Below are positions 1 to 63,899 of a stretch of DNA of 63,899 nt, piece by piece (the stretch's first letter is position 1; every line of letters starts with the position of its first letter). This DNA is from a virus. Taxonomy: Duplodnaviria > Caudoviricetes. The stretch spans positions 1 through 63,899 of IMG/VR virus record IMGVR_UViG_3300009506_000024. One strand, written 5' to 3'. A model generated the notes under the pieces. The model made no database searches, was not told the origin of the DNA, and saw only the letters and a list, made by a program, of their open reading frames with translations. The position numbers and the translations under genes were made by a program.

Positions 1-762
1 CCCGTTCACTACAAACGGTTCAAGATGGCCGATGACTTGCAGCGCAGCGCTTTGTACCTGCAAATGAACCAGGCCGGGAAGCTCTCCGACAAGTCCTTGC
101 TCGAGGACATGGACTGGGACGCTCGGAAGGAGCGCGAGCTCATCTCCGTCGAGCAGAAGATGGTGTTGGAGAACCAACGCAGCCAGGCACTAGCTCAAGC
201 GGGCATCCAAGGGGAGGCTCAGCTCGTGCAGGTGAAGTACCAAGGCCGGGCTCAGAAGATCATGATGGAGCAGCAGGCTCAGCCGATGCCTCCACAGGAC
301 GCTCAAGCACTACAGCAGGGCGGTATGCAAGCAGCCGGTCAGCCTGGTGCTGCGAGTCCTACTGCTGTGGGTGCCCAGATGAACGCCGAGATGGGGCAGA
401 TGAACCAGATGGGCCAGGTACCGCCTATGGACATGTCTGCCATGCAGCAAGGTGGTGGAGGCGGCGCCGGCGGCGAAGGGCCAGCACCCGCTACGGCCGG
501 TGGGGAGTCTCAACTACAACCAGGACAGGCTGGTCAGACCGATGTGTTCGCTGTGGCCCAGCAGGTGGTCGGTTGGCTCAATCAGCTTCCAGAGCATGAG
601 AAGAACGCCAACTTGGTGCAGATGCAGCAGAACAACCCCCAGCTCTACTCGTTGGTGCTTCAGCTCCTGCAGCAGACGCGAGGCTCAAACGTCAACTCGG
701 CAGCTCTTCCGCTGCCTGAACAGCGACCCCCGATGAGAGGCGCAGAAGCAGCGATGGTGTAG
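1..762 (+). CDS. Probable portal protein, C-terminal part (5'-truncated by window edge)
   Basis: Frame is open from base 1 (PVHYKRFKMADD...). A helical segment is followed by a long Gln/Gly/Pro-rich tail, as in many portal C-termini, and the gene lies in the morphogenesis block. Function is inferred. Confidence 0.45.
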   Translation, partial: PVHYKRFKMADDLQRSALYLQMNQAGKLSDKSLLEDMDWDARKERELISVEQKMVLENQRSQALAQAGIQGEAQLVQVKYQGRAQKIMMEQQAQPMPPQDAQALQQGGMQAAGQPGAASPTAVGAQMNAEMGQMNQMGQVPPMDMSAMQQGGGGGAGGEGPAPATAGGESQLQPGQAGQTDVFAVAQQVVGWLNQLPEHEKNANLVQMQQNNPQLYSLVLQLLQQTRGSNVNSAALPLPEQRPPMRGAEAAMV

Positions 763-763
763 C

Positions 764-1663
764 ATGCCGTTCAAGAGCCAAGCCCAGCGAAGGAAGTTCT
801 ACGCTCTCAAAGCGCGCGGTGAAATGTCTCAGAAGACCATCGACGAGTGGCAGTCGAAGACTCCCAAGAATCTACCCGAGCGGGTGAAGCAAGCCTCCCT
901 CGACCGAATCACCTACTTGGCTTTCCAAAATGAGCTCGAGAAGATTGCTCAAGGTGGGTTGGTCAAGACCATGATCACCCCCGTCAAGACGCTCGTCCAG
1001 AAAGCTATCGGTGGTGCAGCTCATGCAGCTCCAGCGGCAGAGCAGGCCGTGGCCCATGCCGCCCCGGCTGCGGAGCAGGTGGCAGGCAGAGCTGCGAGGA
1101 CAGTCCAAAGAGCAGGTGAAGCAGCCAAGGACTTCTCTTTGGCTGGAGAGAAGGCGATAGCAGGTGCATCTCCCTCTGCCATCAAGAGCACTGGCGGAGT
1201 AGCCAGCGCGGGCAACATTCAGAAGACCTTGCAAGAGGCAGATCGAGTGCAGAGGGCTCAGAGATGGACGGCTGCGGCGCGGGAAGCCAGAGTCAACAAG
1301 GCTCTTCAAGAGGGCGTACTGGATCCGAAGGTCCACAGTGTTGGGGAGTTCATGCGTACGGGTCAGGTCACTCCAAAGAAGATAGTGTCGGCTCCGATTC
1401 CTCGACCAGAGGCTACCGCTACTGGCGTCAGCACTCTTCCTGAAACAGTCGTCGGCAAGCACAAAGCACTGACTGGGGCAGCACCTGCAATGCCGGGAGC
1501 GGCGCCCACGATGCCAGGCGGCATGCCTGCTATGCCGGGTGCGGCTCCGGCTGCTCCGGTGCAGGCCGGGCAAGGTGCGTGGTTCAGAGACCCGAGATTC
1601 GTCGGTGGAGGCCTCGGCTTGGGCGGCCTCGGCTTTGGTACTGGGGCTCTGGCGGCGGGCTAA
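764..1663 (+). CDS. Ala-rich putative internal virion protein with FxxELEKIA tag and C-terminal glycine zipper
   Basis: MPFKSQAQRRKFYA N-terminus, VKQAS and AFQNELEKIA motifs, AHAAPAAEQ repeats, C-terminal GGGLGLGGLGFGTGALAAG. Confidence 0.7.
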   Translation: MPFKSQAQRRKFYALKARGEMSQKTIDEWQSKTPKNLPERVKQASLDRITYLAFQNELEKIAQGGLVKTMITPVKTLVQKAIGGAAHAAPAAEQAVAHAAPAAEQVAGRAARTVQRAGEAAKDFSLAGEKAIAGASPSAIKSTGGVASAGNIQKTLQEADRVQRAQRWTAAAREARVNKALQEGVLDPKVHSVGEFMRTGQVTPKKIVSAPIPRPEATATGVSTLPETVVGKHKALTGAAPAMPGAAPTMPGGMPAMPGAAPAAPVQAGQGAWFRDPRFVGGGLGLGGLGFGTGALAAG

Positions 1664-1687
1664 AAGAGAGAGCTCGTCGGCTCTCTC
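1662..1687 (-). terminator. Intrinsic terminator between convergent genes
   Basis: GAGAGAGC-tcgtcg-GCTCTCTC hairpin preceded by AAAA (a U-tract on the minus strand). Confidence 0.6.
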
Positions 1688-1697
1688 AGTTCTCCTT

Positions 1698-1997
1698 TCA
1701 TAGAAGCTGTTGCAGGCGGTACTTACAGGCGGGACACACCTGTTTGTGGATGAGGTTCCACTCGGCGCGCTTCTCTTTGTCGACTTGGTCTGTGACCTTG
1801 TCTCTGAAGAAGTGCTCCCAGAGGTACGCCATCAAGCACGCGCCTGGACAATCGCACTCATCGTCACTGCATGAGCACGAGCAGAAGTGTCGCTCCTTCC
1901 CCCTTCTACGGATGACGTCGGCGTCCCCCACGACGATCTCTCCGCAGAAGTCACAACGGACGACGTTCGTTTTGCCTACCCGCATGATCGAAGCCAC
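1698..1997 (-). CDS. Small Cys-rich (Zn-binding) hypothetical protein
   Basis: CDFC, CSC..CDC and CPAC motifs; overlaps the upstream minus-strand ORF as an operon. Confidence 0.6.
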   Translation of the reverse strand: MASIMRVGKTNVVRCDFCGEIVVGDADVIRRRGKERHFCSCSCSDDECDCPGACLMAYLWEHFFRDKVTDQVDKEKRAEWNLIHKQVCPACKYRLQQLL

Positions 1998-2575
1998 TCG
2001 CCGTAGTCGGGAACGTCAGTCCTCTCGATGAGCCTCCAAAGCTCTACGTTTATTTCGTCCATGCACCAGTAGTGCACGTAGCCATTTTCCTTTGGCTTGA
2101 ACATCGAGAATGAGCCCTTGTTGCTGGGCTCCGAGAAGCCTCTCTCAATCAGGATTGTGCTTTCCCAATCTGGGTGGGGGTACGGCTGGATCACCTTGTT
2201 CGGCTTGTTTTTGTGGCACAGGCCGCACTGCCCATCCTTCGACAGGCGTTTCATCCTGTCGGAGAAGTTGAATCCTGGGCCATCGGCAATCGCTGGCAGC
2301 TCCGCCGCGCACTCGTGACAGATCCATTTCACGTTGTCTCTGTCTTCGAATGGCAGCGAGATGAACTGCATTCCCCACTTCCTGCGTCGGAGCGCTCCAT
2401 GCTGTAGCCTGAGAGCTGCGGGTCCCATGACGGCCCCCGAGCACAGCAAGCAATGCCCCAACGGAGAGTGTGACTTCGTGCTTTTCGGCTCAGCTCGTGG
2501 CTTTGCCTTCGGCTTCTTTATTCTTGGCCTCTTGTTGGGCCTCGTCGTACTGATGGACGGTCTTCTTGAGCTCAT
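1976..2575 (-). CDS. Zn-finger hypothetical protein with basic N-terminus
   Basis: CLLC, CHEC, CGLC and HYWC motifs; GGAGG RBS before ATG. Confidence 0.65.
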   Translation of the reverse strand: MSSRRPSISTTRPNKRPRIKKPKAKPRAEPKSTKSHSPLGHCLLCSGAVMGPAALRLQHGALRRRKWGMQFISLPFEDRDNVKWICHECAAELPAIADGPGFNFSDRMKRLSKDGQCGLCHKNKPNKVIQPYPHPDWESTILIERGFSEPSNKGSFSMFKPKENGYVHYWCMDEINVELWRLIERTDVPDYGEWLRSCG

Positions 2576-2626
2576 GGATTACCCTCCGACAGAAGAACAC
2601 CAGGAAGCCCAGAAGTACCAATCTCA

Positions 2627-2809
2627 TCAATCTTTGTTCTCCGTGCGCTCTGGCTCGTAGCTGCTGCCGTTGTTGTCGGTCTGGTCATACGAGGGCTGGT
2701 TCCAGGAGTCGTCCCCTGGTGGGTCGTCGTACTGGAAAAAGCCCCCGACCATTCCTTCGGTTCCTTGCAGGTCGTCACGATACCGTTCGAGCACAGAAGT
2801 TGATGCCAT
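2627..2809 (-). CDS. Small acidic hypothetical protein
   Basis: Strong GGAGG RBS before ATG; first gene downstream of an ATAAG motif. Confidence 0.5.
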   Translation of the reverse strand: MASTSVLERYRDDLQGTEGMVGGFFQYDDPPGDDSWNQPSYDQTDNNGSSYEPERTENKD

Positions 2810-2877
2810 TTGTTCCTCCGATTTGCCTGAGTAGTTGGACAGATTTATTGGGACCCTTCCACAGGTCTTATATCGAC

Positions 2878-2907
2878 TTGCTACCCCGAGATTTCGGGGG
2901 GTATAGT
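2878..2907 (+). promoter_or_regulatory. Sigma70-like promoter upstream of the RNAP gene
   Basis: TTGCTA-N18-TATAGT; the spacer contains the inverted repeat CCCCGA-GATT-TCGGGG. Confidence 0.5.
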
Positions 2908-2978
2908 GACCAAAAGGCTAAGACTTCCAACGCTTAGGCGGCTCTCGCGCCGCTCACGACGGTGGATGGGAGAGCAGG

Positions 2979-5900
2979 ATGGCACACGTCGCCCCCGAAG
3001 AGGCGTTTGAACGACTCAAGCAGCGCACGTCAGAGACGATCCAGAACTACTTCCCTATTCAAGGGCGCACTCACACGCTGGAAGCGAAGAGAGTCTGGGT
3101 CGACGACACCAAAGACATCGACGACATCAGGGAGCAGAAGGACGTCAAGGTCAAAGGTCGTAGCTGGACGGTCCCCATCAGAGCCGAGCTCGAGCTCAAG
3201 GATGAGAAGGGCAAGGTGGTGGACCGACAGGTCATCAACGTCGCCCAGCTTCCCAAGATCACACGGCGCTACAGCTACATCGTCAACGGCAACGAGTGGC
3301 AGGTGAACAACCTGTTCCGGTTGAAGTCTGGCGTCTACACCCGACAGCGGAAGAACGGAGAGCTCACGTCCCAGTGGAACTTGGCGAAGGGCCAGAACTT
3401 CCACATGGACTTCAGCCCGAAGACCAAGAAGATGACCTTGCGTTTTGGGGAAGCGAACATTCCCCTCTACCCAGTGCTCAAAACGCTGGGGGTGGACGAC
3501 GACACCATCGAGAGGTCGTGGGGTAAGGACATCCTCGACGCCAACAAGAAGGGGAAGGAGGACGTTGCCCTTCGTAGGTTCTACCGCGCGATGCGCGGCT
3601 CTACTCCTGACACGCTGGACCAAGCTCGGCAGGCTATCCAGGAGAAGTTCGACAACACGGTCTTGCGCCCTGACTCCACCAACCTGACGTTGGGCAAGCC
3701 GTACGAGACCGTGACCGGAGCTGCTTTGGTCGACGGCTCCAGCAAGATCCTGAGAGTGTCTCGCCAAGAAGAGGAACCAGACGACCACAACCAGCTTCAG
3801 TTCAAAGAGCTCCACTCTGCCGAGGACCTCATCAATGAGCGCCTCGACAAGTGGAAGGTGCAGAAGGACGTCAAGAGGAAGATCACCAACACCATCGACA
3901 AGCATACCAAGGTCAAGAACATCATCAGTCCTGACATCTTTGGGAAGCCTCTGCGTCAGTTCTTCGTGAGCTCGGTGCTCAGTGAGAACCCAGAGCAGAC
4001 CAACCCAGTGAGCTTCATTGCGGGGAATCGAAAGACCACCTTGGTCGCCCCAGGCGAAGGTGGCATCGGCTCGGCCCACCAGATCACTCTGGAGGCTCAG
4101 TCCATCAACCCCAGCCACCTTGGCTTTCTCGATCCCATTCAGACACCGGAGTCAGATCGTATCGGCGTGACGCTGCAGCTCGCTTCCCACATCGAGAAGG
4201 ACGGCCACGATCTGAAGATGCCGGTCTTCAATGTGAAGACGGGCAAGCGGGACAAGATCACTCCTTACGAGGCCCTCAAATCGAACCTCGCATTCCCTGA
4301 CCAGTACAACTGGGTGGGTGGCAAACCGACCCCGGTGAAGAAGACGGTCAAGGTTTCAGACCCGGACGGTACCGTGACGGTAGTGAAGCCTTCCGATGTG
4401 GACTACGTCATCGGCTCGAGCAAAGGGATGTTCGACCTTGCCGCGAACATGATCCCGTTCCTTCAGAACAACCAGGGCAACCGCACCATGGTGGCTTCCC
4501 GCCAGCTCGAGCAGGCGTTGTCCCTGAGAGACCGAGAAGCCCCCTTGGTGCAGACTCGGTCAGACAACCCCCGCCGTACCTTCGAGCAGGGCATTGGTGC
4601 CTTCGTTGGTCACGTATCTCACGTGGACGGGGTCGTAGAGAAGGTCAAGAACGACGGCGTCATCATCAAGGACAGGGATGGCAAGCGCCACGAGGTTCAG
4701 ATCTACGACGACTTCCCCCTCAACGATGACAAGAGCGTCCTCAACTCAACGCCCCTGGTAAAGGTCGGAGACCCAGTGAAGAAGGGGCAGACAGTTGCCG
4801 ACACAAACTTCACCCGTGGTGGGACGTTGGCCTTGGGAACCAATCTGAACGTCGCCTACATGCCCTACAAGGGGTACAACTTCGAGGATGGCATCGTGGT
4901 CTCCGAGTCGGCCGCGAAGAAGCTCACGTCGGAGCACATGTATCGGGAGTCCGTGTCGGCCGAGAAGGCAATCAAGCTCGACAAAAAGAAGTTCCTCTCC
5001 TACATGGCTGGGAAGGTCACGCAGGACCAGGCCGACAAGCTCGATGAGCACGGGGTCATTCAGGAGGGGCAGACTGTCTACAAGGATGACATTCTTCTTG
5101 GCCTGTTGAAGGAGGAAGGAGTCACCCAGGACGAGCAGAAGCTCGGACTCTTCTCAAAAGGATTCATCCGTCCGTGGAAGCCCCGTGAAGTACGTTGGGA
5201 CAAGGATGTCCCAGGCCGCGTCACAAAGGTGGTGCGGCACGGCAAGAAGACTACGGTCTATGTGCGCGCGGACGCCCCCGCTACCGTGGGTGACAAGATC
5301 GTCGGTCGCCATGGAAACAAGGGCATCATCACCAACGTCCTGCCGGATCATGAGATGCCCCAAAAGGCAGACGGAACCCCAGTGGACGTGCTGCTCAACC
5401 CCACGGGAGTGCCTACTCGAATCAACCTCGGTCAGGTATTGGAGACCGCGGCGGGCAAGATCGCGCAGAAGACAGGCAAACCGTACATCGTCAACAACTT
5501 CGACCCGAACAACCCTGACTACACCAGGAAGCTGAAGTCAGAGCTCCAAGCGCACAACATCTCTGACACTGAGGACCTCTTCGACCCCATCACCAAGAGG
5601 AAGTTCCCGAACGTATTGACGGGGCCGCAGTACATCCTGAAGCTCCACCACACGGCGGAGAAGGGCCTGTCCACTCGCTCTCGGGATGCCTACGATTCGA
5701 ACATGCTTCCCCAGAAGGGAGGGCCGAAGGGCGGGCAGACGATGGACGCCATGGGCCTGTACGCAATGCTCGCTCACGATGCTCGAGAGAACATCCGTGA
5801 GATGCAGACGTACAAGAGCGACATGAACGACCAGTTCTGGGCTCAGATCCAGGCAGGTGATCCTATCCCAGCTCCAAAGGCCCCCTTCGTCTTCAAGAAG

Positions 5901-8900
5901 TTCGAGGGCTACATGAAGGGTATGGGCCTCGACATTCGGAAGGAAGGCAACGAACTCATCCTTCAGCCGCTCACGGACAAGAAGGTGTTGGAGATGAGCA
6001 ACGGCCCCCTGGCTGATGCTGGCCGAGCACTGCGAGCGAAGGATGCGAAAGAAGAAGCGGGAGGTATCTTCGACCCCAAAGTCACTGGAGGAGTGAAGGG
6101 GAAGAAGTGGTCTCACATAGCTCTTCCGGAGCGCATGCCCAACCCAGTCTTCGAAGCGCCAGTGACAGCCCTGCTAGGGCTCAACCAGAACAGCTACCGA
6201 AAGGTGGTGACTGGGGAACAAGAGCTCGATGGGAAGACAGGGCCGACAGCAATCGTGTCTGCTTTGAGAGGTCTCGACACAGCGAAGATGAAGTCCGAGC
6301 TCGAAGCTGAGATCCCAAACCTCAGAACGACTAAGCTGAACAAGGCCAACCGGAAGCTGAAGTACATCCGCGCGCTCGAGCGGGCAGAGATGGACCCCAA
6401 AGAAGCGTACACAATGAAGTACCTTCCTGTGTTGCCTCCTCAGTTCAGGCCGATCACCATCCTCGACAGTGGCGACATCAACTACGACGACGTCAACCGG
6501 CTCTACAATCACATCGGTCAGATCAAGCTGAAGTTCGACGACTTCGACCCGGCGCTACCTCCAGAGGAGAAGCTGCCGCTGCAGACGTCCCTCTACGACG
6601 GCCTCAAGGCGGTGACTCTCACGGGTCAGGTGCATCAAGGTCGGCATCGGAATGCCATCATTCAGACTATCGCAAGCGCCCAAGACCAACAGCCGAAGGA
6701 AGGGTTCTTCCAAGACAAGATCATTGGCCGGCGGCAGGACTTGTCCCTGCGCAGCGTCATCATCCCGGAGCCGTCTCTCAGTCTGGACGAGGTAGGGATC
6801 CCTCGGAAAGCTGCGACAGAGCTCTACAAGCCGTTCGTCGTTCGCAAGTTGACTCAGATGGGTCACCGACCGTTGGAAGCGCAGGACATGGTCAAGAAGA
6901 ACCACCCTGCTGCTGCTGATGCTCTGGCAGCCGTGCTCGATGAGCGCCCGCTGCTACTCAAGCGCGACCCAGTCCTCCACAAGTTCGGAGTCCAGGCTTT
7001 CAAGCCGAAGCTGGTAGAGGGAAAGGCCGTCAAGATTCACCCGCTCGCTACCGCTGGGTACAACGCTGACTTCGACGGCGACAAGATGAGTGCGTTCGTA
7101 CCAGTGAGCCCAAAGGCTGTGAAGGAAGCGTACAAGATGCTTCCTTCCAACAACCTGTTCAACCCATCGACTGGATTCCTGATGTCGAAGCCGACGCAGG
7201 AGTCCATGATGGGGCTCTACAAGATGAGCGAGTTTGGGAAGAAGACCAACAAGAAGTTCAGCTCGCCGGCGGAGGCAGCTCGGGCTGTGAAGGATGGGGA
7301 CATCGACATGAACTCCATCATCAGCCTGGACAACCTGGATGAGGGAGATCTCTTCAAGGACCTGGTGAAGCAGGCGGCGCCGCTTCAGACCACTGTTGGC
7401 CGGCTCATGCTCTACCAGTCTTTGCCTGAAGACCTTCGGGACAAGCGCCTGCTCACAGACCCGGCGTACGTGATGAACAAGGGCAACTTGTACGGCTTGC
7501 TCACTGACGTAGCTAAGAAGTCCCCTGGGGATTTCGGTACCGTCTCCGACAAGTTCAAAGACATCGGGAACGAGTACGCCACTGGCCTATCCATTGGGCT
7601 CGACGACTTTGTGTCTGACGCGAGCTTCAGGGATAGCGTGCTGAGAGATGCCGCTCGAGCAGAGTCCACCGTCAGGTCCAAGAACATCTCTGTCCAAAAG
7701 AAGAAGGACAAGATTGTGGACATCTACGTGGGCGCCTCGGAGAAGATCACGAAGGAGACCAAGAAGCGCGCGGACGCTCAGCAGAATCGGATGTACGACT
7801 GGGTTCGGTCCGGAGCTCGAGGAAGTTGGGACCAGTTCAAGCAGATGACAGTCGCTCCTATGCTGGTAGCCGACTCGAAGGGAGAACCAGTACCGATTCC
7901 GATTCCGAAGTCCTACTCAGAGGGGCTGGACATCGGGTCGTACTTCGCGTCCATGCACGGAGCTCGGATGGGAACCATTGGTCGTGTCCAAGGCACCCAA
8001 GCTCCAGGAAAGATGTCGAAGCAGCTCATCAACACCACCATGAATCAGATGGTGGTCTCCGACGACTGCGGCACTACAAAAGGTGTGGTCCTTCCCGCTG
8101 ACAGCAGAGATGTGCTTGACAGGTTCACCACTCGGGACGTGCGACTAGGAACCAAGGGAGGCCAGGACAAGGGTGTCATCCCTGCGGGTACTTTGGTGAC
8201 CCCAGACGTCGTGAACAGGCTCAAGAACAACAAGGTGGCGAAGATCGAGGTTCGGTCACCGTTGAAGTGCGCTCACGGCAAGGGCCTCTGCGCCAAGTGC
8301 TACGGCATCAACGAAAACGGGAAGCTCCATTCACCGGGGGCAAATCTTGGAGTGATAGCCGCCCAGGCTCTTGGTGAGCCGGCTACGCAGCTTGCCATGA
8401 ACGCCTTCCATACTGGAGGTGTGGTAGGAGCGAAGGGTACTCAGGCTACCGGCATGTTCCAGCGGCTCGAGCAGCTTCTGAACGTGCCAAAGACCCTCCC
8501 TGGATCAGCCACCTTGGCTGATGTCGAAGGGACGGTGGACAAGGTGGAGAAGGACCCGGCGGGCGGGTGGAGAGTTCACGTTGCAAACCAAAGCACTACG
8601 AGGTCTCACTACGTTCCCGCAGCCCGCGCCATCACCGTCAAGAAGGGGGACCAGGTGAAGATGGGGGACTCTCTTACTGATGGACCGAAGAACCCCAGAG
8701 AGATGCTGCGGCGGACCAACATGAACGCGGTCCAGAAGTACCTCACTGATGAGATATGGAAGGCCTACGAGAGTGAGGGGCCGGTGAAGAGGCGGAACGT
8801 GGAGACGTTCGTCCGGTCCATGACGAACCTGAGCGAGATTTCGGATCCGGGAGACCACGATACCCTTTTGAGAGGAGACCGAACGCCTACATCTGAGATC

Positions 8901-9158
8901 GTGGCGTTCAACAGGAGCTTGACTCCCGGTAACAAGCCCATCCAATACAGGCCTGTGCTACAAGGCATCAACATGTTGCCGCTCGAGCTCCAGACGGATT
9001 GGATAGCCAGGCTTCAGAGCAGCAGACTGAAGGGTACCATCCTGGATGCTGCTTCGGAGGGTTGGAAGTCCATGCTCCACGACACCCATCCCATTCCGGC
9101 GATGGCTTATGGCAAGGAGTTTGGTAAGGGTACTCCTGAGGCACCCTGGTTGTACTGA
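2979..9158 (+). CDS. rpoBC: Phage multisubunit-type RNA polymerase, fused beta-beta' single polypeptide
   Basis: Beta motifs: TPES, IPFL, GYNFEDGI, GDKIVGRHGNKG, LLNPTGVPTRINLGQ, YILKLHH. Beta' motifs: LPVLPP..RP, RDPVLH, catalytic NADFDGD (7062-7082), SGARG, DCGT, RSPLKC..C..CYG, AAQALGEPATQL..AFHTGG. Confidence 0.95.
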   Translation: MAHVAPEEAFERLKQRTSETIQNYFPIQGRTHTLEAKRVWVDDTKDIDDIREQKDVKVKGRSWTVPIRAELELKDEKGKVVDRQVINVAQLPKITRRYSYIVNGNEWQVNNLFRLKSGVYTRQRKNGELTSQWNLAKGQNFHMDFSPKTKKMTLRFGEANIPLYPVLKTLGVDDDTIERSWGKDILDANKKGKEDVALRRFYRAMRGSTPDTLDQARQAIQEKFDNTVLRPDSTNLTLGKPYETVTGAALVDGSSKILRVSRQEEEPDDHNQLQFKELHSAEDLINERLDKWKVQKDVKRKITNTIDKHTKVKNIISPDIFGKPLRQFFVSSVLSENPEQTNPVSFIAGNRKTTLVAPGEGGIGSAHQITLEAQSINPSHLGFLDPIQTPESDRIGVTLQLASHIEKDGHDLKMPVFNVKTGKRDKITPYEALKSNLAFPDQYNWVGGKPTPVKKTVKVSDPDGTVTVVKPSDVDYVIGSSKGMFDLAANMIPFLQNNQGNRTMVASRQLEQALSLRDREAPLVQTRSDNPRRTFEQGIGAFVGHVSHVDGVVEKVKNDGVIIKDRDGKRHEVQIYDDFPLNDDKSVLNSTPLVKVGDPVKKGQTVADTNFTRGGTLALGTNLNVAYMPYKGYNFEDGIVVSESAAKKLTSEHMYRESVSAEKAIKLDKKKFLSYMAGKVTQDQADKLDEHGVIQEGQTVYKDDILLGLLKEEGVTQDEQKLGLFSKGFIRPWKPREVRWDKDVPGRVTKVVRHGKKTTVYVRADAPATVGDKIVGRHGNKGIITNVLPDHEMPQKADGTPVDVLLNPTGVPTRINLGQVLETAAGKIAQKTGKPYIVNNFDPNNPDYTRKLKSELQAHNISDTEDLFDPITKRKFPNVLTGPQYILKLHHTAEKGLSTRSRDAYDSNMLPQKGGPKGGQTMDAMGLYAMLAHDARENIREMQTYKSDMNDQFWAQIQAGDPIPAPKAPFVFKKFEGYMKGMGLDIRKEGNELILQPLTDKKVLEMSNGPLADAGRALRAKDAKEEAGGIFDPKVTGGVKGKKWSHIALPERMPNPVFEAPVTALLGLNQNSYRKVVTGEQELDGKTGPTAIVSALRGLDTAKMKSELEAEIPNLRTTKLNKANRKLKYIRALERAEMDPKEAYTMKYLPVLPPQFRPITILDSGDINYDDVNRLYNHIGQIKLKFDDFDPALPPEEKLPLQTSLYDGLKAVTLTGQVHQGRHRNAIIQTIASAQDQQPKEGFFQDKIIGRRQDLSLRSVIIPEPSLSLDEVGIPRKAATELYKPFVVRKLTQMGHRPLEAQDMVKKNHPAAADALAAVLDERPLLLKRDPVLHKFGVQAFKPKLVEGKAVKIHPLATAGYNADFDGDKMSAFVPVSPKAVKEAYKMLPSNNLFNPSTGFLMSKPTQESMMGLYKMSEFGKKTNKKFSSPAEAARAVKDGDIDMNSIISLDNLDEGDLFKDLVKQAAPLQTTVGRLMLYQSLPEDLRDKRLLTDPAYVMNKGNLYGLLTDVAKKSPGDFGTVSDKFKDIGNEYATGLSIGLDDFVSDASFRDSVLRDAARAESTVRSKNISVQKKKDKIVDIYVGASEKITKETKKRADAQQNRMYDWVRSGARGSWDQFKQMTVAPMLVADSKGEPVPIPIPKSYSEGLDIGSYFASMHGARMGTIGRVQGTQAPGKMSKQLINTTMNQMVVSDDCGTTKGVVLPADSRDVLDRFTTRDVRLGTKGGQDKGVIPAGTLVTPDVVNRLKNNKVAKIEVRSPLKCAHGKGLCAKCYGINENGKLHSPGANLGVIAAQALGEPATQLAMNAFHTGGVVGAKGTQATGMFQRLEQLLNVPKTLPGSATLADVEGTVDKVEKDPAGGWRVHVANQSTTRSHYVPAARAITVKKGDQVKMGDSLTDGPKNPREMLRRTNMNAVQKYLTDEIWKAYESEGPVKRRNVETFVRSMTNLSEISDPGDHDTLLRGDRTPTSEIVAFNRSLTPGNKPIQYRPVLQGINMLPLELQTDWIARLQSSRLKGTILDAASEGWKSMLHDTHPIPAMAYGKEFGKGTPEAPWLY

Positions 9159-9166
9159 GGACGTAG

Positions 9167-10342
9167 ATGACCGACTTTCCAATGGGCAATCTGTCTGGCG
9201 GCCCTTCCGGGTCACAGGCTATGAGCGTCGCAGAGAGCGAGTGGCGCCCGTCCGGTATCGAGACGTGTCGGATCATCAACGTCAACATCGACGACTGGTC
9301 GGTGGACTGCATCGCGGAGTACGGAAACAAGAGGTACTTCGACCTTCAGGTGATGGCTCCCTACTTCCACTTCGCAAATGGGGAGGGCATCTACGCCCAG
9401 CCAGAGGTAGGCGCACTGTGCTGGGTCTGCACCCCCAGTGCTGGTCGCTTTGCTGCCCCGTTCGTGATGGGGTTTCAGTCTGCCCACGACGAGGACTTCG
9501 ATGGTTTTCGTGGGGGTCGGCTGACACTGAACCCTGGCGACATCATGATGAGGACTCGGGATGAGAACTTCATCATCCTTCGACGCGGTGGGGTCCTCCA
9601 GATGGGGTCCACCCCAACGTGCCAGACCATGTACGTACCCATCGGCAACATGCTGCGGCATTTTTGTGAGCAGTTCGAGCTCAACACGTTTGGAGGGGAG
9701 CTCGTTTGGGACAACGCTCGGACTGACCAGACTGACAGTGGGGCGGTCCTTTCAAAGCTCCAGCTCAAACTGAAGCGGCAGGTGAACACCTCGAAGTATG
9801 ACGTAGAGCTTCAAATCGGTTCCCACGGGGGCGATGATCCCACTAGACTATCCCTAGTGGTGAACGACTCTGGCCTCAAGGACAACAAGCCGGTGGCCAG
9901 CTTGGCGATCACCAATGAAGGTGACTTGGGATGGACACTGGAGAAGAGCTTCGGCCTCGAGGTCAAAGACAGCATCATCTTCTACTCCAAGGAAGGTACC
10001 ATCACTGTCCTGACCGACCAGGGCGACATCAGTTTGCAGTCGGCAGCAAACATGACTCTCAAAGCCGACGGTGGAGACTTCAACGCAGAGGCTTCAGCCA
10101 ATGCCACTGTCAAAGCAGGGGCGGTGGCCACCCTCGACGGGCCTACCGTGAATCTCGGAGCCAATGCTACCTCACCGATCATCAAGGGAGACCAGTTCGT
10201 CTCCTTCATGACCACTTTCATCACGCAGCTTTCAACTCTCACTTCACCCATCAGCGGGGCTCCGATTGTTGCGGCGCCTGCTTTGGCATCCCTAACTGGA
10301 CAACTATCGGGACTCTTGTCTACGGTGTCGTTCACCAAGTAA
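9167..10342 (+). CDS. Baseplate central spike/puncturing protein (gp5/gpV-like)
   Basis: N-terminal OB-like segment (GIYAQPEVGALCWV), beta-strand-rich repetitive C-terminal half, GPTVNLG..ATSPIIKGD ending. Confidence 0.6.
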   Translation: MTDFPMGNLSGGPSGSQAMSVAESEWRPSGIETCRIINVNIDDWSVDCIAEYGNKRYFDLQVMAPYFHFANGEGIYAQPEVGALCWVCTPSAGRFAAPFVMGFQSAHDEDFDGFRGGRLTLNPGDIMMRTRDENFIILRRGGVLQMGSTPTCQTMYVPIGNMLRHFCEQFELNTFGGELVWDNARTDQTDSGAVLSKLQLKLKRQVNTSKYDVELQIGSHGGDDPTRLSLVVNDSGLKDNKPVASLAITNEGDLGWTLEKSFGLEVKDSIIFYSKEGTITVLTDQGDISLQSAANMTLKADGGDFNAEASANATVKAGAVATLDGPTVNLGANATSPIIKGDQFVSFMTTFITQLSTLTSPISGAPIVAAPALASLTGQLSGLLSTVSFTK

Positions 10343-10352
10343 GGAGCGGACC

Positions 10353-12362
10353 ATGACCACTCAACCATTGTTTCTCGACCGCCAACTCTCCTTCGAAGGA
10401 GAGGAAAAGCTCGCGGGCATGCTCACTCGCTTGAGCGACAACACGGACAACTGGCAGCAGGAGATCACGCAGGAAGCGTATCGCCGGTTGCCTTACCTGA
10501 GCGACTTCGAAGTTCACGTCGTACTCGATTCGGTGGACGAGGAGAGAGGGTACGCCTTCGGCTCCATCGAGGTGTCACCGAAGAGCTCGATGACCGTCGA
10601 GGAGATGACCGACGCAGGGATGCAGAAGGTCCACATCCCCATCGTCATCAAGGAGCAGATGCTCAGCCCCCTCGACGTGTTCCTGTCTGGAAAGCAGTAC
10701 TTCCACCTCACGGAGGCCCGACTCCGTGAATCATTGTTCCGGGCCGAGACGTTTGATGCAGCTCGCACCCGACCGTACGACCCGTCTCTGGTCAACGACC
10801 TGCAGCCTCCACTCCGTGCGGGGTACGGAGGCTTCGGCGCCGGCGGCGTGAAGATGGGCGCGGCCATGGCCGAGCTCAAGATGCTCCCGATTCTGCCCCA
10901 GCTCCACGGTCGGGTGAAGCAAGCTCACGTCGACCGCATCAAGAAGGCGATGACTGACCCTTCCATTCAGACTCAGGTCCTCACTGGGAACGAAGGAGTG
11001 AAGGCAGCTTTTGCCTCTGCGATGAGGCTCACCCCCACCGACCTGGAGAAGTCTGCAGCGGCAGTGGCCGGGAGGATTCGCCCTACTGTGGTGCAGCTCC
11101 GAAAGCTGGGGACCGAGAAGGTCTTGGTGAAGTGGGCGAACGATGAGATGTTCTCCCCTCAGGAGGAAGAGATCCCCTTCGATGCCGCGCAAGACATGCT
11201 CGGGGACGAAGACCTCACCGCTCAGCTCGAGAGTGACGGTACCGTGACCATGAGCCCGGACGCTGCGGTCAAGCAGACGCTCGAGGCTGAAGAGGTTCGG
11301 GTGGCGGACTCGTTCGGACTGTGGAAGGTGCAGCAGACCACCGGCGACACGATGATTGGTTGGGTCTTCCCGCAGCTTCTCGATCTGGACCTCAACGTCC
11401 TTCCGCTCTCATTGTTCAACAACGGTTCGCAACACGCCCTGCAGGAGAACATCGCCGGCGAAATGGCAGGCAAGTCTCTCGACATCCCGAAGGGGATTCC
11501 GAAGGGCTACGGAGCCCTCTACTACACGGACCACGGGACGGCGAAAGCCTTCGTCCCGATGACCATCAGCAGCTCGATGAGAGACCCGGGCGGGTTGAAG
11601 TTCATGGCGCAGACCGACATGGGCGACCAGGTGACGTTCTCGTTTGCCGAGGGCATCAAGAAGCCTGTCCGCGCGGGCGAGAATGAGTGGGTGCTTCCCA
11701 ACTACTTCAACTGGATGCCCTTGCGTGGCAAGACCGAGCTCGTCGACCAGCCGGCTCTGTTCAGCAAGCTCGGCTCTGCCAACCGTACCGGCACCGTGGA
11801 CATCGTCGGTGACAGCGCAGGCATCTACTCGTTCCGAGGCCCGGCCATCTCCAAGGTGGCTCAGCAGCACACCAAGTTCATCGACCACAATCAGGCCGTG
11901 TTCCTGGGAGTGGGACTCGGGATGACCGAGAGCTTCTGCAAGGAGGCCCTCGCCAAGGCCAAGCTCGGTGAGCGCGTCTCAGTGTCGGGTCTGAAGGTTC
12001 TCGGAAGCCTGAAGGAAAAGATGGCCGGCATTCGAGCCAACCTTCAGAAGGAGCTGTCTGAGCTCGACCCACCTATCCACAACTACTTCCTCGCCAAGGA
12101 AGCATCCGTCCTCGACGACGCCCTGACCGCGGACAAGATCCTCGGTCTGGGCTTCCTCAATGCAGAGAACGTAGCTACGTTCGTGGACCTTCTTCCTGCG
12201 CTCGAGGCGGCGTCATCAAAACTCGCAGAGCTCCTGGTCGCAGTCCGGGTGGGCCTCAAGGAGGTGCCCGAGGTGGCGGTGGAGCGCATGCTCATTGCCA
12301 TGGAGGACGTCATCCGAGGTCTCAAGTCCCTGCGTCAGAAAGAACTGAAGTTCTCCAACTAG
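10353..12362 (+). CDS. Conserved-looking virion (head) protein with K-x-A sites
   Basis: AAGGAG RBS, strong coding bias; EEKLAG, LEKSAA, SKLGS, SKVAQ and AKEAS motifs. Confidence 0.65.
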   Translation: MTTQPLFLDRQLSFEGEEKLAGMLTRLSDNTDNWQQEITQEAYRRLPYLSDFEVHVVLDSVDEERGYAFGSIEVSPKSSMTVEEMTDAGMQKVHIPIVIKEQMLSPLDVFLSGKQYFHLTEARLRESLFRAETFDAARTRPYDPSLVNDLQPPLRAGYGGFGAGGVKMGAAMAELKMLPILPQLHGRVKQAHVDRIKKAMTDPSIQTQVLTGNEGVKAAFASAMRLTPTDLEKSAAAVAGRIRPTVVQLRKLGTEKVLVKWANDEMFSPQEEEIPFDAAQDMLGDEDLTAQLESDGTVTMSPDAAVKQTLEAEEVRVADSFGLWKVQQTTGDTMIGWVFPQLLDLDLNVLPLSLFNNGSQHALQENIAGEMAGKSLDIPKGIPKGYGALYYTDHGTAKAFVPMTISSSMRDPGGLKFMAQTDMGDQVTFSFAEGIKKPVRAGENEWVLPNYFNWMPLRGKTELVDQPALFSKLGSANRTGTVDIVGDSAGIYSFRGPAISKVAQQHTKFIDHNQAVFLGVGLGMTESFCKEALAKAKLGERVSVSGLKVLGSLKEKMAGIRANLQKELSELDPPIHNYFLAKEASVLDDALTADKILGLGFLNAENVATFVDLLPALEAASSKLAELLVAVRVGLKEVPEVAVERMLIAMEDVIRGLKSLRQKELKFSN

Positions 12363-12371
12363 GGGCAAAGG

Positions 12372-12899
12372 ATGCTTGGGTACTGCGGCTCTTTCGTGGA
12401 CGAGCTGGAGAAGATCTCTTGGTTCGGTACGTACTACCACGGGACTTCCCCGGAAGCGGAGAAGTCCATCTTGCAAGAAGGGCTGAAGGCTAGCCACGGG
12501 GGCAAAGGTGGGGCAACAGAAGCCCTCGGCAAGGCTTTTCCAGGCAACCCTTTCTTGGAGAGGTTCCAAAAAGAGACTGCCGGCAAGGTCACGATGTCGA
12601 GGTCAAAACTCCTAGCCAAAACGTACGGTCTTTCCGGGCACCGGAATAGGATAGCGAAGGAGCTGGCTCTGGCCTACAAATCTGGCGGTGAGAAAGCTGT
12701 GGTCAAAGGGCTCCTCAAAGAGTTGGTTGGACACCAGCCTTTGGAGATTGCAGGGAAGTCATTGAAGGGGCTCACTAGGGACCCCTCTCACTTTTTCTTG
12801 GGAGTGCAGTCCGCAAAGGACATCCCCGCCTCACTGGTCAGCAAGGCGACTCCTTCCAGGTTGGGAAAGCTGCTGACGAAAGTACTGGTGAGAAAATGA
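12372..12899 (+). CDS. Putative ADP-ribosyltransferase (H-Y-type/Tpt1-PARP-like fold) with N-terminal FxDELEKIS tag
   Basis: YYHGTS...SILQEGL, then A..Y and a C-terminal IPxxxV motif typical of this ART clade; the leader GSFVDELEKIS precedes the domain. Confidence 0.6.
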   Translation: MLGYCGSFVDELEKISWFGTYYHGTSPEAEKSILQEGLKASHGGKGGATEALGKAFPGNPFLERFQKETAGKVTMSRSKLLAKTYGLSGHRNRIAKELALAYKSGGEKAVVKGLLKELVGHQPLEIAGKSLKGLTRDPSHFFLGVQSAKDIPASLVSKATPSRLGKLLTKVLVRK

Positions 12900-13885
12900 G
12901 GCACCCATCCGAGTATTACATTAAGTTCCTCCTCGCTAACTCGTGGGGTGATGAGGACAATCAGGTAGATTCTACCAGCGTCAACGAGACGCTCAAGGAG
13001 ACAGGTCTACCTCCTATCAGTGATGAGGTCTTCGACCGTATCCGTAGCAAGTTCGAGCCTCCAGAGACCTTTCGGTTCAACGCCAAGAACCACAAGCCCA
13101 CAGTGGACTTCATGAAGGAGGAGAAGCTCTACTCTTACTGGGTCTCGAACGGAGACATGAAGCGCGTGTTCTCCGACCTGTTGGGGGACAACAACAGACT
13201 GCTTCAGCACCGAGTTCACACTATGCTGATGGGGTTCGTCCCGTCAGATGTGATCGCTGAGAAAGTGAGCAGGCAGTACCACCTGAAGGAGTCGATCACG
13301 GCGGGCATGATCGAGCACTACCGCCACTACTTCTGGAGGGTAGAGAACCTGACCGAGAAAGAGTGGATGGAGTTGCTCGACGGCCATCCTCAGTACGATC
13401 AGTACATCGCCCCGCTATTGTGCGGAGATCAGCAGGGGCTGTTCCGCGCGGGGTTCAACCCAAAGTACGACTACAAACTGGGACTGCGAGACACCCACCG
13501 GCAGGTGGTGTTTCGGATCCAGTACATGGCCTTCAAGCCAGACGACAAGAAGATCATTGATCTGCTCATCAAGCTAAGTCGGGAGCAGCGAGCTCTCTAC
13601 GACATCCTCTATGGTGAGGGAGGAGGATTCGAGGACGAGGTTCGAGAGATCAAGCACTGGATGATGGAGCACAAGATTCCGGACGTGAAGACTCTCGATA
13701 GGCTGGTCACTTCTGGGTCGTACAGCGGTGACGGAGAGAGCGACAAGAAAGAGAAGAAGGAGCAGGTCGAAGAGACTGTTCAAGAAGCTGCTCAGAAAGC
13801 AGTGACCACAGGCAGGAAGGCCAAGCCTGCCAAGAAATCCAAGAAGCCCGGCGTGAGAGTCGGGCCCAAGAAGGGAGACCAGTGA
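12896..13885 (+). CDS. Hypothetical protein, helical with Lys-rich tail
   Basis: ATGA-coupled to the previous gene; good codon bias. Confidence 0.7.
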   Translation: MRHPSEYYIKFLLANSWGDEDNQVDSTSVNETLKETGLPPISDEVFDRIRSKFEPPETFRFNAKNHKPTVDFMKEEKLYSYWVSNGDMKRVFSDLLGDNNRLLQHRVHTMLMGFVPSDVIAEKVSRQYHLKESITAGMIEHYRHYFWRVENLTEKEWMELLDGHPQYDQYIAPLLCGDQQGLFRAGFNPKYDYKLGLRDTHRQVVFRIQYMAFKPDDKKIIDLLIKLSREQRALYDILYGEGGGFEDEVREIKHWMMEHKIPDVKTLDRLVTSGSYSGDGESDKKEKKEQVEETVQEAAQKAVTTGRKAKPAKKSKKPGVRVGPKKGDQ

Positions 13886-14442
13886 TGCCAGGAATGCCAA
13901 TGCCCGAGTGGTACGACGAGGCCAAGGAGCAGTTGGGAGAGACCGACAAGGAGCCGATGAACATGACGTTCCAGCCGGTCGAGTTCGTAAGGGTTGAGAA
14001 CTTCCCTCATCTCTTTGCCGAGTACGACATTCGCGAGAGCGACGTGCTCGTTCACCTCTTCCCGAGAGGTGGCATCGATGACCAGTGGACCAATGGGCAC
14101 TACATCAATCGCTGCCACAACTGTAAGAGCGAGGTTCCGATGCCCAGCAAGCCGTCGGAGCTCAAGCCTTGCCCGAAGTGTGGTCACACCGGGCTCATCT
14201 ATGTGCCCGGCAGGGTGGAAGAGAAGGCGGACGTAGCCTTTCCAGCGAACGCCCAGGACATGATCAAGGAAGCGGTGGACGAAGTGTGGATGGGTGGAGT
14301 CGCCATCGATGAGGTACCTGAGCTCGGTGCCTTTGCCCTCCAGCTCCAGTCCGCCAAGAACACCGCCGGCGTGGTCGGTACCGCTGAGTTCGTAGGCAAG
14401 ATCTGTTCAGCATTCGATAGGCTGCTGGCAGAGAAGCACTGA
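13882..14442 (+). CDS. Hypothetical protein with Zn ribbon
   Basis: CHNC...CPKC; coupled to the previous ORF. Confidence 0.65.
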   Translation: MMPGMPMPEWYDEAKEQLGETDKEPMNMTFQPVEFVRVENFPHLFAEYDIRESDVLVHLFPRGGIDDQWTNGHYINRCHNCKSEVPMPSKPSELKPCPKCGHTGLIYVPGRVEEKADVAFPANAQDMIKEAVDEVWMGGVAIDEVPELGAFALQLQSAKNTAGVVGTAEFVGKICSAFDRLLAEKH

Positions 14443-14450
14443 GGTCCGAC

Positions 14451-16607
14451 GTGGATGAGAGGGAGCGACAGCACTATCGTGAGGGCGAGTTGGGCCCTGG
14501 CGTAGCTGAACGCTCCACCTCTTCTCTCCCAAAAATCGAGCGTCCCCAGACCTGGGAACTGTCAGCGCACCCACATCTCGCTGAGCGTGCTGGAAAGCAC
14601 ATCGACCTGAGACTCGGGAACCCTGACACCGGGGTGGCTCATTCGTTCGTCCTGCCTAAGGCAACTTTTCCGGGCCCCGGAAAAATGGTCCAGGTGGTAC
14701 CGACGTACGACCACACCATCCCGTACATGGACTACACCGGACCCATCTCTACCGAGTACGGGCGCGGTACCGTGCTGAAGGGCAGGAGAGCTCAGGCTGA
14801 AGTCTACCACGCGGACCCGGCAGATGAGCCGGGTACCAAGGTTCGGTTCAACCTCTACGATGGCCCGGCCCCAGAGGAGTACTCCATTCGGAGGGACAAA
14901 GAGAACCGCTGGTTCCTGCACAACAAGACGCAGACAAGGCTTCGAAGGCCAGACCTTCCCTCATCCAAACCAGAGTACGGGGAAGTCCGCCTGGACGAGA
15001 TTGACCCGAGCGATACGCGGCAAGCCATGATGCCGAAGCTAGATGGCGCTCATGCCATCATTGACTTGAAGGCCGGTCGCTCGCCTCGGGTCTTCTCGTA
15101 TCGGGTCGGCAAGAAGTCTGGCACAGGTTTGATCGAGCACACGCACAAGATGCCGGAGCTCCTGAAGAAGAAGGTACCGAAAGAGCTCGACGGTACCATG
15201 CTCAGAGGCGAGCTCCTCGGAGTGACCGGCGAGGGCAGATCCATACCGGCTGAGCGGATAGGTGGCCTGCTCAACTCGAAGGTGTGGGAAAGCCGCATGC
15301 GTCAAGCCGCGCAGGGGGTGAAGCTCCAAGCCTTTCCCTTCAGCGTGGTGAAGTACAAGGGTCGCACCATGGAGGACGCGCCCTTCGAAGAGAAGCTCAA
15401 GGTCTTGCGTGAGGTGGAGAGCAAGTTGGACGAGCTCGTCATCCCCGAGATTGCAGCCACCGCTGACGAGAAGATCAACCTCCTCAATGCTATCGCAGAC
15501 AAGAGTCACCCCTTGACTGAAGAGGGTGTGGTACTCGTGAATCGAAACGAGCCTGGCCGCCCTATCAAAGCAAAGCATGCGCCAGACTTCGACGTGTTTG
15601 TCCGAGCAGTTCACCAGGCTAAAAAGAAAGGTGGAGGGCTGCATGATCGAGTTGGCGCAGTCGGCTACTCATGGACTCCTGGAGGGCGTATTGTCGGACA
15701 GGTAGGAGGGTTCAGGCATGACGAAGCACGCGACATGTGGGAGAACCCGGACGACTACATTGGGCGCGTGGCGAAAGTGAAGGCAACGAAAGTGTTCAAA
15801 GACAACAAAGGAAATCCAGGTGCCCTGTTCCAGCCTCGGTTCAAGGAGTGGCATTTGGACAAGGGCGACATCGAGAAGTCAGCTTACCTCGGTCCAGTAG
15901 GTAAAGGCACCGTCATCGGTGGCGGGATTGGGGCAACTCTCGGAGCGATGGCTGGGTACCACTCCGACGTTCCAGTCAACAGAAAGAAGCCTACCACGGG
16001 ACAGAGAGTAGGGAGAGCAGTCACTACGGGCCTCTCCCTGGGGCTCAGTGGAGCCTTGCTTGGGCATGAGATCGGTCTCCTCGTTGAGATAGCTAGGGGT
16101 GCTCGCTACGCTGGTAGAGCAGGCGCTGGTGCTGGTGCTGGGTACCGGTCCAGCTACAGCTCTTCGGGGGCAGGCGCTGGAGCTGGGTTTGGCTTCGGCT
16201 CAGGCGGCCGGCTCCGCCCTGACTGGTTGAAGGACGTAACGACAAAGGCAGACGCCAAGTCGAAGTTCCGGGACATGGCCATGAAGACGCACCCCGACCG
16301 AGGAGGGGATGCGGAGAAGTTCAAGGTCATCAACAACGAGTGGGAGGCCTTCAAGAACAGCCATCTGTGGGAGAAGCTGGCTCACCTCCTGGGCAAGGAG
16401 AAGATCGCTTCTCTGTCCCCGGAGGTTGTTATGAAGGCCGCGTTCCTCAATGAGCTCGAGAAGATCGCCAGTCTCGAAGGCTTGGTATTGGGGCAGCTCC
16501 TCAAACAGAAGGTCATGCCTCCAGTGTCTTCCGCTGTGAGAGACTTGGAAGACCAAGCTCGAGCTCGCTGGGACCAGCTAGGCAGAGGATCTACCTACTC
16601 TCTTTGA
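14451..16607 (+). CDS. Polyprotein: LigD-type 3'-phosphoesterase + ATP-dependent DNA ligase + glycine zipper + J-domain + FxxELEKIA tag
   Basis: HxAxRAGxHxDLRL and SFVLPK (LigD PE domain); KLDG, GEL, EGVV and FQPRF (ligase motifs); GGGIGATLGAMAG; HPDRGGDAEKFK (J-domain); AFLNELEKIAS. Confidence 0.85.
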   Translation: MDERERQHYREGELGPGVAERSTSSLPKIERPQTWELSAHPHLAERAGKHIDLRLGNPDTGVAHSFVLPKATFPGPGKMVQVVPTYDHTIPYMDYTGPISTEYGRGTVLKGRRAQAEVYHADPADEPGTKVRFNLYDGPAPEEYSIRRDKENRWFLHNKTQTRLRRPDLPSSKPEYGEVRLDEIDPSDTRQAMMPKLDGAHAIIDLKAGRSPRVFSYRVGKKSGTGLIEHTHKMPELLKKKVPKELDGTMLRGELLGVTGEGRSIPAERIGGLLNSKVWESRMRQAAQGVKLQAFPFSVVKYKGRTMEDAPFEEKLKVLREVESKLDELVIPEIAATADEKINLLNAIADKSHPLTEEGVVLVNRNEPGRPIKAKHAPDFDVFVRAVHQAKKKGGGLHDRVGAVGYSWTPGGRIVGQVGGFRHDEARDMWENPDDYIGRVAKVKATKVFKDNKGNPGALFQPRFKEWHLDKGDIEKSAYLGPVGKGTVIGGGIGATLGAMAGYHSDVPVNRKKPTTGQRVGRAVTTGLSLGLSGALLGHEIGLLVEIARGARYAGRAGAGAGAGYRSSYSSSGAGAGAGFGFGSGGRLRPDWLKDVTTKADAKSKFRDMAMKTHPDRGGDAEKFKVINNEWEAFKNSHLWEKLAHLLGKEKIASLSPEVVMKAAFLNELEKIASLEGLVLGQLLKQKVMPPVSSAVRDLEDQARARWDQLGRGSTYSL

Positions 16608-17283
16608 TCCTCTCTCTTAGCTCTCGGTTGAGCCACTTCTGCTCCCACTTCTTCCAGTTTCCATTCAGGTCGTACGAGGTGCCCTTCGAGGCCAGCTTGA
16701 CGTACAGATTTCTCAGGTATTTGCCTCGGTGGTAGTGATTGGGCCCGTACTTCTCGAGCCCTTGCCGATGGGCTTCTGACCCGTACCCCATGTTGCTGCC
16801 CCAATGGTACTGAGGGTAGTGCTTGTCCATGTCCATCATGTCGAGGTCACGAACGACCTTCGCGACGATGCTGGCAGCACCGATTTGCCATACCAGTGAG
16901 TCTCCCTTGACGTAGGTGATCTGGCGCCCGTCGTATCCTCGGACCGTTTTGTTCCCGTCAATATGCAGACAGGTAAAATGAGGCGCGTGCTCGAGCGCGT
17001 CGAGACAAGCACGCCTCCACGCTTCACTGAGACCTCTCTTGTCGATGACGCTCGGAGAAGAGAACCCTATGCCCACAAACGCGGCTTGCTCCATGATGAT
17101 GGGAGCCAAGTCGAGTCTCTTCTTGAACGTCAGCTTCTTCGAGTCGTCCACACCCTTGATTGGCTCTGTCCCTACGGGGAACGCTACGACTGATACGCAG
17201 ACGGGCCCTGCCCAGCACCCCATACCCACTTCATCTAGGCCCGCGCTCAAACCTTCGGCCTCCCTTGAACTTTCCTTTTGCAT
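16591..17283 (-). CDS. rnhB: Ribonuclease HII
   Basis: GLDEVGMGCWAGP, DDSKKL, IDG, KGD, AASIVAKVVRD and GYG..H motifs. Confidence 0.92.
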   Translation of the reverse strand: MQKESSREAEGLSAGLDEVGMGCWAGPVCVSVVAFPVGTEPIKGVDDSKKLTFKKRLDLAPIIMEQAAFVGIGFSSPSVIDKRGLSEAWRRACLDALEHAPHFTCLHIDGNKTVRGYDGRQITYVKGDSLVWQIGAASIVAKVVRDLDMMDMDKHYPQYHWGSNMGYGSEAHRQGLEKYGPNHYHRGKYLRNLYVKLASKGTSYDLNGNWKKWEQKWLNRELRERIKESR

Positions 17284-17593
17284 CTCTGCTCCAAACTCGT
17301 TGTCGGGTCAAAATCTCGGCCTGGACCCGGTTGTGTTGAATGTCGATCCTTGGCAGCTCGCAGCCGAACTCGTCGGCCCAGCACCTCAAGTATTTGCGCA
17401 GAGGATCCCTGGTTGCTTTCCCAAGTGGAATCTTCAATGGTATCTTGAGGATGAAGCGCAAAGGATCTACCGTAGGGAACACTTTGAACTGTTCATGCAC
17501 GACATCATCGCCTATAGCAGCAAGGATGCCGAGTCTCACGTGCTCCACCCACTGCAATCGCCGGCGGGCTAGTTGTTCCTTCGCGGTAGTCAC
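17231..17593 (-). CDS. Hypothetical protein (probably leaderless, GTG start)
   Basis: 3' part of track ORF 17231..17863; the GTG lies 6 nt after an ATAAG motif, which avoids overlap with the terminase gene. Confidence 0.55.
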   Translation of the reverse strand: MTTAKEQLARRRLQWVEHVRLGILAAIGDDVVHEQFKVFPTVDPLRFILKIPLKIPLGKATRDPLRKYLRCWADEFGCELPRIDIQHNRVQAEILTRQRVWSRDAKGKFKGGRRFERGPR

Positions 17594-17624
17594 GGCGCTC
17601 TTATACCAGGAAGGGTAGCATTTT

Positions 17625-19445
17625 ATGACAGCTCTCGTACCTCTCTTCGACAACCCTGATGAGCGACCGCGCTCAAGGTACGAGTCGGACGAGGTGCTGC
17701 TGGAAGACCGGTACGCCAACGAAGAGGATGACATCAGCGGGCTGGAGGCTGACGGCCCGTTCGGATTGAGCCCTTCACAATTTGTCGAGTCCGCCATCCG
17801 GATCCCAGCTAAAGGAAAGCTGGACCGTTTCAGTTTCAAGAGCCGCGGGTACCTCCGGGCCATCTACGATTCGCCAGCGAAGCGCAAGTTGCTCATGGCT
17901 GGTAGGCAGGTCGAGAAGTCCACCCTGCTGGGCAACACTGCTCTGGCGTACATCTCGATCAACCCTCACTTCCGCGTCCTCTACGTCAGCCCTTCCAATC
18001 AACAGACCAAGGTCTTCAGTCGCGACCGTATCGCTGAGCCCATCGAGCTCTCCAGGTTCCTCAAGCAGACCACCAACAACAGGCTGCTCAAGAACGTCTT
18101 CGAGAAGAAGTTCGTCAACCGCTCCCAGATCACGCTGCGTTTTGCATTCCTCAACGCTGACCGTACTCGTGGTATCCCGGCTGACAAGATCATCATCGAC
18201 GAGTTTCAGGACATCCTCCTGGAGAACGTGCCTGTCATCGAGGAGTGTGCGTCCCACTCGGACTTCAAGCTCTTCACCTACGCAGGCACCCCGAAGTCCC
18301 TAGACAATGCCATCGAGCACTACTGGACCCGTTTCTCAACACAGAATGAGTGGGCGGTGCCCTGCCGCCGGCACGGCACTCCAAAGAACCCAGGCTCGTG
18401 GCACTGGAACATCCTGGATGAGGAGAACATCGGGGAGGACTTCCTTCAGTGTGACCGCTGCGGTGGCGAGATCTACCCCGACGACCCAGACGCTACTTGG
18501 GTGGCACTCAATCCTGACCCGCGCGTAGAGAAGCCTTACGAGGGCTACCGGATCCCGCAGCTCATGGTCCCCTGGATTGAGTGGTCGGACATCAAGAACA
18601 AGCAGCGTATCTACAGCCGGGCCAAGTTCCACAACGAGGTGCTCGGGCGCAGCTACGACGCCGGCACTCGACCTCTGACCAGGCGGGACATCCAGCGCAA
18701 CTGTTGGGACGAGCTCTCAATGGCCCACTACAGGGAGGCCATTCAGTACTCGCATCAGTACCCGATCTTCATGGGCATCGACTGGGGTACTGGCGAAGGC
18801 ACGTACACGGTCGTCTGTCTTGGAGGGTACCTTCCATTTGCTCCGGACAGGTTCACCTGGTTCTGGTGGAAGAGGTTTGAGGGTGTAGAGTCAGAACCCA
18901 AGCGACAGATCGAGATCATTCGCAAGCTCATCAACGACTTCAATGTTCGGCAGGTCGGGGTCGACTACGGCGGCGGCTTCTGGCCCAACGACGAGCTCAC
19001 TCGAGACTTTGGTGCCGAGAAGATCAAGAAGTACCAGTGGGTCGGCAACGTCAAACGCAAGATCAAGTGGGACCCCCAGCTCGGTATTCCTCGGCACTTG
19101 TGCCACCGCACAGAGGTCATGTCGGATGTCTTCAACGCGGTGAAGAGAGGGGACGTCTTCTACTTCCCGATGTGGGAGGAGTTTGAGGACCCCTTCGCGA
19201 TGGATTTCCTCAACATCTATTCGGAGTACAACGAACGCCTTCGGATGAATGTCTACAAATGCGCGCCCGGCGTGCCGGATGACGCCTTCCATGCCATGAC
19301 GTTCGGGTTCCTTGCATCGTTCTATGTGAAGCCCCGGCCTGACATCATCCTGCCCGCAAAAGAAGTCGAGCGGGAGAAGCACGACCCCAACGAGCCACTG
19401 GATGTGGTATCAGACCCCTCTCACTTCGGGGAGCTGGAGGGATGA
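17625..19445 (+). CDS. terL: Terminase large subunit (GpA-like ATPase + nuclease)
   Basis: Walker A variant AGRQVEKST, Walker B IIIDEFQD, coupling motif GTP, nuclease GIDWG and PDDAFHA. Confidence 0.9.
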   Translation: MTALVPLFDNPDERPRSRYESDEVLLEDRYANEEDDISGLEADGPFGLSPSQFVESAIRIPAKGKLDRFSFKSRGYLRAIYDSPAKRKLLMAGRQVEKSTLLGNTALAYISINPHFRVLYVSPSNQQTKVFSRDRIAEPIELSRFLKQTTNNRLLKNVFEKKFVNRSQITLRFAFLNADRTRGIPADKIIIDEFQDILLENVPVIEECASHSDFKLFTYAGTPKSLDNAIEHYWTRFSTQNEWAVPCRRHGTPKNPGSWHWNILDEENIGEDFLQCDRCGGEIYPDDPDATWVALNPDPRVEKPYEGYRIPQLMVPWIEWSDIKNKQRIYSRAKFHNEVLGRSYDAGTRPLTRRDIQRNCWDELSMAHYREAIQYSHQYPIFMGIDWGTGEGTYTVVCLGGYLPFAPDRFTWFWWKRFEGVESEPKRQIEIIRKLINDFNVRQVGVDYGGGFWPNDELTRDFGAEKIKKYQWVGNVKRKIKWDPQLGIPRHLCHRTEVMSDVFNAVKRGDVFYFPMWEEFEDPFAMDFLNIYSEYNERLRMNVYKCAPGVPDDAFHAMTFGFLASFYVKPRPDIILPAKEVEREKHDPNEPLDVVSDPSHFGELEG

Positions 19446-19723
19446 TGAGGCTCATCAAAGAGGTCAGGGAACCACCGCCTCATGTGCTTCAGTCGGGGTG
19501 GGTCCCCGTTACCACGCTCCGGACCCGCAGGGGGCTCCTCACCTTGACTGAGTCCGATGACATCAGTGATTGGAAGCCAGTTCTTCTTGGATCCTTCAAG
19601 CCGAATCGGGAAGAGTCTCCTGGTTCGGATGTACGTAAACACTGTCCGCCTCGTGCGCTTCAGGATGGCTGCCGCTTCGTCGACGTCGACCAGAAGCTCA
19701 CCATCTGCAGCGATTCTTCCCAC
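19421..19723 (-). CDS. Excisionase/MerR-like HTH DNA-binding protein
   Basis: VDVDEAAAILKRTRRTVFTYIRTRRL pattern. Confidence 0.6.
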   Translation of the reverse strand: MGRIAADGELLVDVDEAAAILKRTRRTVFTYIRTRRLFPIRLEGSKKNWLPITDVIGLSQGEEPPAGPERGNGDPPRLKHMRRWFPDLFDEPHHPSSSPK

Positions 19724-19795
19724 GATTCCGGCCTCGTGTTAGGTTGAGGAAAGGGTCATCGCTATGGTAACCCACACGCAGGCAAAGAGGTAGTC

Positions 19796-21490
19796 ATGAC
19801 TGACCTTCCTTTTGGTATTGAGACGAAGAACACCTACGCCGCGCTCACCCCGGCTGACTTGCAGTCGATGGGAAAGCAAGCTGCGGCAGCCTACCTGTGC
19901 GGTGGGACCTCCTTGAACGACGCCATCATCAAGCTGGCTCGTCAACACCCCAGCATCTCCCCTCATCAGGTGCAGCGGGTGGTGGAGTACGCAAATCAGG
20001 AGACGTTTTCCAAGCTCTTCTCTGACAACGAGAAGTACGCCAGTGACAAGAACATCGAGTTCGACGTCGCTGACCCAGGCGACGTGCTCCTCGAGCTCAA
20101 CAGCGGAGCCAAGCCCCACATCATGACCGCCCCTCCAGACGAGTACTCCCAGGGGCCGGTGAAGCTGGGGCATGCCGATGTCGAGGCCGACCTCGAGCTC
20201 GCTCGGGTGTTCGGGTTTGACTTTGCCACCCCGGGCTCCGAAAAGACCGCTGCCGTGATGGGGCACGTCGAGGATGGGAAGTTCGTGCTCGACCGTGTGC
20301 TCGAGGTGCAAAAGACCGCCGGCGACGTTGCCGACAGGATTTTGGCCTCTGGGGAGCAGGCAGCTCATTCAGACCATTCTTTGCTGCCCAATAATGAAGG
20401 GACCCAGACCGGGGGCGAGAACATCGGCTCTGGAGAGGGTAGGGTGAAGTCTGCCAACATGGGAATGCTTCCTCCAGGTGAGGGTGCTCAGGACCCAGCG
20501 GCCTTGCCCGCCGAAGGGGTGGGTGAGGGCGGTGAGGGCGACTACCATGAGCAGATGCTCGACATGCAACGCCAGATCGAGCTCGCCAAGAAGCGTCAGG
20601 AGCTCCAGAAGATTCAACAGTCCACTCTCGACCAGATGAACCCGCAGGGTCAGCCCGGTGCTGTCCCAGCCCCAGCGCCGGCAATGCCGGAGCAAGGGGC
20701 AGAGGCAGGCGGTATGCCGCCTGATCAAGCGGCTGCTCAAGGTGCACCGCCGGCGCCTCCCGGGGGCGCCCCCGTCGAGATGGGTGGTGGGATGCCCCAG
20801 GAGCAGATGCCAGCGGCGATGGCCGGGCCTGCTACCGTCCCTCCGGGTAGCGAGATGCCCAAGATGAGCTCAGTGCTCACCAAGCAGGCCATGAGCTACG
20901 TCAAGAGTGGAAGGCCTCACGCTGACCTGGTGCTCAATGACCTTTCGGCTGCCACCTCGCTCGAGCGCATCAAAGAAGCCGTCGCTGGCAAGGGTGACTA
21001 CCCGATGGCGAACCCCTACGGGGACCTCATTCGCCTCAAGCAAAAGGTGGCCAGGCTCCTTGAGGACGCCACCTACGCCAAGGGCAAGAACGCAGAGCTC
21101 CACAAGGAAGCCACCGCGCGGTTCCAAAAGGCCGTCGTCCAGCACATGTATGAAGGTGGGAATCTCGGGGAGGTGGCCCACCTGATGTCTGCTGTCTATG
21201 GGGAGCCTGTCAGCATCAAGACGGCCATGGCGAGTGCCATGGAGGAGCTGCTCCGTCACGGCATCGACATCACGAAGGCGCAGGCCAACGCCATCCAGTA
21301 TCAGATGGAGAAGGGTGCCAGTGCCCGGGTGCCGAATTTGGAGCACCCCATCGCCCAGGCCTACTCCGATCTCCTCAAGCTGTCCGAAGGGAATGCCGTA
21401 CTGGGCGAGAGCTGGTCGCAGCTCAAGAGCCAGTACGATCAAGTCGAGTCTGTCTTGAAGGAGGCGATGACTCATGCTGCTACGCGCTAG
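19796..21490 (+). CDS. Head assembly/internal protein with many K-x-A sites and a Pro/Gln linker
   Basis: EKTAA, QKTAG, VKSAN, TKQAM, HKEAT, IKTAM and EKGAS motifs; lies between terL and the protease. Confidence 0.7.
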   Translation: MTDLPFGIETKNTYAALTPADLQSMGKQAAAAYLCGGTSLNDAIIKLARQHPSISPHQVQRVVEYANQETFSKLFSDNEKYASDKNIEFDVADPGDVLLELNSGAKPHIMTAPPDEYSQGPVKLGHADVEADLELARVFGFDFATPGSEKTAAVMGHVEDGKFVLDRVLEVQKTAGDVADRILASGEQAAHSDHSLLPNNEGTQTGGENIGSGEGRVKSANMGMLPPGEGAQDPAALPAEGVGEGGEGDYHEQMLDMQRQIELAKKRQELQKIQQSTLDQMNPQGQPGAVPAPAPAMPEQGAEAGGMPPDQAAAQGAPPAPPGGAPVEMGGGMPQEQMPAAMAGPATVPPGSEMPKMSSVLTKQAMSYVKSGRPHADLVLNDLSAATSLERIKEAVAGKGDYPMANPYGDLIRLKQKVARLLEDATYAKGKNAELHKEATARFQKAVVQHMYEGGNLGEVAHLMSAVYGEPVSIKTAMASAMEELLRHGIDITKAQANAIQYQMEKGASARVPNLEHPIAQAYSDLLKLSEGNAVLGESWSQLKSQYDQVESVLKEAMTHAATR

Positions 21491-21734
21491 CCGTTCAGCA
21501 GACGCCCTCACGAAGGGTGCGTTCGTTCTGCCGTTGGCAAGGAAGGCGGCAGGAGGGTTGGCCAAGAGACTGTTCTCGAAACGAGGGCTGATGTTGGCCG
21601 GAGGTACCGCTCTCACAGGAGCTGTGGCCGCCCCCATGGTCATGCAGGGCATGCAGAAGTCCCAGGTGGGCCTTTCTTCCCCCTACATTCAAGCTCAGAA
21701 GCACGGCCTCGTGCCCCAGATGAGGGCAGGCTAG
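21474..21734 (+). CDS. Small hydrophobic/amphipathic protein
   Basis: AGGAGG RBS; TKGA followed by LMLAGGTALTGAVAAPMV. Confidence 0.6.
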   Translation: MLLRASRSADALTKGAFVLPLARKAAGGLAKRLFSKRGLMLAGGTALTGAVAAPMVMQGMQKSQVGLSSPYIQAQKHGLVPQMRAG

Positions 21735-21743
21735 GAGGTTCAG

Positions 21744-22535
21744 ATGGACATCGTAGAGAAACTCGCATCGGAGGACCTCCTCACTGATGAGCAGGTTGAG
21801 CGCATCGGGCGCAATGTGTCCGAGATGATGAAGGCTGCCGAAGAGAACCCCGCCCTCCTGAAAGAAGCTCTGGAGAAGATGGGTTTCGGTGCGGGTCTCA
21901 AAGCGTTTGGGAGCAAAGCTCTCGGCGCTGCGAAGGAGTACGCTCCTTTGGCTTTGGGATACGGCCTGGTCGGTACCGCAATGGGTGCTGCCGGTACCGC
22001 CGGTGGTATGGCGCTCAGCGCGGCCAAAGACAAGATCGACAAGGCTCGGTCGTACCGGGGCATGCTCGAGGACAACCCCCAACTTCAGAATGCGGACCCA
22101 AACATCGTGCAGAAAGCGTTCAACACTCTGCACAGGTTCAACCCAGAGTTTGCCAAGGATCCACTGGTCGCCGGCACGTTCGTGCAGAACGTCGTTGACC
22201 AGGAACGTCTCGACATCGGCACCGTGAAGTCTTTGGTGGAGGCTCGACGTTCCATGTCTCAAGGCCCGAGAGGTCAGAGCATGTTCCAGTTGCCCCCGCC
22301 CGACATGGCGATGAGGATGCGAGAGCACGAGATGCGTCAGGAGATGCACCCCCATCAGATGGAGAGGGCTCGGATGGACGAAGCCAAGTCTCGAGAGGAG
22401 GCAATGGGCAACTTCGCTGCCCGCCGTGCGGACCAAGCTCGGATGGAGGCAGAAGAAGCCCGAGCCAAGTTCTGGAGAGAGGCTGAAGGATTCCAGGACC
22501 CAGGCAACATCGACGTGGACCCTACTGACAGATGA
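21744..22535 (+). CDS. Putative internal virion protein with glycine-rich membrane segment
   Basis: GGAGG RBS; VEKLAS and LEKMG; LALGYGLVGTAMGAAGTAGGMAL. Confidence 0.7.
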   Translation: MDIVEKLASEDLLTDEQVERIGRNVSEMMKAAEENPALLKEALEKMGFGAGLKAFGSKALGAAKEYAPLALGYGLVGTAMGAAGTAGGMALSAAKDKIDKARSYRGMLEDNPQLQNADPNIVQKAFNTLHRFNPEFAKDPLVAGTFVQNVVDQERLDIGTVKSLVEARRSMSQGPRGQSMFQLPPPDMAMRMREHEMRQEMHPHQMERARMDEAKSREEAMGNFAARRADQARMEAEEARAKFWREAEGFQDPGNIDVDPTDR

Positions 22536-25500
22536 TCACCAAGCTAGCCACGTTCCGTGGGGTCTCCCCTGAGGGGGAGCCCCTTGTTCGGCTCTTCGAG
22601 CCGGGCGGACGCCTCATCAAAGAGGCGGGGCCCATCATGCCCCAGATCCGTCAGTGGATGGCCTCGTACAAGCCCGAGGACAACAAGATCGCTGTCCTCG
22701 TCAACGCGATGGGTGCATCAGAGTACTGGGGCCAGAACGTCAACGGAGACGTCTTCCCCGAACGGTCTCTCATCCATGACTGCCGGAACCACCCGAGCCA
22801 GTCTCACGCCTACGATGACTTCACCGGCAAGATCATCCCACCGTACGGGTACTGGACGTTCCTGAACGCTCACCCGTTTGTGCACCATCGGAACAAGGAC
22901 CCGAGCCGGGCCTTTGGCCACGTCGCATTGGCGGTGTGGAACCCAAAGATGCACCGGGTCGAGCTCATCGTCATCCTCGACAAGTTGCTGGCGCTACAGC
23001 ACGGCGCCGAGCATGTCATCGACCGCATCCTGGCTGGAGAATACCCTGACGTCTCTATGGGCTGCCGGGTGCCTTATGACATCTGCACCATCTGCGGGAA
23101 CAAGTCCAAGACCCGGAACGACTACTGCTCCTGCGTCAAGAACATTGGGATGGGCAAGATCCTCGACGACGGCCGTCGTATCGGGGTCATCAACACCTAC
23201 CCTCGGTTCTTCGACATCAGCTTTGTCTTCATCGGCGCTGACAAGACCGCCAAGGTCATGTGCAAGCTGGCTTCTGGAATCATTGTGCCTCAGTCGGTAG
23301 CTGATGCCGAGTACCTCTACGGCCTGGAATCTGACAGCCCCGAAGCTGGGTTGACCAAAGCGGCCATGATTCAAGTTCCCCACAACTTCTATTGGAGCCA
23401 CGACTCCGTGAAGGTGGCGGAGCCTCGCATCGCCGGTATGAGTCTCGAGGAGTCCGACAAGATTTTGACCGGGGATCCGGAAGATGCTCGTTTTCCCCCA
23501 ACCGAGAAAGATCAGGATGCCTGGCAAGAGTGGCTCGACGCCAAGAAAGAGCAAGAGCTTGGAAACGGCCCGGTGCCGAAGATAGAGCTCGACCAGCCGA
23601 AAGAGGCTTCTATTGACGAGCCGGTGCTGGACGTATCCATCAACGAGCTCATCAGTGACGGCAACAAGGTCCGGGTCGTACACCGGAAGGCTCCACCACC
23701 AGAGGATGTTGACGTCTCGATGGGGAGAATCGACCATCAAGACGATTCAAGGGTGGAATCTGTTGCTGATGGAGCGTTGAAGACCAATGCCTCCTTGACC
23801 GCTGAGGACGAAGACACCTACGACAAGCCAAAGACAGCCGAGGCGTCCCTGTCTGATGTGTTTGCTCAAGCAAAGCTCATCAAGATTGGTCCTCCTCCAA
23901 AACCGAATCGCAAGGAGTTCCCTTTCACGGGTACCATCAACTTTCGAGGAGTCATCATCCATGTCGAGAACAAGCCCGGCACCGTGCGTGAGGGGAAAAC
24001 CCCTGAAGGCAAGGTGAAATGGCGCACCGACATGAAGTTGCCCTATGGGGAGATTCTCGGATCCCTGGGTACCGATGGTGACAAGCTCGACGTCTATGTC
24101 GGCCCGAACCGGAACTGCGACAACGTCTACATCGTCCACCAGAACTTCACTCGGGGAGCGCAGAAGGGTAAGTACGACGAAGACAAGGTGATGTTGGGCT
24201 TCGACAACTTCATGCAGGCCAAAGACGCCTACTTGGCCCACTATGACAGCCCGAAATACTTCCGTTCGATGACTGTGATGGCGTTCCCTCTCTTCAAGAT
24301 GGCCCTCAAGAAAAAAGAGGTCCATGGAGAGAAGGTGGCGTCCGCTTACCGAACTGTCGTGGCCGACATGCGCCTCGAGGACGAGTTCTCCAAGGAGGGG
24401 TCAGCAAGAGACATCCTTGCAGTGACACTTCAAAATGCGCTCACTGGGGGACTTGCCGGGTCAGCAGTTGGAGCGGCTGCCTCCGACAAGGGAGACAGAT
24501 TGGGAGGAGCGCTGCGTGGGGCGTTGACAGGGGCTATAGCTACCCCAGCTATCTCTCATGGGCTGGTAGGGGCGTCCCACCTGCTTCGATCTGGAAAGAT
24601 CCCGTACTCAGTAGCCAGAAGACTGGATGCTGCGCTCAATGTGGCTCATGCACCTCTCATGATCGGGGGGACAGGGGCGGCTGCAGCAGCAGCAGGAAAG
24701 ACCAAGGAAGCGTTCCGTGTTCGCACCTTCCAAAGCCGCGCGGAAGCGGCTGCGGTGGCGGAGGACATCAACGCGAAGATCCCAATGGAGTGGTTGCCCG
24801 TGCTAGGATTCATCCCTCAAAAGGATGAGGACAGCGGCCGGTACTTCTTGGGGCACCGTCCGCTCAGCGCGAACGAGATGAAGTACTACTTCGGAGGCAA
24901 GAACAAGGAGTCGATGGTCAAGACGGCTGTTCGTGCAGATCTCGATCACCTCTTTGAGAACAGCAAGAACGCCCGCCGACGCGAGAGGACTTGGAAGGAC
25001 AAGGTCACCGGCAAGGAGACCAAAGAAGTTGGGTCTGGAATCGCCAAGACGGCTTCTGACCTCAGCCAGGTGAGCCCTGCGGTCCTCAAGATCGCCACGG
25101 TGCTCCGGCAGGGGTGGTCGGCCAGCGACCTTCTCAAAGTCTCCAATGCGATGAAAGCTGCTTCCCACCTGAAGTGGGCTGAGATAGTAAAGCAGATAGG
25201 TCCGGGTAAGGCGACGGGGCGAGTGACCCCACTGCTGTCTCAGACCGAGGACAGGTTGCCCAAAGAGCTGTTGAATGAGCTTGGAGAGCGACCGGATTTG
25301 GAGAAAAGTTTGGCTACACCATCCCTCATGGGGATGGTACTCAAACCGGAAGAGTTCCAGCGAATCGCTTTGACCCACATGGGCAAGGGTGAGCTGGCGG
25401 ACAAGTTGGACGATGCAAACGCCGTGTTCAAACCAAGTGACGAGGAGACGTGCCCGTGCAGTGCACTGAGCTCCAGTCATATGGACCCCGAGATCATGAA

Positions 25501-26050
25501 GGCGTTGATGCCTTTCTTGGAAGGGAAGTCCTACGTCGGTCCGGTGGTGAGACGAAGGATCACGAGAATCGTCGTCATCAAACCCAAGCCAGAACCTCCA
25601 CCCACGGAAGTCGATTCTCCTCTTCTGTCCAAGGTTGCCTCAGCGTACACTTGGTACAGAAGAGAGCAGATGAAGTTAGCGAGCGACCTACCAGCCACCG
25701 TGGCCAGCCACCCCGAGCTCCATGCCGGAGTTCATGCGCTGGACACGGAAGGACTTTTCAACAAGACCGCTTCCGGCGAGCTCGGATTGAACCGCCGGTC
25801 AATGGCGATCTTGTTGGGAACGGTTCCTCTGTCTCTGATGTACTCTGCCCACAAACGGGGAGAGATTCGTCGGGGAGAGGACGTCGGTGCGCTGGGCGGT
25901 CTCATAGCAGAACACCCTTGGCTTACGTCTATGGGTGTTGTAACCGGTCTCGGGGCCTTGCTCCGCAACCCCAAGGCGCAACAGGCCGTCGACGAAGTGT
26001 TCGAGGCGGGCGGGCGCATTTGGAGAGGCAAGCAAGCACCGACACCATAA
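22532..26050 (+). CDS. Prohead (maturation) protease polyprotein with inorganic pyrophosphatase and glycine-zipper modules
   Basis: The N-terminal ~245 aa show the HK97/assemblin-like order F..H, VSMG (Ser), a Zn insert CTIC..C.C, and DISFV..GAD. The region ~23920-24300 has ENxxG..R.G, YGEI.G..G.DGD.LDVYVG and DEDKVMLGF (InPase). More than 10 K-x-A linkers. Confidence 0.75.
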   Translation: MITKLATFRGVSPEGEPLVRLFEPGGRLIKEAGPIMPQIRQWMASYKPEDNKIAVLVNAMGASEYWGQNVNGDVFPERSLIHDCRNHPSQSHAYDDFTGKIIPPYGYWTFLNAHPFVHHRNKDPSRAFGHVALAVWNPKMHRVELIVILDKLLALQHGAEHVIDRILAGEYPDVSMGCRVPYDICTICGNKSKTRNDYCSCVKNIGMGKILDDGRRIGVINTYPRFFDISFVFIGADKTAKVMCKLASGIIVPQSVADAEYLYGLESDSPEAGLTKAAMIQVPHNFYWSHDSVKVAEPRIAGMSLEESDKILTGDPEDARFPPTEKDQDAWQEWLDAKKEQELGNGPVPKIELDQPKEASIDEPVLDVSINELISDGNKVRVVHRKAPPPEDVDVSMGRIDHQDDSRVESVADGALKTNASLTAEDEDTYDKPKTAEASLSDVFAQAKLIKIGPPPKPNRKEFPFTGTINFRGVIIHVENKPGTVREGKTPEGKVKWRTDMKLPYGEILGSLGTDGDKLDVYVGPNRNCDNVYIVHQNFTRGAQKGKYDEDKVMLGFDNFMQAKDAYLAHYDSPKYFRSMTVMAFPLFKMALKKKEVHGEKVASAYRTVVADMRLEDEFSKEGSARDILAVTLQNALTGGLAGSAVGAAASDKGDRLGGALRGALTGAIATPAISHGLVGASHLLRSGKIPYSVARRLDAALNVAHAPLMIGGTGAAAAAAGKTKEAFRVRTFQSRAEAAAVAEDINAKIPMEWLPVLGFIPQKDEDSGRYFLGHRPLSANEMKYYFGGKNKESMVKTAVRADLDHLFENSKNARRRERTWKDKVTGKETKEVGSGIAKTASDLSQVSPAVLKIATVLRQGWSASDLLKVSNAMKAASHLKWAEIVKQIGPGKATGRVTPLLSQTEDRLPKELLNELGERPDLEKSLATPSLMGMVLKPEEFQRIALTHMGKGELADKLDDANAVFKPSDEETCPCSALSSSHMDPEIMKALMPFLEGKSYVGPVVRRRITRIVVIKPKPEPPPTEVDSPLLSKVASAYTWYRREQMKLASDLPATVASHPELHAGVHALDTEGLFNKTASGELGLNRRSMAILLGTVPLSLMYSAHKRGEIRRGEDVGALGGLIAEHPWLTSMGVVTGLGALLRNPKAQQAVDEVFEAGGRIWRGKQAPTP

Positions 26051-26149
26051 CTGTGGAACCCAGGCGGGGCATGAGAGGACACTCATCCTTGAGGATTTGC
26101 CTATCGGGCCTGATCAGGAGACTCAAGAACCCATCAAGGAGAAAGTGAC

Positions 26150-27034
26150 ATGAACGAGTTTCTCGCAGAGATGTACGGCACCCGTGAGTCCATTGGTGCC
26201 CCGTCATCAGACAATTCGGATGTCGAGAAGTTGGCTGAGGCTCAACTGCTCGACGAAGCTCTCCAAGCGGAGGGCATCGACATCGACCAGCTCCCCGGTG
26301 AGACCATCCTCAAGCTGGCCTACCAAATCCTCGGGGAGGACAGTCATCTCGTGAAGGCGGCCATGGAGGAATCCCAGGAGACGCCCGAGCACGAGACGGC
26401 AGAGTCCGACGAAGAGGAAGAGGAGGAGTCCGAGGAGGAGAAGGAAGCCGCGCTCAAGATGGCAGCGATGCGTGAGCTTCAGGGTCAGGGCAACGAGTCC
26501 TTCGAAGAGAAGGTCGCCCAGGCCGATTTCCTCGGTCGCGTCATGGCCCACAGCTACGTCAACGAGATGGCGGGCATGGACAAGGAAGCCATCTCCCTCG
26601 GGCAGGCTGGCCAAGCCGTGAAGAACTGGGGCCAGCTCGCCGGGTACGGTGCCAAGCGCGGAGCTGGTGCTGTCGCCGGCGCTGCTCGCAAGGCAGGCGG
26701 CAAGGCCAAGGAGCTCGGCGGCAAGGCCAAAGAGACGGGTGAGAAGGCGTACAAGGCTACCAAGGAGCACGTCGGCAAGCACGGCAAGAAGTACAGCGCC
26801 GGTGCTGGTGTCGCCGGCGGCGCTGCTGGCGGCTACGCCCTCGGCAAGAACGCTTCGGCGCTCGACATGCTCGCAGAGAAGCGGGCGATGCAGTGGGCCG
26901 AGGAGCACGGTCTCCTCCAGAGCAACAACGCCGAAGAGGAGAAGTTGGCGTCCGCCGTCGATCAACGCGCCTACCAGATGCTCGTGAACCAGGGCATCGA
27001 CGTAGACGCAATCGAGGCAGCCGCCCGGAGATAG
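26150..27034 (+). CDS. Scaffold/internal head protein
   Basis: Acidic tract; EKLAE, EKEAA, EKVAQADFLGRVMAHSY, DKEA and EKLAS motifs; Gly/Ala/Lys amphipathic module. Confidence 0.7.
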   Translation: MNEFLAEMYGTRESIGAPSSDNSDVEKLAEAQLLDEALQAEGIDIDQLPGETILKLAYQILGEDSHLVKAAMEESQETPEHETAESDEEEEEESEEEKEAALKMAAMRELQGQGNESFEEKVAQADFLGRVMAHSYVNEMAGMDKEAISLGQAGQAVKNWGQLAGYGAKRGAGAVAGAARKAGGKAKELGGKAKETGEKAYKATKEHVGKHGKKYSAGAGVAGGAAGGYALGKNASALDMLAEKRAMQWAEEHGLLQSNNAEEEKLASAVDQRAYQMLVNQGIDVDAIEAAARR

Positions 27035-27045
27035 GTTCGAGAACC

Positions 27046-27321
27046 ATGGACTCAGTGATGCTGGCTTCCTTTACAGATGAGCTCCAAAAGATCGCGGAGG
27101 GCAACGTGGTGAACACTGCCAAGCCCGTCGTCGGTGGGATGGGGTCCAACATCGTGGGGAAGCCACTTCCGAGTCCTGGGATCGGCAAGGCTGACTTGGG
27201 CGGCAAGCCCAAGCCGGCCAAGCCGACGAACTACTCCATGGTACATTCAAATGCGCCGATGGCGGCTTTTGATGCTGGTGCGGGCTCCAAGTCCCTACCA
27301 CCGCCGCCTGTGAGAACCTGA
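27046..27321 (+). CDS. Small Pro-rich protein with N-terminal FxDELQKIA tag
   Basis: ATG at 27046 (MDSVMLASFTDELQKIAE), in frame with track ORF 26893..27321. Confidence 0.7.
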   Translation: MDSVMLASFTDELQKIAEGNVVNTAKPVVGGMGSNIVGKPLPSPGIGKADLGGKPKPAKPTNYSMVHSNAPMAAFDAGAGSKSLPPPPVRT

Positions 27322-27336
27322 GAAGGAGACCGTCCT

Positions 27337-28884
27337 ATGAGTATGCAAACGTCGGTTTTCGAGATGGTCCACCAGGTGCTTGGCGATGCCAAAGAGAAGT
27401 TGGCTGCTGACAAGGCGGCCTCCACTCAGGGTGTCGAGAAGACAGCGGCGGCTTCGAAACCGCGGCCATCTGCCAAGCCCGAGGCTGGAGCTGGTCAGAT
27501 GCTCAGCGATGAGTATCTGGGCAAGCTGGCCTCAGCCTGTGACCACCTCGCGTCGAATCTCCACTTGATCGAAGACCAACGAACTCCGGCTGAGAAGCTG
27601 GCTGAAGCGGTGGCGATCAACCAAGCCCTCATGAAGAAAGCCTTCGAGGGCGGGGACAAGAAGCACCAAACTACCCAAGCCAACGCCGATTCGATCTCTC
27701 CGGCTACGGTGACCACGGACTCGTCCGGCACCGCATCGGACAGCATCGGCTCTGGCAACGCCATTCCGTCTGCCCCCAACAACGCCCCTGGCGAGTCGTT
27801 GGATGCAGGTCAGAGTGGTCAGGCCGCCTCGGCGGTCACGGGTAGCACCACTCCCAACGAGAAGGCCAATCCGATGGACCCGGCCAACTCGATGGAGACC
27901 AATGTGGGCATGATGATGCCGGAGCAGCCGGAGGCCCTCCTCCAGCAGTCCGGCGGCGATGTGTCCACGGGCGACAAGACCGCAGCCGCGCGTGCCCTGC
28001 GCACCATCGGCAAGGTCTCTGGTCGGACCGAGGCAGAGGCTCGGATGAAGGTGGCGCAAGCCAAGAAAGTCCGTGTCCTCCTGACCAAGGCCGCCCAGGC
28101 AGGTATCCCCCAAGAGGTTGCTCTGGCCATGCTCGGCCTGGGCAAGCACGCGGAGGACGCCATCAACCCGGCAACCATCTCTGGCGGGACCTCTCCGGTC
28201 CTCCAGCAGGAGCCGGGGGTCCCGAGTCCGCTCATGCAGGGCTCGGAGGCCGGAAGCAACACACCTCGTGCCACCGCACCGACGTCTGGTGAAGGGGGAG
28301 GCCGGGAGCTTCTGAGCAGCAACGAGTCTGCGATGAACGCGACCAAGAGCCAAGCCAAGCAGCAGAACAAGGGCGCGATGGGCGAGTTGTTGACTGAGCC
28401 GATGATGTCGGCCAGTCGGGATAGCACTCTCCAGAAGTCGCTGGATAACACCTCCTCAGCGGGTGTGAAGATTTCTGCGATGCGGAGTCTGCTCAAGAAG
28501 TTTGCGGCAGCATCACCTTCACAGGCTCAGAAGCTCGCCGCGCTCGCCAAGTTGGCCTTGGATCCCGCGATGGCGGATGACCCAGAGGCGGTACCCCCGG
28601 AGGCAGCCCAGGCTGCAGCCATGGAAGGTGCCGGCGAAGGGGAAGTCCCCGAAGCGGCTGAAGAGGCAGCGGCAGCGGGCGTGACGCCGGAAGAGCTCGC
28701 GCAGGCGTTGGCCCTTCTCGGAGAGGAAGGGGCCGCAGGCGAGGAAGAGGCAGCTCCGGAAGCGGGAGCCGAGGAACCAGAGAAACAGCAGCAGCTCGGA
28801 ATGGGCGCTCCAATGGGCGGTGCCCCAATGGGCGGCACGATGGGCGGCGCTGGGACTCCTTCACCGACTCCTATGATGTCGTAG
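27337..28884 (+). CDS. Scaffolding-like low-complexity protein
   Basis: AAGGAG RBS; EKLAA, EKTAA, GKLAS, DKTAA, TKAA, GKHAE and QKLAA motifs; located upstream of the capsid genes. Confidence 0.65.
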   Translation: MSMQTSVFEMVHQVLGDAKEKLAADKAASTQGVEKTAAASKPRPSAKPEAGAGQMLSDEYLGKLASACDHLASNLHLIEDQRTPAEKLAEAVAINQALMKKAFEGGDKKHQTTQANADSISPATVTTDSSGTASDSIGSGNAIPSAPNNAPGESLDAGQSGQAASAVTGSTTPNEKANPMDPANSMETNVGMMMPEQPEALLQQSGGDVSTGDKTAAARALRTIGKVSGRTEAEARMKVAQAKKVRVLLTKAAQAGIPQEVALAMLGLGKHAEDAINPATISGGTSPVLQQEPGVPSPLMQGSEAGSNTPRATAPTSGEGGGRELLSSNESAMNATKSQAKQQNKGAMGELLTEPMMSASRDSTLQKSLDNTSSAGVKISAMRSLLKKFAAASPSQAQKLAALAKLALDPAMADDPEAVPPEAAQAAAMEGAGEGEVPEAAEEAAAAGVTPEELAQALALLGEEGAAGEEEAAPEAGAEEPEKQQQLGMGAPMGGAPMGGTMGGAGTPSPTPMMS

Positions 28885-28912
28885 GCCCACGTCGAGGAAA
28901 GGACAAAGCCAA

Positions 28913-29266
28913 ATGCAAAAGATCAGTTCACAAGACGCGGCTTCCCTCCTCAAGCAGGCGGGGGCCGCCATTCGTCACCTGACGAAGGAACGCAACAGTC
29001 TTCGGACGAAGGTTGCCGCGTTCGAGAAGCAGGAGCGGGTGGAGAAGATTGCCCGGGACATGGAGGAGAAGGGCCTGAGCTCTGACCTCGACCATCAGCA
29101 GAAGGTCGCGGCGCTGAGCAACGTTCCCAACCTCGATGTCACTGAGGAAGCCATCAAGCTCGCTGCCCCACAAGGGTACGTGCTCGGCAACCTCGGTGAT
29201 CAACCGGGCGGTGGCATGCACGCTTTCGAGCACTTCATCATGACGGGTGAGGACCCGACTGAGTAG
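28913..29266 (+). CDS. Coiled-coil scaffold-like protein
   Basis: Heptad-rich; TKVAA, EKIAR, QKVAA and IKLAA motifs. Confidence 0.65.
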   Translation: MQKISSQDAASLLKQAGAAIRHLTKERNSLRTKVAAFEKQERVEKIARDMEEKGLSSDLDHQQKVAALSNVPNLDVTEEAIKLAAPQGYVLGNLGDQPGGGMHAFEHFIMTGEDPTE

Positions 29267-29309
29267 CTCGAGGCAAAACACGCAGAAACGCATTCGCGGA
29301 GGTTAAGAA

Positions 29310-29774
29310 ATGGCAGTTCAGAACTTCAAACTCGTCAGCGAGTTCCAGACGATTCACCGTCGTCCCTTCGAGCTCGCAGATCCAGCACTCCTCAACCCCA
29401 ACAACGCCAATCCGTTGCTCGACGGTGAGTTTCTCCAGCACACGACGGCGTACAAGATGGCTCGAGGCACCGGCGTCGCCGCTGTCCCGTCCTTCGCGTA
29501 CTTCGCCGAGCGCGGGCGGTACGAGGTCCAGGCGATCCAGAAGGGTCCGTTCCTGTACCTCGGGGAGTACGAGGCTGACACGCTCATCATGGACGCCACC
29601 GGCGTCACGTTGGGCATGGCCCTCGTCGTCCAGGACGTCACCATCGCCACCCTGACCAAGCGTGGTCTGGCGCGGTGGCCGGCGGCCCCCGCGGGCACGG
29701 AGAAGGTGATGGGTTACGTGACCCGTCTCCCGGCGAACAACAACAACTTCCTGCGGTTCATCAGGGTCTCGTAA
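29310..29774 (+). CDS. Probable capsid decoration/cement protein
   Basis: 154-aa beta-rich protein immediately upstream of the MCP, with highly biased codons. Confidence 0.55.
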   Translation: MAVQNFKLVSEFQTIHRRPFELADPALLNPNNANPLLDGEFLQHTTAYKMARGTGVAAVPSFAYFAERGRYEVQAIQKGPFLYLGEYEADTLIMDATGVTLGMALVVQDVTIATLTKRGLARWPAAPAGTEKVMGYVTRLPANNNNFLRFIRVS

Positions 29775-29826
29775 GAGGCTCAGTGAAGCAGGGTAGCTGA
29801 AGAGGAACTTCAGGAGGTAAATCACC

Positions 29827-30948
29827 ATGAGTATGGTTCAAGCATCCCTCGAAATGTTCAACCAGCGGTTGGACTCTCAAGAAGGCAAAGACAAGATCGC
29901 CGAGCTCGGCGGTTCTTGGATTCGTGACCGTCTGCGCGAGGTGGCGTACAGCCGCCACATCCTGCCCCCGGAGCAGGTCACCCGCGCCGACTGCCAGCGT
30001 TCGGTCAACCATGACACGCTCGTGAAGATCGTGGACGTCGAGCCTCAAAGCCGCGCCATGGCCATCACGTTCCGTGATCAACCGACCGCGCGCTTCATCC
30101 GTGCGCCGAAGGCGGAGATCCCGTTCTTCACCATCTCGAGCGAGAAGTTCGAGAAGACGGAGCAGGAGCTCCTGGCGTACGAGATGCCGATCACCAAGGT
30201 GATCGAGGACAACTCGGTCAAGGACATCCAAGAGATCGAGGACCGGGAGTTCACCCGACACATCGAGTCCGGTGTGCAGGGCCTCCAGGCCGAGGTCAAC
30301 GGCACGGGCACGGCGTACAACGCCACCCAGATCCGCGCCCTCGCGGCCGGTGCCCAGGTGGTGTCCGTGGTCAAGGGCGAGCTCGCCCTTGCCGCTGACG
30401 GCACGGACTTCGTGGTTCGCCCGATCCAGCGTCCGGACTTCGTGGAGCTCTTCAAGCTCCTCGACAACAACCGCCTCCGTTCGGAGCGGATGTTGATCAC
30501 CGAGGGTGACCACGACGACGTCCTCCAGTGGACCGTCGAGGACTTCGGTGACAAGATCCAGTCGGAGACCGTGGTCGACGGCTACAAGTACAACACCTTG
30601 CTCGGACGCAAGGTCGTTCGTACCGTGAAGACGGACATCCTCCGGACGGGGAATGTCTACATCTTCACCGCGCCGCAGTTCTTCGGGAAGTTCTACATCC
30701 TGAACAACACCAAGTTCTACATCGACAAGATCGCAAACGTGATCACGTGGCAGAGCTGGGAAGACATCGGGATGGGCATCGTCAACATCGCGTCCTGCCG
30801 CAAGCTCGAGCTCTACCGCGGGTCGGTGAAGCCGGGTGACGAGGACACGGGTTACGAGGTCAAGCTGCCGAGCCTCGAGGAGGATCTCGGAGCGGAGAAC
30901 AACCGGGTCGACGCCGGCCTCCACTTCCCGGATGTGCAGCAGTTCTAG
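29827..30948 (+). CDS. Major capsid protein (HK97-fold)
   Basis: Strong AGGAGG RBS, extreme codon bias, 373 aa, follows protease/scaffold genes, hairpin after the stop codon; IRDRLRE..SRHILPP and ..KDIQEIEDREF spine-helix-like segments. Confidence 0.8.
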   Translation: MSMVQASLEMFNQRLDSQEGKDKIAELGGSWIRDRLREVAYSRHILPPEQVTRADCQRSVNHDTLVKIVDVEPQSRAMAITFRDQPTARFIRAPKAEIPFFTISSEKFEKTEQELLAYEMPITKVIEDNSVKDIQEIEDREFTRHIESGVQGLQAEVNGTGTAYNATQIRALAAGAQVVSVVKGELALAADGTDFVVRPIQRPDFVELFKLLDNNRLRSERMLITEGDHDDVLQWTVEDFGDKIQSETVVDGYKYNTLLGRKVVRTVKTDILRTGNVYIFTAPQFFGKFYILNNTKFYIDKIANVITWQSWEDIGMGIVNIASCRKLELYRGSVKPGDEDTGYEVKLPSLEEDLGAENNRVDAGLHFPDVQQF

Positions 30949-30996
30949 TACTGGTCTCGGCTGGTACGTTTTGTTGACTGAGGTTGACACAGAGGC

Positions 30997-31031
30997 TCCC
31001 TGGGCCTGGTTCGCCGGGCTCAGGGACCTTT
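30997..31031 (+). terminator. Hairpin terminator after MCP
   Basis: TCCCTGGGCCTGG-TTCG-CCGGGCTCAGGGA followed by CCTTT. Confidence 0.55.
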
Positions 31032-31059
31032 GCGTCGCCCAAGATGAAGGAGACCCCAG

Positions 31060-32103
31060 ATGTCATCTGCTGAGAGTCCCGAGAAGGACGGGGTGCAACT
31101 GACAGAGGAAGAGCAGGCGCAACTCGAAGAGCTCAAGGCGAAGGAGGCCGAGGTCAAGGCCCTCGAAGCCGCCAAGAAGGCGGACGAGGATGCCAAGGCG
31201 AAGGCTGAAGAGCTGGAGCGCATTGCGAACCGCCCGCTGTACCATGTGCTCGTGCGGCACATGGCCCGTAGTCCCAGGACGCGCACCATGCGCGCGGCCC
31301 GCGCTGGCCACCGCCGGCAGGGTGTTCTGCTCGACGACGGTACTCGGATCCGGAAGAAGGGCCGGAAGCGCTACACGGAGGTGGACCTTCGTGAGCTCGC
31401 CCGGAACAACCAACGGTTCCTCGAGTTCGTTCGGGTCGGGGCCATCGAGGTCTGCGACCCCAAGACCGAGCATGCAATCCCCTACAACGACCTGGTCAAG
31501 ATGATCGGGGACGTCGCTCAGTGGGTGGCCGAGAAGGAGTTCTCCGAAGCCATGGAGCGGTGGAATGCTGCTCACAAGGCATGGAAGGAAGCCTGCGAGG
31601 CCGAAGAGGCTGCGGCTGAGGAGCAGGAGCGGGATCCTGTTCTTCCTCCGGAGCCGGAGAAGCCGAAGAAGTCGAAGGCTGTCGAAGTCGATGAGTCTGG
31701 CCTCCAGCAAGACCCCGTCGCGGGGTCGGAGCGGGAGGACAACTCGGCACCGCCACCGCCCAAGGGCAAGAGCACCGAGGTCACCAGAGAGGATGTCGAT
31801 GTGTCAGCGGTCACCGCTGCTGTCGACCAGGCCAACGCTGAGAAGACCGGCGAGGCCAATCCTCCTCCGAGTGAGACCGGAGCTGGTGAGGCCGATACCG
31901 GCTTGCTCGACGACGAGGGCAACGACGCCAGCGAGGACGGCGAAGAAGGGCATACCGAGGAGGAGCTCCTCGCGATGAAGCTCGACGACCTCAAAGTCGT
32001 CGCCGTGGAGACCTACGGCGTTGATGAAGAAACCATCAAACCCATGCGGGCAAAGAAGGACGTCGTCGCGGCCATCTTCGCTCAGGGTGAAGGTGAGGAG
32101 TAA
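31060..32103 (+). CDS. Acidic protein with C-terminal Rho-N/HeH-like helical motif
   Basis: EEELLAMKLDDLKVVA...KKDVVAAIF; typical post-MCP gene. Confidence 0.65.
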   Translation: MSSAESPEKDGVQLTEEEQAQLEELKAKEAEVKALEAAKKADEDAKAKAEELERIANRPLYHVLVRHMARSPRTRTMRAARAGHRRQGVLLDDGTRIRKKGRKRYTEVDLRELARNNQRFLEFVRVGAIEVCDPKTEHAIPYNDLVKMIGDVAQWVAEKEFSEAMERWNAAHKAWKEACEAEEAAAEEQERDPVLPPEPEKPKKSKAVEVDESGLQQDPVAGSEREDNSAPPPPKGKSTEVTREDVDVSAVTAAVDQANAEKTGEANPPPSETGAGEADTGLLDDEGNDASEDGEEGHTEEELLAMKLDDLKVVAVETYGVDEETIKPMRAKKDVVAAIFAQGEGEE

Positions 32104-32106
32104 GCC

Positions 32107-32529
32107 ATGGCGACCACAAGAGTTTGGAACATCACCGACGATGTGAACCCGAGTGTGAAGCCCCAGAACCTTCGAGTCCTGGGCAAGTTCGTCGCTCCTG
32201 GTCGCTTCGTCACCGTCGAAGAGTCCGCCCTCAAGGGCGCCCACAAGGTTCACGCCGATGTGGGCAGAGGACTCCTCTTCATCGGCCGGCAACCGCCGAC
32301 CTCCTACGTCAAGACCAGGAAGCCCCCACGGGCGAAGCTGGCCGATGGCGTGTCTCGTCTGGGTCTCGCCAACAAGCCGAAGCCCGAGCCCAAGAAAGAG
32401 GTGCTCGAGCTCAAGGATGAGGTGAAGGTCGCGGACAAGATGGAGGTGGCCTTGGAGGGGGCTCTCGAAGAACCTTCTGACGAGGCTGGGGATGAGGACA
32501 AGAAAGGGCGGAAGAGGAAGGGTAAGTAG
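32107..32529 (+). CDS. Hypothetical virion-region protein
   Basis: GAGGAG RBS, codon bias. Confidence 0.65.
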   Translation: MATTRVWNITDDVNPSVKPQNLRVLGKFVAPGRFVTVEESALKGAHKVHADVGRGLLFIGRQPPTSYVKTRKPPRAKLADGVSRLGLANKPKPEPKKEVLELKDEVKVADKMEVALEGALEEPSDEAGDEDKKGRKRKGK

Positions 32530-32532
32530 GCG

Positions 32533-33039
32533 GTGACGTCTTTTCTCACAGCGACGGGTGGCTCCCTCAACGACCCGCTGATCAAGCAGCTCGCTGAGTA
32601 TGCTCGCCGCTTCATGAGAGACTACCCTGAACTCAACCGCTTGACTGCTGGCTACGACCACAGCCCGAGGCATCTGCAGTGGGCAGTTCTGGATACTCTG
32701 AGTGATTGGGCTTCGACCCCGCCATTCATTGGCCAGGGCCTCACGATGATCGTCGAGCGTGGTCTAGTCAGCGTCTTTATCCGGGGAGTAGTGATCACAG
32801 CTTTAGAGTCGTTGGGTATCCTCCACCTGCGCAACCACATCTCCTATTCAGATGGTGGTGTGAATGTGCAGACGGAGAACCCACAACTCATTCAGTCGTG
32901 GTTGCAGATGATGAAGTCGGAGTACGAGCAGAAGAAGCAACGAATCCTCATCGCCCTCAACGTCGAGAACGCTTTGGGCTTTGGTGGTGGAGTGCACTCA
33001 GAGCTCTACTTCATCAACAGCTTCTTCGGATACCTGTAG
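32533..33039 (+). CDS. Probable head-tail adaptor (neck) protein
   Basis: 168-aa helical protein after the MCP, with SYSDGGVNV segment; call is positional inference. Confidence 0.5.
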   Translation: MTSFLTATGGSLNDPLIKQLAEYARRFMRDYPELNRLTAGYDHSPRHLQWAVLDTLSDWASTPPFIGQGLTMIVERGLVSVFIRGVVITALESLGILHLRNHISYSDGGVNVQTENPQLIQSWLQMMKSEYEQKKQRILIALNVENALGFGGGVHSELYFINSFFGYL

Positions 33040-33048
33040 GAGGAGACC

Positions 33049-33174
33049 ATGACGGTTGCAAACTTCGCCACCGCAGATGAGTTGGCCCAGTACGTAGTAA
33101 CCAACACCATCGCGCAGGCGTCCATTCACACCATCCTCGTCAAAGACGGGCGGTGGTACATCTTCCACTTCTAG
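33049..33174 (+). CDS. 41-aa microprotein (absent from ORF track)
   Basis: AGGAGGAG RBS; MTVANFATADELAQYVVTNTIAQASIHTILVKDGRWYIFHF; fills the gap between genes exactly. Confidence 0.7.
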   Translation: MTVANFATADELAQYVVTNTIAQASIHTILVKDGRWYIFHF

Positions 33175-33184
33175 GAGGCATCTG

Positions 33185-35419
33185 ATGGCTGACTGGAAGA
33201 GGTACCTACAGAAGCTCGCTGATGAGGACGAGGCTGAGGACAAGGGGCGCCCGCCTACTGAGGAAGAACGCGCCAAGATCCAGGCATTCATTCGTGAGAA
33301 TGCTGACCTGAGTGACGATGCGTTCCACTCCTTCGTGGAGGACATGGGGTTGAACCCACATTTCGCAGAGCCCGTAGCCTACGAGATGGCGCACAACCTT
33401 TCGAAGAAGGCTGCCTTCAAGCTAGCCCTCCAGGATCTGATTCCGGGGGGCAAGGCGGATGACAAGCCTGTGTCCGACTTCTCTCCAAAGCAGATGGCGA
33501 TGGGTCAGAAGGTGGAGATGGAACACACCGACGACCCCACAAAGGCTCGGGAGATCAGTCGTGACCACCTCGAAGAGTTCCCTGACTACTACACCCGTCT
33601 CAAGAAGATGGAAGACGAGGCAAAGAAGGAGGCGTCCGCGCTGTTAAAGCTGGCGAGGAACATGCCCCACTTCACCGAGCAGGATCGTCCAGAAAAGGTC
33701 AAGGAGATCTACCGCGCGCTCAAGCGAGATCACCCTGACATGCCTGCTGAGATGAAGGCTCGAATTGCCGCGCGCCAGGGAAAGAAGGGCAAGCAGCATC
33801 AAGGTCCTCCCTACAAGGGACCTCTCACCAAAGGTGCCTCTCGTCTACCACAAGGACTGCTCGAGGTAGCGGACAAGCCCGGTGCCTGGAAGAATGCAGT
33901 ACGAGGAGGAGAGTACGCTTGGAAGAAGCTGATGATGCGCGACTTTGGTAGGCATCAGGCTCGGACGATTGCCCGAGAAGCATCGTCGTTGGAGCCCGCG
34001 CTGGCCAAGTCACGCCGTGCAGTCCATGAGTACCAAGCGAAGACTCACGGTCCCTTCCTACGAGAAGGAGTAGAAAAGGCTCTCTCAACCGTCCCGAAGG
34101 TGAAGAAGGCTGCCCCCACAGCTCTCGTTCCTTTGGAGGAGGCCGCTAAAAGGGGACCGAGCTTCGCATCGAAGATCATCTCCAAGCTCAAAGATGTAGC
34201 TCCGTACGCGGCCATCGCCGGCGCACCCATTGCCGGCGCCGCCGGTCTCGGAGCTCTCAGAGCCCACACCTATCAGAAGGCTCGAAAGACAGAACCCACT
34301 GCTGAGCGCACCTTGAAAGGTGCTTGGGGTGGAGTCAAAGGCGGGTTGACTGGAGCCGCTCTGGGGACAGGTCTGGGTGGCGTCATGATGGCGCCTTTGG
34401 TTCTCCCTGGAGTACTTCGAGCACTCGCATTGAGAAAAGCCCACCCCGGATATGCCGCCAGCGCGATGCGCTCAGCGATGTCTGGTGCGCTTCCAGCCGC
34501 TGCGGTCACAGGTACCGCTGGAGGTCTGCTCGGAGCTACTCATGGTGGGTGGAGGGCCATCCAGGGCGACATCAACAAGGAAAAGCAGAAGGAGTACCGA
34601 GTGCGAAAGAAAGAAGAGGCGAGTGGAAAAACGGTGGAGGCCTCCAGCAAGAAGGCTTCTCTCCACTCTGCACTGGTCGCGCTCCACAATGAGTACGGCC
34701 CACCGAAAGTGAAGCACGCAGCCGCTAACTACTTCTTCTACGACATCAATCGAGGAGAGCGGGACGCAGAGGCTCTGGGAGCTCCGTTCTGCAAACTTGC
34801 CGCGCGGAGTGATGTGGACCCGTGGGATATGGCCATGGGAGTCACGATCAAGTTCGAGCAGCTCGAGAAGATGGCTCAGGCTCGCGGGGCTGGCGGTGAC
34901 TTGGCTCGGTTCTACATGAGCTGGGCAGACGAGATCGTGAAGAAGGCCGGTCTCCTAGATACCGCTATCCGGGTGGGACGGGCTGCCAAAGCTGGAGTAG
35001 GGGCCGCTATCCCGAAATCGTCCAAGAGCTTGATGAACGCCGCCGTCAAGGCAGAGCAGGCTGGGGCTCAGATCCCCGCTCGAACAGGGGTTCGTCAGGC
35101 TGTAAAGTCATCCCTGGCTGAGTCGCGCGCTCTTCAACAGGCCGGGGGCGGAAGCATCCGGCGTGGAGAGCAGCTCGCCAAAGCAGACCCAGGCTTGCTG
35201 AGTGCAGGCCGACAACCCCCCATCACGTACGCTCCTCCGCCAGCCGCCCCAACAGGTGCTGCTTCAGCGGCAGGGGCTGGGATGAAAACCGCACCTCAGG
35301 GCATGAGTAGGGCTAAGAAGCTCCTGCTCGGCACGGCAGGAGGACTGGGCTTGGGCGCTGGTATCGGCGGCGCTTCCTATGCTCTGAGTCCCTCCGAACC
35401 ACAGTTCCAAGGAGGCTAG
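33185..35419 (+). CDS. Modular polyprotein containing a DUF5661-like domain and glycine-zipper modules
   Basis: DLIPGGKAD...GQKVEMEHTDD...DHLEEFPDYYTRL (~33434-33620). Modules are separated by QKLAD, SKKAA, KKEAS, TKGAS, VKKAA, SKKAS, VKHAA, EKMAQ and VKKAG. Confidence 0.75.
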   Translation: MADWKRYLQKLADEDEAEDKGRPPTEEERAKIQAFIRENADLSDDAFHSFVEDMGLNPHFAEPVAYEMAHNLSKKAAFKLALQDLIPGGKADDKPVSDFSPKQMAMGQKVEMEHTDDPTKAREISRDHLEEFPDYYTRLKKMEDEAKKEASALLKLARNMPHFTEQDRPEKVKEIYRALKRDHPDMPAEMKARIAARQGKKGKQHQGPPYKGPLTKGASRLPQGLLEVADKPGAWKNAVRGGEYAWKKLMMRDFGRHQARTIAREASSLEPALAKSRRAVHEYQAKTHGPFLREGVEKALSTVPKVKKAAPTALVPLEEAAKRGPSFASKIISKLKDVAPYAAIAGAPIAGAAGLGALRAHTYQKARKTEPTAERTLKGAWGGVKGGLTGAALGTGLGGVMMAPLVLPGVLRALALRKAHPGYAASAMRSAMSGALPAAAVTGTAGGLLGATHGGWRAIQGDINKEKQKEYRVRKKEEASGKTVEASSKKASLHSALVALHNEYGPPKVKHAAANYFFYDINRGERDAEALGAPFCKLAARSDVDPWDMAMGVTIKFEQLEKMAQARGAGGDLARFYMSWADEIVKKAGLLDTAIRVGRAAKAGVGAAIPKSSKSLMNAAVKAEQAGAQIPARTGVRQAVKSSLAESRALQQAGGGSIRRGEQLAKADPGLLSAGRQPPITYAPPPAAPTGAASAAGAGMKTAPQGMSRAKKLLLGTAGGLGLGAGIGGASYALSPSEPQFQGG

Positions 35420-35421
35420 TC

Positions 35422-36783
35422 ATGTTGGACCAGTACATTCAAGGTTTGGTCGTTGAGGCCAATGCAAGGAACAAGCTCGACGCTCACCTCGAGGGGCTGG
35501 CCAAGCAGGCTGCCGCCGAGGCTGAGATGGAGGCTTTTCTCGAAAGGGCCACTGCTGCAGAGCTCGCCAAGATGGCGGGTGTCGTGCTGCCGGCGAGCAC
35601 TTGTCCTCAGTGTGCGTCGGAGATGCAGAAGCTCGGCAGCGTCTACCACTGCGCGTGCGGGATGATGAAGCGGGCCAAAGAGCTCCCTCCCGAGCTCGCA
35701 GAGAACGCGGCGAAGACCCAGTCAGTCCAGGACCCTGACAAGCCGGGGGCGGAAGTCCCGGCCAAGCCGGCCTCTGAAGAGAAGCCGGAGAAGGAGTCCA
35801 AGTGCAAGACAGCGTCCATTGCCAACTTCGCTGAGGCTGTCATCGTCGCAGACGGGAACGTGAAGCTCGCCTTCGACGTCCTGGCTCAAGCTGGCTTCGA
35901 GGAGCTCGGCTTCACCCAGGAGGACATCGAGAAGAACGCTTTTTTGGGCAAGGCTTTCCAAGGCCTGGGAGCTGGACTGAAGGGTGCCTGGGGTACCCTC
36001 AGGGCCGGAGCGAAGGCCGGTGGAGGTCTAGGGGCAGCCGCCCGTGAAGCTGGTGGCGCCATGAAGACCTTCGGGAAGGACGTCGGGTCTGGCGTCGCCA
36101 ACGTCGCGCGTCAGGTGCCTGCTAAGGCCAAGGAGGTCCAACAGACCTACCAGGGCGCTCGAGCGGGCCAACCTGGTCTCTTTGGCACGTCTCTGATGGC
36201 TACCCCCGGCAAGGGTGTCGGTGGTGCGCTCATGGAGACCGCCAGGGCACACCCAGGGGTGGCCATGGGCCTGACGGGAGCAGGGGCTGGCGCTGCCGGC
36301 TTTGGGCTGGGCAAGCTCAGCTCCGCCAGGGAGCTCGTCGAGGTTGGGGACGCCGCGGGCCGACTGATGGCCAAGACCGCCCTCGAGCTCGACCCGGCCG
36401 AGGTCGGGGAGGCTATCGAGGCTGCCAAGGAGCGCGAGGACATCCCTGGGCGAGCTCGTCGATGGGGCGCCGCCGGCGCCGGTATCGGAGGGCTCGGAGC
36501 GGGTGCCCTGGGCGCTCTCGGAGGCATGGGAGTCAGCAAGATGCTGGGTGGCAAAGGCCGGATTGCGGCCCCACTGATCGGCGCGGCTCTTGGCGGTACC
36601 GGGGGAGGAGTCCTCGGACACCGAATCGGAACGGAAGAGGGTGCTGAGGAGGCTGCGGCTGACCGACTCGTCTCCATGCTGCGAGGCCGTCGAGCCTACA
36701 TGGCTGGTGGGCAGCAGGGGTATGCTCAGGGGCTCCAACGGGGCTTCAACGTGGGCCGAGGCGTCCCAGGCCGCCCTCAGTAG
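35422..36783 (+). CDS. Modular protein: Zn ribbon + Gly/Ala-rich membrane hairpins
   Basis: CPQC..CAC; CKTAS, EKNAF, GKLSS and AKTAL motifs; GAAGAGIGGLGAGALGALGG. Confidence 0.75.
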   Translation: MLDQYIQGLVVEANARNKLDAHLEGLAKQAAAEAEMEAFLERATAAELAKMAGVVLPASTCPQCASEMQKLGSVYHCACGMMKRAKELPPELAENAAKTQSVQDPDKPGAEVPAKPASEEKPEKESKCKTASIANFAEAVIVADGNVKLAFDVLAQAGFEELGFTQEDIEKNAFLGKAFQGLGAGLKGAWGTLRAGAKAGGGLGAAAREAGGAMKTFGKDVGSGVANVARQVPAKAKEVQQTYQGARAGQPGLFGTSLMATPGKGVGGALMETARAHPGVAMGLTGAGAGAAGFGLGKLSSARELVEVGDAAGRLMAKTALELDPAEVGEAIEAAKEREDIPGRARRWGAAGAGIGGLGAGALGALGGMGVSKMLGGKGRIAAPLIGAALGGTGGGVLGHRIGTEEGAEEAAADRLVSMLRGRRAYMAGGQQGYAQGLQRGFNVGRGVPGRPQ

Positions 36784-36791
36784 GGGCACAG

Positions 36792-37199
36792 ACGAAAACG
36801 GGTGGGGTTGAGAAAACAGCCCTGGTCGGTGCCCTAACACACCCGCTGGCAATCGGGACCGGTCTCGGCGCCCTCGGTGGTGCCGGCATCGGGTACCTCG
36901 CCTCAGATGAGGATGACCCGACCAACATCCGCCTGCGCAAGACTTTGGTGGGTGCTGGTACGGGCGCGGGCATCGGAGCGCTTGCTGGCGGTCTGTCTGC
37001 GTCTGGTGGGATCCCTATGGAGCAGGTGAAGAACATCACGTTGTCCAGTCACGCTCAGGGCTTCGGGGATGCTCTTCGCAAAGCAAGTGGCAACCCTGAC
37101 CTGGCCAAGGAGATCCTGAGCAAGATGGAGCCCAAGATGAGGGACCAAGTCATCAAGAGCTTCAACAAGGGCTGGCTGGCGAGGTGGTTTGGAGGATGA
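36792..37199 (+). CDS. Glycine-zipper protein, apparent ACG start
   Basis: The frame of track ORF 36945..37199 looks coding from 36792 (xKTGGVEKTALVGALTHPLAIGTGLGALGGAGIG...). An AGGGG RBS lies 5 nt before the ACG. Confidence 0.55.
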   Translation, partial: TKTGGVEKTALVGALTHPLAIGTGLGALGGAGIGYLASDEDDPTNIRLRKTLVGAGTGAGIGALAGGLSASGGIPMEQVKNITLSSHAQGFGDALRKASGNPDLAKEILSKMEPKMRDQVIKSFNKGWLARWFGG

Positions 37200-38080
37200 T
37201 CAGCATCACCCAAATACACGTGAGGAGCTACGACCTCGATCATCTCGACATCTTCTGGGAGATCCCGGAGATTTCTGAGCAGCTCGAGGACTATGACTTC
37301 TTCGTGTTGAGGAGCACGGACGGCGCTGCCGGTCCGTTTGAGGTGCTTGCTGGTCCGTTCTACAACACGTTCCATTTCCGAGACATTGACGTCCACATGC
37401 TGAACAAGTGGCGTCAGTACTACTACAAGATCCGAGTCGTCCATCGCTCTTCTCAGAAGGCGAAAGAGTTTGGCCCTCAATGGCTCCGCGCGCAGCCGGA
37501 TCTGTTGGGGCTCGAGTTCCAGCGTCGTGAACAGCTTCTCTTCCAGGAGTTCAATGGCCGGATAGCGTTTCTCTTTCCTGCCCTCACTTTTGGACAGAGG
37601 TGCGGACACTGTTGGGACCTCGGCCCCAAGAACAACACCATCGGAAGGTCGAAGCATCAGAACTGCTCGACCTGTTTCGACACGACTTTCGTCGGGGGCT
37701 TTGCGTCTCCGATTCTCTTCTACGTGCAGATAGACCCATCCCCCAAGTCGGTGCAGATCACTGAGATGGGGGAGGATCAATTCGTTCACTCCACCGGGCG
37801 CACCACAGCCTTCCCGCCAATCAAGGCGAAGGATATTATTGTGGAAGCGGAGAACAAGAGGTGGCTCGTGAACAGCGTCAGCGGCACGGAAAAGTTGAGA
37901 GGGTCTGTTCGTCAAGAGATGCGGCTGTTCGAGCTACCCAGGGACGACATCAAGTACAAGGTGCCTGTGGACTTTGATCTGCTACGACAGCATTCACCAA
38001 GCCGTGCGTTCACGCGGCCCATGTGTTTGCAGGCTGAGCAGTTGGAGCCCGTAGCTGACGCCTGGGAGACCGAAGGATGA
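37196..38080 (+). CDS. Probable neck/head-closure protein with Zn site
   Basis: GGAGG-coupled ATG at 37196; FN3-like N-terminus, CGHC..CSTC, KDIIVE..NKRW.V; upstream of the tail genes. Confidence 0.55.
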   Translation: MISITQIHVRSYDLDHLDIFWEIPEISEQLEDYDFFVLRSTDGAAGPFEVLAGPFYNTFHFRDIDVHMLNKWRQYYYKIRVVHRSSQKAKEFGPQWLRAQPDLLGLEFQRREQLLFQEFNGRIAFLFPALTFGQRCGHCWDLGPKNNTIGRSKHQNCSTCFDTTFVGGFASPILFYVQIDPSPKSVQITEMGEDQFVHSTGRTTAFPPIKAKDIIVEAENKRWLVNSVSGTEKLRGSVRQEMRLFELPRDDIKYKVPVDFDLLRQHSPSRAFTRPMCLQAEQLEPVADAWETEG

Positions 38081-38409
38081 TTCCGAGCATGAGAGCTTTC
38101 AGTGATGAGCTCATGCTCATCAAGCAGGCCGAGGAGGAGAAGCACAAGTCCGAGCTTCCCGGCATGCTCAAGAATAGGTTCCTCAAGTCAGCACCGTTGT
38201 TCGCCCTGGGTGGCGGGCTTGGAGCTGGAGCTGGGTATCTACTGGGAGAGAAGACTCGCCCGTGGCTACTCAAGAACATGACCCCCGGCGGTCGCAGTGC
38301 AGCTCTGGCTGCTACGACAGGTCTGGGGGCAATAGGGGCAATCGCTCTTTGGGAGGCGATGAGAACCGCGGAGAAGGCTGACAGGGATGCCACCAAGCGA
38401 AACAGTTAG
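38077..38409 (+). CDS. Small two-helix glycine-zipper membrane protein with AFSDEL..IKQA tag
   Basis: MRAFSDELMLIKQAE; LFALGGGLGAGAGYLLG; ALAATTGLGAIGAIALW. Confidence 0.7.
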   Translation: MIPSMRAFSDELMLIKQAEEEKHKSELPGMLKNRFLKSAPLFALGGGLGAGAGYLLGEKTRPWLLKNMTPGGRSAALAATTGLGAIGAIALWEAMRTAEKADRDATKRNS

Positions 38410-39169
38410 AGGATTCGAGCACGGCCATGCGTTGGCCTTGGCTGAAGACCCCATGCTTCAGCTCACGCGAATCTTCGTCTACTTCCTTCAGAACCTCTTC
38501 AGAGAGGCTCCAGAGGGAATGGGTATGCGCTGGCGTCCGAATGAGGAGACCACCGAGCTCATCATCAGTGACCAGAAACCGCGTCTCGACGCCTGTGAGA
38601 AGAAACCACATATAACATGTGTATTCGGAGCAGGTCAGTGGGCAGGTCTTGGGCTAGACCAGTTCCAAAAAGGTAAGCCCATGTCGAACGGGGAACGTAC
38701 GCACACGGACCTCGTGTCTTCGACGGTCGCCTACCACTGCCAGGCTCGTGAGGGGCTCCATGCCCGTAGACTGGCTTGGAACGCCTCGTACTTCACGAAT
38801 GTGTTCCGTCGAATCATCATGAAAGGCGGAGGTCTCCACCATGTCGGAGTGAGACATCAGATAGGACCAGAAACGGGACCGACGGCGTTCACCGGACCGC
38901 TCGCAGAAGAAAAGATCGTTTCGGTGGTCGCAACTATACCGTTCTATTGGCAACCCCAGTGGCTTATAAGGGATCCATCAACTGTTTGGAGGTCGATGGT
39001 GATGAACTTCAGCGTAGGTAAGCCGGCACGTCGCTTCAGCGCAGGAGAAGCTGCGCAGTTGAAGCGCGCGTCGATTTACGGACGCCCAGTTCAGCCGGTC
39101 CCAACCAGGCCCGAAGAACCGAGCTTGCATCAGACGATGCGACTCGACAAGTATGCAGGAGAGGAGTAG
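38387..39169 (+). CDS. Probable tail completion/terminator protein
   Basis: 260 aa, immediately upstream of the sheath gene; call is positional inference. Confidence 0.45.
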   Translation: MPPSETVRGFEHGHALALAEDPMLQLTRIFVYFLQNLFREAPEGMGMRWRPNEETTELIISDQKPRLDACEKKPHITCVFGAGQWAGLGLDQFQKGKPMSNGERTHTDLVSSTVAYHCQAREGLHARRLAWNASYFTNVFRRIIMKGGGLHHVGVRHQIGPETGPTAFTGPLAEEKIVSVVATIPFYWQPQWLIRDPSTVWRSMVMNFSVGKPARRFSAGEAAQLKRASIYGRPVQPVPTRPEEPSLHQTMRLDKYAGEE

Positions 39170-39172
39170 GTC

Positions 39173-42100
39173 ATGGCCGCAGAGCTTCCTCGCCCCGGAG
39201 TAGAGGTAGTCCAAGAGTTTGTGTCGGCGGCGCCGACCATCGTCACTCCGACGTTGGTACCGTGCAACGTCGCACCCTTTTTCGAGGTCATCGAGGCGCT
39301 CGCGTCCGACGGCACTCTGAATGACGATGCCAAGCTGCCTGGCTTGTACGAGCAGCTCGAGCAGACTGTCCTTCAGTCGTCGTTCCCGTCGCCGCGTGGC
39401 AACATCGATGAGGTCAACGTCCTCGAGGAGACCATCAGGTGCTTCTTCGAGTTCGGTGGCGCTCTCCAGGAGCTCTCGCAAGAGTCTGCCTTCCTGGTGG
39501 CGTTCAACGACCCGGAAGTTGCCACCCGACCCTGGGTGGAGGGTACCGGCTCCTACGCTGCGTCCTTGCCCAACGGTGGGTACGACGTGGACGGTCGGAC
39601 TCTCATCCTGCACCTCAACAGCCACACGGCACTGCCTCCGACAGCCGGGACTCTCCCGACGTCGGAGAACATCGTCGTCACGTTCTCGGCTGCCACCCCT
39701 GGTGGGAGGTTGTCGTTGGACGAGGTCATCGACCAAGTCAACGCTTTGGTCCCGAACCTGGCGTCCAAGGGTACTGGCGATGACGTCTTGAAGCTCACCT
39801 CGACGAAGTACGGGGCTGGCGCGTCGGTTGTGGTCCGGTCCACCGGGTCCGCCAACACTGGCACCGACCGTCTGGGCTTCGATGCGAGCTCTGACTCCAT
39901 CGCAGTCGGCTCTGGCTTCTATGCCAGTGACGACTATGACGGTGACCAACAGAGTCCGCGGCTCAAGGTCTACGAGGGCCAGCAGCAAGGCACCCTCGCA
40001 GCTCCGGGCTCCCAGCAGATCGTACCCCCGAACTTCCTCGACAGCAGCATCGAGGTTGGTGACGACGTCACCGCTGACGGAGTCAGCATCGGGGAGATCT
40101 CTATCGTGGAGAGCGACCAGCTCACCATGGAGATCGAGCAGAGCATTATCAGCCATGACAACCCGTTCGCCCCTCGACGTGTTCGGGTCCAAGCCAACGA
40201 TCTCGTCTACCCCGCGCCGGCGGCGAGTGGCGCTGCCTACATTCTGGGCACCACGCAGACAGCGAGAGCCACCCCGGCATTCGTCGTCTGCCAGAACCCG
40301 TTTGTCGGTACCGCCCTCCCCAGCGAGAGCATCGATGTCGATGTGACCGTGGCCGGAGTGGCACAAGCCACGGAGACTGTGAGCTCCGGGGCAGGTGACT
40401 GGACGACTCTGGCTGCCGCTGTGACCAGCATCAACGGGCAGGCGACTCTCTTCGAGGCGTACGAGTCCAACGATGTCGGTGACGAGGTGGCCACTGGTCT
40501 GGGTACCCATCTCGCGTTCCGCACCAAAGCCAACAACACTGGCAGCGGTGCAGCGGTCACCGTCTCTGACACTACGGTTCCTCAAGACGGTGCCAACGCC
40601 TGGGACTACTTGGGCATGGACTACCCGTTCTCAGCCTTTGGCGACATCGGGGAGAACATTCGGTTCCTCAGCGGTTCCTTGCCCCAGGTGACGGACGCCC
40701 AGTCCTGGGCCCTCGGTGGAGCCCGCGTGGCGACCGAGACCATCACCTACACACCCACCGTCAAGGGGGTGGTGAAGGCGGCAGAGAGCATCACCTGGTC
40801 AGCTTCGCACGCCGGCGACTCTGCAGGTCTCACTGCAGCCGTAGCCGACTGGAACAGCCAGGCGATCTACACGGAGGCGTACGAGTCCGACAGCGCAGGT
40901 ATCGAGGCTCAGTCTGGTTCCGGCACTCACTTCTCCATCCGAGCTCGAGGTGAGAACTTCGGCTCCACGGCGGAGATCGATGTGACCGCCACGGACAGTA
41001 TCCCGACCATCGCCATCGGCACCTACGCTGGCGTGGATACCGTGGACATCGACGGACAGAACTTCCAGTGGTCGTTGGATGGCAACCCCCACGTCTTCGA
41101 TGTGGTCTTCGTGGCCGATGAAGACGACGGTGGGACGTCACTCCAGTCGGTGCTGGACAAGATCAATGCGGAGACGCCGAACGTGGCTGTGGCCTCGAGC
41201 GACTCGCCCCCGCTCCTGAAGATTGCCAGCCAGAAGGTTGGCGAGGCGTCTCGGGTGATCATCGGTTCCGGTACCGCCAACACGGGTCTCGGGTTCACGG
41301 ATGACGACGACTCCGAAGCCACCAGCAATGGCGAGGCCGGTACGGGCCGTCCTGCTCCGGACCTCGGCATCGGCCTCTACGGCGAGGCGGTGATCCAAAG
41401 CCAGATCCTTCGGGACGGGCTGACGGGTGTTCCGTTTGACCCAGGCTTCGCCCCCATCCTCATCACCTACAAGGGTCTGAGAATCGATCTCAGCCCGGAT
41501 GCGGACAACCCGGCCTTGCTGACCATCGACGACATCTCCACTTTGGAAGAGGCCGCCGACCCGATCAGCACGGACAACCCGGGCTCCCTGATGACCTACC
41601 TCTCCCTCCTGAACGCTCCGGCCGTTACGGTCGCAGCCATCGGTGTGCCGGAGGTGTCTGCGGACGCCCCCGATGGTACTCCGCTCGGCTACGCCAAGTG
41701 CGCCGAGTTCCTAGAGAACGAAGAGGTCTACGCCATTGCCACGGCGTCGCAGCTCAGCACGGTCCACCAGACCTTCCTGACGCACGTCAACGTGATGTCG
41801 GAGCCCGAGCAGAAGGGCGAGCGTATCTACTTCTTCAACCCACCGATCCCAGATCGCGCGTTGCCGACGATCCTCGGTTCCGGTACCGACCTCAACACCA
41901 CGCCGACTGCCAACGAGTGCACGGTGGAGGTCAACCTGGCTCCGGCGCTCATCGCAGCGGGCATCGATCCCAACTCGGACATCAACCCGGTGACCGGGGA
42001 GATCGAGAACGAGGTCTACCTCGACATCGGTGGAGACGACAAAGCGTACCTGGTCCAAAAGGTGGACAACGGAACGATCATCACGCTGCGGACCGACTTC

Positions 42101-42868
42101 GGTACCGGAGACGGGAACGACGACTCGTTCTACAGCGTGGATGACTTCCCGACTACGGTCATCAGCGATGACTGGTCGGTGTCCATCCGCGGTGTCCAGC
42201 TCCTGGTGTCGGGGACAACCAAGCCAGACCGGAACAGGATCTCCGAGACCATCGCTTCGGCGGCCTCGGCGTACGGTTTCCGGCGCGGTTTCTACGTCCA
42301 CCCCGACCAGTGTGGGATCAACATCACCGGGCTCGAGCAGTTGGTGGAAGGCTACTACGCCACCTCTTGCATCGTGGGCATGGTTGGGCAACTGCCTCCA
42401 CAGCAAGGGTTCACCAACTACCCGATGACGGGTCTGACCAGGGTCGTGGGGTCCAACGACAAGTTCACCAATCGTCAGCTCAACGTGATGGCTGCCGGCG
42501 GTGTCTACATCCTGGTGCAGGACGCCCAGGGTGCCCCGGTCATCTGCAGGCATCAGCTCTCGACGGACATGACGTCCATCGAGACCCGCGAGCTGTCGAT
42601 CACGAAGGTGGTGGACTACACCGCGAAGTTCATGCGGGCAGGCCTGCGGAACTTCATCGGTCGGTCCAACATCACTCAGGGGTTCTTGGACAACCTCTCG
42701 ACCATCGTGCAAGGCCAGCTCAACTTCCTCGTCGAGGGCGGAGTGCTGATCGGCGCGGACATCAACAACCTCATCCAGGATGCAGACAATCCGGACACGG
42801 TGCTCATCGACGTGACGCTCGACGTACCGTTCCCGTGCAACTACATCCGGTTGACTCTCATCATCTGA
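39173..42868 (+). CDS. Contractile tail sheath protein with large insertion domains
   Basis: N-terminal RPGVEVVQE; C-terminal sheath motifs (QLST..SIETRELSITKVVD, FIGRSNIT, PFPCNYIRLTL). Confidence 0.85.
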   Translation: MAAELPRPGVEVVQEFVSAAPTIVTPTLVPCNVAPFFEVIEALASDGTLNDDAKLPGLYEQLEQTVLQSSFPSPRGNIDEVNVLEETIRCFFEFGGALQELSQESAFLVAFNDPEVATRPWVEGTGSYAASLPNGGYDVDGRTLILHLNSHTALPPTAGTLPTSENIVVTFSAATPGGRLSLDEVIDQVNALVPNLASKGTGDDVLKLTSTKYGAGASVVVRSTGSANTGTDRLGFDASSDSIAVGSGFYASDDYDGDQQSPRLKVYEGQQQGTLAAPGSQQIVPPNFLDSSIEVGDDVTADGVSIGEISIVESDQLTMEIEQSIISHDNPFAPRRVRVQANDLVYPAPAASGAAYILGTTQTARATPAFVVCQNPFVGTALPSESIDVDVTVAGVAQATETVSSGAGDWTTLAAAVTSINGQATLFEAYESNDVGDEVATGLGTHLAFRTKANNTGSGAAVTVSDTTVPQDGANAWDYLGMDYPFSAFGDIGENIRFLSGSLPQVTDAQSWALGGARVATETITYTPTVKGVVKAAESITWSASHAGDSAGLTAAVADWNSQAIYTEAYESDSAGIEAQSGSGTHFSIRARGENFGSTAEIDVTATDSIPTIAIGTYAGVDTVDIDGQNFQWSLDGNPHVFDVVFVADEDDGGTSLQSVLDKINAETPNVAVASSDSPPLLKIASQKVGEASRVIIGSGTANTGLGFTDDDDSEATSNGEAGTGRPAPDLGIGLYGEAVIQSQILRDGLTGVPFDPGFAPILITYKGLRIDLSPDADNPALLTIDDISTLEEAADPISTDNPGSLMTYLSLLNAPAVTVAAIGVPEVSADAPDGTPLGYAKCAEFLENEEVYAIATASQLSTVHQTFLTHVNVMSEPEQKGERIYFFNPPIPDRALPTILGSGTDLNTTPTANECTVEVNLAPALIAAGIDPNSDINPVTGEIENEVYLDIGGDDKAYLVQKVDNGTIITLRTDFGTGDGNDDSFYSVDDFPTTVISDDWSVSIRGVQLLVSGTTKPDRNRISETIASAASAYGFRRGFYVHPDQCGINITGLEQLVEGYYATSCIVGMVGQLPPQQGFTNYPMTGLTRVVGSNDKFTNRQLNVMAAGGVYILVQDAQGAPVICRHQLSTDMTSIETRELSITKVVDYTAKFMRAGLRNFIGRSNITQGFLDNLSTIVQGQLNFLVEGGVLIGADINNLIQDADNPDTVLIDVTLDVPFPCNYIRLTLII

Positions 42869-42927
42869 GGACGTAGCGAAAGCGACGACTCTGGTGGTAG
42901 GCTCTTAGAGGAGAAGGAGAACAGGCC

Positions 42928-43656
42928 ATGGCAACATTCAGTGAGTGGAAACCATACGAACGCTTCGTTCAGTCCGGTCTGGTCGATGGCCAGTTCCTGA
43001 ACGCATCGTTCACGATGTTGGCCGCAGGTCCGCCCAGGTTGGCGAACCTCGGTGCTGGTACCGGTTTGGGTGAGTCCCTCACCGGTGGGCAGGCAGACGA
43101 CATCGTCTACCCTATCGGCATCGTCCAGAACTTCAACCTGAGCCACAACCGGCAGTTCAACCGGGTGTGGGAGATTGGGTCTGAGCGGAGCTTCTTCATC
43201 TCCGGCCGCACGGTTGGTCAGATGGGGTTGAGCCGCATCATGTACCATGGCCCGTCTCTCCTTCGGGTTCTCTACGCCTACTACCAGGATCTCTTCCCTC
43301 CCACGGTGATCCCTTCTGTTATCGCAGCGGACAACCCCGGTGCGAAGCACGTGGCGAACCCCCACGACGTGAAGATCGCTCCTGGGTACGAGAACCTCTA
43401 CCTGAACCTGGCCTCTGACCTGTTCAACCAGCCGGTCGGCATGATGGTGTACCTCCGGGACAGCAACGAAGACACGGTGGGCTCTGTCTACCTGGAGTCG
43501 TGCTACATCCCGAATCACACCATGGCGACCGACGCACAAGGGACGATCATCCAGGAGAACGCTGCTGTGCAGTTCGAGCGCGCGTTCGCCGTGGCCGTCT
43601 CTGCGTTGCCGCTGGTGTCCCTGGGAGCCCCCGAAGGCACGGCAATCGGTCTGTAG
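42928..43656 (+). CDS. Tail tube protein
   Basis: Follows the sheath; PIGIVQNFNLSHNRQFNRVWEIGS and YLESCYI..H motifs. Confidence 0.75.
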   Translation: MATFSEWKPYERFVQSGLVDGQFLNASFTMLAAGPPRLANLGAGTGLGESLTGGQADDIVYPIGIVQNFNLSHNRQFNRVWEIGSERSFFISGRTVGQMGLSRIMYHGPSLLRVLYAYYQDLFPPTVIPSVIAADNPGAKHVANPHDVKIAPGYENLYLNLASDLFNQPVGMMVYLRDSNEDTVGSVYLESCYIPNHTMATDAQGTIIQENAAVQFERAFAVAVSALPLVSLGAPEGTAIGL

Positions 43657-43665
43657 GCCTGACAG

Positions 43666-43887
43666 ATGATTCTGAGGGCCTCCAGAGCCGCTGGTGAGCT
43701 CTCCAAGAGGGCAGCCAGCGTTCCGGGCATTCCCGGCCTAGCAGGCGAGGGAGGGGCCACTCTGTTGACCTCCAACCCCGCCGGCACCGATGGGAGGCTC
43801 CAGAACCTCGCTGCGCCTCGGGCGAAGCTCAAAAAGCTGCAAGCAGCTCGAGCTCACGCTCCTCGCCTTGGACCACCTTCTCCGTAG
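43666..43887 (+). CDS. Small basic hypothetical protein
   Basis: ATG 9 nt after the tube gene; contains SKRAAS. Confidence 0.45.
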   Translation: MILRASRAAGELSKRAASVPGIPGLAGEGGATLLTSNPAGTDGRLQNLAAPRAKLKKLQAARAHAPRLGPPSP

Positions 43888-43930
43888 CTTGGGGTTGAAT
43901 CTCAGGATTGGTCTCCCGGATTCGGCCCTG

Positions 43931-43967
43931 CCCCAGCCGGGTTGGCCTGCTCGGCTGGGGCGCTTTT
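43931..43967 (+). terminator. Hairpin between convergent units
   Basis: CCCCAGCCGGG...CTCGGCTGGGG followed by CGCTTTT. Confidence 0.45.
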
Positions 43968-43980
43968 CCGGGTCCCGGAA

Positions 43981-44199
43981 TTACCTCTTCATGGGCTGAT
44001 GCCTGGTCTTGACCTGTCGGTACGTGGCCAGGAAGTCTGGGTCTGCGGTCCTCTCGAGCGTCTGCTTGTAGTCTCTGACCACCCCACGAAGAACGTTGGA
44101 GAGGCTGGCTTGCTTCCCGCTCCTCTTTCGGATGATGGACTGCAGGTGTCTGAGGAACTCGAGCTCGGACTCGGAGAACTTGACGAAGGTACGGTACAT
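43981..44199 (-). CDS. Small ribbon-helix-helix-like DNA-binding protein
   Basis: MYRTFVKFSESELEFL...SLSNVLRGVV; AAAGGTGG RBS. Confidence 0.55.
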   Translation of the reverse strand: MYRTFVKFSESELEFLRHLQSIIRKRSGKQASLSNVLRGVVRDYKQTLERTADPDFLATYRQVKTRHQPMKR

Positions 44200-44353
44200 G
44201 AAAGGTTCCACCTTTCTTCGGGATAAGACTTTCGCTTGGTACCCCTTCAATAGCGGTTGAGGATCACCCAAGTCAGTTACATTCTTGCCCCAGTTCTTGA
44301 ATAATGGTGTACCACAAGTTGACCTTCAACCGTGAGAGACGTAGGAGGATCAG

Positions 44354-44692
44354 ATGGAAGAAGCAAAGGGTCCGGAAGTTCCAACGGTCGAGCTCACCAG
44401 GAACAACCTGGAGACCCAAGCAGCGATTGAGATGTTGGGGGCCATCGCAGCCGGGGGCCTGAAGGAGTACGGCCAAGCCACCTTCATCATGCGCCCGGAT
44501 GGGGGCGTGGCATTTGCCAACCCCCTGCACGTCCACGTTCACCCAGACGCTGTGCCCGATCTGCCAAAGAAGAGGTTCCGTACGGTGAGACCAATCCTCG
44601 GCACCGGACGTCCGGTGTTCGTGGTGTGGAAGAACTCTGTCCTGTGGGAGATCGAGTTTATCGATGAGCCTAAAAAAGACGCAGGCGGCTAA
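44354..44692 (+). CDS. Hypothetical protein
   Basis: AGGAGG RBS. Confidence 0.65.
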   Translation: MEEAKGPEVPTVELTRNNLETQAAIEMLGAIAAGGLKEYGQATFIMRPDGGVAFANPLHVHVHPDAVPDLPKKRFRTVRPILGTGRPVFVVWKNSVLWEIEFIDEPKKDAGG

Positions 44693-45050
44693 GATCATCG
44701 AAGAGCACTTCCGCTATCTGAGCAGCGCACGGGTGAAAGGGGATGACGTCCCTGTCTCTGCGCGCGAGGCTGGCAGAAGGATGGTGGAGATCTACCGCCT
44801 ACTGACCGGGGAGATGCCGCAGGCCGCAGGCATCGAAGAGGAGTACCACGGGGACGAGCTCCCTGGCGTCGAGTTCCCCTCGCCGCTCGAGCGCGACCCC
44901 AACGAAGTTTTCTACGTCCATCCAGGACAACCAGACATTTTGATTCCGGGAGACCAACATGGCAACGACCAAAAAAGCATCACCGAAGAAAGGCCTCGTG
45001 AAGTTGGAGGACGGCGGACTCGCCGCCTACTTGGACCTCATCGAGATTGA
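44664..45050 (+). CDS. Hypothetical protein
   Basis: Fills the gap between neighbouring ORFs. Confidence 0.5.
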   Translation: MSLKKTQAAKIIEEHFRYLSSARVKGDDVPVSAREAGRRMVEIYRLLTGEMPQAAGIEEEYHGDELPGVEFPSPLERDPNEVFYVHPGQPDILIPGDQHGNDQKSITEERPREVGGRRTRRLLGPHRD

Positions 45051-45900
45051 GGAGGGCTTCAACCCTCGCACGAAGAAGAACATGGTTCCTGACGAGGAGC
45101 TCTTGGATTCTGTTCGGGCGCGAGGTGTGGAGAACCCCATCCACGTCCGACGCAAAGAGGGCAGCAACAAGCTCTTCATCGTCGACGGTCATCGCCGCGC
45201 GCTCGCGGCTTCCTTAGCCTACGAGAAGGGCTCGAGCGGGCCCATTCGAGTCGTGGACCACGGCTACATCAGTGACCGGGAGGCAAAGCTCCTCGCCTTG
45301 ACGGCCACCAGCTATGGCAAACCGTTGACGAAGCGAGAGCTCATCGGGGTGATCGAGTGGCTGTCGAAGGACGGGATGTCCCCCGTCGAGATTGGCAAGG
45401 CACTCGGCCGAAACAAGACCGTCATCTACGAGTACCTGGCAGTCGCCACGAAGGCGTCGCCCAAGCTCAAGACGGCGGCGAAAAAGAGCGTCAAGGAGGG
45501 AGGTGTCTCCCCACGAGCTGCAGCGCAGGCTTCCCAACTTCCGAAGAAGGAGCAGGACAAGCTGGCCAAGAAGATGGGTGGGAAGTCCGAGAAGGAACAG
45601 ATGGAGGACGTGCGAGAAGCGAAAGAGCGCGTGCGCCCCAAGAAGGCTCCTTCCATCAAAACGGGTCCGTCTGCCGGCGCAAAGCCAGACGTTCGGGGCC
45701 GTCTCCCTGGCGACAAGGAAGAGGTCAAGTACAAAGTTGCCTCGGACTACAAAGAGAGGTGTCAACTTCTCGAACAAGAGGTTACAAAGCGACTGAGGAG
45801 AGCACCTAGCAACAAAGAGCTGCTGGGCATGTCCAAAGTCATTGCCTGCATCAAAGGCAGGATGAAGGTCGAGGACGTGTTCCGGTGGGACGGAGTGTAA
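44959..45900 (+). CDS. ParB/Srx-like N-terminal domain protein with HTH
   Basis: FNPR, LLDSVRARGVENPI, IVDGHRR motifs, then GMSPVEIGKALGRNKTVI (HTH). Confidence 0.85.
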   Translation: MATTKKASPKKGLVKLEDGGLAAYLDLIEIEEGFNPRTKKNMVPDEELLDSVRARGVENPIHVRRKEGSNKLFIVDGHRRALAASLAYEKGSSGPIRVVDHGYISDREAKLLALTATSYGKPLTKRELIGVIEWLSKDGMSPVEIGKALGRNKTVIYEYLAVATKASPKLKTAAKKSVKEGGVSPRAAAQASQLPKKEQDKLAKKMGGKSEKEQMEDVREAKERVRPKKAPSIKTGPSAGAKPDVRGRLPGDKEEVKYKVASDYKERCQLLEQEVTKRLRRAPSNKELLGMSKVIACIKGRMKVEDVFRWDGV

Positions 45901-45901
45901 C

Positions 45902-46282
45902 ATGGCAGGCAACACGAAATTTATGGGCTTCACTCCCGACGGCAAGGTCCAGTTGGAACGTTGGGGAGGGAAGTCTACGGTCGCAGTGTCACCCGAGAGT
46001 CTTTCCGCTCTCAGAGTTGCGTGCTACAGCGAGCTCCCCAAAGGGCCGCAACAAAGGAGGAGGGATGACCTTGATGACTTCCACGTTGGTTATGACGAGC
46101 AAGTGGGCCGTGTCCGTGTGGATATGGATCCTGCGACCGCCGCGTACCTTGCAGACCGCCTCGAGTTCTTCAGAGACGACGAGGTGGTGGAGAAGATCGC
46201 TCCTTGGGCGAATGACCTAAGGGTAGCTGTTCAGGCTCATCATGACTACCACAACACTGACGGAGAACCGGGGATCGAATGA
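45902..46282 (+). CDS. Hypothetical protein
   Basis: Operon-coupled ORF. Confidence 0.6.
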   Translation: MAGNTKFMGFTPDGKVQLERWGGKSTVAVSPESLSALRVACYSELPKGPQQRRRDDLDDFHVGYDEQVGRVRVDMDPATAAYLADRLEFFRDDEVVEKIAPWANDLRVAVQAHHDYHNTDGEPGIE

Positions 46283-46821
46283 GAGATCTACTGTTGGACG
46301 TCGACGGTGTCTGCGCTGACTTCTCGGGAGCTCTGATCTCTGCAGTGGGGTCCGACCTCAAGGTCGAGAATGTCACCCGCTGGGACATTCTGGGTCTGTT
46401 CACCATCGAACAGAGAGAGCTCGCCTACGACTACTTGGCCGACCCTGAGTTTTGGAGAAGCCTTCCAGTCATAGAGGGGGCAGAGGAAGGAGTTCCTGTC
46501 CTCGAGGTGACGCACAACATTTTGTGGGTCACTTCTCCCTGGGCGAGCTGTGAGGGATGGGAAGACGCTCGACGTGCTTGGTTGAACGAGCACTTCAACA
46601 TGGACGAGAAAGGGCAGCCGTACCACCCCAGATCGGACAAGGAGAACATCGCCGGCGACGCGATGATCGATGACAAGCCGAGCAATGTCGAGAAGTGGGC
46701 AGCGGCTCACCCGAAGGGAAAGGCGTACTTGTTCGACGCGCCCTACAACCGTGACTTCGATTGGCCCCGCATCACATGGGACCGAATCCTGAAGACACGT
46801 AGCCTTTGGGGTGCGCTATGA
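46279..46821 (+). CDS. HAD-family 5'(3')-deoxyribonucleotidase
   Basis: LLDVDGVCADF, VTSP and MIDDKPSN motifs. Confidence 0.88.
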   Translation: MRDLLLDVDGVCADFSGALISAVGSDLKVENVTRWDILGLFTIEQRELAYDYLADPEFWRSLPVIEGAEEGVPVLEVTHNILWVTSPWASCEGWEDARRAWLNEHFNMDEKGQPYHPRSDKENIAGDAMIDDKPSNVEKWAAAHPKGKAYLFDAPYNRDFDWPRITWDRILKTRSLWGAL

Positions 46822-47273
46822 ATCCGCTCAACCTCCCCTTCGGCAGGAAGCCCAGGAAGGAGCCTCAGGAGAAGGTTCCCAACTTCTTGGGAGTGAAGAC
46901 GGAGGCAGTCAGAGACGATGCTGGCGCTGAGAAGTTCATCATCATTTCGGTAGGAGGACTCAAAGGCATCCCCGCCGGAGAGTTCAAACTGGCCTGGGTA
47001 GAGGGGCAGTCGTTGGGCGTCTACCTATCCAGGATCAAGATGAAGCGCGCGGCCATCTATGCGGCCGTGAGGAACCCCGACAGACTCGAGCTCGGTCGAT
47101 TGAGGATGACGTACATCCCTGAAGAGGGAGATCGCATCACCATCGGCAACGCTCAAGTCAGCTCGGCACTGACCTTTCAGAGGTCAAACCACAACGCGGA
47201 AGCCGTCGCCCGACGCATGGGTGGGGGCGCACGCATCGTAGAAGCGCCCCTTGTTGGGCGTAGAAAGAAATAG
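46818..47273 (+). CDS. Hypothetical protein
   Basis: ATGA coupling at 46818. Confidence 0.6.
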   Translation: MNPLNLPFGRKPRKEPQEKVPNFLGVKTEAVRDDAGAEKFIIISVGGLKGIPAGEFKLAWVEGQSLGVYLSRIKMKRAAIYAAVRNPDRLELGRLRMTYIPEEGDRITIGNAQVSSALTFQRSNHNAEAVARRMGGGARIVEAPLVGRRKK

Positions 47274-47287
47274 CACCGGAGGAAAGG

Positions 47288-47953
47288 ATGAAGACTGGAC
47301 CAGTCGCATGGGTTGAAGGAATCATTGGCGCAGGAAAGAGCACATTGGCGGAGATCCTCTCCAAGGAGTTGGGCCTTCGAAGGTTCCTCGAGCCCGTAGA
47401 CAGCAACCCGTACTTGGCAGATTTCTACAAAGACCCCAAACGCTGGGCGTTCCCGATGCAGATCGAGCTGATGAGTCATCGGTACGCCATGCAGAAGGAG
47501 GCGGCCTACGGAGCGGCCCGAGGGTTCGGCGCGGTGCTGGATCGAGGAATGCCCGGTGACCGTGTGTTCTGCAAGCTGCACATGCTCGCCGGCAACATGG
47601 ATGAGCGAGAGTGGGACACCTACGAGCGGCTGTACGAAGTGATGGCCTGCTCGCTGACGGTGCCCTCCATCCTCATCTTCCTGGACGTAGATCCAGAGGT
47701 TGCACTCGAGCGAGTGAAGACGCGCGCCCGTGGGGCCGAGGTGGGAATCGACTTGAAGTACCTGAACGACTTGCGCAAGGGGTATCTCGACCTCATGTGC
47801 GAGATCGAAAGTGGAGCTCACCCATGGAGCAAGGGAATGGAAGTGATGCGGCTCGCTTGGAACTCGGACCACCTACCGACCGGTCCTCTGATCGAGGAGC
47901 TGGCTCACAGGTTCCGGATCCAGCGACCCGTGAACGACAACTCGCCTTCGTGA
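47288..47953 (+). CDS. Deoxynucleoside kinase
   Basis: VEGIIGAGKST, EPV, FY.DPKRWAF.MQ, LDR and RAR..E motifs. Confidence 0.92.
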   Translation: MKTGPVAWVEGIIGAGKSTLAEILSKELGLRRFLEPVDSNPYLADFYKDPKRWAFPMQIELMSHRYAMQKEAAYGAARGFGAVLDRGMPGDRVFCKLHMLAGNMDEREWDTYERLYEVMACSLTVPSILIFLDVDPEVALERVKTRARGAEVGIDLKYLNDLRKGYLDLMCEIESGAHPWSKGMEVMRLAWNSDHLPTGPLIEELAHRFRIQRPVNDNSPS

Positions 47954-48147
47954 AGCAGCACGTTCTGGCGAAGCTCAAGAGAGTCGTCGAGGGACTCGAG
48001 TCTGGGTCTCTCGACGTTGAGATGTACCACGACCACAACGAAACAGGGCACTCAGAGATGAACGTCATCCTCATGGGGGACTTCCTCTGCGCCTACCATC
48101 GTGTGCATCTCGTAGCGACGGAAGATTGGCCTACCCACCTTGGGTAG
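47950..48147 (+). CDS. Hypothetical protein
   Basis: GTGA coupling; 3' part of track ORF 47611..48147. Confidence 0.45.
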   Translation: MKQHVLAKLKRVVEGLESGSLDVEMYHDHNETGHSEMNVILMGDFLCAYHRVHLVATEDWPTHLG

Positions 48148-48217
48148 CGCAAGAACGGTCAATCCCTCGTCATAAGTACCCTAGTAGTACTCCCTAACAT
48201 TTCACTGGAGGATTGTG

Positions 48218-49402
48218 ATGGCACTGATTCATCATGACGGCCGGGACTATCGTGTCGCGGCAGAGGCAGCGGGCCTGTGGGCCCGAGACAAGATTGAGGG
48301 CCAGATCCGTGCTGGCCGAGAAAATGGAATGGAGACCATTCGGCAGGTGTTGAACACCGTGCCGCAAGACTTCATCCCCTACCACGACGAGATGACCTTC
48401 AAGGCTGAGGACAAACACCTCGTTTTGTCGTTCCCGGTCAAGGTGGACGGGAAGGTCGAGCAGAAGACGGTGCCCATGCACCGGAACGCCGTTGGCCAGA
48501 TGGTGGACCCCATCAACTACGGGAGGACCATCAAGCTGCCCAGCCCGGCCAAGATGACCGACTTCGTGATGGACGAGCCAGAGGTCCTCGAGGACTGGGC
48601 AGGGATGCTCAACAAGCTCTACCGGAAGACTCTCAAGAGGGACCGTAGGTCTCTTGTGCGCGTCGTCAACGACCGGGCCATGAGCATTCTGAGTCCGAAG
48701 TACCGACGCCTCAACTCCGGGAGGCTGGTGGAGGCCTTCGTGGCGGCCATCCGTCAGTACGACGCCCACATCGTCACCGGTCGGGCGTTCGATACGTTCT
48801 TCTACTTGAAGGCGCTCCAGCGCGTCATCTACGAGCCCCTGAAGGGGGAGGTCATGGCCTTCGGCGTCGAGTTCCGGCACGGGGACCATGGCAGCTCCAA
48901 GCTGTGGCTGCGGGGCTTCGCAGAGAGGCTGCGCTGCACCAACCTGATGATGACCGACACCTGCTTCTCTGAGGTCCACCTCGGGGCGCCGCTGCCGGAC
49001 CACATCGAGTTCAGCGACAAGACGATGCAGTTGGACACCGAGGCCCGAGCTTCGGCCATGACCGACGTCATCAAGAGCGTGTTCGAGCCCGAGTACGTCA
49101 ACGCCAAGATGGCTCGGATCGAGCAGGCCTCCAAGGAGAACGTGGATGGTGACGCCATCCTCGCTGGCCTGGTAGAGAGGAAGCGCATCACCAAGGGTGA
49201 GGCAGAGGAGACCAAGAAGAAGTTCCGCAGCGCAGACACCGAGCTCTTGCCGGCTGGTGACAGTGCCCTGCGACTGGCGAATGCGCTCTCGTTGCTGGCT
49301 CAGGAAGTGGAGCCGGAACGCGGGCTCGAGCTCGAGGCCCTGTCGGGTCAGGTCATCGGTCTCGATTCGAATGAAGAGGCAGACCCGAAGAAGCTCAACT
49401 AG
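48218..49402 (+). CDS. DUF932/DUF945-like protein
   Basis: SPKYRRL.S, GVEF..GDHG.S and RLRCTNL motifs; GGAGG RBS. Confidence 0.7.
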   Translation: MALIHHDGRDYRVAAEAAGLWARDKIEGQIRAGRENGMETIRQVLNTVPQDFIPYHDEMTFKAEDKHLVLSFPVKVDGKVEQKTVPMHRNAVGQMVDPINYGRTIKLPSPAKMTDFVMDEPEVLEDWAGMLNKLYRKTLKRDRRSLVRVVNDRAMSILSPKYRRLNSGRLVEAFVAAIRQYDAHIVTGRAFDTFFYLKALQRVIYEPLKGEVMAFGVEFRHGDHGSSKLWLRGFAERLRCTNLMMTDTCFSEVHLGAPLPDHIEFSDKTMQLDTEARASAMTDVIKSVFEPEYVNAKMARIEQASKENVDGDAILAGLVERKRITKGEAEETKKKFRSADTELLPAGDSALRLANALSLLAQEVEPERGLELEALSGQVIGLDSNEEADPKKLN

Positions 49403-49447
49403 CCGGCACGCCGTCGGCACACATGGCGTAAAGCCAGGAGGAAGAAA

Positions 49448-49642
49448 ATGGCGAAGAAGCAGGAAGTGAAAGAGGTCATCATCGTTGGGTCGAAGACCAA
49501 AGACATCGTGAAGAGTCTCGACTGCAACACGGCTGGGGACTTCATCGAAGCCCTGTCCGACCGGGCGCACGAGATGGTTCACGCCGCCGTCGAGCGTGCC
49601 AAGGCCAACGGGCGCAAGACCGTTCGGGCCACGGACCTCTAG
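49448..49642 (+). CDS. Prokaryotic (bacterial-type) histone, single histone fold
   Basis: IIVGSKTKDIVK..DCNTAGDFIEALS...AVERAKANGRKTVRATDL: RKTV..D histone L2 signature and short alpha3, matching recalled Bdellovibrio Bd0055 and Leptospira histones; AGGAGG RBS. Confidence 0.85.
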   Translation: MAKKQEVKEVIIVGSKTKDIVKSLDCNTAGDFIEALSDRAHEMVHAAVERAKANGRKTVRATDL

Positions 49643-49648
49643 TGGTTT

Positions 49649-49690
49649 GCCTGGGGGCGCACGCATTGTGCGCTCCCAGGCGTAACCTTT
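49649..49690 (+). terminator. Terminator after histone gene
   Basis: GCCTGGGGGCGCAC-gcatt-GTGCGCTCCCAGGC hairpin. Confidence 0.6.
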
Positions 49691-49694
49691 AGCC

Positions 49695-50618
49695 ATGGCT
49701 TTCAGATGGATACATGTACTCCGTCGGTACGATGAAAACCGAGAGGGGTTCTTCTACCTCTTTCGATTCCCCTTCAATGAGGAGCTCAATGAAGAGCTCA
49801 AGACTCGAATCCAACCAAAGGGAGACCGGTTCTTCTATCCCAAGACAAAAGCGTGGCACATCGCAGAGAGGCACGTAGATCTTGCTGAGGAGATCATTCT
49901 GAAGCACACCGGTCTGCGAGTCTGCAGCACGTGTCGAAGAGGAGATTTCTGCAAAGCATGGTCCCACTTGGAAGACGAGGATCTCTGGGAACGAAAGGCC
50001 CCGCCCTGGGCTGACAGCGAGTGGGAGCACGTGACTGATGACTACGATTACTACGAGCACGTCAAACAGGAATGGGAGGATGATGGTACGAAGGACAACT
50101 TCTTCCACGGGAACTTCCGTCAGAAAAAGGAAGAAGAGCAGAAGAAGGAACATGGGGACGACTTTCGCGGGTATGGAACGCGCCATTGTGAGACGGAGAG
50201 TGAGCGCGCCAGCGCTCAAGAGAAGTACCAGCAGTGGGTGAACGAGCAGGCTGCGCGCCGAGCTCGGGAGCGGGCCCAGTATGGGCAGAGGCACTACGAC
50301 CGCAACGCTTACGCTGGTCAGGGTCAACAACGGAGCTGGAGACAGCAGGCCAAGCAGCCAAACTTTGACAGCTTGTTCGACGACCCAGAGGTCCCAACCG
50401 GAGATCAGAGATGGTACGATCCTGGAAAGAGAAGGGACTCAAGATGGGCAATGCGGGTGCTGGGACTGACAGAGCTGCCTGACAAGGCTACTTTGAAGTC
50501 GGTCTTCAGGAAGCTGGTTTTTCAGTACCACCCGGATCGTGGAGAGGAAGGAAGTCACGACAAGATGGCACTCATTAACGCCGCCCGAGACTACCTCGAC
50601 ATGTTCATTTCAGGATAG
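49695..50618 (+). CDS. C-terminal J-domain (DnaJ-like) protein
   Basis: VLGL..LKSVFRKLVFQYHPDRG..MALINAARDYL. Confidence 0.8.
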   Translation: MAFRWIHVLRRYDENREGFFYLFRFPFNEELNEELKTRIQPKGDRFFYPKTKAWHIAERHVDLAEEIILKHTGLRVCSTCRRGDFCKAWSHLEDEDLWERKAPPWADSEWEHVTDDYDYYEHVKQEWEDDGTKDNFFHGNFRQKKEEEQKKEHGDDFRGYGTRHCETESERASAQEKYQQWVNEQAARRARERAQYGQRHYDRNAYAGQGQQRSWRQQAKQPNFDSLFDDPEVPTGDQRWYDPGKRRDSRWAMRVLGLTELPDKATLKSVFRKLVFQYHPDRGEEGSHDKMALINAARDYLDMFISG

Positions 50619-50628
50619 AGTGAGCTCG

Positions 50629-50910
50629 ATGGACGAAATAGGACTCAAACATCTGATCCGAGTGATAGGGTTGTGTCAGACGCCCCACGACTCGTGGTCC
50701 GATGAAGACAACAGGGCACTCAGACGTGCACGTGAGTACGTCCAAGAGGCTAGAAAGGACATAAGTGAAAGCGAGTGTACGAAAACAGGTTCTGGAGATG
50801 CTGGAGAAGGCTCCCAAAAGCAAGACGATCAAACGTCTTCGGGAGGAGTTTCAACGGAAGGGCTTCCTCTCCAAGAGGGAGATCCGGGAGCTCTCGAACC
50901 TGATGGCTGA
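50629..50910 (+). CDS. Hypothetical protein
   Basis: ATG after the J-protein stop. A second small ORF (GTG 50765 to ~50929, AAAGGA RBS) overlaps it. Confidence 0.4.
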   Translation: MDEIGLKHLIRVIGLCQTPHDSWSDEDNRALRRAREYVQEARKDISESECTKTGSGDAGEGSQKQDDQTSSGGVSTEGLPLQEGDPGALEPDG

Positions 50911-50967
50911 CACCCAGGCCGCATAGTTGACTCCGGAGTGTTCCCTCCGGTGACTTCGGGGTCTCGA

Positions 50968-51004
50968 AGAGGCTCCTCTGGCATTGCTGGGGGAGCCTCT
51001 TTCT
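50968..51004 (+). terminator. Intrinsic terminator
   Basis: AGAGGCTCCTCTGGC-att-GCTGGGGGAGCCTCT followed by TTCT. Confidence 0.55.
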
Positions 51005-51089
51005 GTCAACCCCTTCATTGACTTGCAAACTTGAGCCAGCCGCGGTTAGTGTCGGCCTCTTGGCTCTCATCAACCTGCGAGAAGGAATC

Positions 51090-51671
51090 ATGCCCGGAAA
51101 CGTAGTTCATGTGCCTTCGGACGTTCACGAACGCGCGAAGGCGTTTTGTAAGAAGCACGATCTCCACATGTCGAAGTGGGTGAGCACGCTCATCCTCGAC
51201 GCACTGAAGAGAACGTCCCCGCCGATACCGGTGAAGGTGATCAAGGAGTCACCTACCCCTGTCCCGGTGGAGAGCAACAAACAACTTCCAGCCACCACCG
51301 GAGGATCGGATGGACACAGCCCCTGGGAACAACCCCCCTTCTGGGCAACCCCAGCAGAAGAAGAAGCGGCGAAGAAGAAGGCGGAAAAGGGCCGCCGACT
51401 CGCCGCAGCCGAGCGCGAATGGGAACGGGAAAACGGATTGGAAAGGCCTGGCGCTCGCCCTCCAGGAGAACGTCAAGCAGCTCGAGGAGAATCTGGCCCG
51501 ACAGAGGGAGAAGTACAACTCTCTGAAGAGCAGGTTCAAAGTGCTGGCGGACACGAGTCTGGACGAGAGGGCAGCGGTGAAGCTGCGAGTCTTCAACCAC
51601 CTTTGGGGCCAACTGATCAACTTCCAAGCGAAGTGCCCGGAGGACAAGAAGAGGATCGAAGAGCTGGTTGA
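51090..51671 (+). CDS. RHH-like DNA-binding protein with low-complexity tail
   Basis: AAGGA RBS; VHVPSDVHERAKAFCKKHDLHMSKWVSTLILDAL. Confidence 0.55.
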   Translation: MPGNVVHVPSDVHERAKAFCKKHDLHMSKWVSTLILDALKRTSPPIPVKVIKESPTPVPVESNKQLPATTGGSDGHSPWEQPPFWATPAEEEAAKKKAEKGRRLAAAEREWERENGLERPGARPPGERQAARGESGPTEGEVQLSEEQVQSAGGHESGREGSGEAASLQPPLGPTDQLPSEVPGGQEEDRRAG

Positions 51672-51729
51672 CCAGACGATGCCGGCGTTGAAGAACGCCG
51701 TGATCAGAGCTTCGAAGCCTATCGAGTGA
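51310..51729 (+). CDS. Arg-rich coiled-coil protein (overlapping frame)
   Basis: GGAGG RBS 5 nt before ATG; KKKRRRRRRKR followed by heptad repeats. Confidence 0.6.
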   Translation: MDTAPGNNPPSGQPQQKKKRRRRRRKRAADSPQPSANGNGKTDWKGLALALQENVKQLEENLARQREKYNSLKSRFKVLADTSLDERAAVKLRVFNHLWGQLINFQAKCPEDKKRIEELVDQTMPALKNAVIRASKPIE

Positions 51730-51837
51730 GGGCGCCAGGCTGGAGGTTGGCAAATCTCTGGCCCTGCGATGACCACCCTGAAGGGCAGCCTGGCACCCCA
51801 CTGTTTTTCTACATGACTGAATCACCGGAGGAAAGCG

Positions 51838-52539
51838 ATGTTCATTTCAGTCGAAGGCCCTGACTGCTGCGGCAAGGGCACCCAATCAAAGCTCCTGGCT
51901 GAGCGCTTGGGAGCGAAGCCATTCAAGTTCCCGGACCGAAACACCCCTATCGGGGCGCTCATCTACAGCCACCTGTTCGAAGAGTGGCATGCCAGGCCCC
52001 TGGACGAGAAGCTCTCGGGGAAGAGAGAGGAGATCAACGCTCTCATGTTTCAGTGCATGCAACTCGCCAATCGGCTCGAGCATGCACATGACATCTCCAC
52101 CACTCTTCTCGGGGGTCAAGATGTCGTGTCCGACAGGTACATCGCCAGCGGGATCGTCTATGGAGGGTCGGATGGCTTGGACCCTGAGTACATTTTGAGG
52201 ATTCAGCAGTACCTACCCCAGCCAGACCTCAACATCCTGCTGGACTTGGACGTCAGTGACATTCGGACCCGCATGGAAGGTAGAGGGGACACCCCCGACC
52301 GCTACGAGAACCTCGACAAGCTCGCTGACATCATCCAGCGGTACCGCATGCTCTGGAAAGAGATGGCCATTCGGGAAGGAGAAGGCCGATGGATCATGTT
52401 GGACGCAAGAAAGTCGATGGTGGAGACAGCGGCAAACATCATCGAGGTGGTGAAGCAGTGGCATGCGTACACCACGGGGACGGGGAGATGGCCGAGCGAT
52501 CAGCCGAACTTCTCCAACCCTCCGAGGTCGGCTGGGTGA
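51838..52539 (+). CDS. tmk: Thymidylate kinase
   Basis: FISVEGPDCCGKGTQ, FP, SDRY..SG.VYG and PQPDL motifs. Confidence 0.92.
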   Translation: MFISVEGPDCCGKGTQSKLLAERLGAKPFKFPDRNTPIGALIYSHLFEEWHARPLDEKLSGKREEINALMFQCMQLANRLEHAHDISTTLLGGQDVVSDRYIASGIVYGGSDGLDPEYILRIQQYLPQPDLNILLDLDVSDIRTRMEGRGDTPDRYENLDKLADIIQRYRMLWKEMAIREGEGRWIMLDARKSMVETAANIIEVVKQWHAYTTGTGRWPSDQPNFSNPPRSAG

Positions 52540-53159
52540 GCCGCTTGAACACGTGGGCGGGCGGGTTGACTGGTACAGTAGTCATCGTCAACCTGGTCGT
52601 CCTCATCTGGCACGTCCGGGCTATCGAGAGTCGCTTGGACGAAACCGCCGACAAGGTGGTCAGCATGCAAGACGGGGTTGATGGCCTCGTCCGCATGTAT
52701 CCGCAGAAGATCGATGAGGACATTCTCTACCTCAAGATCTTGGTTCGGAAGCCCACGGCTGACAAGTCCGTGGCCCGGAAAATCTCCTCTGTGGTGGCGA
52801 AGCACGCAAAAGGGTTCAACAGAGACCCCAACCTGGTGCTAGCTATCATTGAAGTGGAATCCAATTACCTCATCGAAGAGACGTCACCTGCTGGAGCCAT
52901 TGGCTTGATGCAGGTCATGCCTCAGTGGGTGGAGGTCTTCGGTATCCGGTGCAACCTCAAGGACCCGGATTGCAACGTGCAGTCTGGACTTCGCCTGCTC
53001 GAGTCCTACGAGCAGCTCTACGGCAACCTCAAGGTTGCTCTCACGGTCTACAATCGTGGGCCGAGCCCAGTAGATTGGGCTTTCATCAAGGGCCAAGATC
53101 CTGACAACGGCTATGCCGGCAAGATCTTGAAGGCCTACGAAGAAATTCAGTCCCTATGA
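52536..53159 (+). CDS. Membrane-anchored lytic transglycosylase (SLT)
   Basis: N-terminal TM helix; AIIEVES, GAIGLMQVMP and YNRGP motifs; GTGA coupling. Confidence 0.88.
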   Translation: MSRLNTWAGGLTGTVVIVNLVVLIWHVRAIESRLDETADKVVSMQDGVDGLVRMYPQKIDEDILYLKILVRKPTADKSVARKISSVVAKHAKGFNRDPNLVLAIIEVESNYLIEETSPAGAIGLMQVMPQWVEVFGIRCNLKDPDCNVQSGLRLLESYEQLYGNLKVALTVYNRGPSPVDWAFIKGQDPDNGYAGKILKAYEEIQSL

Positions 53160-53183
53160 AAATCGCGTCAAAAGAAGCCCTCC

Positions 53184-54833
53184 ATGTCGGAGGGACAAAG
53201 GCGTGTGGAGCATCAGATGTTCGTACCAAACAAGTACCAGGAGGCCGTATTCAACAACGTTGAATGCCAGAATGACAACATCGTGGTGGTGGCCAGAGCC
53301 GGCACAGGCAAGACCACTACCATCCTGCAGGCGGTAGACCTTTTGGACCCCGATGAGGACGGCACTATCCTCATCACCGCCTTCAACAAGGCCATCCAGA
53401 AGGAGCTCGATTCGAGAGCTCCTTCCCACGTGGATGTCCGCACTCTCCACAGCCTGGGATATGGCTGTCTCAAGAGAGTGGAGAACTTCCAGGTCGACTC
53501 TGACCGAACAAAGAGGCTCATCAGGAAGCTGATAGGAGGAGCAGGGTTCGCTCCCGGGAGGCAGTCCGCTCTCACGCGCCTGGTGGGGCTGGCGAAGAAT
53601 ACTCTCACCATGGATGCCCCAGGGCTGCAGGCGTTGGCCTACGCGCACGGCATCGATGAGCCAGAGAATCCTGCCAAGTTGCTTGCAGAGCTCACCTTGG
53701 TGATTTTGGAAGCGTGCAAGAAAGACCTGGCGTACATCGACTTCGACGACATGATTTGGCTTCCTGCCGTGATGGACCTGAAGCCAAAGTGCTACGACAA
53801 CGTCTTCGTCGACGAAGCCCAAGATTTGAATGCGTGCCAGCGCTGGATGATTGAGGGCACGCTCAGGAGGGGTGGAAGAATCATCGCGGTTGGGGATGAC
53901 CGCCAAGCCATCTACAAATGGAGGGGCGCCGGTGGTGACGTCCTGACTGACATCCAGAACCAATTCAACGCCACCAAGCTCCCTCTCTCCCTCACCTATC
54001 GGTGCCCCAAGAAGGTTGTGGCTCTTGCCAAGCGCATTGTGCCTGACTTCGAGCCATTGCCAGACGCCCCAGAAGGAGAGGTCATCTACAAGAGCATGGA
54101 CGACATCTCGGTCGAAGCCACCCCAGGGGACTTGGTGCTCTCCAGGGTCAACGGTCCGCTCCTGTCCATTTGCTTGAGTCTGATTGAGAACGACGTGCCA
54201 GCGAAGGTGAGGGGCAAAGACATCGGGAAATCCCTCTCCGCTCTCGCGCGGAAGTCAAAGACGACTCTCACCAGTGAGCTAGCGTCATGGCTGAAGTCGT
54301 ACCGAGCTCGGGAGAAAGAGCGCCTGCTGCCCGATCATGAGGACGCCTTCTCCATCCTGCAGGACAAGATCTACTGCTTGGAGATCCTCCTGAGAAAGCA
54401 CACCACCGTGAACGAGCTGTGCCAGAAGATCGAAGAGGTCTTCTCTGACACCGACTCTACGGGCTACGTCTTGTGCTCCACGGTCCACAAGGCAAAGGGC
54501 ATGGAGCGACCGAGGGTGTGGGTGCTGGCAGACACCTTCCGGTTGGGCAGCAATCGAGAGGAGGACAACATCTACTACGTCGCTATCACCAGGGCGCAGA
54601 AGGTGCTCGTCTTTGTTGGAGGTGGAGCTCCAATCAAGTCTTCTGGCCGAGAAGCAGTTTCGGACAAGCTCGACGTGCTTGAGCAAGAGGTCGAAGACGT
54701 CGAGCTCGAGGACGACTACTGGGATGAAGACGAGGAAGATGACGTCCTTTGCCTTCCTCCTCATGAGGAAGATGAAGACGAGGAAGACGAGGACTGGGGA
54801 GATGACGAAGACGATGAAGACCTCGACTGGTAA
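53184..54833 (+). CDS. UvrD/Rep-like SF1 helicase with acidic tail
   Basis: ARAGTGKTT, AFNK, TLHS, VDEAQD, VGD.RQAIY.WRGA, TYRCP, STVHKAKG.E and YVAITRA motifs. Confidence 0.93.
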   Translation: MSEGQRRVEHQMFVPNKYQEAVFNNVECQNDNIVVVARAGTGKTTTILQAVDLLDPDEDGTILITAFNKAIQKELDSRAPSHVDVRTLHSLGYGCLKRVENFQVDSDRTKRLIRKLIGGAGFAPGRQSALTRLVGLAKNTLTMDAPGLQALAYAHGIDEPENPAKLLAELTLVILEACKKDLAYIDFDDMIWLPAVMDLKPKCYDNVFVDEAQDLNACQRWMIEGTLRRGGRIIAVGDDRQAIYKWRGAGGDVLTDIQNQFNATKLPLSLTYRCPKKVVALAKRIVPDFEPLPDAPEGEVIYKSMDDISVEATPGDLVLSRVNGPLLSICLSLIENDVPAKVRGKDIGKSLSALARKSKTTLTSELASWLKSYRAREKERLLPDHEDAFSILQDKIYCLEILLRKHTTVNELCQKIEEVFSDTDSTGYVLCSTVHKAKGMERPRVWVLADTFRLGSNREEDNIYYVAITRAQKVLVFVGGGAPIKSSGREAVSDKLDVLEQEVEDVELEDDYWDEDEEDDVLCLPPHEEDEDEEDEDWGDDEDDEDLDW

Positions 54834-54850
54834 TCTATGGGAGGTGCCTG

Positions 54851-55225
54851 ATGTACGAGGCTGAAGCAAAAGAGGGGAGGGGCATTCCCCACCCCTGGAA
54901 ATGCAAAGAAGACGTCCCAGAGTCTATCTGGAACGGCTTCAAATGGTGCTACCCGCGCTACGACGACGAGCAGTACCTCAGGGTGCTCAACGACAAGTAC
55001 TACTGGTACTGGGTTCGGAGAGATGAGGAGCGTCGCGAGGAGAAAGCGGCCAAGCGGTTGGGAGGGGTTCCCCGAGCATCCTGCTTTGTCTGCGAGACGA
55101 AAATCAGCGAGGACCAGCTCGAGCGGGTTGGTCGTCTCTGCGCCCATCACGAGAACGAGCTCAGGCGTCAGGGGACTATGAAGGTCCACGGCATCGAGCT
55201 TCACTACACGGGAGACCATCAATGA
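54851..55225 (+). CDS. Hypothetical protein (Zn ligands)
   Basis: GGAGG RBS; CFVC..CAHH. Confidence 0.6.
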   Translation: MYEAEAKEGRGIPHPWKCKEDVPESIWNGFKWCYPRYDDEQYLRVLNDKYYWYWVRRDEERREEKAAKRLGGVPRASCFVCETKISEDQLERVGRLCAHHENELRRQGTMKVHGIELHYTGDHQ

Positions 55226-55866
55226 GATTGGTAGCAGCGAGGTTCAACATCGAGTCACCCATTGACGGAGTGCAGATGTTGAAGAACATCGAGGAGGCTG
55301 GGCGCATCTGCTACCAGTCGACTCACAAGATCACGGAGGACAGCTACAAAGACTTCGTGAAGAACCTGCTCAAGCGAGGCCACCTTTCCGTGGTCGAGCA
55401 CGAGTACGTTCGCGTCCGGTTCGTCGTGGACCGAGGAGTGACTCACGAGATCGTGCGCCACCGGCTGGCCAGCTACAGCCAGGAGAGCACGCGCTTCTGC
55501 AACTACTCCAAAGAGGTCTTTGGCGAGGAGATTGCTGTCATCGACATCACTCCCTTCATGGATGAGTTGCAGGCGTCCATCTGGGACGAGGCTATGAAGT
55601 CAGCCGAGAAGTACTACTTCATGCTCCTCAAAGCCAAAGCGAAGCCCGAGATCGCCCGGTCGGTGCTGCCCAACAGCCTGAAGACCGAGATCGTGATGAC
55701 TTGCAACCTGCGTGAGTGGATGCACTTCTTCACGATGCGCGCGGCCAGGCCTGCTCATCCGCAGATGAGGCAAGTGGCCTGCCCCCTGCTCCTCGAGTTC
55801 AGGCGTCGCATCCCAGTCCTCTTCGATCAAGTTGGAGACCCCAACTGTGAAGACAGGGGGCTATGA
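55222..55866 (+). CDS. thyX: Flavin-dependent thymidylate synthase
   Basis: GHLSVVEH, RHR..SYSQESTR, ARSVLP and NLREW motifs. Confidence 0.95.
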   Translation: MRLVAARFNIESPIDGVQMLKNIEEAGRICYQSTHKITEDSYKDFVKNLLKRGHLSVVEHEYVRVRFVVDRGVTHEIVRHRLASYSQESTRFCNYSKEVFGEEIAVIDITPFMDELQASIWDEAMKSAEKYYFMLLKAKAKPEIARSVLPNSLKTEIVMTCNLREWMHFFTMRAARPAHPQMRQVACPLLLEFRRRIPVLFDQVGDPNCEDRGL

Positions 55867-56066
55867 TGACTCTTCGGTACGCTATCGACATTCCGAACAG
55901 CCTCGACCCAGAAGACTGTTGGACGAACTACGGCTACTACGAGACTCACGAGGAGGCACTCAAACTCGCACAGCACATGTTTGGGGCTGACGAGGAGGGG
56001 CGCATCCAGATCGTGAATGAGCTGCCTCCCGACGAGGATGAGGACGAATGCGAATCGGACTCATAG
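55863..56066 (+). CDS. Hypothetical protein
   Basis: Operon-coupled ORF. Confidence 0.55.
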   Translation: MMTLRYAIDIPNSLDPEDCWTNYGYYETHEEALKLAQHMFGADEEGRIQIVNELPPDEDEDECESDS

Positions 56067-56527
56067 CCTGTTCGAAAACGAAGTTGGACCACCCGGCGCC
56101 GGCGCAGGATCTCTACACCGGCCCGGTGTTCCAGCTCGCCAAAAAGTGGATCACCAAGCGAGCGCCAGCAGGCGTGCTCAATAGGTGTGATGAGTGGGGC
56201 ATCCTGTCTGCCAGGTACGGTCTAGTGATGCCCGACCAAGTGATTGAGCCCTACGACCTTTGCCTTCGTGACCTTCCCCTTTTGCAGCGGCAACGCTGGG
56301 CGGACATGGTTCACGAGCAGCTCGTGGACAGGTGGAGCGAGCAGGCCATCTATCTCATCCTGGCAGGCGCTGAGTACAGGGCTGCCGTCAAGAACATGCC
56401 CATGGTAGAAGACGTCATCGAGTGCTGGACGCAGTGGCGAATCGACCGTGGGATGACTCGTCGAAGGGCCGCCATCAGCATTGGGGTACTCAAGAAGCTC
56501 TTGAAAGAAGACACGGGGTACTACTGA
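56048..56527 (+). CDS. DUF6884-like protein
   Basis: IACSKTK..PAQDLYTG..F, ILSARYGL, IEPYD and LAG..Y motifs. Confidence 0.7.
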   Translation: MRIGLIACSKTKLDHPAPAQDLYTGPVFQLAKKWITKRAPAGVLNRCDEWGILSARYGLVMPDQVIEPYDLCLRDLPLLQRQRWADMVHEQLVDRWSEQAIYLILAGAEYRAAVKNMPMVEDVIECWTQWRIDRGMTRRRAAISIGVLKKLLKEDTGYY

Positions 56528-56683
56528 TGACGACGAAAGAAGAGTTGATGGCCATCCGGTACGATATTCGAATCGACCGGACTGGCCTTTCACCAGGGCA
56601 CGAGCTCGAGCTCGAGTGTGGACCACCGACTCCGTTCCCGTTGCCCAAGAATCCAACATTTCCATTTCATCCGGAGGAAGCAG

Positions 56684-56935
56684 ATGACTGTAGGAGAGCT
56701 CTTGCAGCAGCTAGAGAACGAGGACCCAGAGAGCCTGGTGGTGATGGCGAAGGACAGTGAGGGCAACAGCTACTCACCCCTGTCCAGCTTTTGGACTGGA
56801 GCGTACAAGGCCGACAGCACTTGGTCCGGAGAGGTGGGCTTCTCTGAGCTCACTCCCGAGCTCGAGGAGGCTGGATACGATGAGGAAGACATCATCGAGG
56901 GAGTGAAGGCTGTCATCCTCTGCCCGACCAACTGA
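56684..56935 (+). CDS. Hypothetical protein
   Basis: GGAGG RBS; MTVGELLQQL..D.EGNSYSPL. Confidence 0.65.
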   Translation: MTVGELLQQLENEDPESLVVMAKDSEGNSYSPLSSFWTGAYKADSTWSGEVGFSELTPELEEAGYDEEDIIEGVKAVILCPTN

Positions 56936-57246
56936 TGACGAAGAAAGTTTCGACCACGGTCTACGTAGACCCCCAGCAGAAAGCAGGCCTGGAGGCTCTG
57001 AAGAATGTCATGGGGGTCTCGGAGGCCGAGCTCATACGACAAGGGATCGACATGGTGATCGAGAAGGAAGAACGCAAAGTTCGAGCCATCAACTGGAAGA
57101 CGTACGAATCCTACGTCGATGACTGGGAGGACCACGGCACTCACTGGGTTGGGTTCCTCACCGACGATCAGGGCAACCGCCACGCAGTGGGGTTCATCAA
57201 CAAGAAGGCAGTGGAGAAGCTGAAGCTACTGAGGGAGCGAAAATGA
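56935..57246 (+). CDS. Ribbon-helix-helix DNA-binding protein
   Basis: KKVSTTVYV.PQQ..L..L....GVSEAELIRQGIDMVI. Confidence 0.75.
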   Translation: MTKKVSTTVYVDPQQKAGLEALKNVMGVSEAELIRQGIDMVIEKEERKVRAINWKTYESYVDDWEDHGTHWVGFLTDDQGNRHAVGFINKKAVEKLKLLRERK

Positions 57247-57449
57247 GACCGCCTATGAGCATCTGGGTGCTTCTCGACCGCTCCAATGGTGGAGCGTGCT
57301 ACGACAAGGAGAGCCACAACTACACGTTTTGGTTTTTCACGAGACAGGCTGCCAGAGACTTTTTGGCAGATCACAACGAGAGGAAGTCCAAGGGGGCTAA
57401 CCTCTCAGATTTGGTTGGGCCGTACCTTTATCGGCTCACCGGAAAGTGA
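57243..57449 (+). CDS. Hypothetical protein
   Basis: ATGA coupling. Confidence 0.55.
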   Translation: MRPPMSIWVLLDRSNGGACYDKESHNYTFWFFTRQAARDFLADHNERKSKGANLSDLVGPYLYRLTGK

Positions 57450-57450
57450 C

Positions 57451-58098
57451 ATGGAGGCAGGAATGGAATGGTACGAATGGGTCATTCTGCTGGCGGGCAT
57501 CAACTGGGGTGCCCCGCTACTGACGTGGGTCTATCCACTCGTGATGTGGCTCATCTTTCGAGACTTCAAGTTCGAAGGCTTCTACGGGCCCTTTGCCAAG
57601 TTCCGGTTGTTGGGGGACGAGAGGGTCTACTGGAACGACCCAGACGATGGCAAGTGCTCAGGAGAGTACATCATTGCGGGGCAGGGGCCTGACGATGGCT
57701 ACTTCCTCAAGAATGAGGCGGGCAGCGAGGTGGAAGTACTGGCCTCCGAGCTCGACTTTATGGAGCCCTGGCACGTCAAGTGGTGGAGAGATTGGGGAGG
57801 CGTCGGCCTCTACTGGTTCATGTGCTACCGAGATCGGCCAGCGAAGTGGGACGACGAGTGGGTAGGCCGAACGGTGGTGCATGAGGGCACGCACAACATT
57901 CAGACGGCAATCTTGGGTCTGATGAAGCTCGTGCTCGACGTCATCTTCATGGTGTTCATCTTCGTGTTCATGCGAAGCAAACACCCCTACCTGGACAACC
58001 CGTTTGAGCGGCAAGCTCGCCGGCGAGCAGGTCAGCAGGTAGATGTTCCCAAGGAGGACTGGCCCCAGGGCCCCAGCGACAGATGGCCATGGTGGTGA
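57451..58098 (+). CDS. Membrane protein with HExxH zincin motif
   Basis: Two hydrophobic helices; VHEGTHNIQ and NPFERQA motifs. Confidence 0.65.
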   Translation: MEAGMEWYEWVILLAGINWGAPLLTWVYPLVMWLIFRDFKFEGFYGPFAKFRLLGDERVYWNDPDDGKCSGEYIIAGQGPDDGYFLKNEAGSEVEVLASELDFMEPWHVKWWRDWGGVGLYWFMCYRDRPAKWDDEWVGRTVVHEGTHNIQTAILGLMKLVLDVIFMVFIFVFMRSKHPYLDNPFERQARRRAGQQVDVPKEDWPQGPSDRWPWW

Positions 58099-58099
58099 G

Positions 58100-58264
58100 A
58101 TGAAGCAAGAGACAGCCGAGAAGTTGGTGAACCACGGTCGTGAATGCGGAAGCAAGGAGTTCATTCGCAAAGACGGCCATGGAGAAGTGTTCTACGTCTG
58201 CTGCAAATGCGGTCTCGTAGAACGGGAGGTCGAAGAGAAACCTGTCAAGAAAGAAGCTGCCTAG
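58100..58264 (+). CDS. Small Zn-ribbon protein
   Basis: ECGS...VCCKCGLV. Confidence 0.5.
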   Translation: MKQETAEKLVNHGRECGSKEFIRKDGHGEVFYVCCKCGLVEREVEEKPVKKEAA

Positions 58265-58300
58265 CAGGCCGTCTCGTGATAGGGCTTTCGACCGAATGTG

Positions 58301-58504
58301 ATGGAAAAGATAAACGGCAAACCGGTCCTCTACAAATGCCCGTACTGCGTGAAGGGGCGATTCACGGAAGATGACGGTTGGGATGTGGCCGTGAAGCATG
58401 TGAGGAGTCATCAGAGTGGAACCCGTCGTCGTACTCGCAAGCGTAGGGACGTGCCTCCTACTATGGAGGATCTGGATCTTCTGGAGGAAGCGTCACTGGG
58501 CTAA
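58301..58504 (+). CDS. Small C2H2 zinc-finger protein
   Basis: YKCPYC...HVRSH with a basic tail. Confidence 0.55.
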   Translation: MEKINGKPVLYKCPYCVKGRFTEDDGWDVAVKHVRSHQSGTRRRTRKRRDVPPTMEDLDLLEEASLG

Positions 58505-58551
58505 AATGAAGAAGAATCAGAGCACTTGGCTGGACTGATGTCCGGCCAGTC

Positions 58552-58579
58552 GAAGGCCCTCTGATGGGGGCCTTCTTTT
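58552..58579 (+). terminator. Intrinsic terminator
   Basis: GAAGGCCCTC-tgat-GGGGGCCTTC followed by TTTT. Confidence 0.65.
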
Positions 58580-58594
58580 AGCCCGGAGGTAGCC

Positions 58595-59125
58595 ATGACC
58601 GACATCGAAGAAAAACCCACTGAGGCTCAGGAAGAGAAGCCGAAGAAAGCGAGCCACCTCCGCAAGCACGGGGGGAACTACGCCAAACTGATTGCAGCCA
58701 TCTCGGCGCTCACCGCCGCAATCAATGGGTACCTCGACCTCGCCAAGAAGAACGAGCTCGTCTACCAAGCCCTGGCTAGCAAAGTGAACCACATGTCCAC
58801 GGAGCTGGCAGAGGTCAGAGGGCAGAACGAGGTCTTGATGATGTTCGTCAAGGCCAAGCTCGGCGCAGAGTCTGACGAGTTCGAAGCCATGGAAGAGGCT
58901 GCCGTAGAGGAAGCTCCTCCTGTGAGCTCGTTGGGAGTGGCCGCCGGGGCAACCCCAGAGGCGGACGTGGCAGTGACGGCTGTAGCAGATGAGGAGCCCC
59001 CAGCGGCTGCTCTTGCAAAGCCCCCAAAGGCCGAGAAGAGGGTAGCGGTGCAAGCGTACCAACAGCTTCCTGACGACCTGGCAGACCTGGTCCAGGTACA
59101 AGAGCAGTTGAAGGCAGCAAAATGA
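58595..59125 (+). CDS. Hypothetical protein (hydrophobic helix + coiled coil)
   Basis: GGAGG RBS; LIAAISALTAAI. Confidence 0.6.
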   Translation: MTDIEEKPTEAQEEKPKKASHLRKHGGNYAKLIAAISALTAAINGYLDLAKKNELVYQALASKVNHMSTELAEVRGQNEVLMMFVKAKLGAESDEFEAMEEAAVEEAPPVSSLGVAAGATPEADVAVTAVADEEPPAAALAKPPKAEKRVAVQAYQQLPDDLADLVQVQEQLKAAK

Positions 59126-59185
59126 CAGAAGAGGAACAGAGGACGATCACCCAGGTCTTTTGGCCTTGGGTGTTGGAGGAAGACC

Positions 59186-59599
59186 ATGGTTCTACCAGCA
59201 GCGGAAGAGGGCCGAAGCCTGACGAAGGAAGACCTGGAGTTGAGCCTCTACACCTACCGAGCGAACGTTCTGAGGGTAGTGGACGGGGACACCATCGATT
59301 TGGACATCGACATGGGTCTCGACACTCACCGTCATGAGCGTATACGCCTTTACGGCATCGACACCCCTGAGACCTATGGGGTCAAGAAAGACTCAGAGGA
59401 GTACCAGGCCGGGATGAGGGCCAAGCAACGAGTGGCTGACCTCATCGCCGCGCGGGAGGTCTGGGTGGAGACCCACAAAGACAAGACCGGGAAGTATGGC
59501 CGGTACCTTGCCACCATCTGGGTCGTGATCGATGATTCCCTGAAGAACGTCAACGAGCTCCTCCTCGAGGAGGGTCTCGCAGAAGCAAGGAGCTACTGA
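59186..59599 (+). CDS. Thermonuclease (SNase-like)
   Basis: RVVDGDT, IRLYGIDTPE, DK.GKYGRYLA and L.EGLA motifs. Confidence 0.9.
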   Translation: MVLPAAEEGRSLTKEDLELSLYTYRANVLRVVDGDTIDLDIDMGLDTHRHERIRLYGIDTPETYGVKKDSEEYQAGMRAKQRVADLIAAREVWVETHKDKTGKYGRYLATIWVVIDDSLKNVNELLLEEGLAEARSY

Positions 59600-59847
59600 T
59601 GGCAAAGCAAGTAGGAGCACCTACCGATTGGCAAAAGCAGGTGATGGAAGCCTTGGCTGAGATGAAGAAGGGAGATCCGACAAAGGCCGTGTTCGGGTTG
59701 TCTCTCCCATCTTCTTGGAAGGGGGAGCTCGCGAAGTACGCCATGAACGGGGATTTGCGGAGGATGTTCCACGTCAAGGCTATCACGTTTGAGGGAGCCA
59801 AGATCTCTCGACTGGAGCCGCCCAAGCAGGTAGAAGCTGAATCATGA
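59599..59847 (+). CDS. Hypothetical protein
   Basis: TGATG coupling. Confidence 0.55.
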   Translation: MAKQVGAPTDWQKQVMEALAEMKKGDPTKAVFGLSLPSSWKGELAKYAMNGDLRRMFHVKAITFEGAKISRLEPPKQVEAES

Positions 59848-61079
59848 GCGAAGACACACCTGAGAAAGGGAGACCAATGACCAACAAGCCTTCAATCAAG
59901 CAGCCGACGATTCTTCGGCCGCCCGACAAGGGTCCAAAGGACAACTCCATCGACCTTCCGGTCATGGACAGCTACGACTACCAGCCCCAAGTTGACGTCC
60001 CCGAAGAGCCGAAGGCCACGGCCCTCGAGGACGAGTTCGAGTGCGCTGTGAAGATGGCGTTTGTGGGTGCTGGCCAAGGTGGGGGCCGTATTGCCCAGGC
60101 CTTCTGGGATCTCGGGTACCGGAAGGTCATCGCAGTGAACACCACGGAGCAAGACCTCGAGCCCCTGGACATGGAAGAGAGCCACAAGCTGCTCATCGGC
60201 AACGACCGTGGCGGTGCCGGCAAAGACCCCGAGCAGGGCAGGCTCGCCGCTGAAGAATCCTTTGAGGACCTGATGGACCTCATGATGCGCAAGTTCGGTG
60301 AGGGCGTGGAAATGCTCTACGTCTGCGTCGGCGCTGGCGGTGGTTCGGGCACTGGGTCGTGGCCTGTGGTAATGAAGGCGCTCCGCGAGTACGCCAAGAG
60401 CACCAACATCGAGAAGCCCATCTACAAGCACTTGGGTGTCATCATGACTCTGCCCAAGCGGTCTGAGGGTTCTCGTGTGCAGAGGAATGCCTTGGCTGCT
60501 GTCGAGCACGCCCTCGACCAGGTGCAGAAGGGCAACATCAGCTCTCTTGTCCTGGTTGACAACGCGCGGATCCACGAACTCTACCCGAGGCTACCAGTCA
60601 AGCAGTTCTGGACGGTAGCCAACCGAAACTTCGCTGGCGTGCTCCACACGTTCAATCTCTTGGCTGCTCGCAACAGTGAGTACAACACCTTCGACCGAGC
60701 GGATCTCCGCTCTGTCATCCAAGAAGGCATCATGATCTTCGGGACCACCACCGTCCACGAATGGATGGGCAAGGAAGACATCTCGAAGGCCGTGCGCCAG
60801 AATCTCAAGGGCACTCTGCTCGCAGAAGGATTTGACCTTGCCCTGGCTACGGTCGCCGGAGCCATTGTTGTGGCCCACGACGACGTGCTGAGCGAGATCC
60901 CGATGGAGAACATCGACTACGCCTTCAACTCTCTGGGTCGGGCCCTCGGCAATGAGGGCGTAACGCTCCACAATGGAATCTATGAAGGGGCGGCTGAGGG
61001 TATGCGGGTCTTCACCATCGTCGGAGGCCTTCACCCACCTCAAGAACGCATTGACGAGCTAAAGGAGTTGACGTCATGA
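59844..61079 (+). CDS. Tubulin/FtsZ-family GTPase (TubZ/PhuZ-like)
   Basis: GAGQGGGRI, NT, GAGKDP, GAGGGSGTG signature, VDN and T7-like FDRAD motifs. Confidence 0.92.
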   Translation: MSEDTPEKGRPMTNKPSIKQPTILRPPDKGPKDNSIDLPVMDSYDYQPQVDVPEEPKATALEDEFECAVKMAFVGAGQGGGRIAQAFWDLGYRKVIAVNTTEQDLEPLDMEESHKLLIGNDRGGAGKDPEQGRLAAEESFEDLMDLMMRKFGEGVEMLYVCVGAGGGSGTGSWPVVMKALREYAKSTNIEKPIYKHLGVIMTLPKRSEGSRVQRNALAAVEHALDQVQKGNISSLVLVDNARIHELYPRLPVKQFWTVANRNFAGVLHTFNLLAARNSEYNTFDRADLRSVIQEGIMIFGTTTVHEWMGKEDISKAVRQNLKGTLLAEGFDLALATVAGAIVVAHDDVLSEIPMENIDYAFNSLGRALGNEGVTLHNGIYEGAAEGMRVFTIVGGLHPPQERIDELKELTS

Positions 61080-61327
61080 AGGCAGGGGTCATCAAAAAGC
61101 AGCTTCCTCCTCCTACGGTGAGGACAGAGCTGGACTTCGAAACTGGAGAGCATCGACAGGTTGAAGAGGACCCATCCTTGTCGTTCCCGTATCGGGTATA
61201 CATGCACGGCAAGGGCCCGCTGTACTTCGAGTCCACCTCTCAGTTTGCTACTGAGGAGGATGCGAAGCGGGCAGCGAAAGAGTTCCTCGAGGATGCCTTG
61301 AAGACGCTCAGTGAGCTGAAGGGGTAA
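61076..61327 (+). CDS. Hypothetical protein
   Basis: AAGGAG RBS, ATGA coupling. Confidence 0.55.
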   Translation: MKAGVIKKQLPPPTVRTELDFETGEHRQVEEDPSLSFPYRVYMHGKGPLYFESTSQFATEEDAKRAAKEFLEDALKTLSELKG

Positions 61328-61487
61328 AGAAGAGCCGAGTTATCGGGCTCCGCACTCTTCTTTAGGGGGTAGGACCCTCTTTCCTCCTCACAACGTTGAA
61401 GCCTTGCTCGCCATTGCCTACTCACCGCGCAGTTCCAGCCCCCGATGGCCTTCCCATTTTGGTGGATAGGGTCAGGCGAGAAGGCGC

Positions 61488-61550
61488 GCAAGCACCCCTT
61501 CTGGGCACTCCGCGTCGTCCTCTCGCCAAGCGCCCAGAAGGGGTGCTTGC
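61488..61550. repeat. Perfect 19-bp inverted repeat with 25-nt loop
   Basis: GCAAGCACCCCTTCTGGGC (61488-61506) / GCCCAGAAGGGGTGCTTGC (61532-61550). Confidence 0.85.
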
Positions 61551-61731
61551 CTGTTCGTAGATCTACTCTCGCATCTTCGTCCTCCCGGAATGGAGTGACA
61601 GGAATGAAGAGCTGGTCAGGCTCTCTGGTCATCTGGGATTTCCCCAGTTCATAAAGACCACTCCTCCTGAATGAAAAGTGTTCCTCTTGCTCCATGTTTC
61701 TTATCCCAGGCGAGGCGCTGGTTTTTCAGTT

Positions 61732-61807
61732 TGGTGCCCGCAGGGGGAGTTGAACCCACCACCGCTCGGTTGAAAGCCGCGCATCCTGACCGTTAGACCA
61801 TGCGGGC
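61732..61807 (-). tRNA. tRNA-Glu(TTC)
   Basis: Cloverleaf, loop CT-TTC-AA, encoded CCA. Confidence 0.88.
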
Positions 61808-61810
61808 GCA

Positions 61811-61886
61811 TGGTGCTCCCGAGGGGAATCGAACCCGCTGCCTCCTGATTGAGAGTCAGGTATCCTGGCCGCTAGACGACGGGAGC
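61811..61886 (-). tRNA. tRNA-Glu(CTC)
   Basis: CCTGA CT-CTC-AA TCAGG, TTCGA, CCA. Confidence 0.93.
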
Positions 61887-62003
61887 GTTGAACGCTCTAC
61901 CGTTCCAAGAAGGCTTGGACTTGGAGAATCACGCGACGGTACCATGGAAGGCACCGATAACTACCTCGACACACGATGTGTTTTCGGCACCAGTCGTTTT
62001 TTG

Positions 62004-62032
62004 TTGACGTCGTCATGATCAATCCGTAGAGT
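62004..62032 (+). promoter_or_regulatory. Sigma70-like promoter of the tRNA operon
   Basis: TTGACG-N17-TAGAGT preceded by a T-tract. Confidence 0.6.
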
Positions 62033-62246
62033 CGAATCAGAGGTTACGCTTTCCATGTTGCGCCGGTCAACCATAATCGTAGCAAGGACCGCCAGAGTGG
62101 CGGGACGCACGATTATGCGTACAGTCAAAGGCGCCTGGAATTTTCGAGATCCCATCGCGGCCTAAAGGTCCTCTGCGATAGGGAGCTCGAGTCCGGACCA
62201 GAATCCACCCAGTCGCTGAGAGACCTTCAGGTCGCAGGCTTGTCAC

Positions 62247-62322
62247 GGTGCGTGACGGAGCTGGTGAACCGGCCTGACTGTCACTCAGGAGTTGGTGGGT
62301 TCGATTCCCATACGCACCGCCA
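62247..62322 (+). tRNA. tRNA-Asp(GTC)
   Basis: CCTGA CT-GTC-AC TCAGG, G73, CCA. Confidence 0.88.
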
Positions 62323-62330
62323 AACACTGG

Positions 62331-62408
62331 CCCCGTGTAGCTCAGTGGATTCAGAGCGGCCGGCTACGAACCGGCAGGTCGTGGGTTCGACTCCCTCCAC
62401 GGGGTCCA
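62331..62408 (+). tRNA. tRNA-Arg(ACG)
   Basis: GCCGG CT-ACG-AA CCGGC, CCA. Confidence 0.93.
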
Positions 62409-62420
62409 ACTCTCGACGGC

Positions 62421-62495
62421 GCCCTCGTAGCTCAGTGGAAGAGCACTACGCTCCGAACGTAGAGGTCGGAGGTTCGAGTCCTCTCGAGGGCTCCA
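62421..62495 (+). tRNA. tRNA-Arg(CCG)
   Basis: CTACG CT-CCG-AA CGTAG, CCA. Confidence 0.93.
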
Positions 62496-62498
62496 TGA

Positions 62499-62573
62499 TG
62501 CGGGATGGCGAAGTGGCAACGCACCTGGCTCATAACCAGGTTACCGCGGGTTCGAGTCCCGCTCCCGCTACCA
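62499..62573 (+). tRNA. tRNA-Met(CAT), initiator-like
   Basis: CCTGG CT-CAT-AA CCAGG; unpaired 1:72 (U:U). Confidence 0.85.
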
Positions 62574-62622
62574 ATCGCCTGGCAGTGCTTGTGCCGGTGG
62601 CCTTGCGCTGCCGGCCAAGCAT

Positions 62623-62699
62623 TCCAGGTGGAGCTCGGATGGATGAGCACCCGACCGATAATCGGGAGGCCACTGGTTCGAATCCAGTCACCTGGACCA
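62623..62699 (+). tRNA. tRNA-Ile(GAT)
   Basis: CCCGA CC-GAT-AA TCGGG (C33), CCA. Confidence 0.85.
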
Positions 62700-62774
62700 A
62701 GCCAGAGGTGGGCGGCGTTGAGCCGAGAGAGCAAGAGCGCCTCGGCTCCGCCGCCCCGATGGGAGTAGAGACGT

Positions 62775-62852
62775 GCCCGGATAGCTCAGCTAGAGGAGAG
62801 CAACGGTCCTACAAACCGAAGGTCGGCGGTTCGATTCCGTCTCTGGGCACCA
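62775..62852 (+). tRNA. tRNA-Val(TAC)
   Basis: Loop CC-TAC-AA (C33), CCA. Confidence 0.85.
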
Positions 62853-62855
62853 TTA

Positions 62856-62930
62856 CCGCCGGTGGGCTAGTGGCTGGTCGTCAGCCTTCCAAGCTGATCT
62901 ACGCGGGTTCGATTCCCGCTCGGCGGTCCA
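62856..62930 (+). tRNA. tRNA-Gly(TCC)
   Basis: TCAGC CT-TCC-AA GCTGA, U73, CCA. Confidence 0.85.
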
Positions 62931-62936
62931 ATCGAG

Positions 62937-63012
62937 AGTCGAGTAGCTCAATGGTAGAGCACTCGCCTTATAAGCGAGCGGTTGGTGAGTTCGAGTCTCC
63001 CCTCGACTACCA
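62937..63012 (+). tRNA. tRNA-Ile(TAT)
   Basis: CTCGC CT-TAT-AA GCGAG, A73, CCA. Confidence 0.88.
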
Positions 63013-63026
63013 CTCGCTCATACCAC

Positions 63027-63103
63027 CGGGCAGTAGCTCAGTGGAGGAGAGCATGCGGCTTCTACCCGCAGTGACGGGGGTTCGAGTCCCTCCTGCCCGG
63101 CCA
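63027..63103 (+). tRNA. tRNA-Arg(TCT)
   Basis: TGCGG CT-TCT-AC CCGCA, CCA. Confidence 0.88.
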
Positions 63104-63126
63104 TCTCGCCGGCAGAGGAGACGTGT

Positions 63127-63198
63127 ACCCCAGGCGGTGGATCCGCAGTCGGACCTCCTAAGTCTGATCCCCCAGTTCGATTCTGGGCTGGGGTTCCA
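63127..63198 (+). tRNA. tRNA-Arg(CCT), atypical short D-arm
   Basis: Acceptor ACCCCAG/CTGGGGT, loop CT-CCT-AA, TTCGA, CCA. Confidence 0.7.
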
Positions 63199-63209
63199 CC
63201 GGCATGTGT

Positions 63210-63284
63210 GGGCCGGTGGCGCAACGGTAGCGCATCCGGCTTTTAACCGGATGGTTGCGAGTTCGACTCTCGCTCGGCCCACCA
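63210..63284 (+). tRNA. tRNA-Lys(TTT)
   Basis: TCCGG CT-TTT-AA CCGGA. Confidence 0.93.
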
Positions 63285-63302
63285 GCCGGGTGGGGAAGAA
63301 AC

Positions 63303-63377
63303 GGGCTCGTAGCTCAATGGCAGAGCAAGTGGCTCTTAACCACGAGGTTGAGGGTTCAAGTCCCTCCGAGCCCACCA
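63303..63377 (+). tRNA. tRNA-Lys(CTT)
   Basis: Loop CT-CTT-AA, CCA. Confidence 0.92.
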
Positions 63378-63393
63378 ACTTTTGCAAAGGAGA

Positions 63394-63466
63394 GGGTCGG
63401 TCGCCAATGGTAGGCAGCCGGTCTCCAAAATCGGTGATGTTGGTTCGAGTCCAACCCGGCCCGCCA
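63394..63466 (+). tRNA. tRNA-Trp(CCA)
   Basis: CCGGT CT-CCA-AA ATCGG, G73. Confidence 0.9.
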
Positions 63467-63491
63467 TCACCGCTTTGGTGCAGGATGATCA

Positions 63492-63567
63492 GCCTGTGTA
63501 GCTCAGATGGAAGAGCATCTCGTTGCCAACGAGAAGGTCACGGGTTCGAGACCCGTCGCAGGCTCCA
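63492..63567 (+). tRNA. tRNA-Gly(GCC)
   Basis: TCTCG TT-GCC-AA CGAGA. Confidence 0.93.
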
Positions 63568-63587
63568 GCCTGTGACAGGTACCACGA

Positions 63588-63663
63588 GCTCGAGTGGCGC
63601 AGTTGGTAGCGCACGTCCTTGGTACGGACGAGGTCGCCGGTTCGAAGCCGGCCTCGAGCTCCA
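63588..63663 (+). tRNA. tRNA-Thr(GGT)
   Basis: CGTCC TT-GGT-AC GGACG. Confidence 0.93.
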
Positions 63664-63664
63664 T

Positions 63665-63740
63665 GCTCCGGTAGCTCAGACGGCAGAGCACCTGTTTCGT
63701 ACTCAGGAAGTCGTCGGTTCGACTCCGGCCCGGAGCTCCA
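63665..63740 (+). tRNA. tRNA-Thr(CGT)
   Basis: Loop TT-CGT-AC, with a 31:39 U:U mismatch. Confidence 0.88.
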
Positions 63741-63815
63741 GCCGGTGTGGCTCAACGGAAGAGCGTCTGCCTTGTAAGCAGAGGGTTGCAGGTTCGACTC
63801 CTGTCACCGGCTCCA
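63741..63815 (+). tRNA. tRNA-Thr(TGT)
   Basis: TCTGC CT-TGT-AA GCAGA. Confidence 0.93.
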
Positions 63816-63823
63816 GATCGCGT

Positions 63824-63897
63824 GGGGGTGTAGCTCAACGGGAGAGCCCTCGGTTTGCACCCGAGAGATGCAGGTTCGATTCCTGTCACTTCCACCA
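63824..63897 (+). tRNA. tRNA-Ala(TGC)
   Basis: CTCGG TT-TGC-AC CCGAG; G3:U70 identity pair. Confidence 0.93.
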
Positions 63898-63899
63898 AA

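What the first reader, a model, noticed from the sequence alone, without database searches (positions are those of the whole stretch)
764..38409. Candidate new system: K-x-A-delimited polyprotein cargo processed by the prohead protease
Seen: nearly every head-region protein is punctuated by K-x-A followed by a small residue (VKQAS, EKTAA, EKLAS, EKVAS, KKEAS, AKTAS, NKTAS, EKSA, EKNA). These motifs fall at boundaries between unrelated domains: ligase|EKSA|Gly-zipper/J-domain|EKLA..EKIAS; protease|CKLAS...InPase|EKVAS...Gly-zipper|TKEA; DUF5661|KKEAS. The MCP has one near its N-terminus (DKIAE). By eye they are much rarer in the sheath, tube, terminase and right-arm enzymes. Established: T4 gp21 and phiKZ gp175 cut many head proteins at a short consensus, and herpesvirus assemblin (same fold as HK97-type proteases) cuts after Ala (x-x-A|S). 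Inference: K-x-A| is this phage's maturation-cleavage consensus, and the phage uses it as a plug-in linker to load diverse enzymes and membrane peptides into the capsid as polyproteins.
Basis: partly seen in the sequence, partly recalled or inferred. Interest (0 to 1): 0.9.

Follow-up and report, generated by a model that had tools for sequence, protein, structure and literature searches.

The report
Predicted K-x-A cleavage motif of phage head protease
A short motif (hydrophobic-x-Lys-x-Ala-Ser/Ala) is strongly over-represented in the head-assembly proteins of this large uncultured phage and its relatives, and most likely marks where the phage's own head protease cuts them, though no cut has been shown experimentally.

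Summary
In genes 19796-29266, K-x-A-[SAG] occurs 31 times against 8.1±2.8 expected (0 of 300 shuffles reach it). Five control patterns are flat. Of 1200 residue pairs, K-x-A ranks first here, first in 27 of 30 related contigs and second in the other 3. It also ranks first in the cultured phages Arash and Vibrio D69.

The same scan on T4 gp68, gp21 and gp22 returns I-x-E and L-x-E, the known gp21 consensus.

The 1172-aa protein starts with a protease domain whose predicted fold matches T4 gp21 best (Z 8.3). Conserved K-x-A sites flank its core and the InPase module, precede the conserved C-terminal domain, and lie near the capsid protein's N-terminus. They also flank cassettes that move between genes in relatives.

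My reading: [L/M/F]-[E/V]-K-x-A↓[S/A] is this protease family's cleavage consensus, used to process scaffold-like proteins and release cargo modules. This is a new variant of the T4 and phiKZ scheme. Cleavage, the exact bond and capsid loading are untested. "Nearly every head protein" is overstated.

The parts
22532..26050 (+). 1172-aa protease polyprotein: N-propeptide, protease core, variable linker, InPase, Gly-zipper insert, small alpha/beta module, conserved C-terminal domain
   Evidence: It has 23 K-x-A sites; [LIMVF]-x-K-x-A occurs 10 times vs 2.3 expected (0 of 500 shuffles).
22628..23236 (+). Protease core (aa 33-235)
   Evidence: The AF2 model is confident over aa 34-234. Best fold matches: T4 gp21 5jbl Z 8.3 (136 aa, 3.1 A), VZV protease Z 5.5, HCMV protease Z 4.3. 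Foldseek's top hit is 5jbl, E 0.02, prob 0.90. phrog_18299 'head maturation protease' E 7.6e-6. No Pfam hit in 21 of 21 members.
23054..23056 (+). Ser175 in the invariant D-V-S-M-G motif, the candidate catalytic serine
   Evidence: Invariant in 21 of 21 sequences. The only hhalign segment places it opposite T4 gp21 residue 140, but that match is not significant (E 0.17). Inteins in relatives L012 and L041 are inserted 2-3 residues after it.
22619..22627 (+). K30-E-A32, predicted N-propeptide site of the protease
   Evidence: K30 and A32 are invariant in 21 of 21. The site is also present in Arash gp222 (LTKQAAA) and D69 (LEKSAAA). 59 of 67 family representatives have K-x-A at residues 16-50. 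It lies in the pLDDT<50 segment 1-33.
23264..23272 (+). K245-L-A247(-S), site directly after the protease core
   Evidence: K245 is invariant in alignment A2. 76 of 101 family representatives have K-x-A within 16 aa after the G-A-D anchor. Phage G gp19 has LEKVAS at residue 248.
23357..23365 (+). K276-A-A278, second site after the core, followed by a hypervariable linker
   Evidence: K276 is nearly invariant. 73 of 101 family representatives have K-x-A-[SAG] at +17 to +75 against 15 of 101 shuffled; Ser follows in 52 of 73.
23927..24301 (+). InPase domain (PF18823), cargo module
   Evidence: Pfam E 9.4e-32. Present in 9 of 14 relatives' protease proteins scanned. Confident AF2 block 438-597.
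24332..24340 (+). K601-V-A603(-S), site at the C-terminal edge of InPase
   Evidence: E600 and K601 are invariant in 9 of 9. G-E-K-[VL]-A is present in 8 of 9; L040 has EKIS.
24449..24691 (+). Gly/Ala-rich glycine-zipper-like insert (aa 640-720), bounded downstream by K725-E-A (24704-24712)
   Evidence: Absent from the other 8 aligned relatives. pLDDT<50.
25046..25054 (+). K839-T-A841(-S) site
   Evidence: K-x-A-[SA] is present in 8 of 8 relatives that have this region.
25154..25162 (+). K875-A-A877(-S), site just before the conserved C-terminal domain
   Evidence: K875 is invariant in 9 of 9.
25124..25981 (+). Conserved C-terminal domain (aa ~865-1150), function unknown, possibly prohead anchoring
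   Evidence: Present in all clade members, including the 549-590-aa minimal forms. No family or Atlas lead.
19796..21490 (+). 564-aa motif-rich head protein
   Evidence: [LIMVF]-x-K-x-A 7 vs 1.0 (0 of 500). Sites at 475 and 506 have K conserved in 17/18 and 16/18 relatives, with flank identity 0.21 and 0.37. The N-terminus is homologous to Arash gp220 and D69_0268.
21744..22535 (+). 263-aa head protein with N-terminal sites and a Gly-zipper segment
   Evidence: 3 sites vs 0.5 expected (p 0.010). Homologous to Arash gp221.
26150..27034 (+). 294-aa acidic, scaffold-like protein
   Evidence: 10 K-x-A sites. Sites 27 and 121 are conserved in 12/12 and site 145 in 11/12 relatives.
27337..28884 (+). 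515-aa low-complexity Ala/Pro/Glu-rich scaffold-like protein
   Evidence: 14 K-x-A sites. At site 63, K is conserved in 21/21 and A in 20/21 with flank identity 0.29. At site 270, 20/21.
28913..29266 (+). 117-aa head protein with 5 K-x-A sites
   Evidence: Sites 33 and 45 are conserved in 14/15 relatives.
29893..29901 (+). K23-I-A25 near the N-terminus of the major capsid protein (gene 29827-30948)
   Evidence: Conserved in 26 of 26 relatives. A site at the equivalent place is present in Arash (LVKEAGA, residue 27) and D69 (LTKEAGA, residue 27), whose capsid proteins are about 25% identical to the window's.
33185..35419 (+). 744-aa DUF5661 / Gly-zipper protein; K148-E-A150(-S) at 33626-33634 directly follows DUF5661
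   Evidence: Pfam PF18905 at aa 102-145. 8 sites vs 2.4 expected (p 0.004). In L012 the same module sits inside the protease polyprotein, flanked by KGKTAS, KRKTAA, DGKPAS upstream and KLKEAS downstream.
35422..36783 (+). 453-aa Gly/Ala-rich protein with N-terminal sites
   Evidence: 5 sites vs 1.1 expected (p 0.004).
14451..16607 (+). 718-aa ligase + Gly-zipper + DnaJ protein. Sites: I-E-K476-S-A (15876-15884), E-K651-I-A-S (16401-16409), M-K662-A-A (16434-16442), E-K671-I-A-S (16461-16469)
   Evidence: Searches give the domains. I-E-K-x-A ends the ligase domain in 4 of 4 homologues, followed by tails of 12, about 30, about 240 and about 500 aa. The L106 tail matches window aa 662-673, so the Gly-zipper + DnaJ part reads as an insertion between duplicated sites.
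7368..7376 (+). K1464-Q-A1466(-A), the only K-x-A-[SAG] in the 2059-aa fused RNA polymerase (gene 2979-9158)
   Evidence: It lies in a variable insertion loop exactly where the D69 and Arash RNA polymerase genes are split. All 16 sequences that have the loop carry K-x-[ASG]-[ASG], 10 of them strict K-x-A. The 5 sequences without the loop have none.
10353..12362 (+). 669-aa protein of unknown function with excess sites
   Evidence: [LIMVF]-x-K-x-A 5 vs 1.2 (p 0.012). E-K-x-A 3 vs 0.3 (p 0.004). No match in the phage collection.

Best explanation
The motif [L/M/F]-[E/V]-K-x-A-[S/A]-A is the recognition site of the phage's own prohead (head-maturation) serine protease. That protease is the N-terminal domain (aa ~33-235, candidate nucleophile Ser175) of the 1172-aa product of 22532-26050, and its predicted fold resembles T4 gp21 and herpesvirus assemblin.

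Proposed mechanism (inferred):
1. The polyprotein and a set of motif-rich proteins co-assemble inside the procapsid. These are genes 19796, 21744, 26150, 27337, 28913, 33185 and 35422, probably 10353 and the ligase fusion 14451, and perhaps the fused RNA polymerase.
2. The protease then cuts after the Ala (K = P3, A = P1, S/A = P1'). This is the same P3-x-P1 template as T4 L/I-x-E, phiKZ/SPN3US A-x-E and herpesvirus V/L-x-A↓S.
3. This frees the protease from its N- and C-terminal extensions, removes about 25 residues from the capsid protein, chops scaffold-like low-complexity proteins into peptides, and releases folded cargo modules (InPase, DUF5661, ligase, J-domain, glycine-zipper peptides).
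4. The cargo stays in the head and is presumably ejected with the DNA.

Because a module only needs flanking sites, cassettes can be inserted between the constant protease and the constant C-terminal domain, or moved between genes.

Shown here: enrichment, conservation, placement at module edges, protease fold similarity, modular shuffling. Inferred: cleavage, the scissile bond, packaging and ejection.
For: 1. Specific enrichment. K-x-A-[SAG] 31 vs 8.1±2.8 and K-x-A-S 15 vs 1.7±1.3 in genes 19796-29266. Five control patterns are flat. The DNA pattern is in frame only: 71 vs 1 and 3.
2. Unbiased scan of 1200 residue pairs. K-x-A ranks first in the window (z 8.6), first in 27 of 30 related loci and second in 3 of 30 for the 10 kb upstream of the capsid gene (some loci are near-duplicates). 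It ranks first in Arash (44 vs 19.7) and in D69 (50 vs 20.7).
3. Positive control. The same scan on T4 gp68+gp21+gp22 ranks I-x-E and L-x-E first and second, the known gp21 consensus.
4. Protease. AF2 core; T4 gp21 Z 8.3, VZV protease Z 5.5. PHROG head-maturation-protease hit. Head-module position upstream of the capsid gene.
5. Sites flank the protease core across the family. K30/A32 are invariant in 21 of 21. Among the 150 listed of 2990 representatives from hmmsearch, the tails of 99 give K-x-A 911 vs 366 (z 28.5, top pair). 73 of 101 have K-x-A-[SAG] 17-75 aa after the core against 15 of 101 shuffled, with Ser next in 52 of 73. Phage G gp19 shows the same layout.
6. Positional conservation well above flank identity in fast-evolving proteins. 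The capsid-protein N-terminal site is kept in 26 of 26 relatives and in Arash and D69.
7. Module edges. Invariant E600-K601 after InPase, K875 before the C-domain, K839 site in 8 of 8. 19 of 23 sites lie in pLDDT<50 residues (p 0.0096). Block boundaries are on average 9.0 aa from a site (p 0.004).
8. Cassette behaviour. DUF5661 is flanked by K-x-A-S both in its own gene here and inside the L012 polyprotein. The ligase tail shows an insertion between duplicated sites. Protease proteins range from 549 to 2031 aa with constant ends.
9. The RNA polymerase site sits at the natural gene-split point of D69 and Arash.
10. Arash homologues gp220-gp225 and the RNA polymerase subunits were detected in virions by mass spectrometry (PMC10585845, Table 2 passages).
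11. A compact logo with no information beyond P5 and P2' (1319 unique sites).
Against: - No experimental cleavage data exist for any member. The Arash paper reports no processing, and its high coverage values (80-100% for gp220-225) would, if taken literally, argue against loss of propeptides. Those values look unreliable (100% coverage from 2 peptides).
- The protease domain matches no Pfam family (0 of 21) and no solved structure by sequence. The hhalign match to T4 gp21 is not significant (E 0.17). The fold match Z 8.3 lies in the range the tool calls common.
- The full-length AF2 model is poor (mean pLDDT 48, 9-sequence alignment). 'Low confidence' therefore need not mean disordered, and I chose the block boundaries from that same profile.
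- About half of all K-x-A occurrences are expected background, so individual sites are uncertain. Some conserved ones (for example K1034 and capsid-protein K301) sit in conserved, probably folded segments.
- In the RNA polymerase loop, 6 of 16 sequences have S or G instead of A at +2, yet clade-wide only A is enriched at +2.
- The capsid-protein site has Glu or Gly, not Ser or Ala, after the Ala.
- Related loci share ancestry, so the counts across loci are not independent.
Confidence: 0.7

Rival explanations
1. The motif is the protease's recognition site, but the bond cut is after the Lys ([L/M/F]-x-K↓x-A-S). This mirrors T4 L/I-x-E↓ with hydrophobic P3 and a charged P1, with Ala and Ser on the prime side.
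For: The hydrophobic residue two positions before K (L 2.7x, M 3.2x enriched) has the same spacing as L/I-x-E in T4. The closest fold match is T4 gp21.
Against: It would put the second strongest determinant (Ala, the only residue enriched at +2, obs/exp 2.22) at P2' and leave P1' unconstrained. That is unlike T4, SPN3US or herpesvirus proteases, where P3-x-P1 carries the specificity (SPN3US: PMC10052503 passages; the T4 scan recovers a gap-1 pair). A Ser preference right after the cut is seen in SPN3US and fits K-x-A↓S. D69 RNA polymerase gene 0264 starts at the position aligned to window residue 1467, directly after A1466, within alignment error.
Confidence: 0.15
2. K-x-A-S is a non-proteolytic short linear motif. 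It could be a docking or targeting motif by which core proteins bind the capsid shell, portal, scaffold or DNA, and the proteins are not cut there.
For: T4 and P1 internal proteins use short N-terminal capsid-targeting sequences (P1: PMC9024508 passages). Many sites cluster in N-terminal regions. High mass-spectrometry coverage of Arash gp220-225.
Against: A docking motif would not be expected on both sides of the protease core across 101 diverse family members, at the edges of inserted cassettes, or at the split point of the RNA polymerase. The T4 control shows that this statistical signature is what a protease consensus produces.
Confidence: 0.1
3. The sites are cut by a different protease (a host enzyme or a second phage enzyme), not by the N-terminal domain of the 22532 product.
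For: The catalytic residues of the 22532 domain are not proven, and there is no family HMM match.
Against: The motif co-occurs with this protease family from the window's clade to Arash, D69 and Bacillus phage G, across very different hosts. The sites hug the protease core itself.
Confidence: 0.03
4. The pattern is a by-product of composition, helical periodicity, internal repeats or paralogy among Ala/Lys-rich scaffold proteins.
For: The enriched proteins are Ala-rich (10-19%). Some have repeated units, for example EKIAS x2 and Arash LEKAAAV x3.
Against: Whole-protein and 30-aa local shuffles both fail to reach the observed counts (0 of 300). Reversed, K→R, shifted-spacing and A→G controls are flat. 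An i→i+2 pair is not a helical period. Self-BLAST finds no paralogy among the motif-rich proteins. K and A are conserved where flanks are 20-40% identical.
Confidence: 0.02

Closest known systems
T4 gp21 prohead protease and its substrates (gp22, gp23, gp24, gp67, gp68, internal proteins)
   Same: Best predicted-fold match (Z 8.3). Head-module gene. A short P3-x-P1-type motif is enriched in core and scaffold proteins, and the same scan recovers both motifs. Predicted self-trimming at both ends. Removal of a capsid-protein N-terminal peptide.
   Different: No detectable sequence-family membership. The motif is K-x-A rather than L/I-x-E. The protease is fused to up to about 1700 aa of cargo and a conserved C-terminal domain. 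Inteins are frequent in the family.
phiKZ gp175 / SPN3US gp245 processing of head and ejection proteins (A/S/G-x-E)
   Same: Many head proteins carry several motif copies in N-terminal regions, there is a Ser preference after the cut, the protease has a C-terminal propeptide, and the particle carries an RNA polymerase (PMC10052503 passages; Arash mass spectrometry).
   Different: Different consensus (Ala rather than Glu at P1). Here cargo enzymes sit in polyproteins together with the protease. This is a separate phage clade of about 190 kb.
Herpesvirus assemblin (pUL26-type protease-scaffold fusion, cleavage V/L-x-A↓S)
   Same: Second-best fold matches (VZV Z 5.5, HCMV Z 4.3). The protease is N-terminal in a fusion protein with a site directly after the protease domain. 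Ala-Ser at the predicted cut.
   Different: Lys rather than a hydrophobic residue at P3. Many more substrates. Enzymatic cargo. Bacterial virus.
Polyvalent proteins of phages (Iyer et al. 2017, PMC5512222)
   Same: Multi-domain virion-associated proteins that include InPase (PF18823). That paper predicts a peptidase domain processes them and mentions assemblin-like peptidases in polyvalent proteins (passages read).
   Different: [quoted passage not shown] Here it is N-terminal and a specific site consensus delimits the modules.
Phage P1 Dar system (head-packaged anti-restriction proteins)
   Same: Large enzymes are loaded into the head through short N-terminal signals, with processing of the capsid protein and DarA (PMC9024508 passages).
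   Different: The P1 protease was compared with HK97 gp4 by the authors. No shared consensus was found among Dar proteins. The cargo is not in a polyprotein with the protease.

Membership tests
T4 gp21-type prohead protease (Pfam/MEROPS S77; family name recalled) | Sequence match to the family profile | tested here: not met
   No Pfam family at E<=10 for 21 of 21 members of alignment A1. hhalign of A1 against T4 gp21: probability 0.4%, E 0.17. No solved-structure hit by sequence.
T4 gp21-type prohead protease (Pfam/MEROPS S77; family name recalled) | gp21/assemblin fold | tested here: met
   VIA-align: 5jbl_A Z 8.3, rmsd 3.1 A, 136 aa, top of 48161 chains, with the next unrelated family at Z 4.3. 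Foldseek top hit 5jbl, E 0.02, prob 0.90. The Z value is in the range the tool calls common, so support is moderate.
T4 gp21-type prohead protease (Pfam/MEROPS S77; family name recalled) | Conserved catalytic Ser and His | tested here: inconclusive
   Ser175, His82, His118 and His119 are invariant in 21 of 21. Ser175 aligns with gp21 residue 140 in a non-significant local hhalign. That residue 140 is the gp21 nucleophile is recalled, not checked here.
T4 gp21-type prohead protease (Pfam/MEROPS S77; family name recalled) | Cleavage after Glu in L/I-x-E | tested here: not met
   No x-E pair is enriched in the window's head block. K-x-A is the top pair, whereas I-x-E and L-x-E top the T4 control.
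Herpesvirus assemblin (S21; name recalled) | Fold and Ser-His-His active site | tested here: inconclusive
   VZV Z 5.5, HCMV Z 4.3, KSHV Z 2.6. Candidate His residues exist, but no residue-level structural alignment was available.
Herpesvirus assemblin (S21; name recalled) | Cleavage between Ala and Ser | not testable with these tools
   The motif has Ala followed by Ser (3.1x enriched) or Ala. The bond cut can only be found experimentally.
Polyvalent proteins (Iyer et al. 2017) | Several unrelated domains in one phage virion-context polypeptide, including domains typical of the class | tested here: met
   Protease + InPase PF18823 (E 9.4e-32) + further modules in one 1172-aa protein. L012 adds DUF5661 and an intein.
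Polyvalent proteins (Iyer et al. 2017) | Assemblin-like peptidase located at the C-terminus | tested here: not met
   The peptidase is N-terminal in the window and in all 30 related loci. The paper's statement was read.
phiKZ/SPN3US-type processed head and ejection proteins | Multiple head proteins with several consensus sites in N-terminal propeptides; protease self-trimming | tested here: met
   In silico only: site positions, flanking sites on the protease. The precedent was read.
phiKZ/SPN3US-type processed head and ejection proteins | Proteins physically in the head and ejected | not testable with these tools
   Only indirect evidence: Arash homologues gp220-225 and RNA polymerase subunits were detected in virions.

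The most novel reading that the evidence does not exclude
A very large, mostly uncultured protease family uses an assemblin-like K-x-A↓S specificity (2990 representative clusters at E<=1e-3, from about 190-kb Arash-like phages to Bacillus megaphage G). Its members work as true viral polyprotein hubs. Any module bracketed by the 7-residue site and placed between the N-terminal protease and the constant C-terminal anchor is carried into the procapsid, cut free and ejected. This includes enzymes, membrane-active glycine-zipper peptides and even a fused beta-beta' RNA polymerase that is split after translation at the point where relatives have two genes. The site would then be a natural, portable 'load-and-release' tag for phage capsids.
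Probability: 0.3. Interest if true: 0.8.

Novelty: new variant of a known kind. Interest (0 to 1): 0.62.

Why it matters
Proteolytic head maturation with a short consensus has been mapped for only a few phages (T4, phiKZ, 201phi2-1, SPN3US). This work gives a sharp, testable consensus for a different and very large protease family. It predicts the substrates and mature ends of about ten proteins in this phage, and of their homologues in cultured phages (Arash, Vibrio D69/D181/D148, phage G).

It also offers a concrete mechanism for how 'polyvalent' cargo proteins are processed, which was only conjectured before. If true, the 7-residue site is a candidate tag for loading and releasing foreign proteins in phage capsids.

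A practical warning for proteomics follows. Trypsin cuts after the P3 Lys, so fully tryptic searches will miss these ends.

Tried and rejected
- Profile of the protease domain against PDB sequences: only chance hits, best E 0.034 to a lyase.
- Pfam at E<=10 on 21 members: nothing relevant.
- hhalign against T4 gp21: not significant.
- ESM Atlas on the C-terminal domain (aa 865-1172): only unnamed viral clusters at 0.75-0.76.
- tblastn of the 10353 protein against the phage collection: no match.
- Search for natural protein ends at the motif to fix the scissile bond: 285 head-block ORFs scanned, none ends in K-x-A, uninformative.
- Arash supplement: the readable xlsx holds only the feature table, with no peptide lists. 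The docx could not be read. Published mass spectrometry therefore could not be mined for semi-tryptic ends.
- The phage G paper I could read (PMC12484599) gives no cleavage sites. The 2020 JMB structure paper on phage G was not in reach.
- Literature searches for a K-x-A-type consensus returned only T4, SPN3US, P1 and polyvalent-protein papers ('prohead protease' with 'cleavage motif', 'cleavage site', 'consensus', 'internal head proteins'). I found no description of this motif in those searches.
One script had a formatting error and was rerun.
- Artefact explanations were tested and rejected: composition, local composition, DNA-level signal, paralogy.
- I did not run complex prediction. An enzyme-substrate pair is a poor use of it, and it returns no coordinates that could fix the bond.

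Full report
**What the window is.** It is a 63.9-kb fragment of an IMG/VR viral record (CheckV completeness 33%), about 59% G+C, with nearly all genes on the + strand.

Gene content:
- A fused beta-beta' RNA polymerase, 2979-9158, 2059 aa.
- A ligase + glycine-zipper + DnaJ protein, 14451-16607.
- RNase HII on the minus strand.
- The large terminase, 17625-19445.
- A block of unannotated head genes, 19796-29266. It includes a 1172-aa protein with a protease-like N-terminus and an InPase domain (22532-26050).
- The major capsid protein, 29827-30948.
- Two Gly/Ala-rich proteins, 33185-36783.
- Sheath and tail genes.
- A right arm of nucleotide-metabolism and DNA enzymes.

The capsid protein has 282 confirmed relatives in viral contigs, many on contigs of 185-200 kb. 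The nearest cultured relatives are distant: Salmonella phage Arash and Vibrio phages D69, D181 and D148. Their capsid proteins are 25-27% identical and their protease domains 38-39% identical to the window's.

| Block | Residues | K-x-A-[SAG] observed vs expected | Shuffles reaching it |
|---|---|---|---|
| 19796-29266 | 3011 | 31 vs 8.1±2.8 | 0/300 |
| 33185-36783 | 1197 | 12 vs 5.8±2.3 | 8/300 |
| Left arm 764-16607 | 5148 | 8 vs 7.7 | 154/300 |
| Capsid-protein block 29310-33039 | 1182 | 0 vs 1.7 | not applicable |
| Tail 37184-43656 | 2141 | 3 vs 1.2 | 36/300 |
| Right arm | 5219 | 8 vs 6.0 | 78/300 |

- In block 19796-29266, K-x-A is 71 vs 27.6±4.8 and K-x-A-S is 15 vs 1.7±1.3 (0/300 each).
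- Five controls are flat everywhere: the reversed pattern, Arg for Lys, Gly for Ala, and spacings of 0 and 2.
- In the left arm only E-K-x-A-[SAG] is in excess (5 vs 0.4).
- The codon-level pattern AAR-NNN-GCN occurs 71 times in frame and 1 and 3 times out of frame, so this is a protein signal.
- Self-BLAST finds no paralogy among the motif-rich proteins.
About ten genes carry the signal.

**Unbiased discovery and a positive control.** I ranked all 1200 residue pairs at spacing 0-2 by excess over per-protein expectation.
- K-x-A is far ahead in the window's head block (z 8.6).
- In the 10 kb upstream of the capsid gene it ranks first in 27 of 30 related loci and second in the other 3. L031/L032 and L063/L064 gave identical numbers, so they are duplicates. 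Downstream regions give z from -0.8 to 3.6.
- It ranks first in Arash gp218-225 (44 vs 19.7) and in the D69 equivalents (50 vs 20.7).
- The same scan on T4 gp68+gp21+gp22 returns I-x-E and L-x-E as the top two pairs, which is the experimentally known gp21 consensus. So a prohead-protease consensus leaves exactly this kind of footprint, and the gap-1 pair corresponds to P3-x-P1.

A logo from 1319 unique sites across the clade gives [L/M/F]-[E/V]-K-[L/V/T]-A-[S/A/E]-A, with no information outside these seven positions. Only Ala is enriched two residues after Lys: obs/exp 2.22 upstream of the capsid gene and 1.22 downstream.

**The protease.** The first ~300 residues of the 22532 product are conserved in all 30 loci (alignment A1).
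- An AlphaFold model is confident for residues 34-234 and unconfident for 1-33 and 235-300.
- Its best structural match among 48161 chains is T4 gp21 (5jbl: Z 8.3, 136 aa, 3.1 A). Next come varicella-zoster protease (Z 5.5) and cytomegalovirus protease (Z 4.3). Foldseek also ranks 5jbl first (E 0.02, prob 0.90).
- At sequence level there is a weak PHROG hit to a head maturation protease (E 7.6e-6). There is no Pfam family (0 of 21), no PDB sequence hit and no significant hhalign match to gp21.
- The single hhalign segment places the invariant D-V-S-M-G serine (Ser175) opposite gp21 residue 140. I recall that residue as the gp21 nucleophile but did not check it.
- Inteins interrupt the domain right after this motif in L012 and L041.
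- I therefore treat it as a prohead protease that works like gp21 and assemblin but is not a demonstrable member of their sequence families.

**Sites around the protease.**
- K30 and A32 are invariant at the edge of the disordered N-terminus.
- K238 and K245 follow the last core strand.
- After a variable 25-40 residues there is a near-invariant [E/V]-K-[T/A]-A-S.
- Arash gp222, D69_0270 and Bacillus phage G gp19 have the same layout.

An hmmsearch of 1.84 billion representatives finds 2990 family members at E<=1e-3. In the 150 listed:
- The tails of 99 proteins after the core give K-x-A 911 vs 366 expected (z 28.5, the top pair).
- 73 of 101 have K-x-A-[SAG] 17-75 residues after the core, against 15 of 101 after shuffling. 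Ser follows in 52 of 73.
- 59 of 67 have K-x-A at residues 16-50.

Self-trimming at both ends is what T4 gp21 does and what SPN3US gp245 does at its C-terminus (PMC10052503 passages).

**Sites at module edges.** In the nine-sequence full-length alignment:
- The InPase domain is followed by invariant E600-K601 (G-E-K-V-A-S).
- K839 (A-K-T-A-S) is kept in 8 of 8 relatives that have the region.
- Invariant K875 immediately precedes the conserved C-terminal domain.
- The stretches between these are hypervariable.

The glycine-zipper segment 640-720 is an insertion unique to the window. The wider clade has a minimal 549-590-aa form, protease plus C-terminal domain. Everything else is inserted between them, giving lengths up to 2031 aa.

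The full-length AlphaFold model is weak (mean pLDDT 48). Even so, 19 of 23 K-x-A sites fall in pLDDT<50 residues (57% of the chain; p 0.0096). The eight edges of the four confident blocks lie on average 9.0 residues from a site (permutation p 0.004). I defined those blocks from the same profile, so this test is only supportive.

**Cassette behaviour.**
- DUF5661 is followed by K-K-E-A-S in gene 33185 here. In L012 it lies inside the protease polyprotein, between K-G-K-T-A-S, K-R-K-T-A-A, D-G-K-P-A-S and K-L-K-E-A-S.
- The ligase domain ends with W-H-L-[D/E]-K-G-[D/E]-I-E-K-x-A in 4 of 4 homologues, followed by tails of about 12, 30, 240 and 500 residues.
- The 12-residue tail of L106 matches window residues 662-673. 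The window's glycine-zipper + J-domain part therefore reads as an insertion between duplicated sites.

**Other substrates.**
- In fast-evolving head proteins (35-45% identity), individual K and A positions are conserved far above their flanks. In gene 27337, site 63 keeps K in 21/21 and A in 20/21 with flank identity 0.29. In gene 26150, sites 27 and 121 are kept in 12/12.
- The capsid protein keeps K23-x-A25 in 26 of 26 relatives. Arash and D69 have L-[V/T]-K-E-A-G at residue 27.
- The fused RNA polymerase is, if anything, depleted ([LIMVF]-x-K-x-A 1 vs 3.7).
- Its only K-x-A-[SAG], at K1464, lies in a variable insertion loop at the exact point where D69 and Arash have separate genes. D69_0261 aligns to residues 5-1450, D69_0264 to 1473-2052 from its residue 7, and Arash gp216 to 1472-2051.
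- All 16 sequences with the loop have K-x-[A/S/G]-[A/S/G], 10 of them strict K-x-A. The 5 without the loop have none. The S and G variants weaken this case.

**Mechanism and the bond.** By analogy with T4 (L/I-x-E↓), SPN3US (A-x-E↓, Ser preferred after the cut) and herpesviruses (V/L-x-A↓S; recalled), I read K as P3 and A as P1, with cleavage before S/A. The alternative is a cut after Lys with the hydrophobic residue at P3. It cannot be excluded computationally, and a search for natural termini was uninformative.

Packaging of the cargo is inferred from three things: gene position, the polyvalent-protein precedent (PMC5512222 passages), and Arash virion proteomics. In Arash the RNA polymerase subunits were the most abundant proteins and gp220-225 were detected. 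That study did no cleavage analysis, and its coverage figures are not usable for this question.

**Comparison and novelty.** The principle is known: one prohead protease cutting many head and ejection proteins at a short consensus. So is the idea that polyvalent virion proteins are processed by an embedded peptidase. New here:
- The consensus itself (Ala at P1, Lys at P3).
- The N-terminal placement of the protease in a polyprotein with a constant C-terminal domain.
- The cassette evidence.
- The size of the family.
- The possible post-translational split of a fused RNA polymerase.

Two literature searches found no description of this motif. I rate it a new variant of a known kind. Confidence is 0.7 that the motif is the protease's cleavage consensus. 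Interest is 0.62.

Noticed in passing
window 2979-9158: A single 2059-aa gene fuses the beta and beta' modules of a multisubunit RNA polymerase (Pfam Rpb2_6 E 5e-61, Rpb1_2, Rpb1_5). In Vibrio phage D69 the same enzyme is two genes (1527 + 609 aa). In Arash, gp216 matches the last ~580 residues (aa 1472-2051).
   Followed up: partly
L012:93-6188, L041:3783-6596, L050:2800-6819; family representatives: Inteins (Hint plus LAGLIDADG domains) interrupt the protease domain in relatives. In L012 and L041 they sit right after the invariant D-V-S-M-G motif. L050 has two. Many of the 150 listed family representatives match the profile in 2-4 separate stretches that break at profile positions ~177-191, which suggests a frequent intein insertion point.
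   Followed up: partly
window 59844-61079: A tubulin/FtsZ-family protein (Pfam Tubulin E 2e-15, weak TubZ-like C-domain). Together with a probable virion RNA polymerase, this recalls the PhuZ of nucleus-forming jumbo phages. No shell-protein homologue was looked for.
   Followed up: no
window 49695-50618 and 14451-16607: Two J-domain (DnaJ) proteins. The J-domain at the C-terminus of the 307-aa protein is 42% identical over 38 aa to the one in the ligase fusion.
   Followed up: no
window 16591-17283 (minus strand): RNase HII (Pfam E 7.6e-28) is one of the very few minus-strand genes. Its 3' end overlaps the end of the ligase gene by 17 bases.
   Followed up: no
window 21744-22535, 26150-27034, 33185-36783, 15900-16100, 24449-24691: Gly/Ala-rich hydrophobic 'glycine-zipper' segments recur in at least five different head-block proteins. 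They may be membrane-active or channel-forming ejection peptides.
   Followed up: no
window 39173-42868: A 1231-aa protein whose last ~175 residues match a tail sheath family (phrog_279, E 3.6e-7) and D69_0281. This is much longer than usual sheath proteins.
   Followed up: no
window 45902-57246: A cluster of nucleotide-metabolism genes (NT5C, deoxynucleoside kinase, thymidylate kinase, ThyX, DUF6884) with a UvrD-type helicase and an SLT transglycosylase. None shows the motif excess.
   Followed up: no
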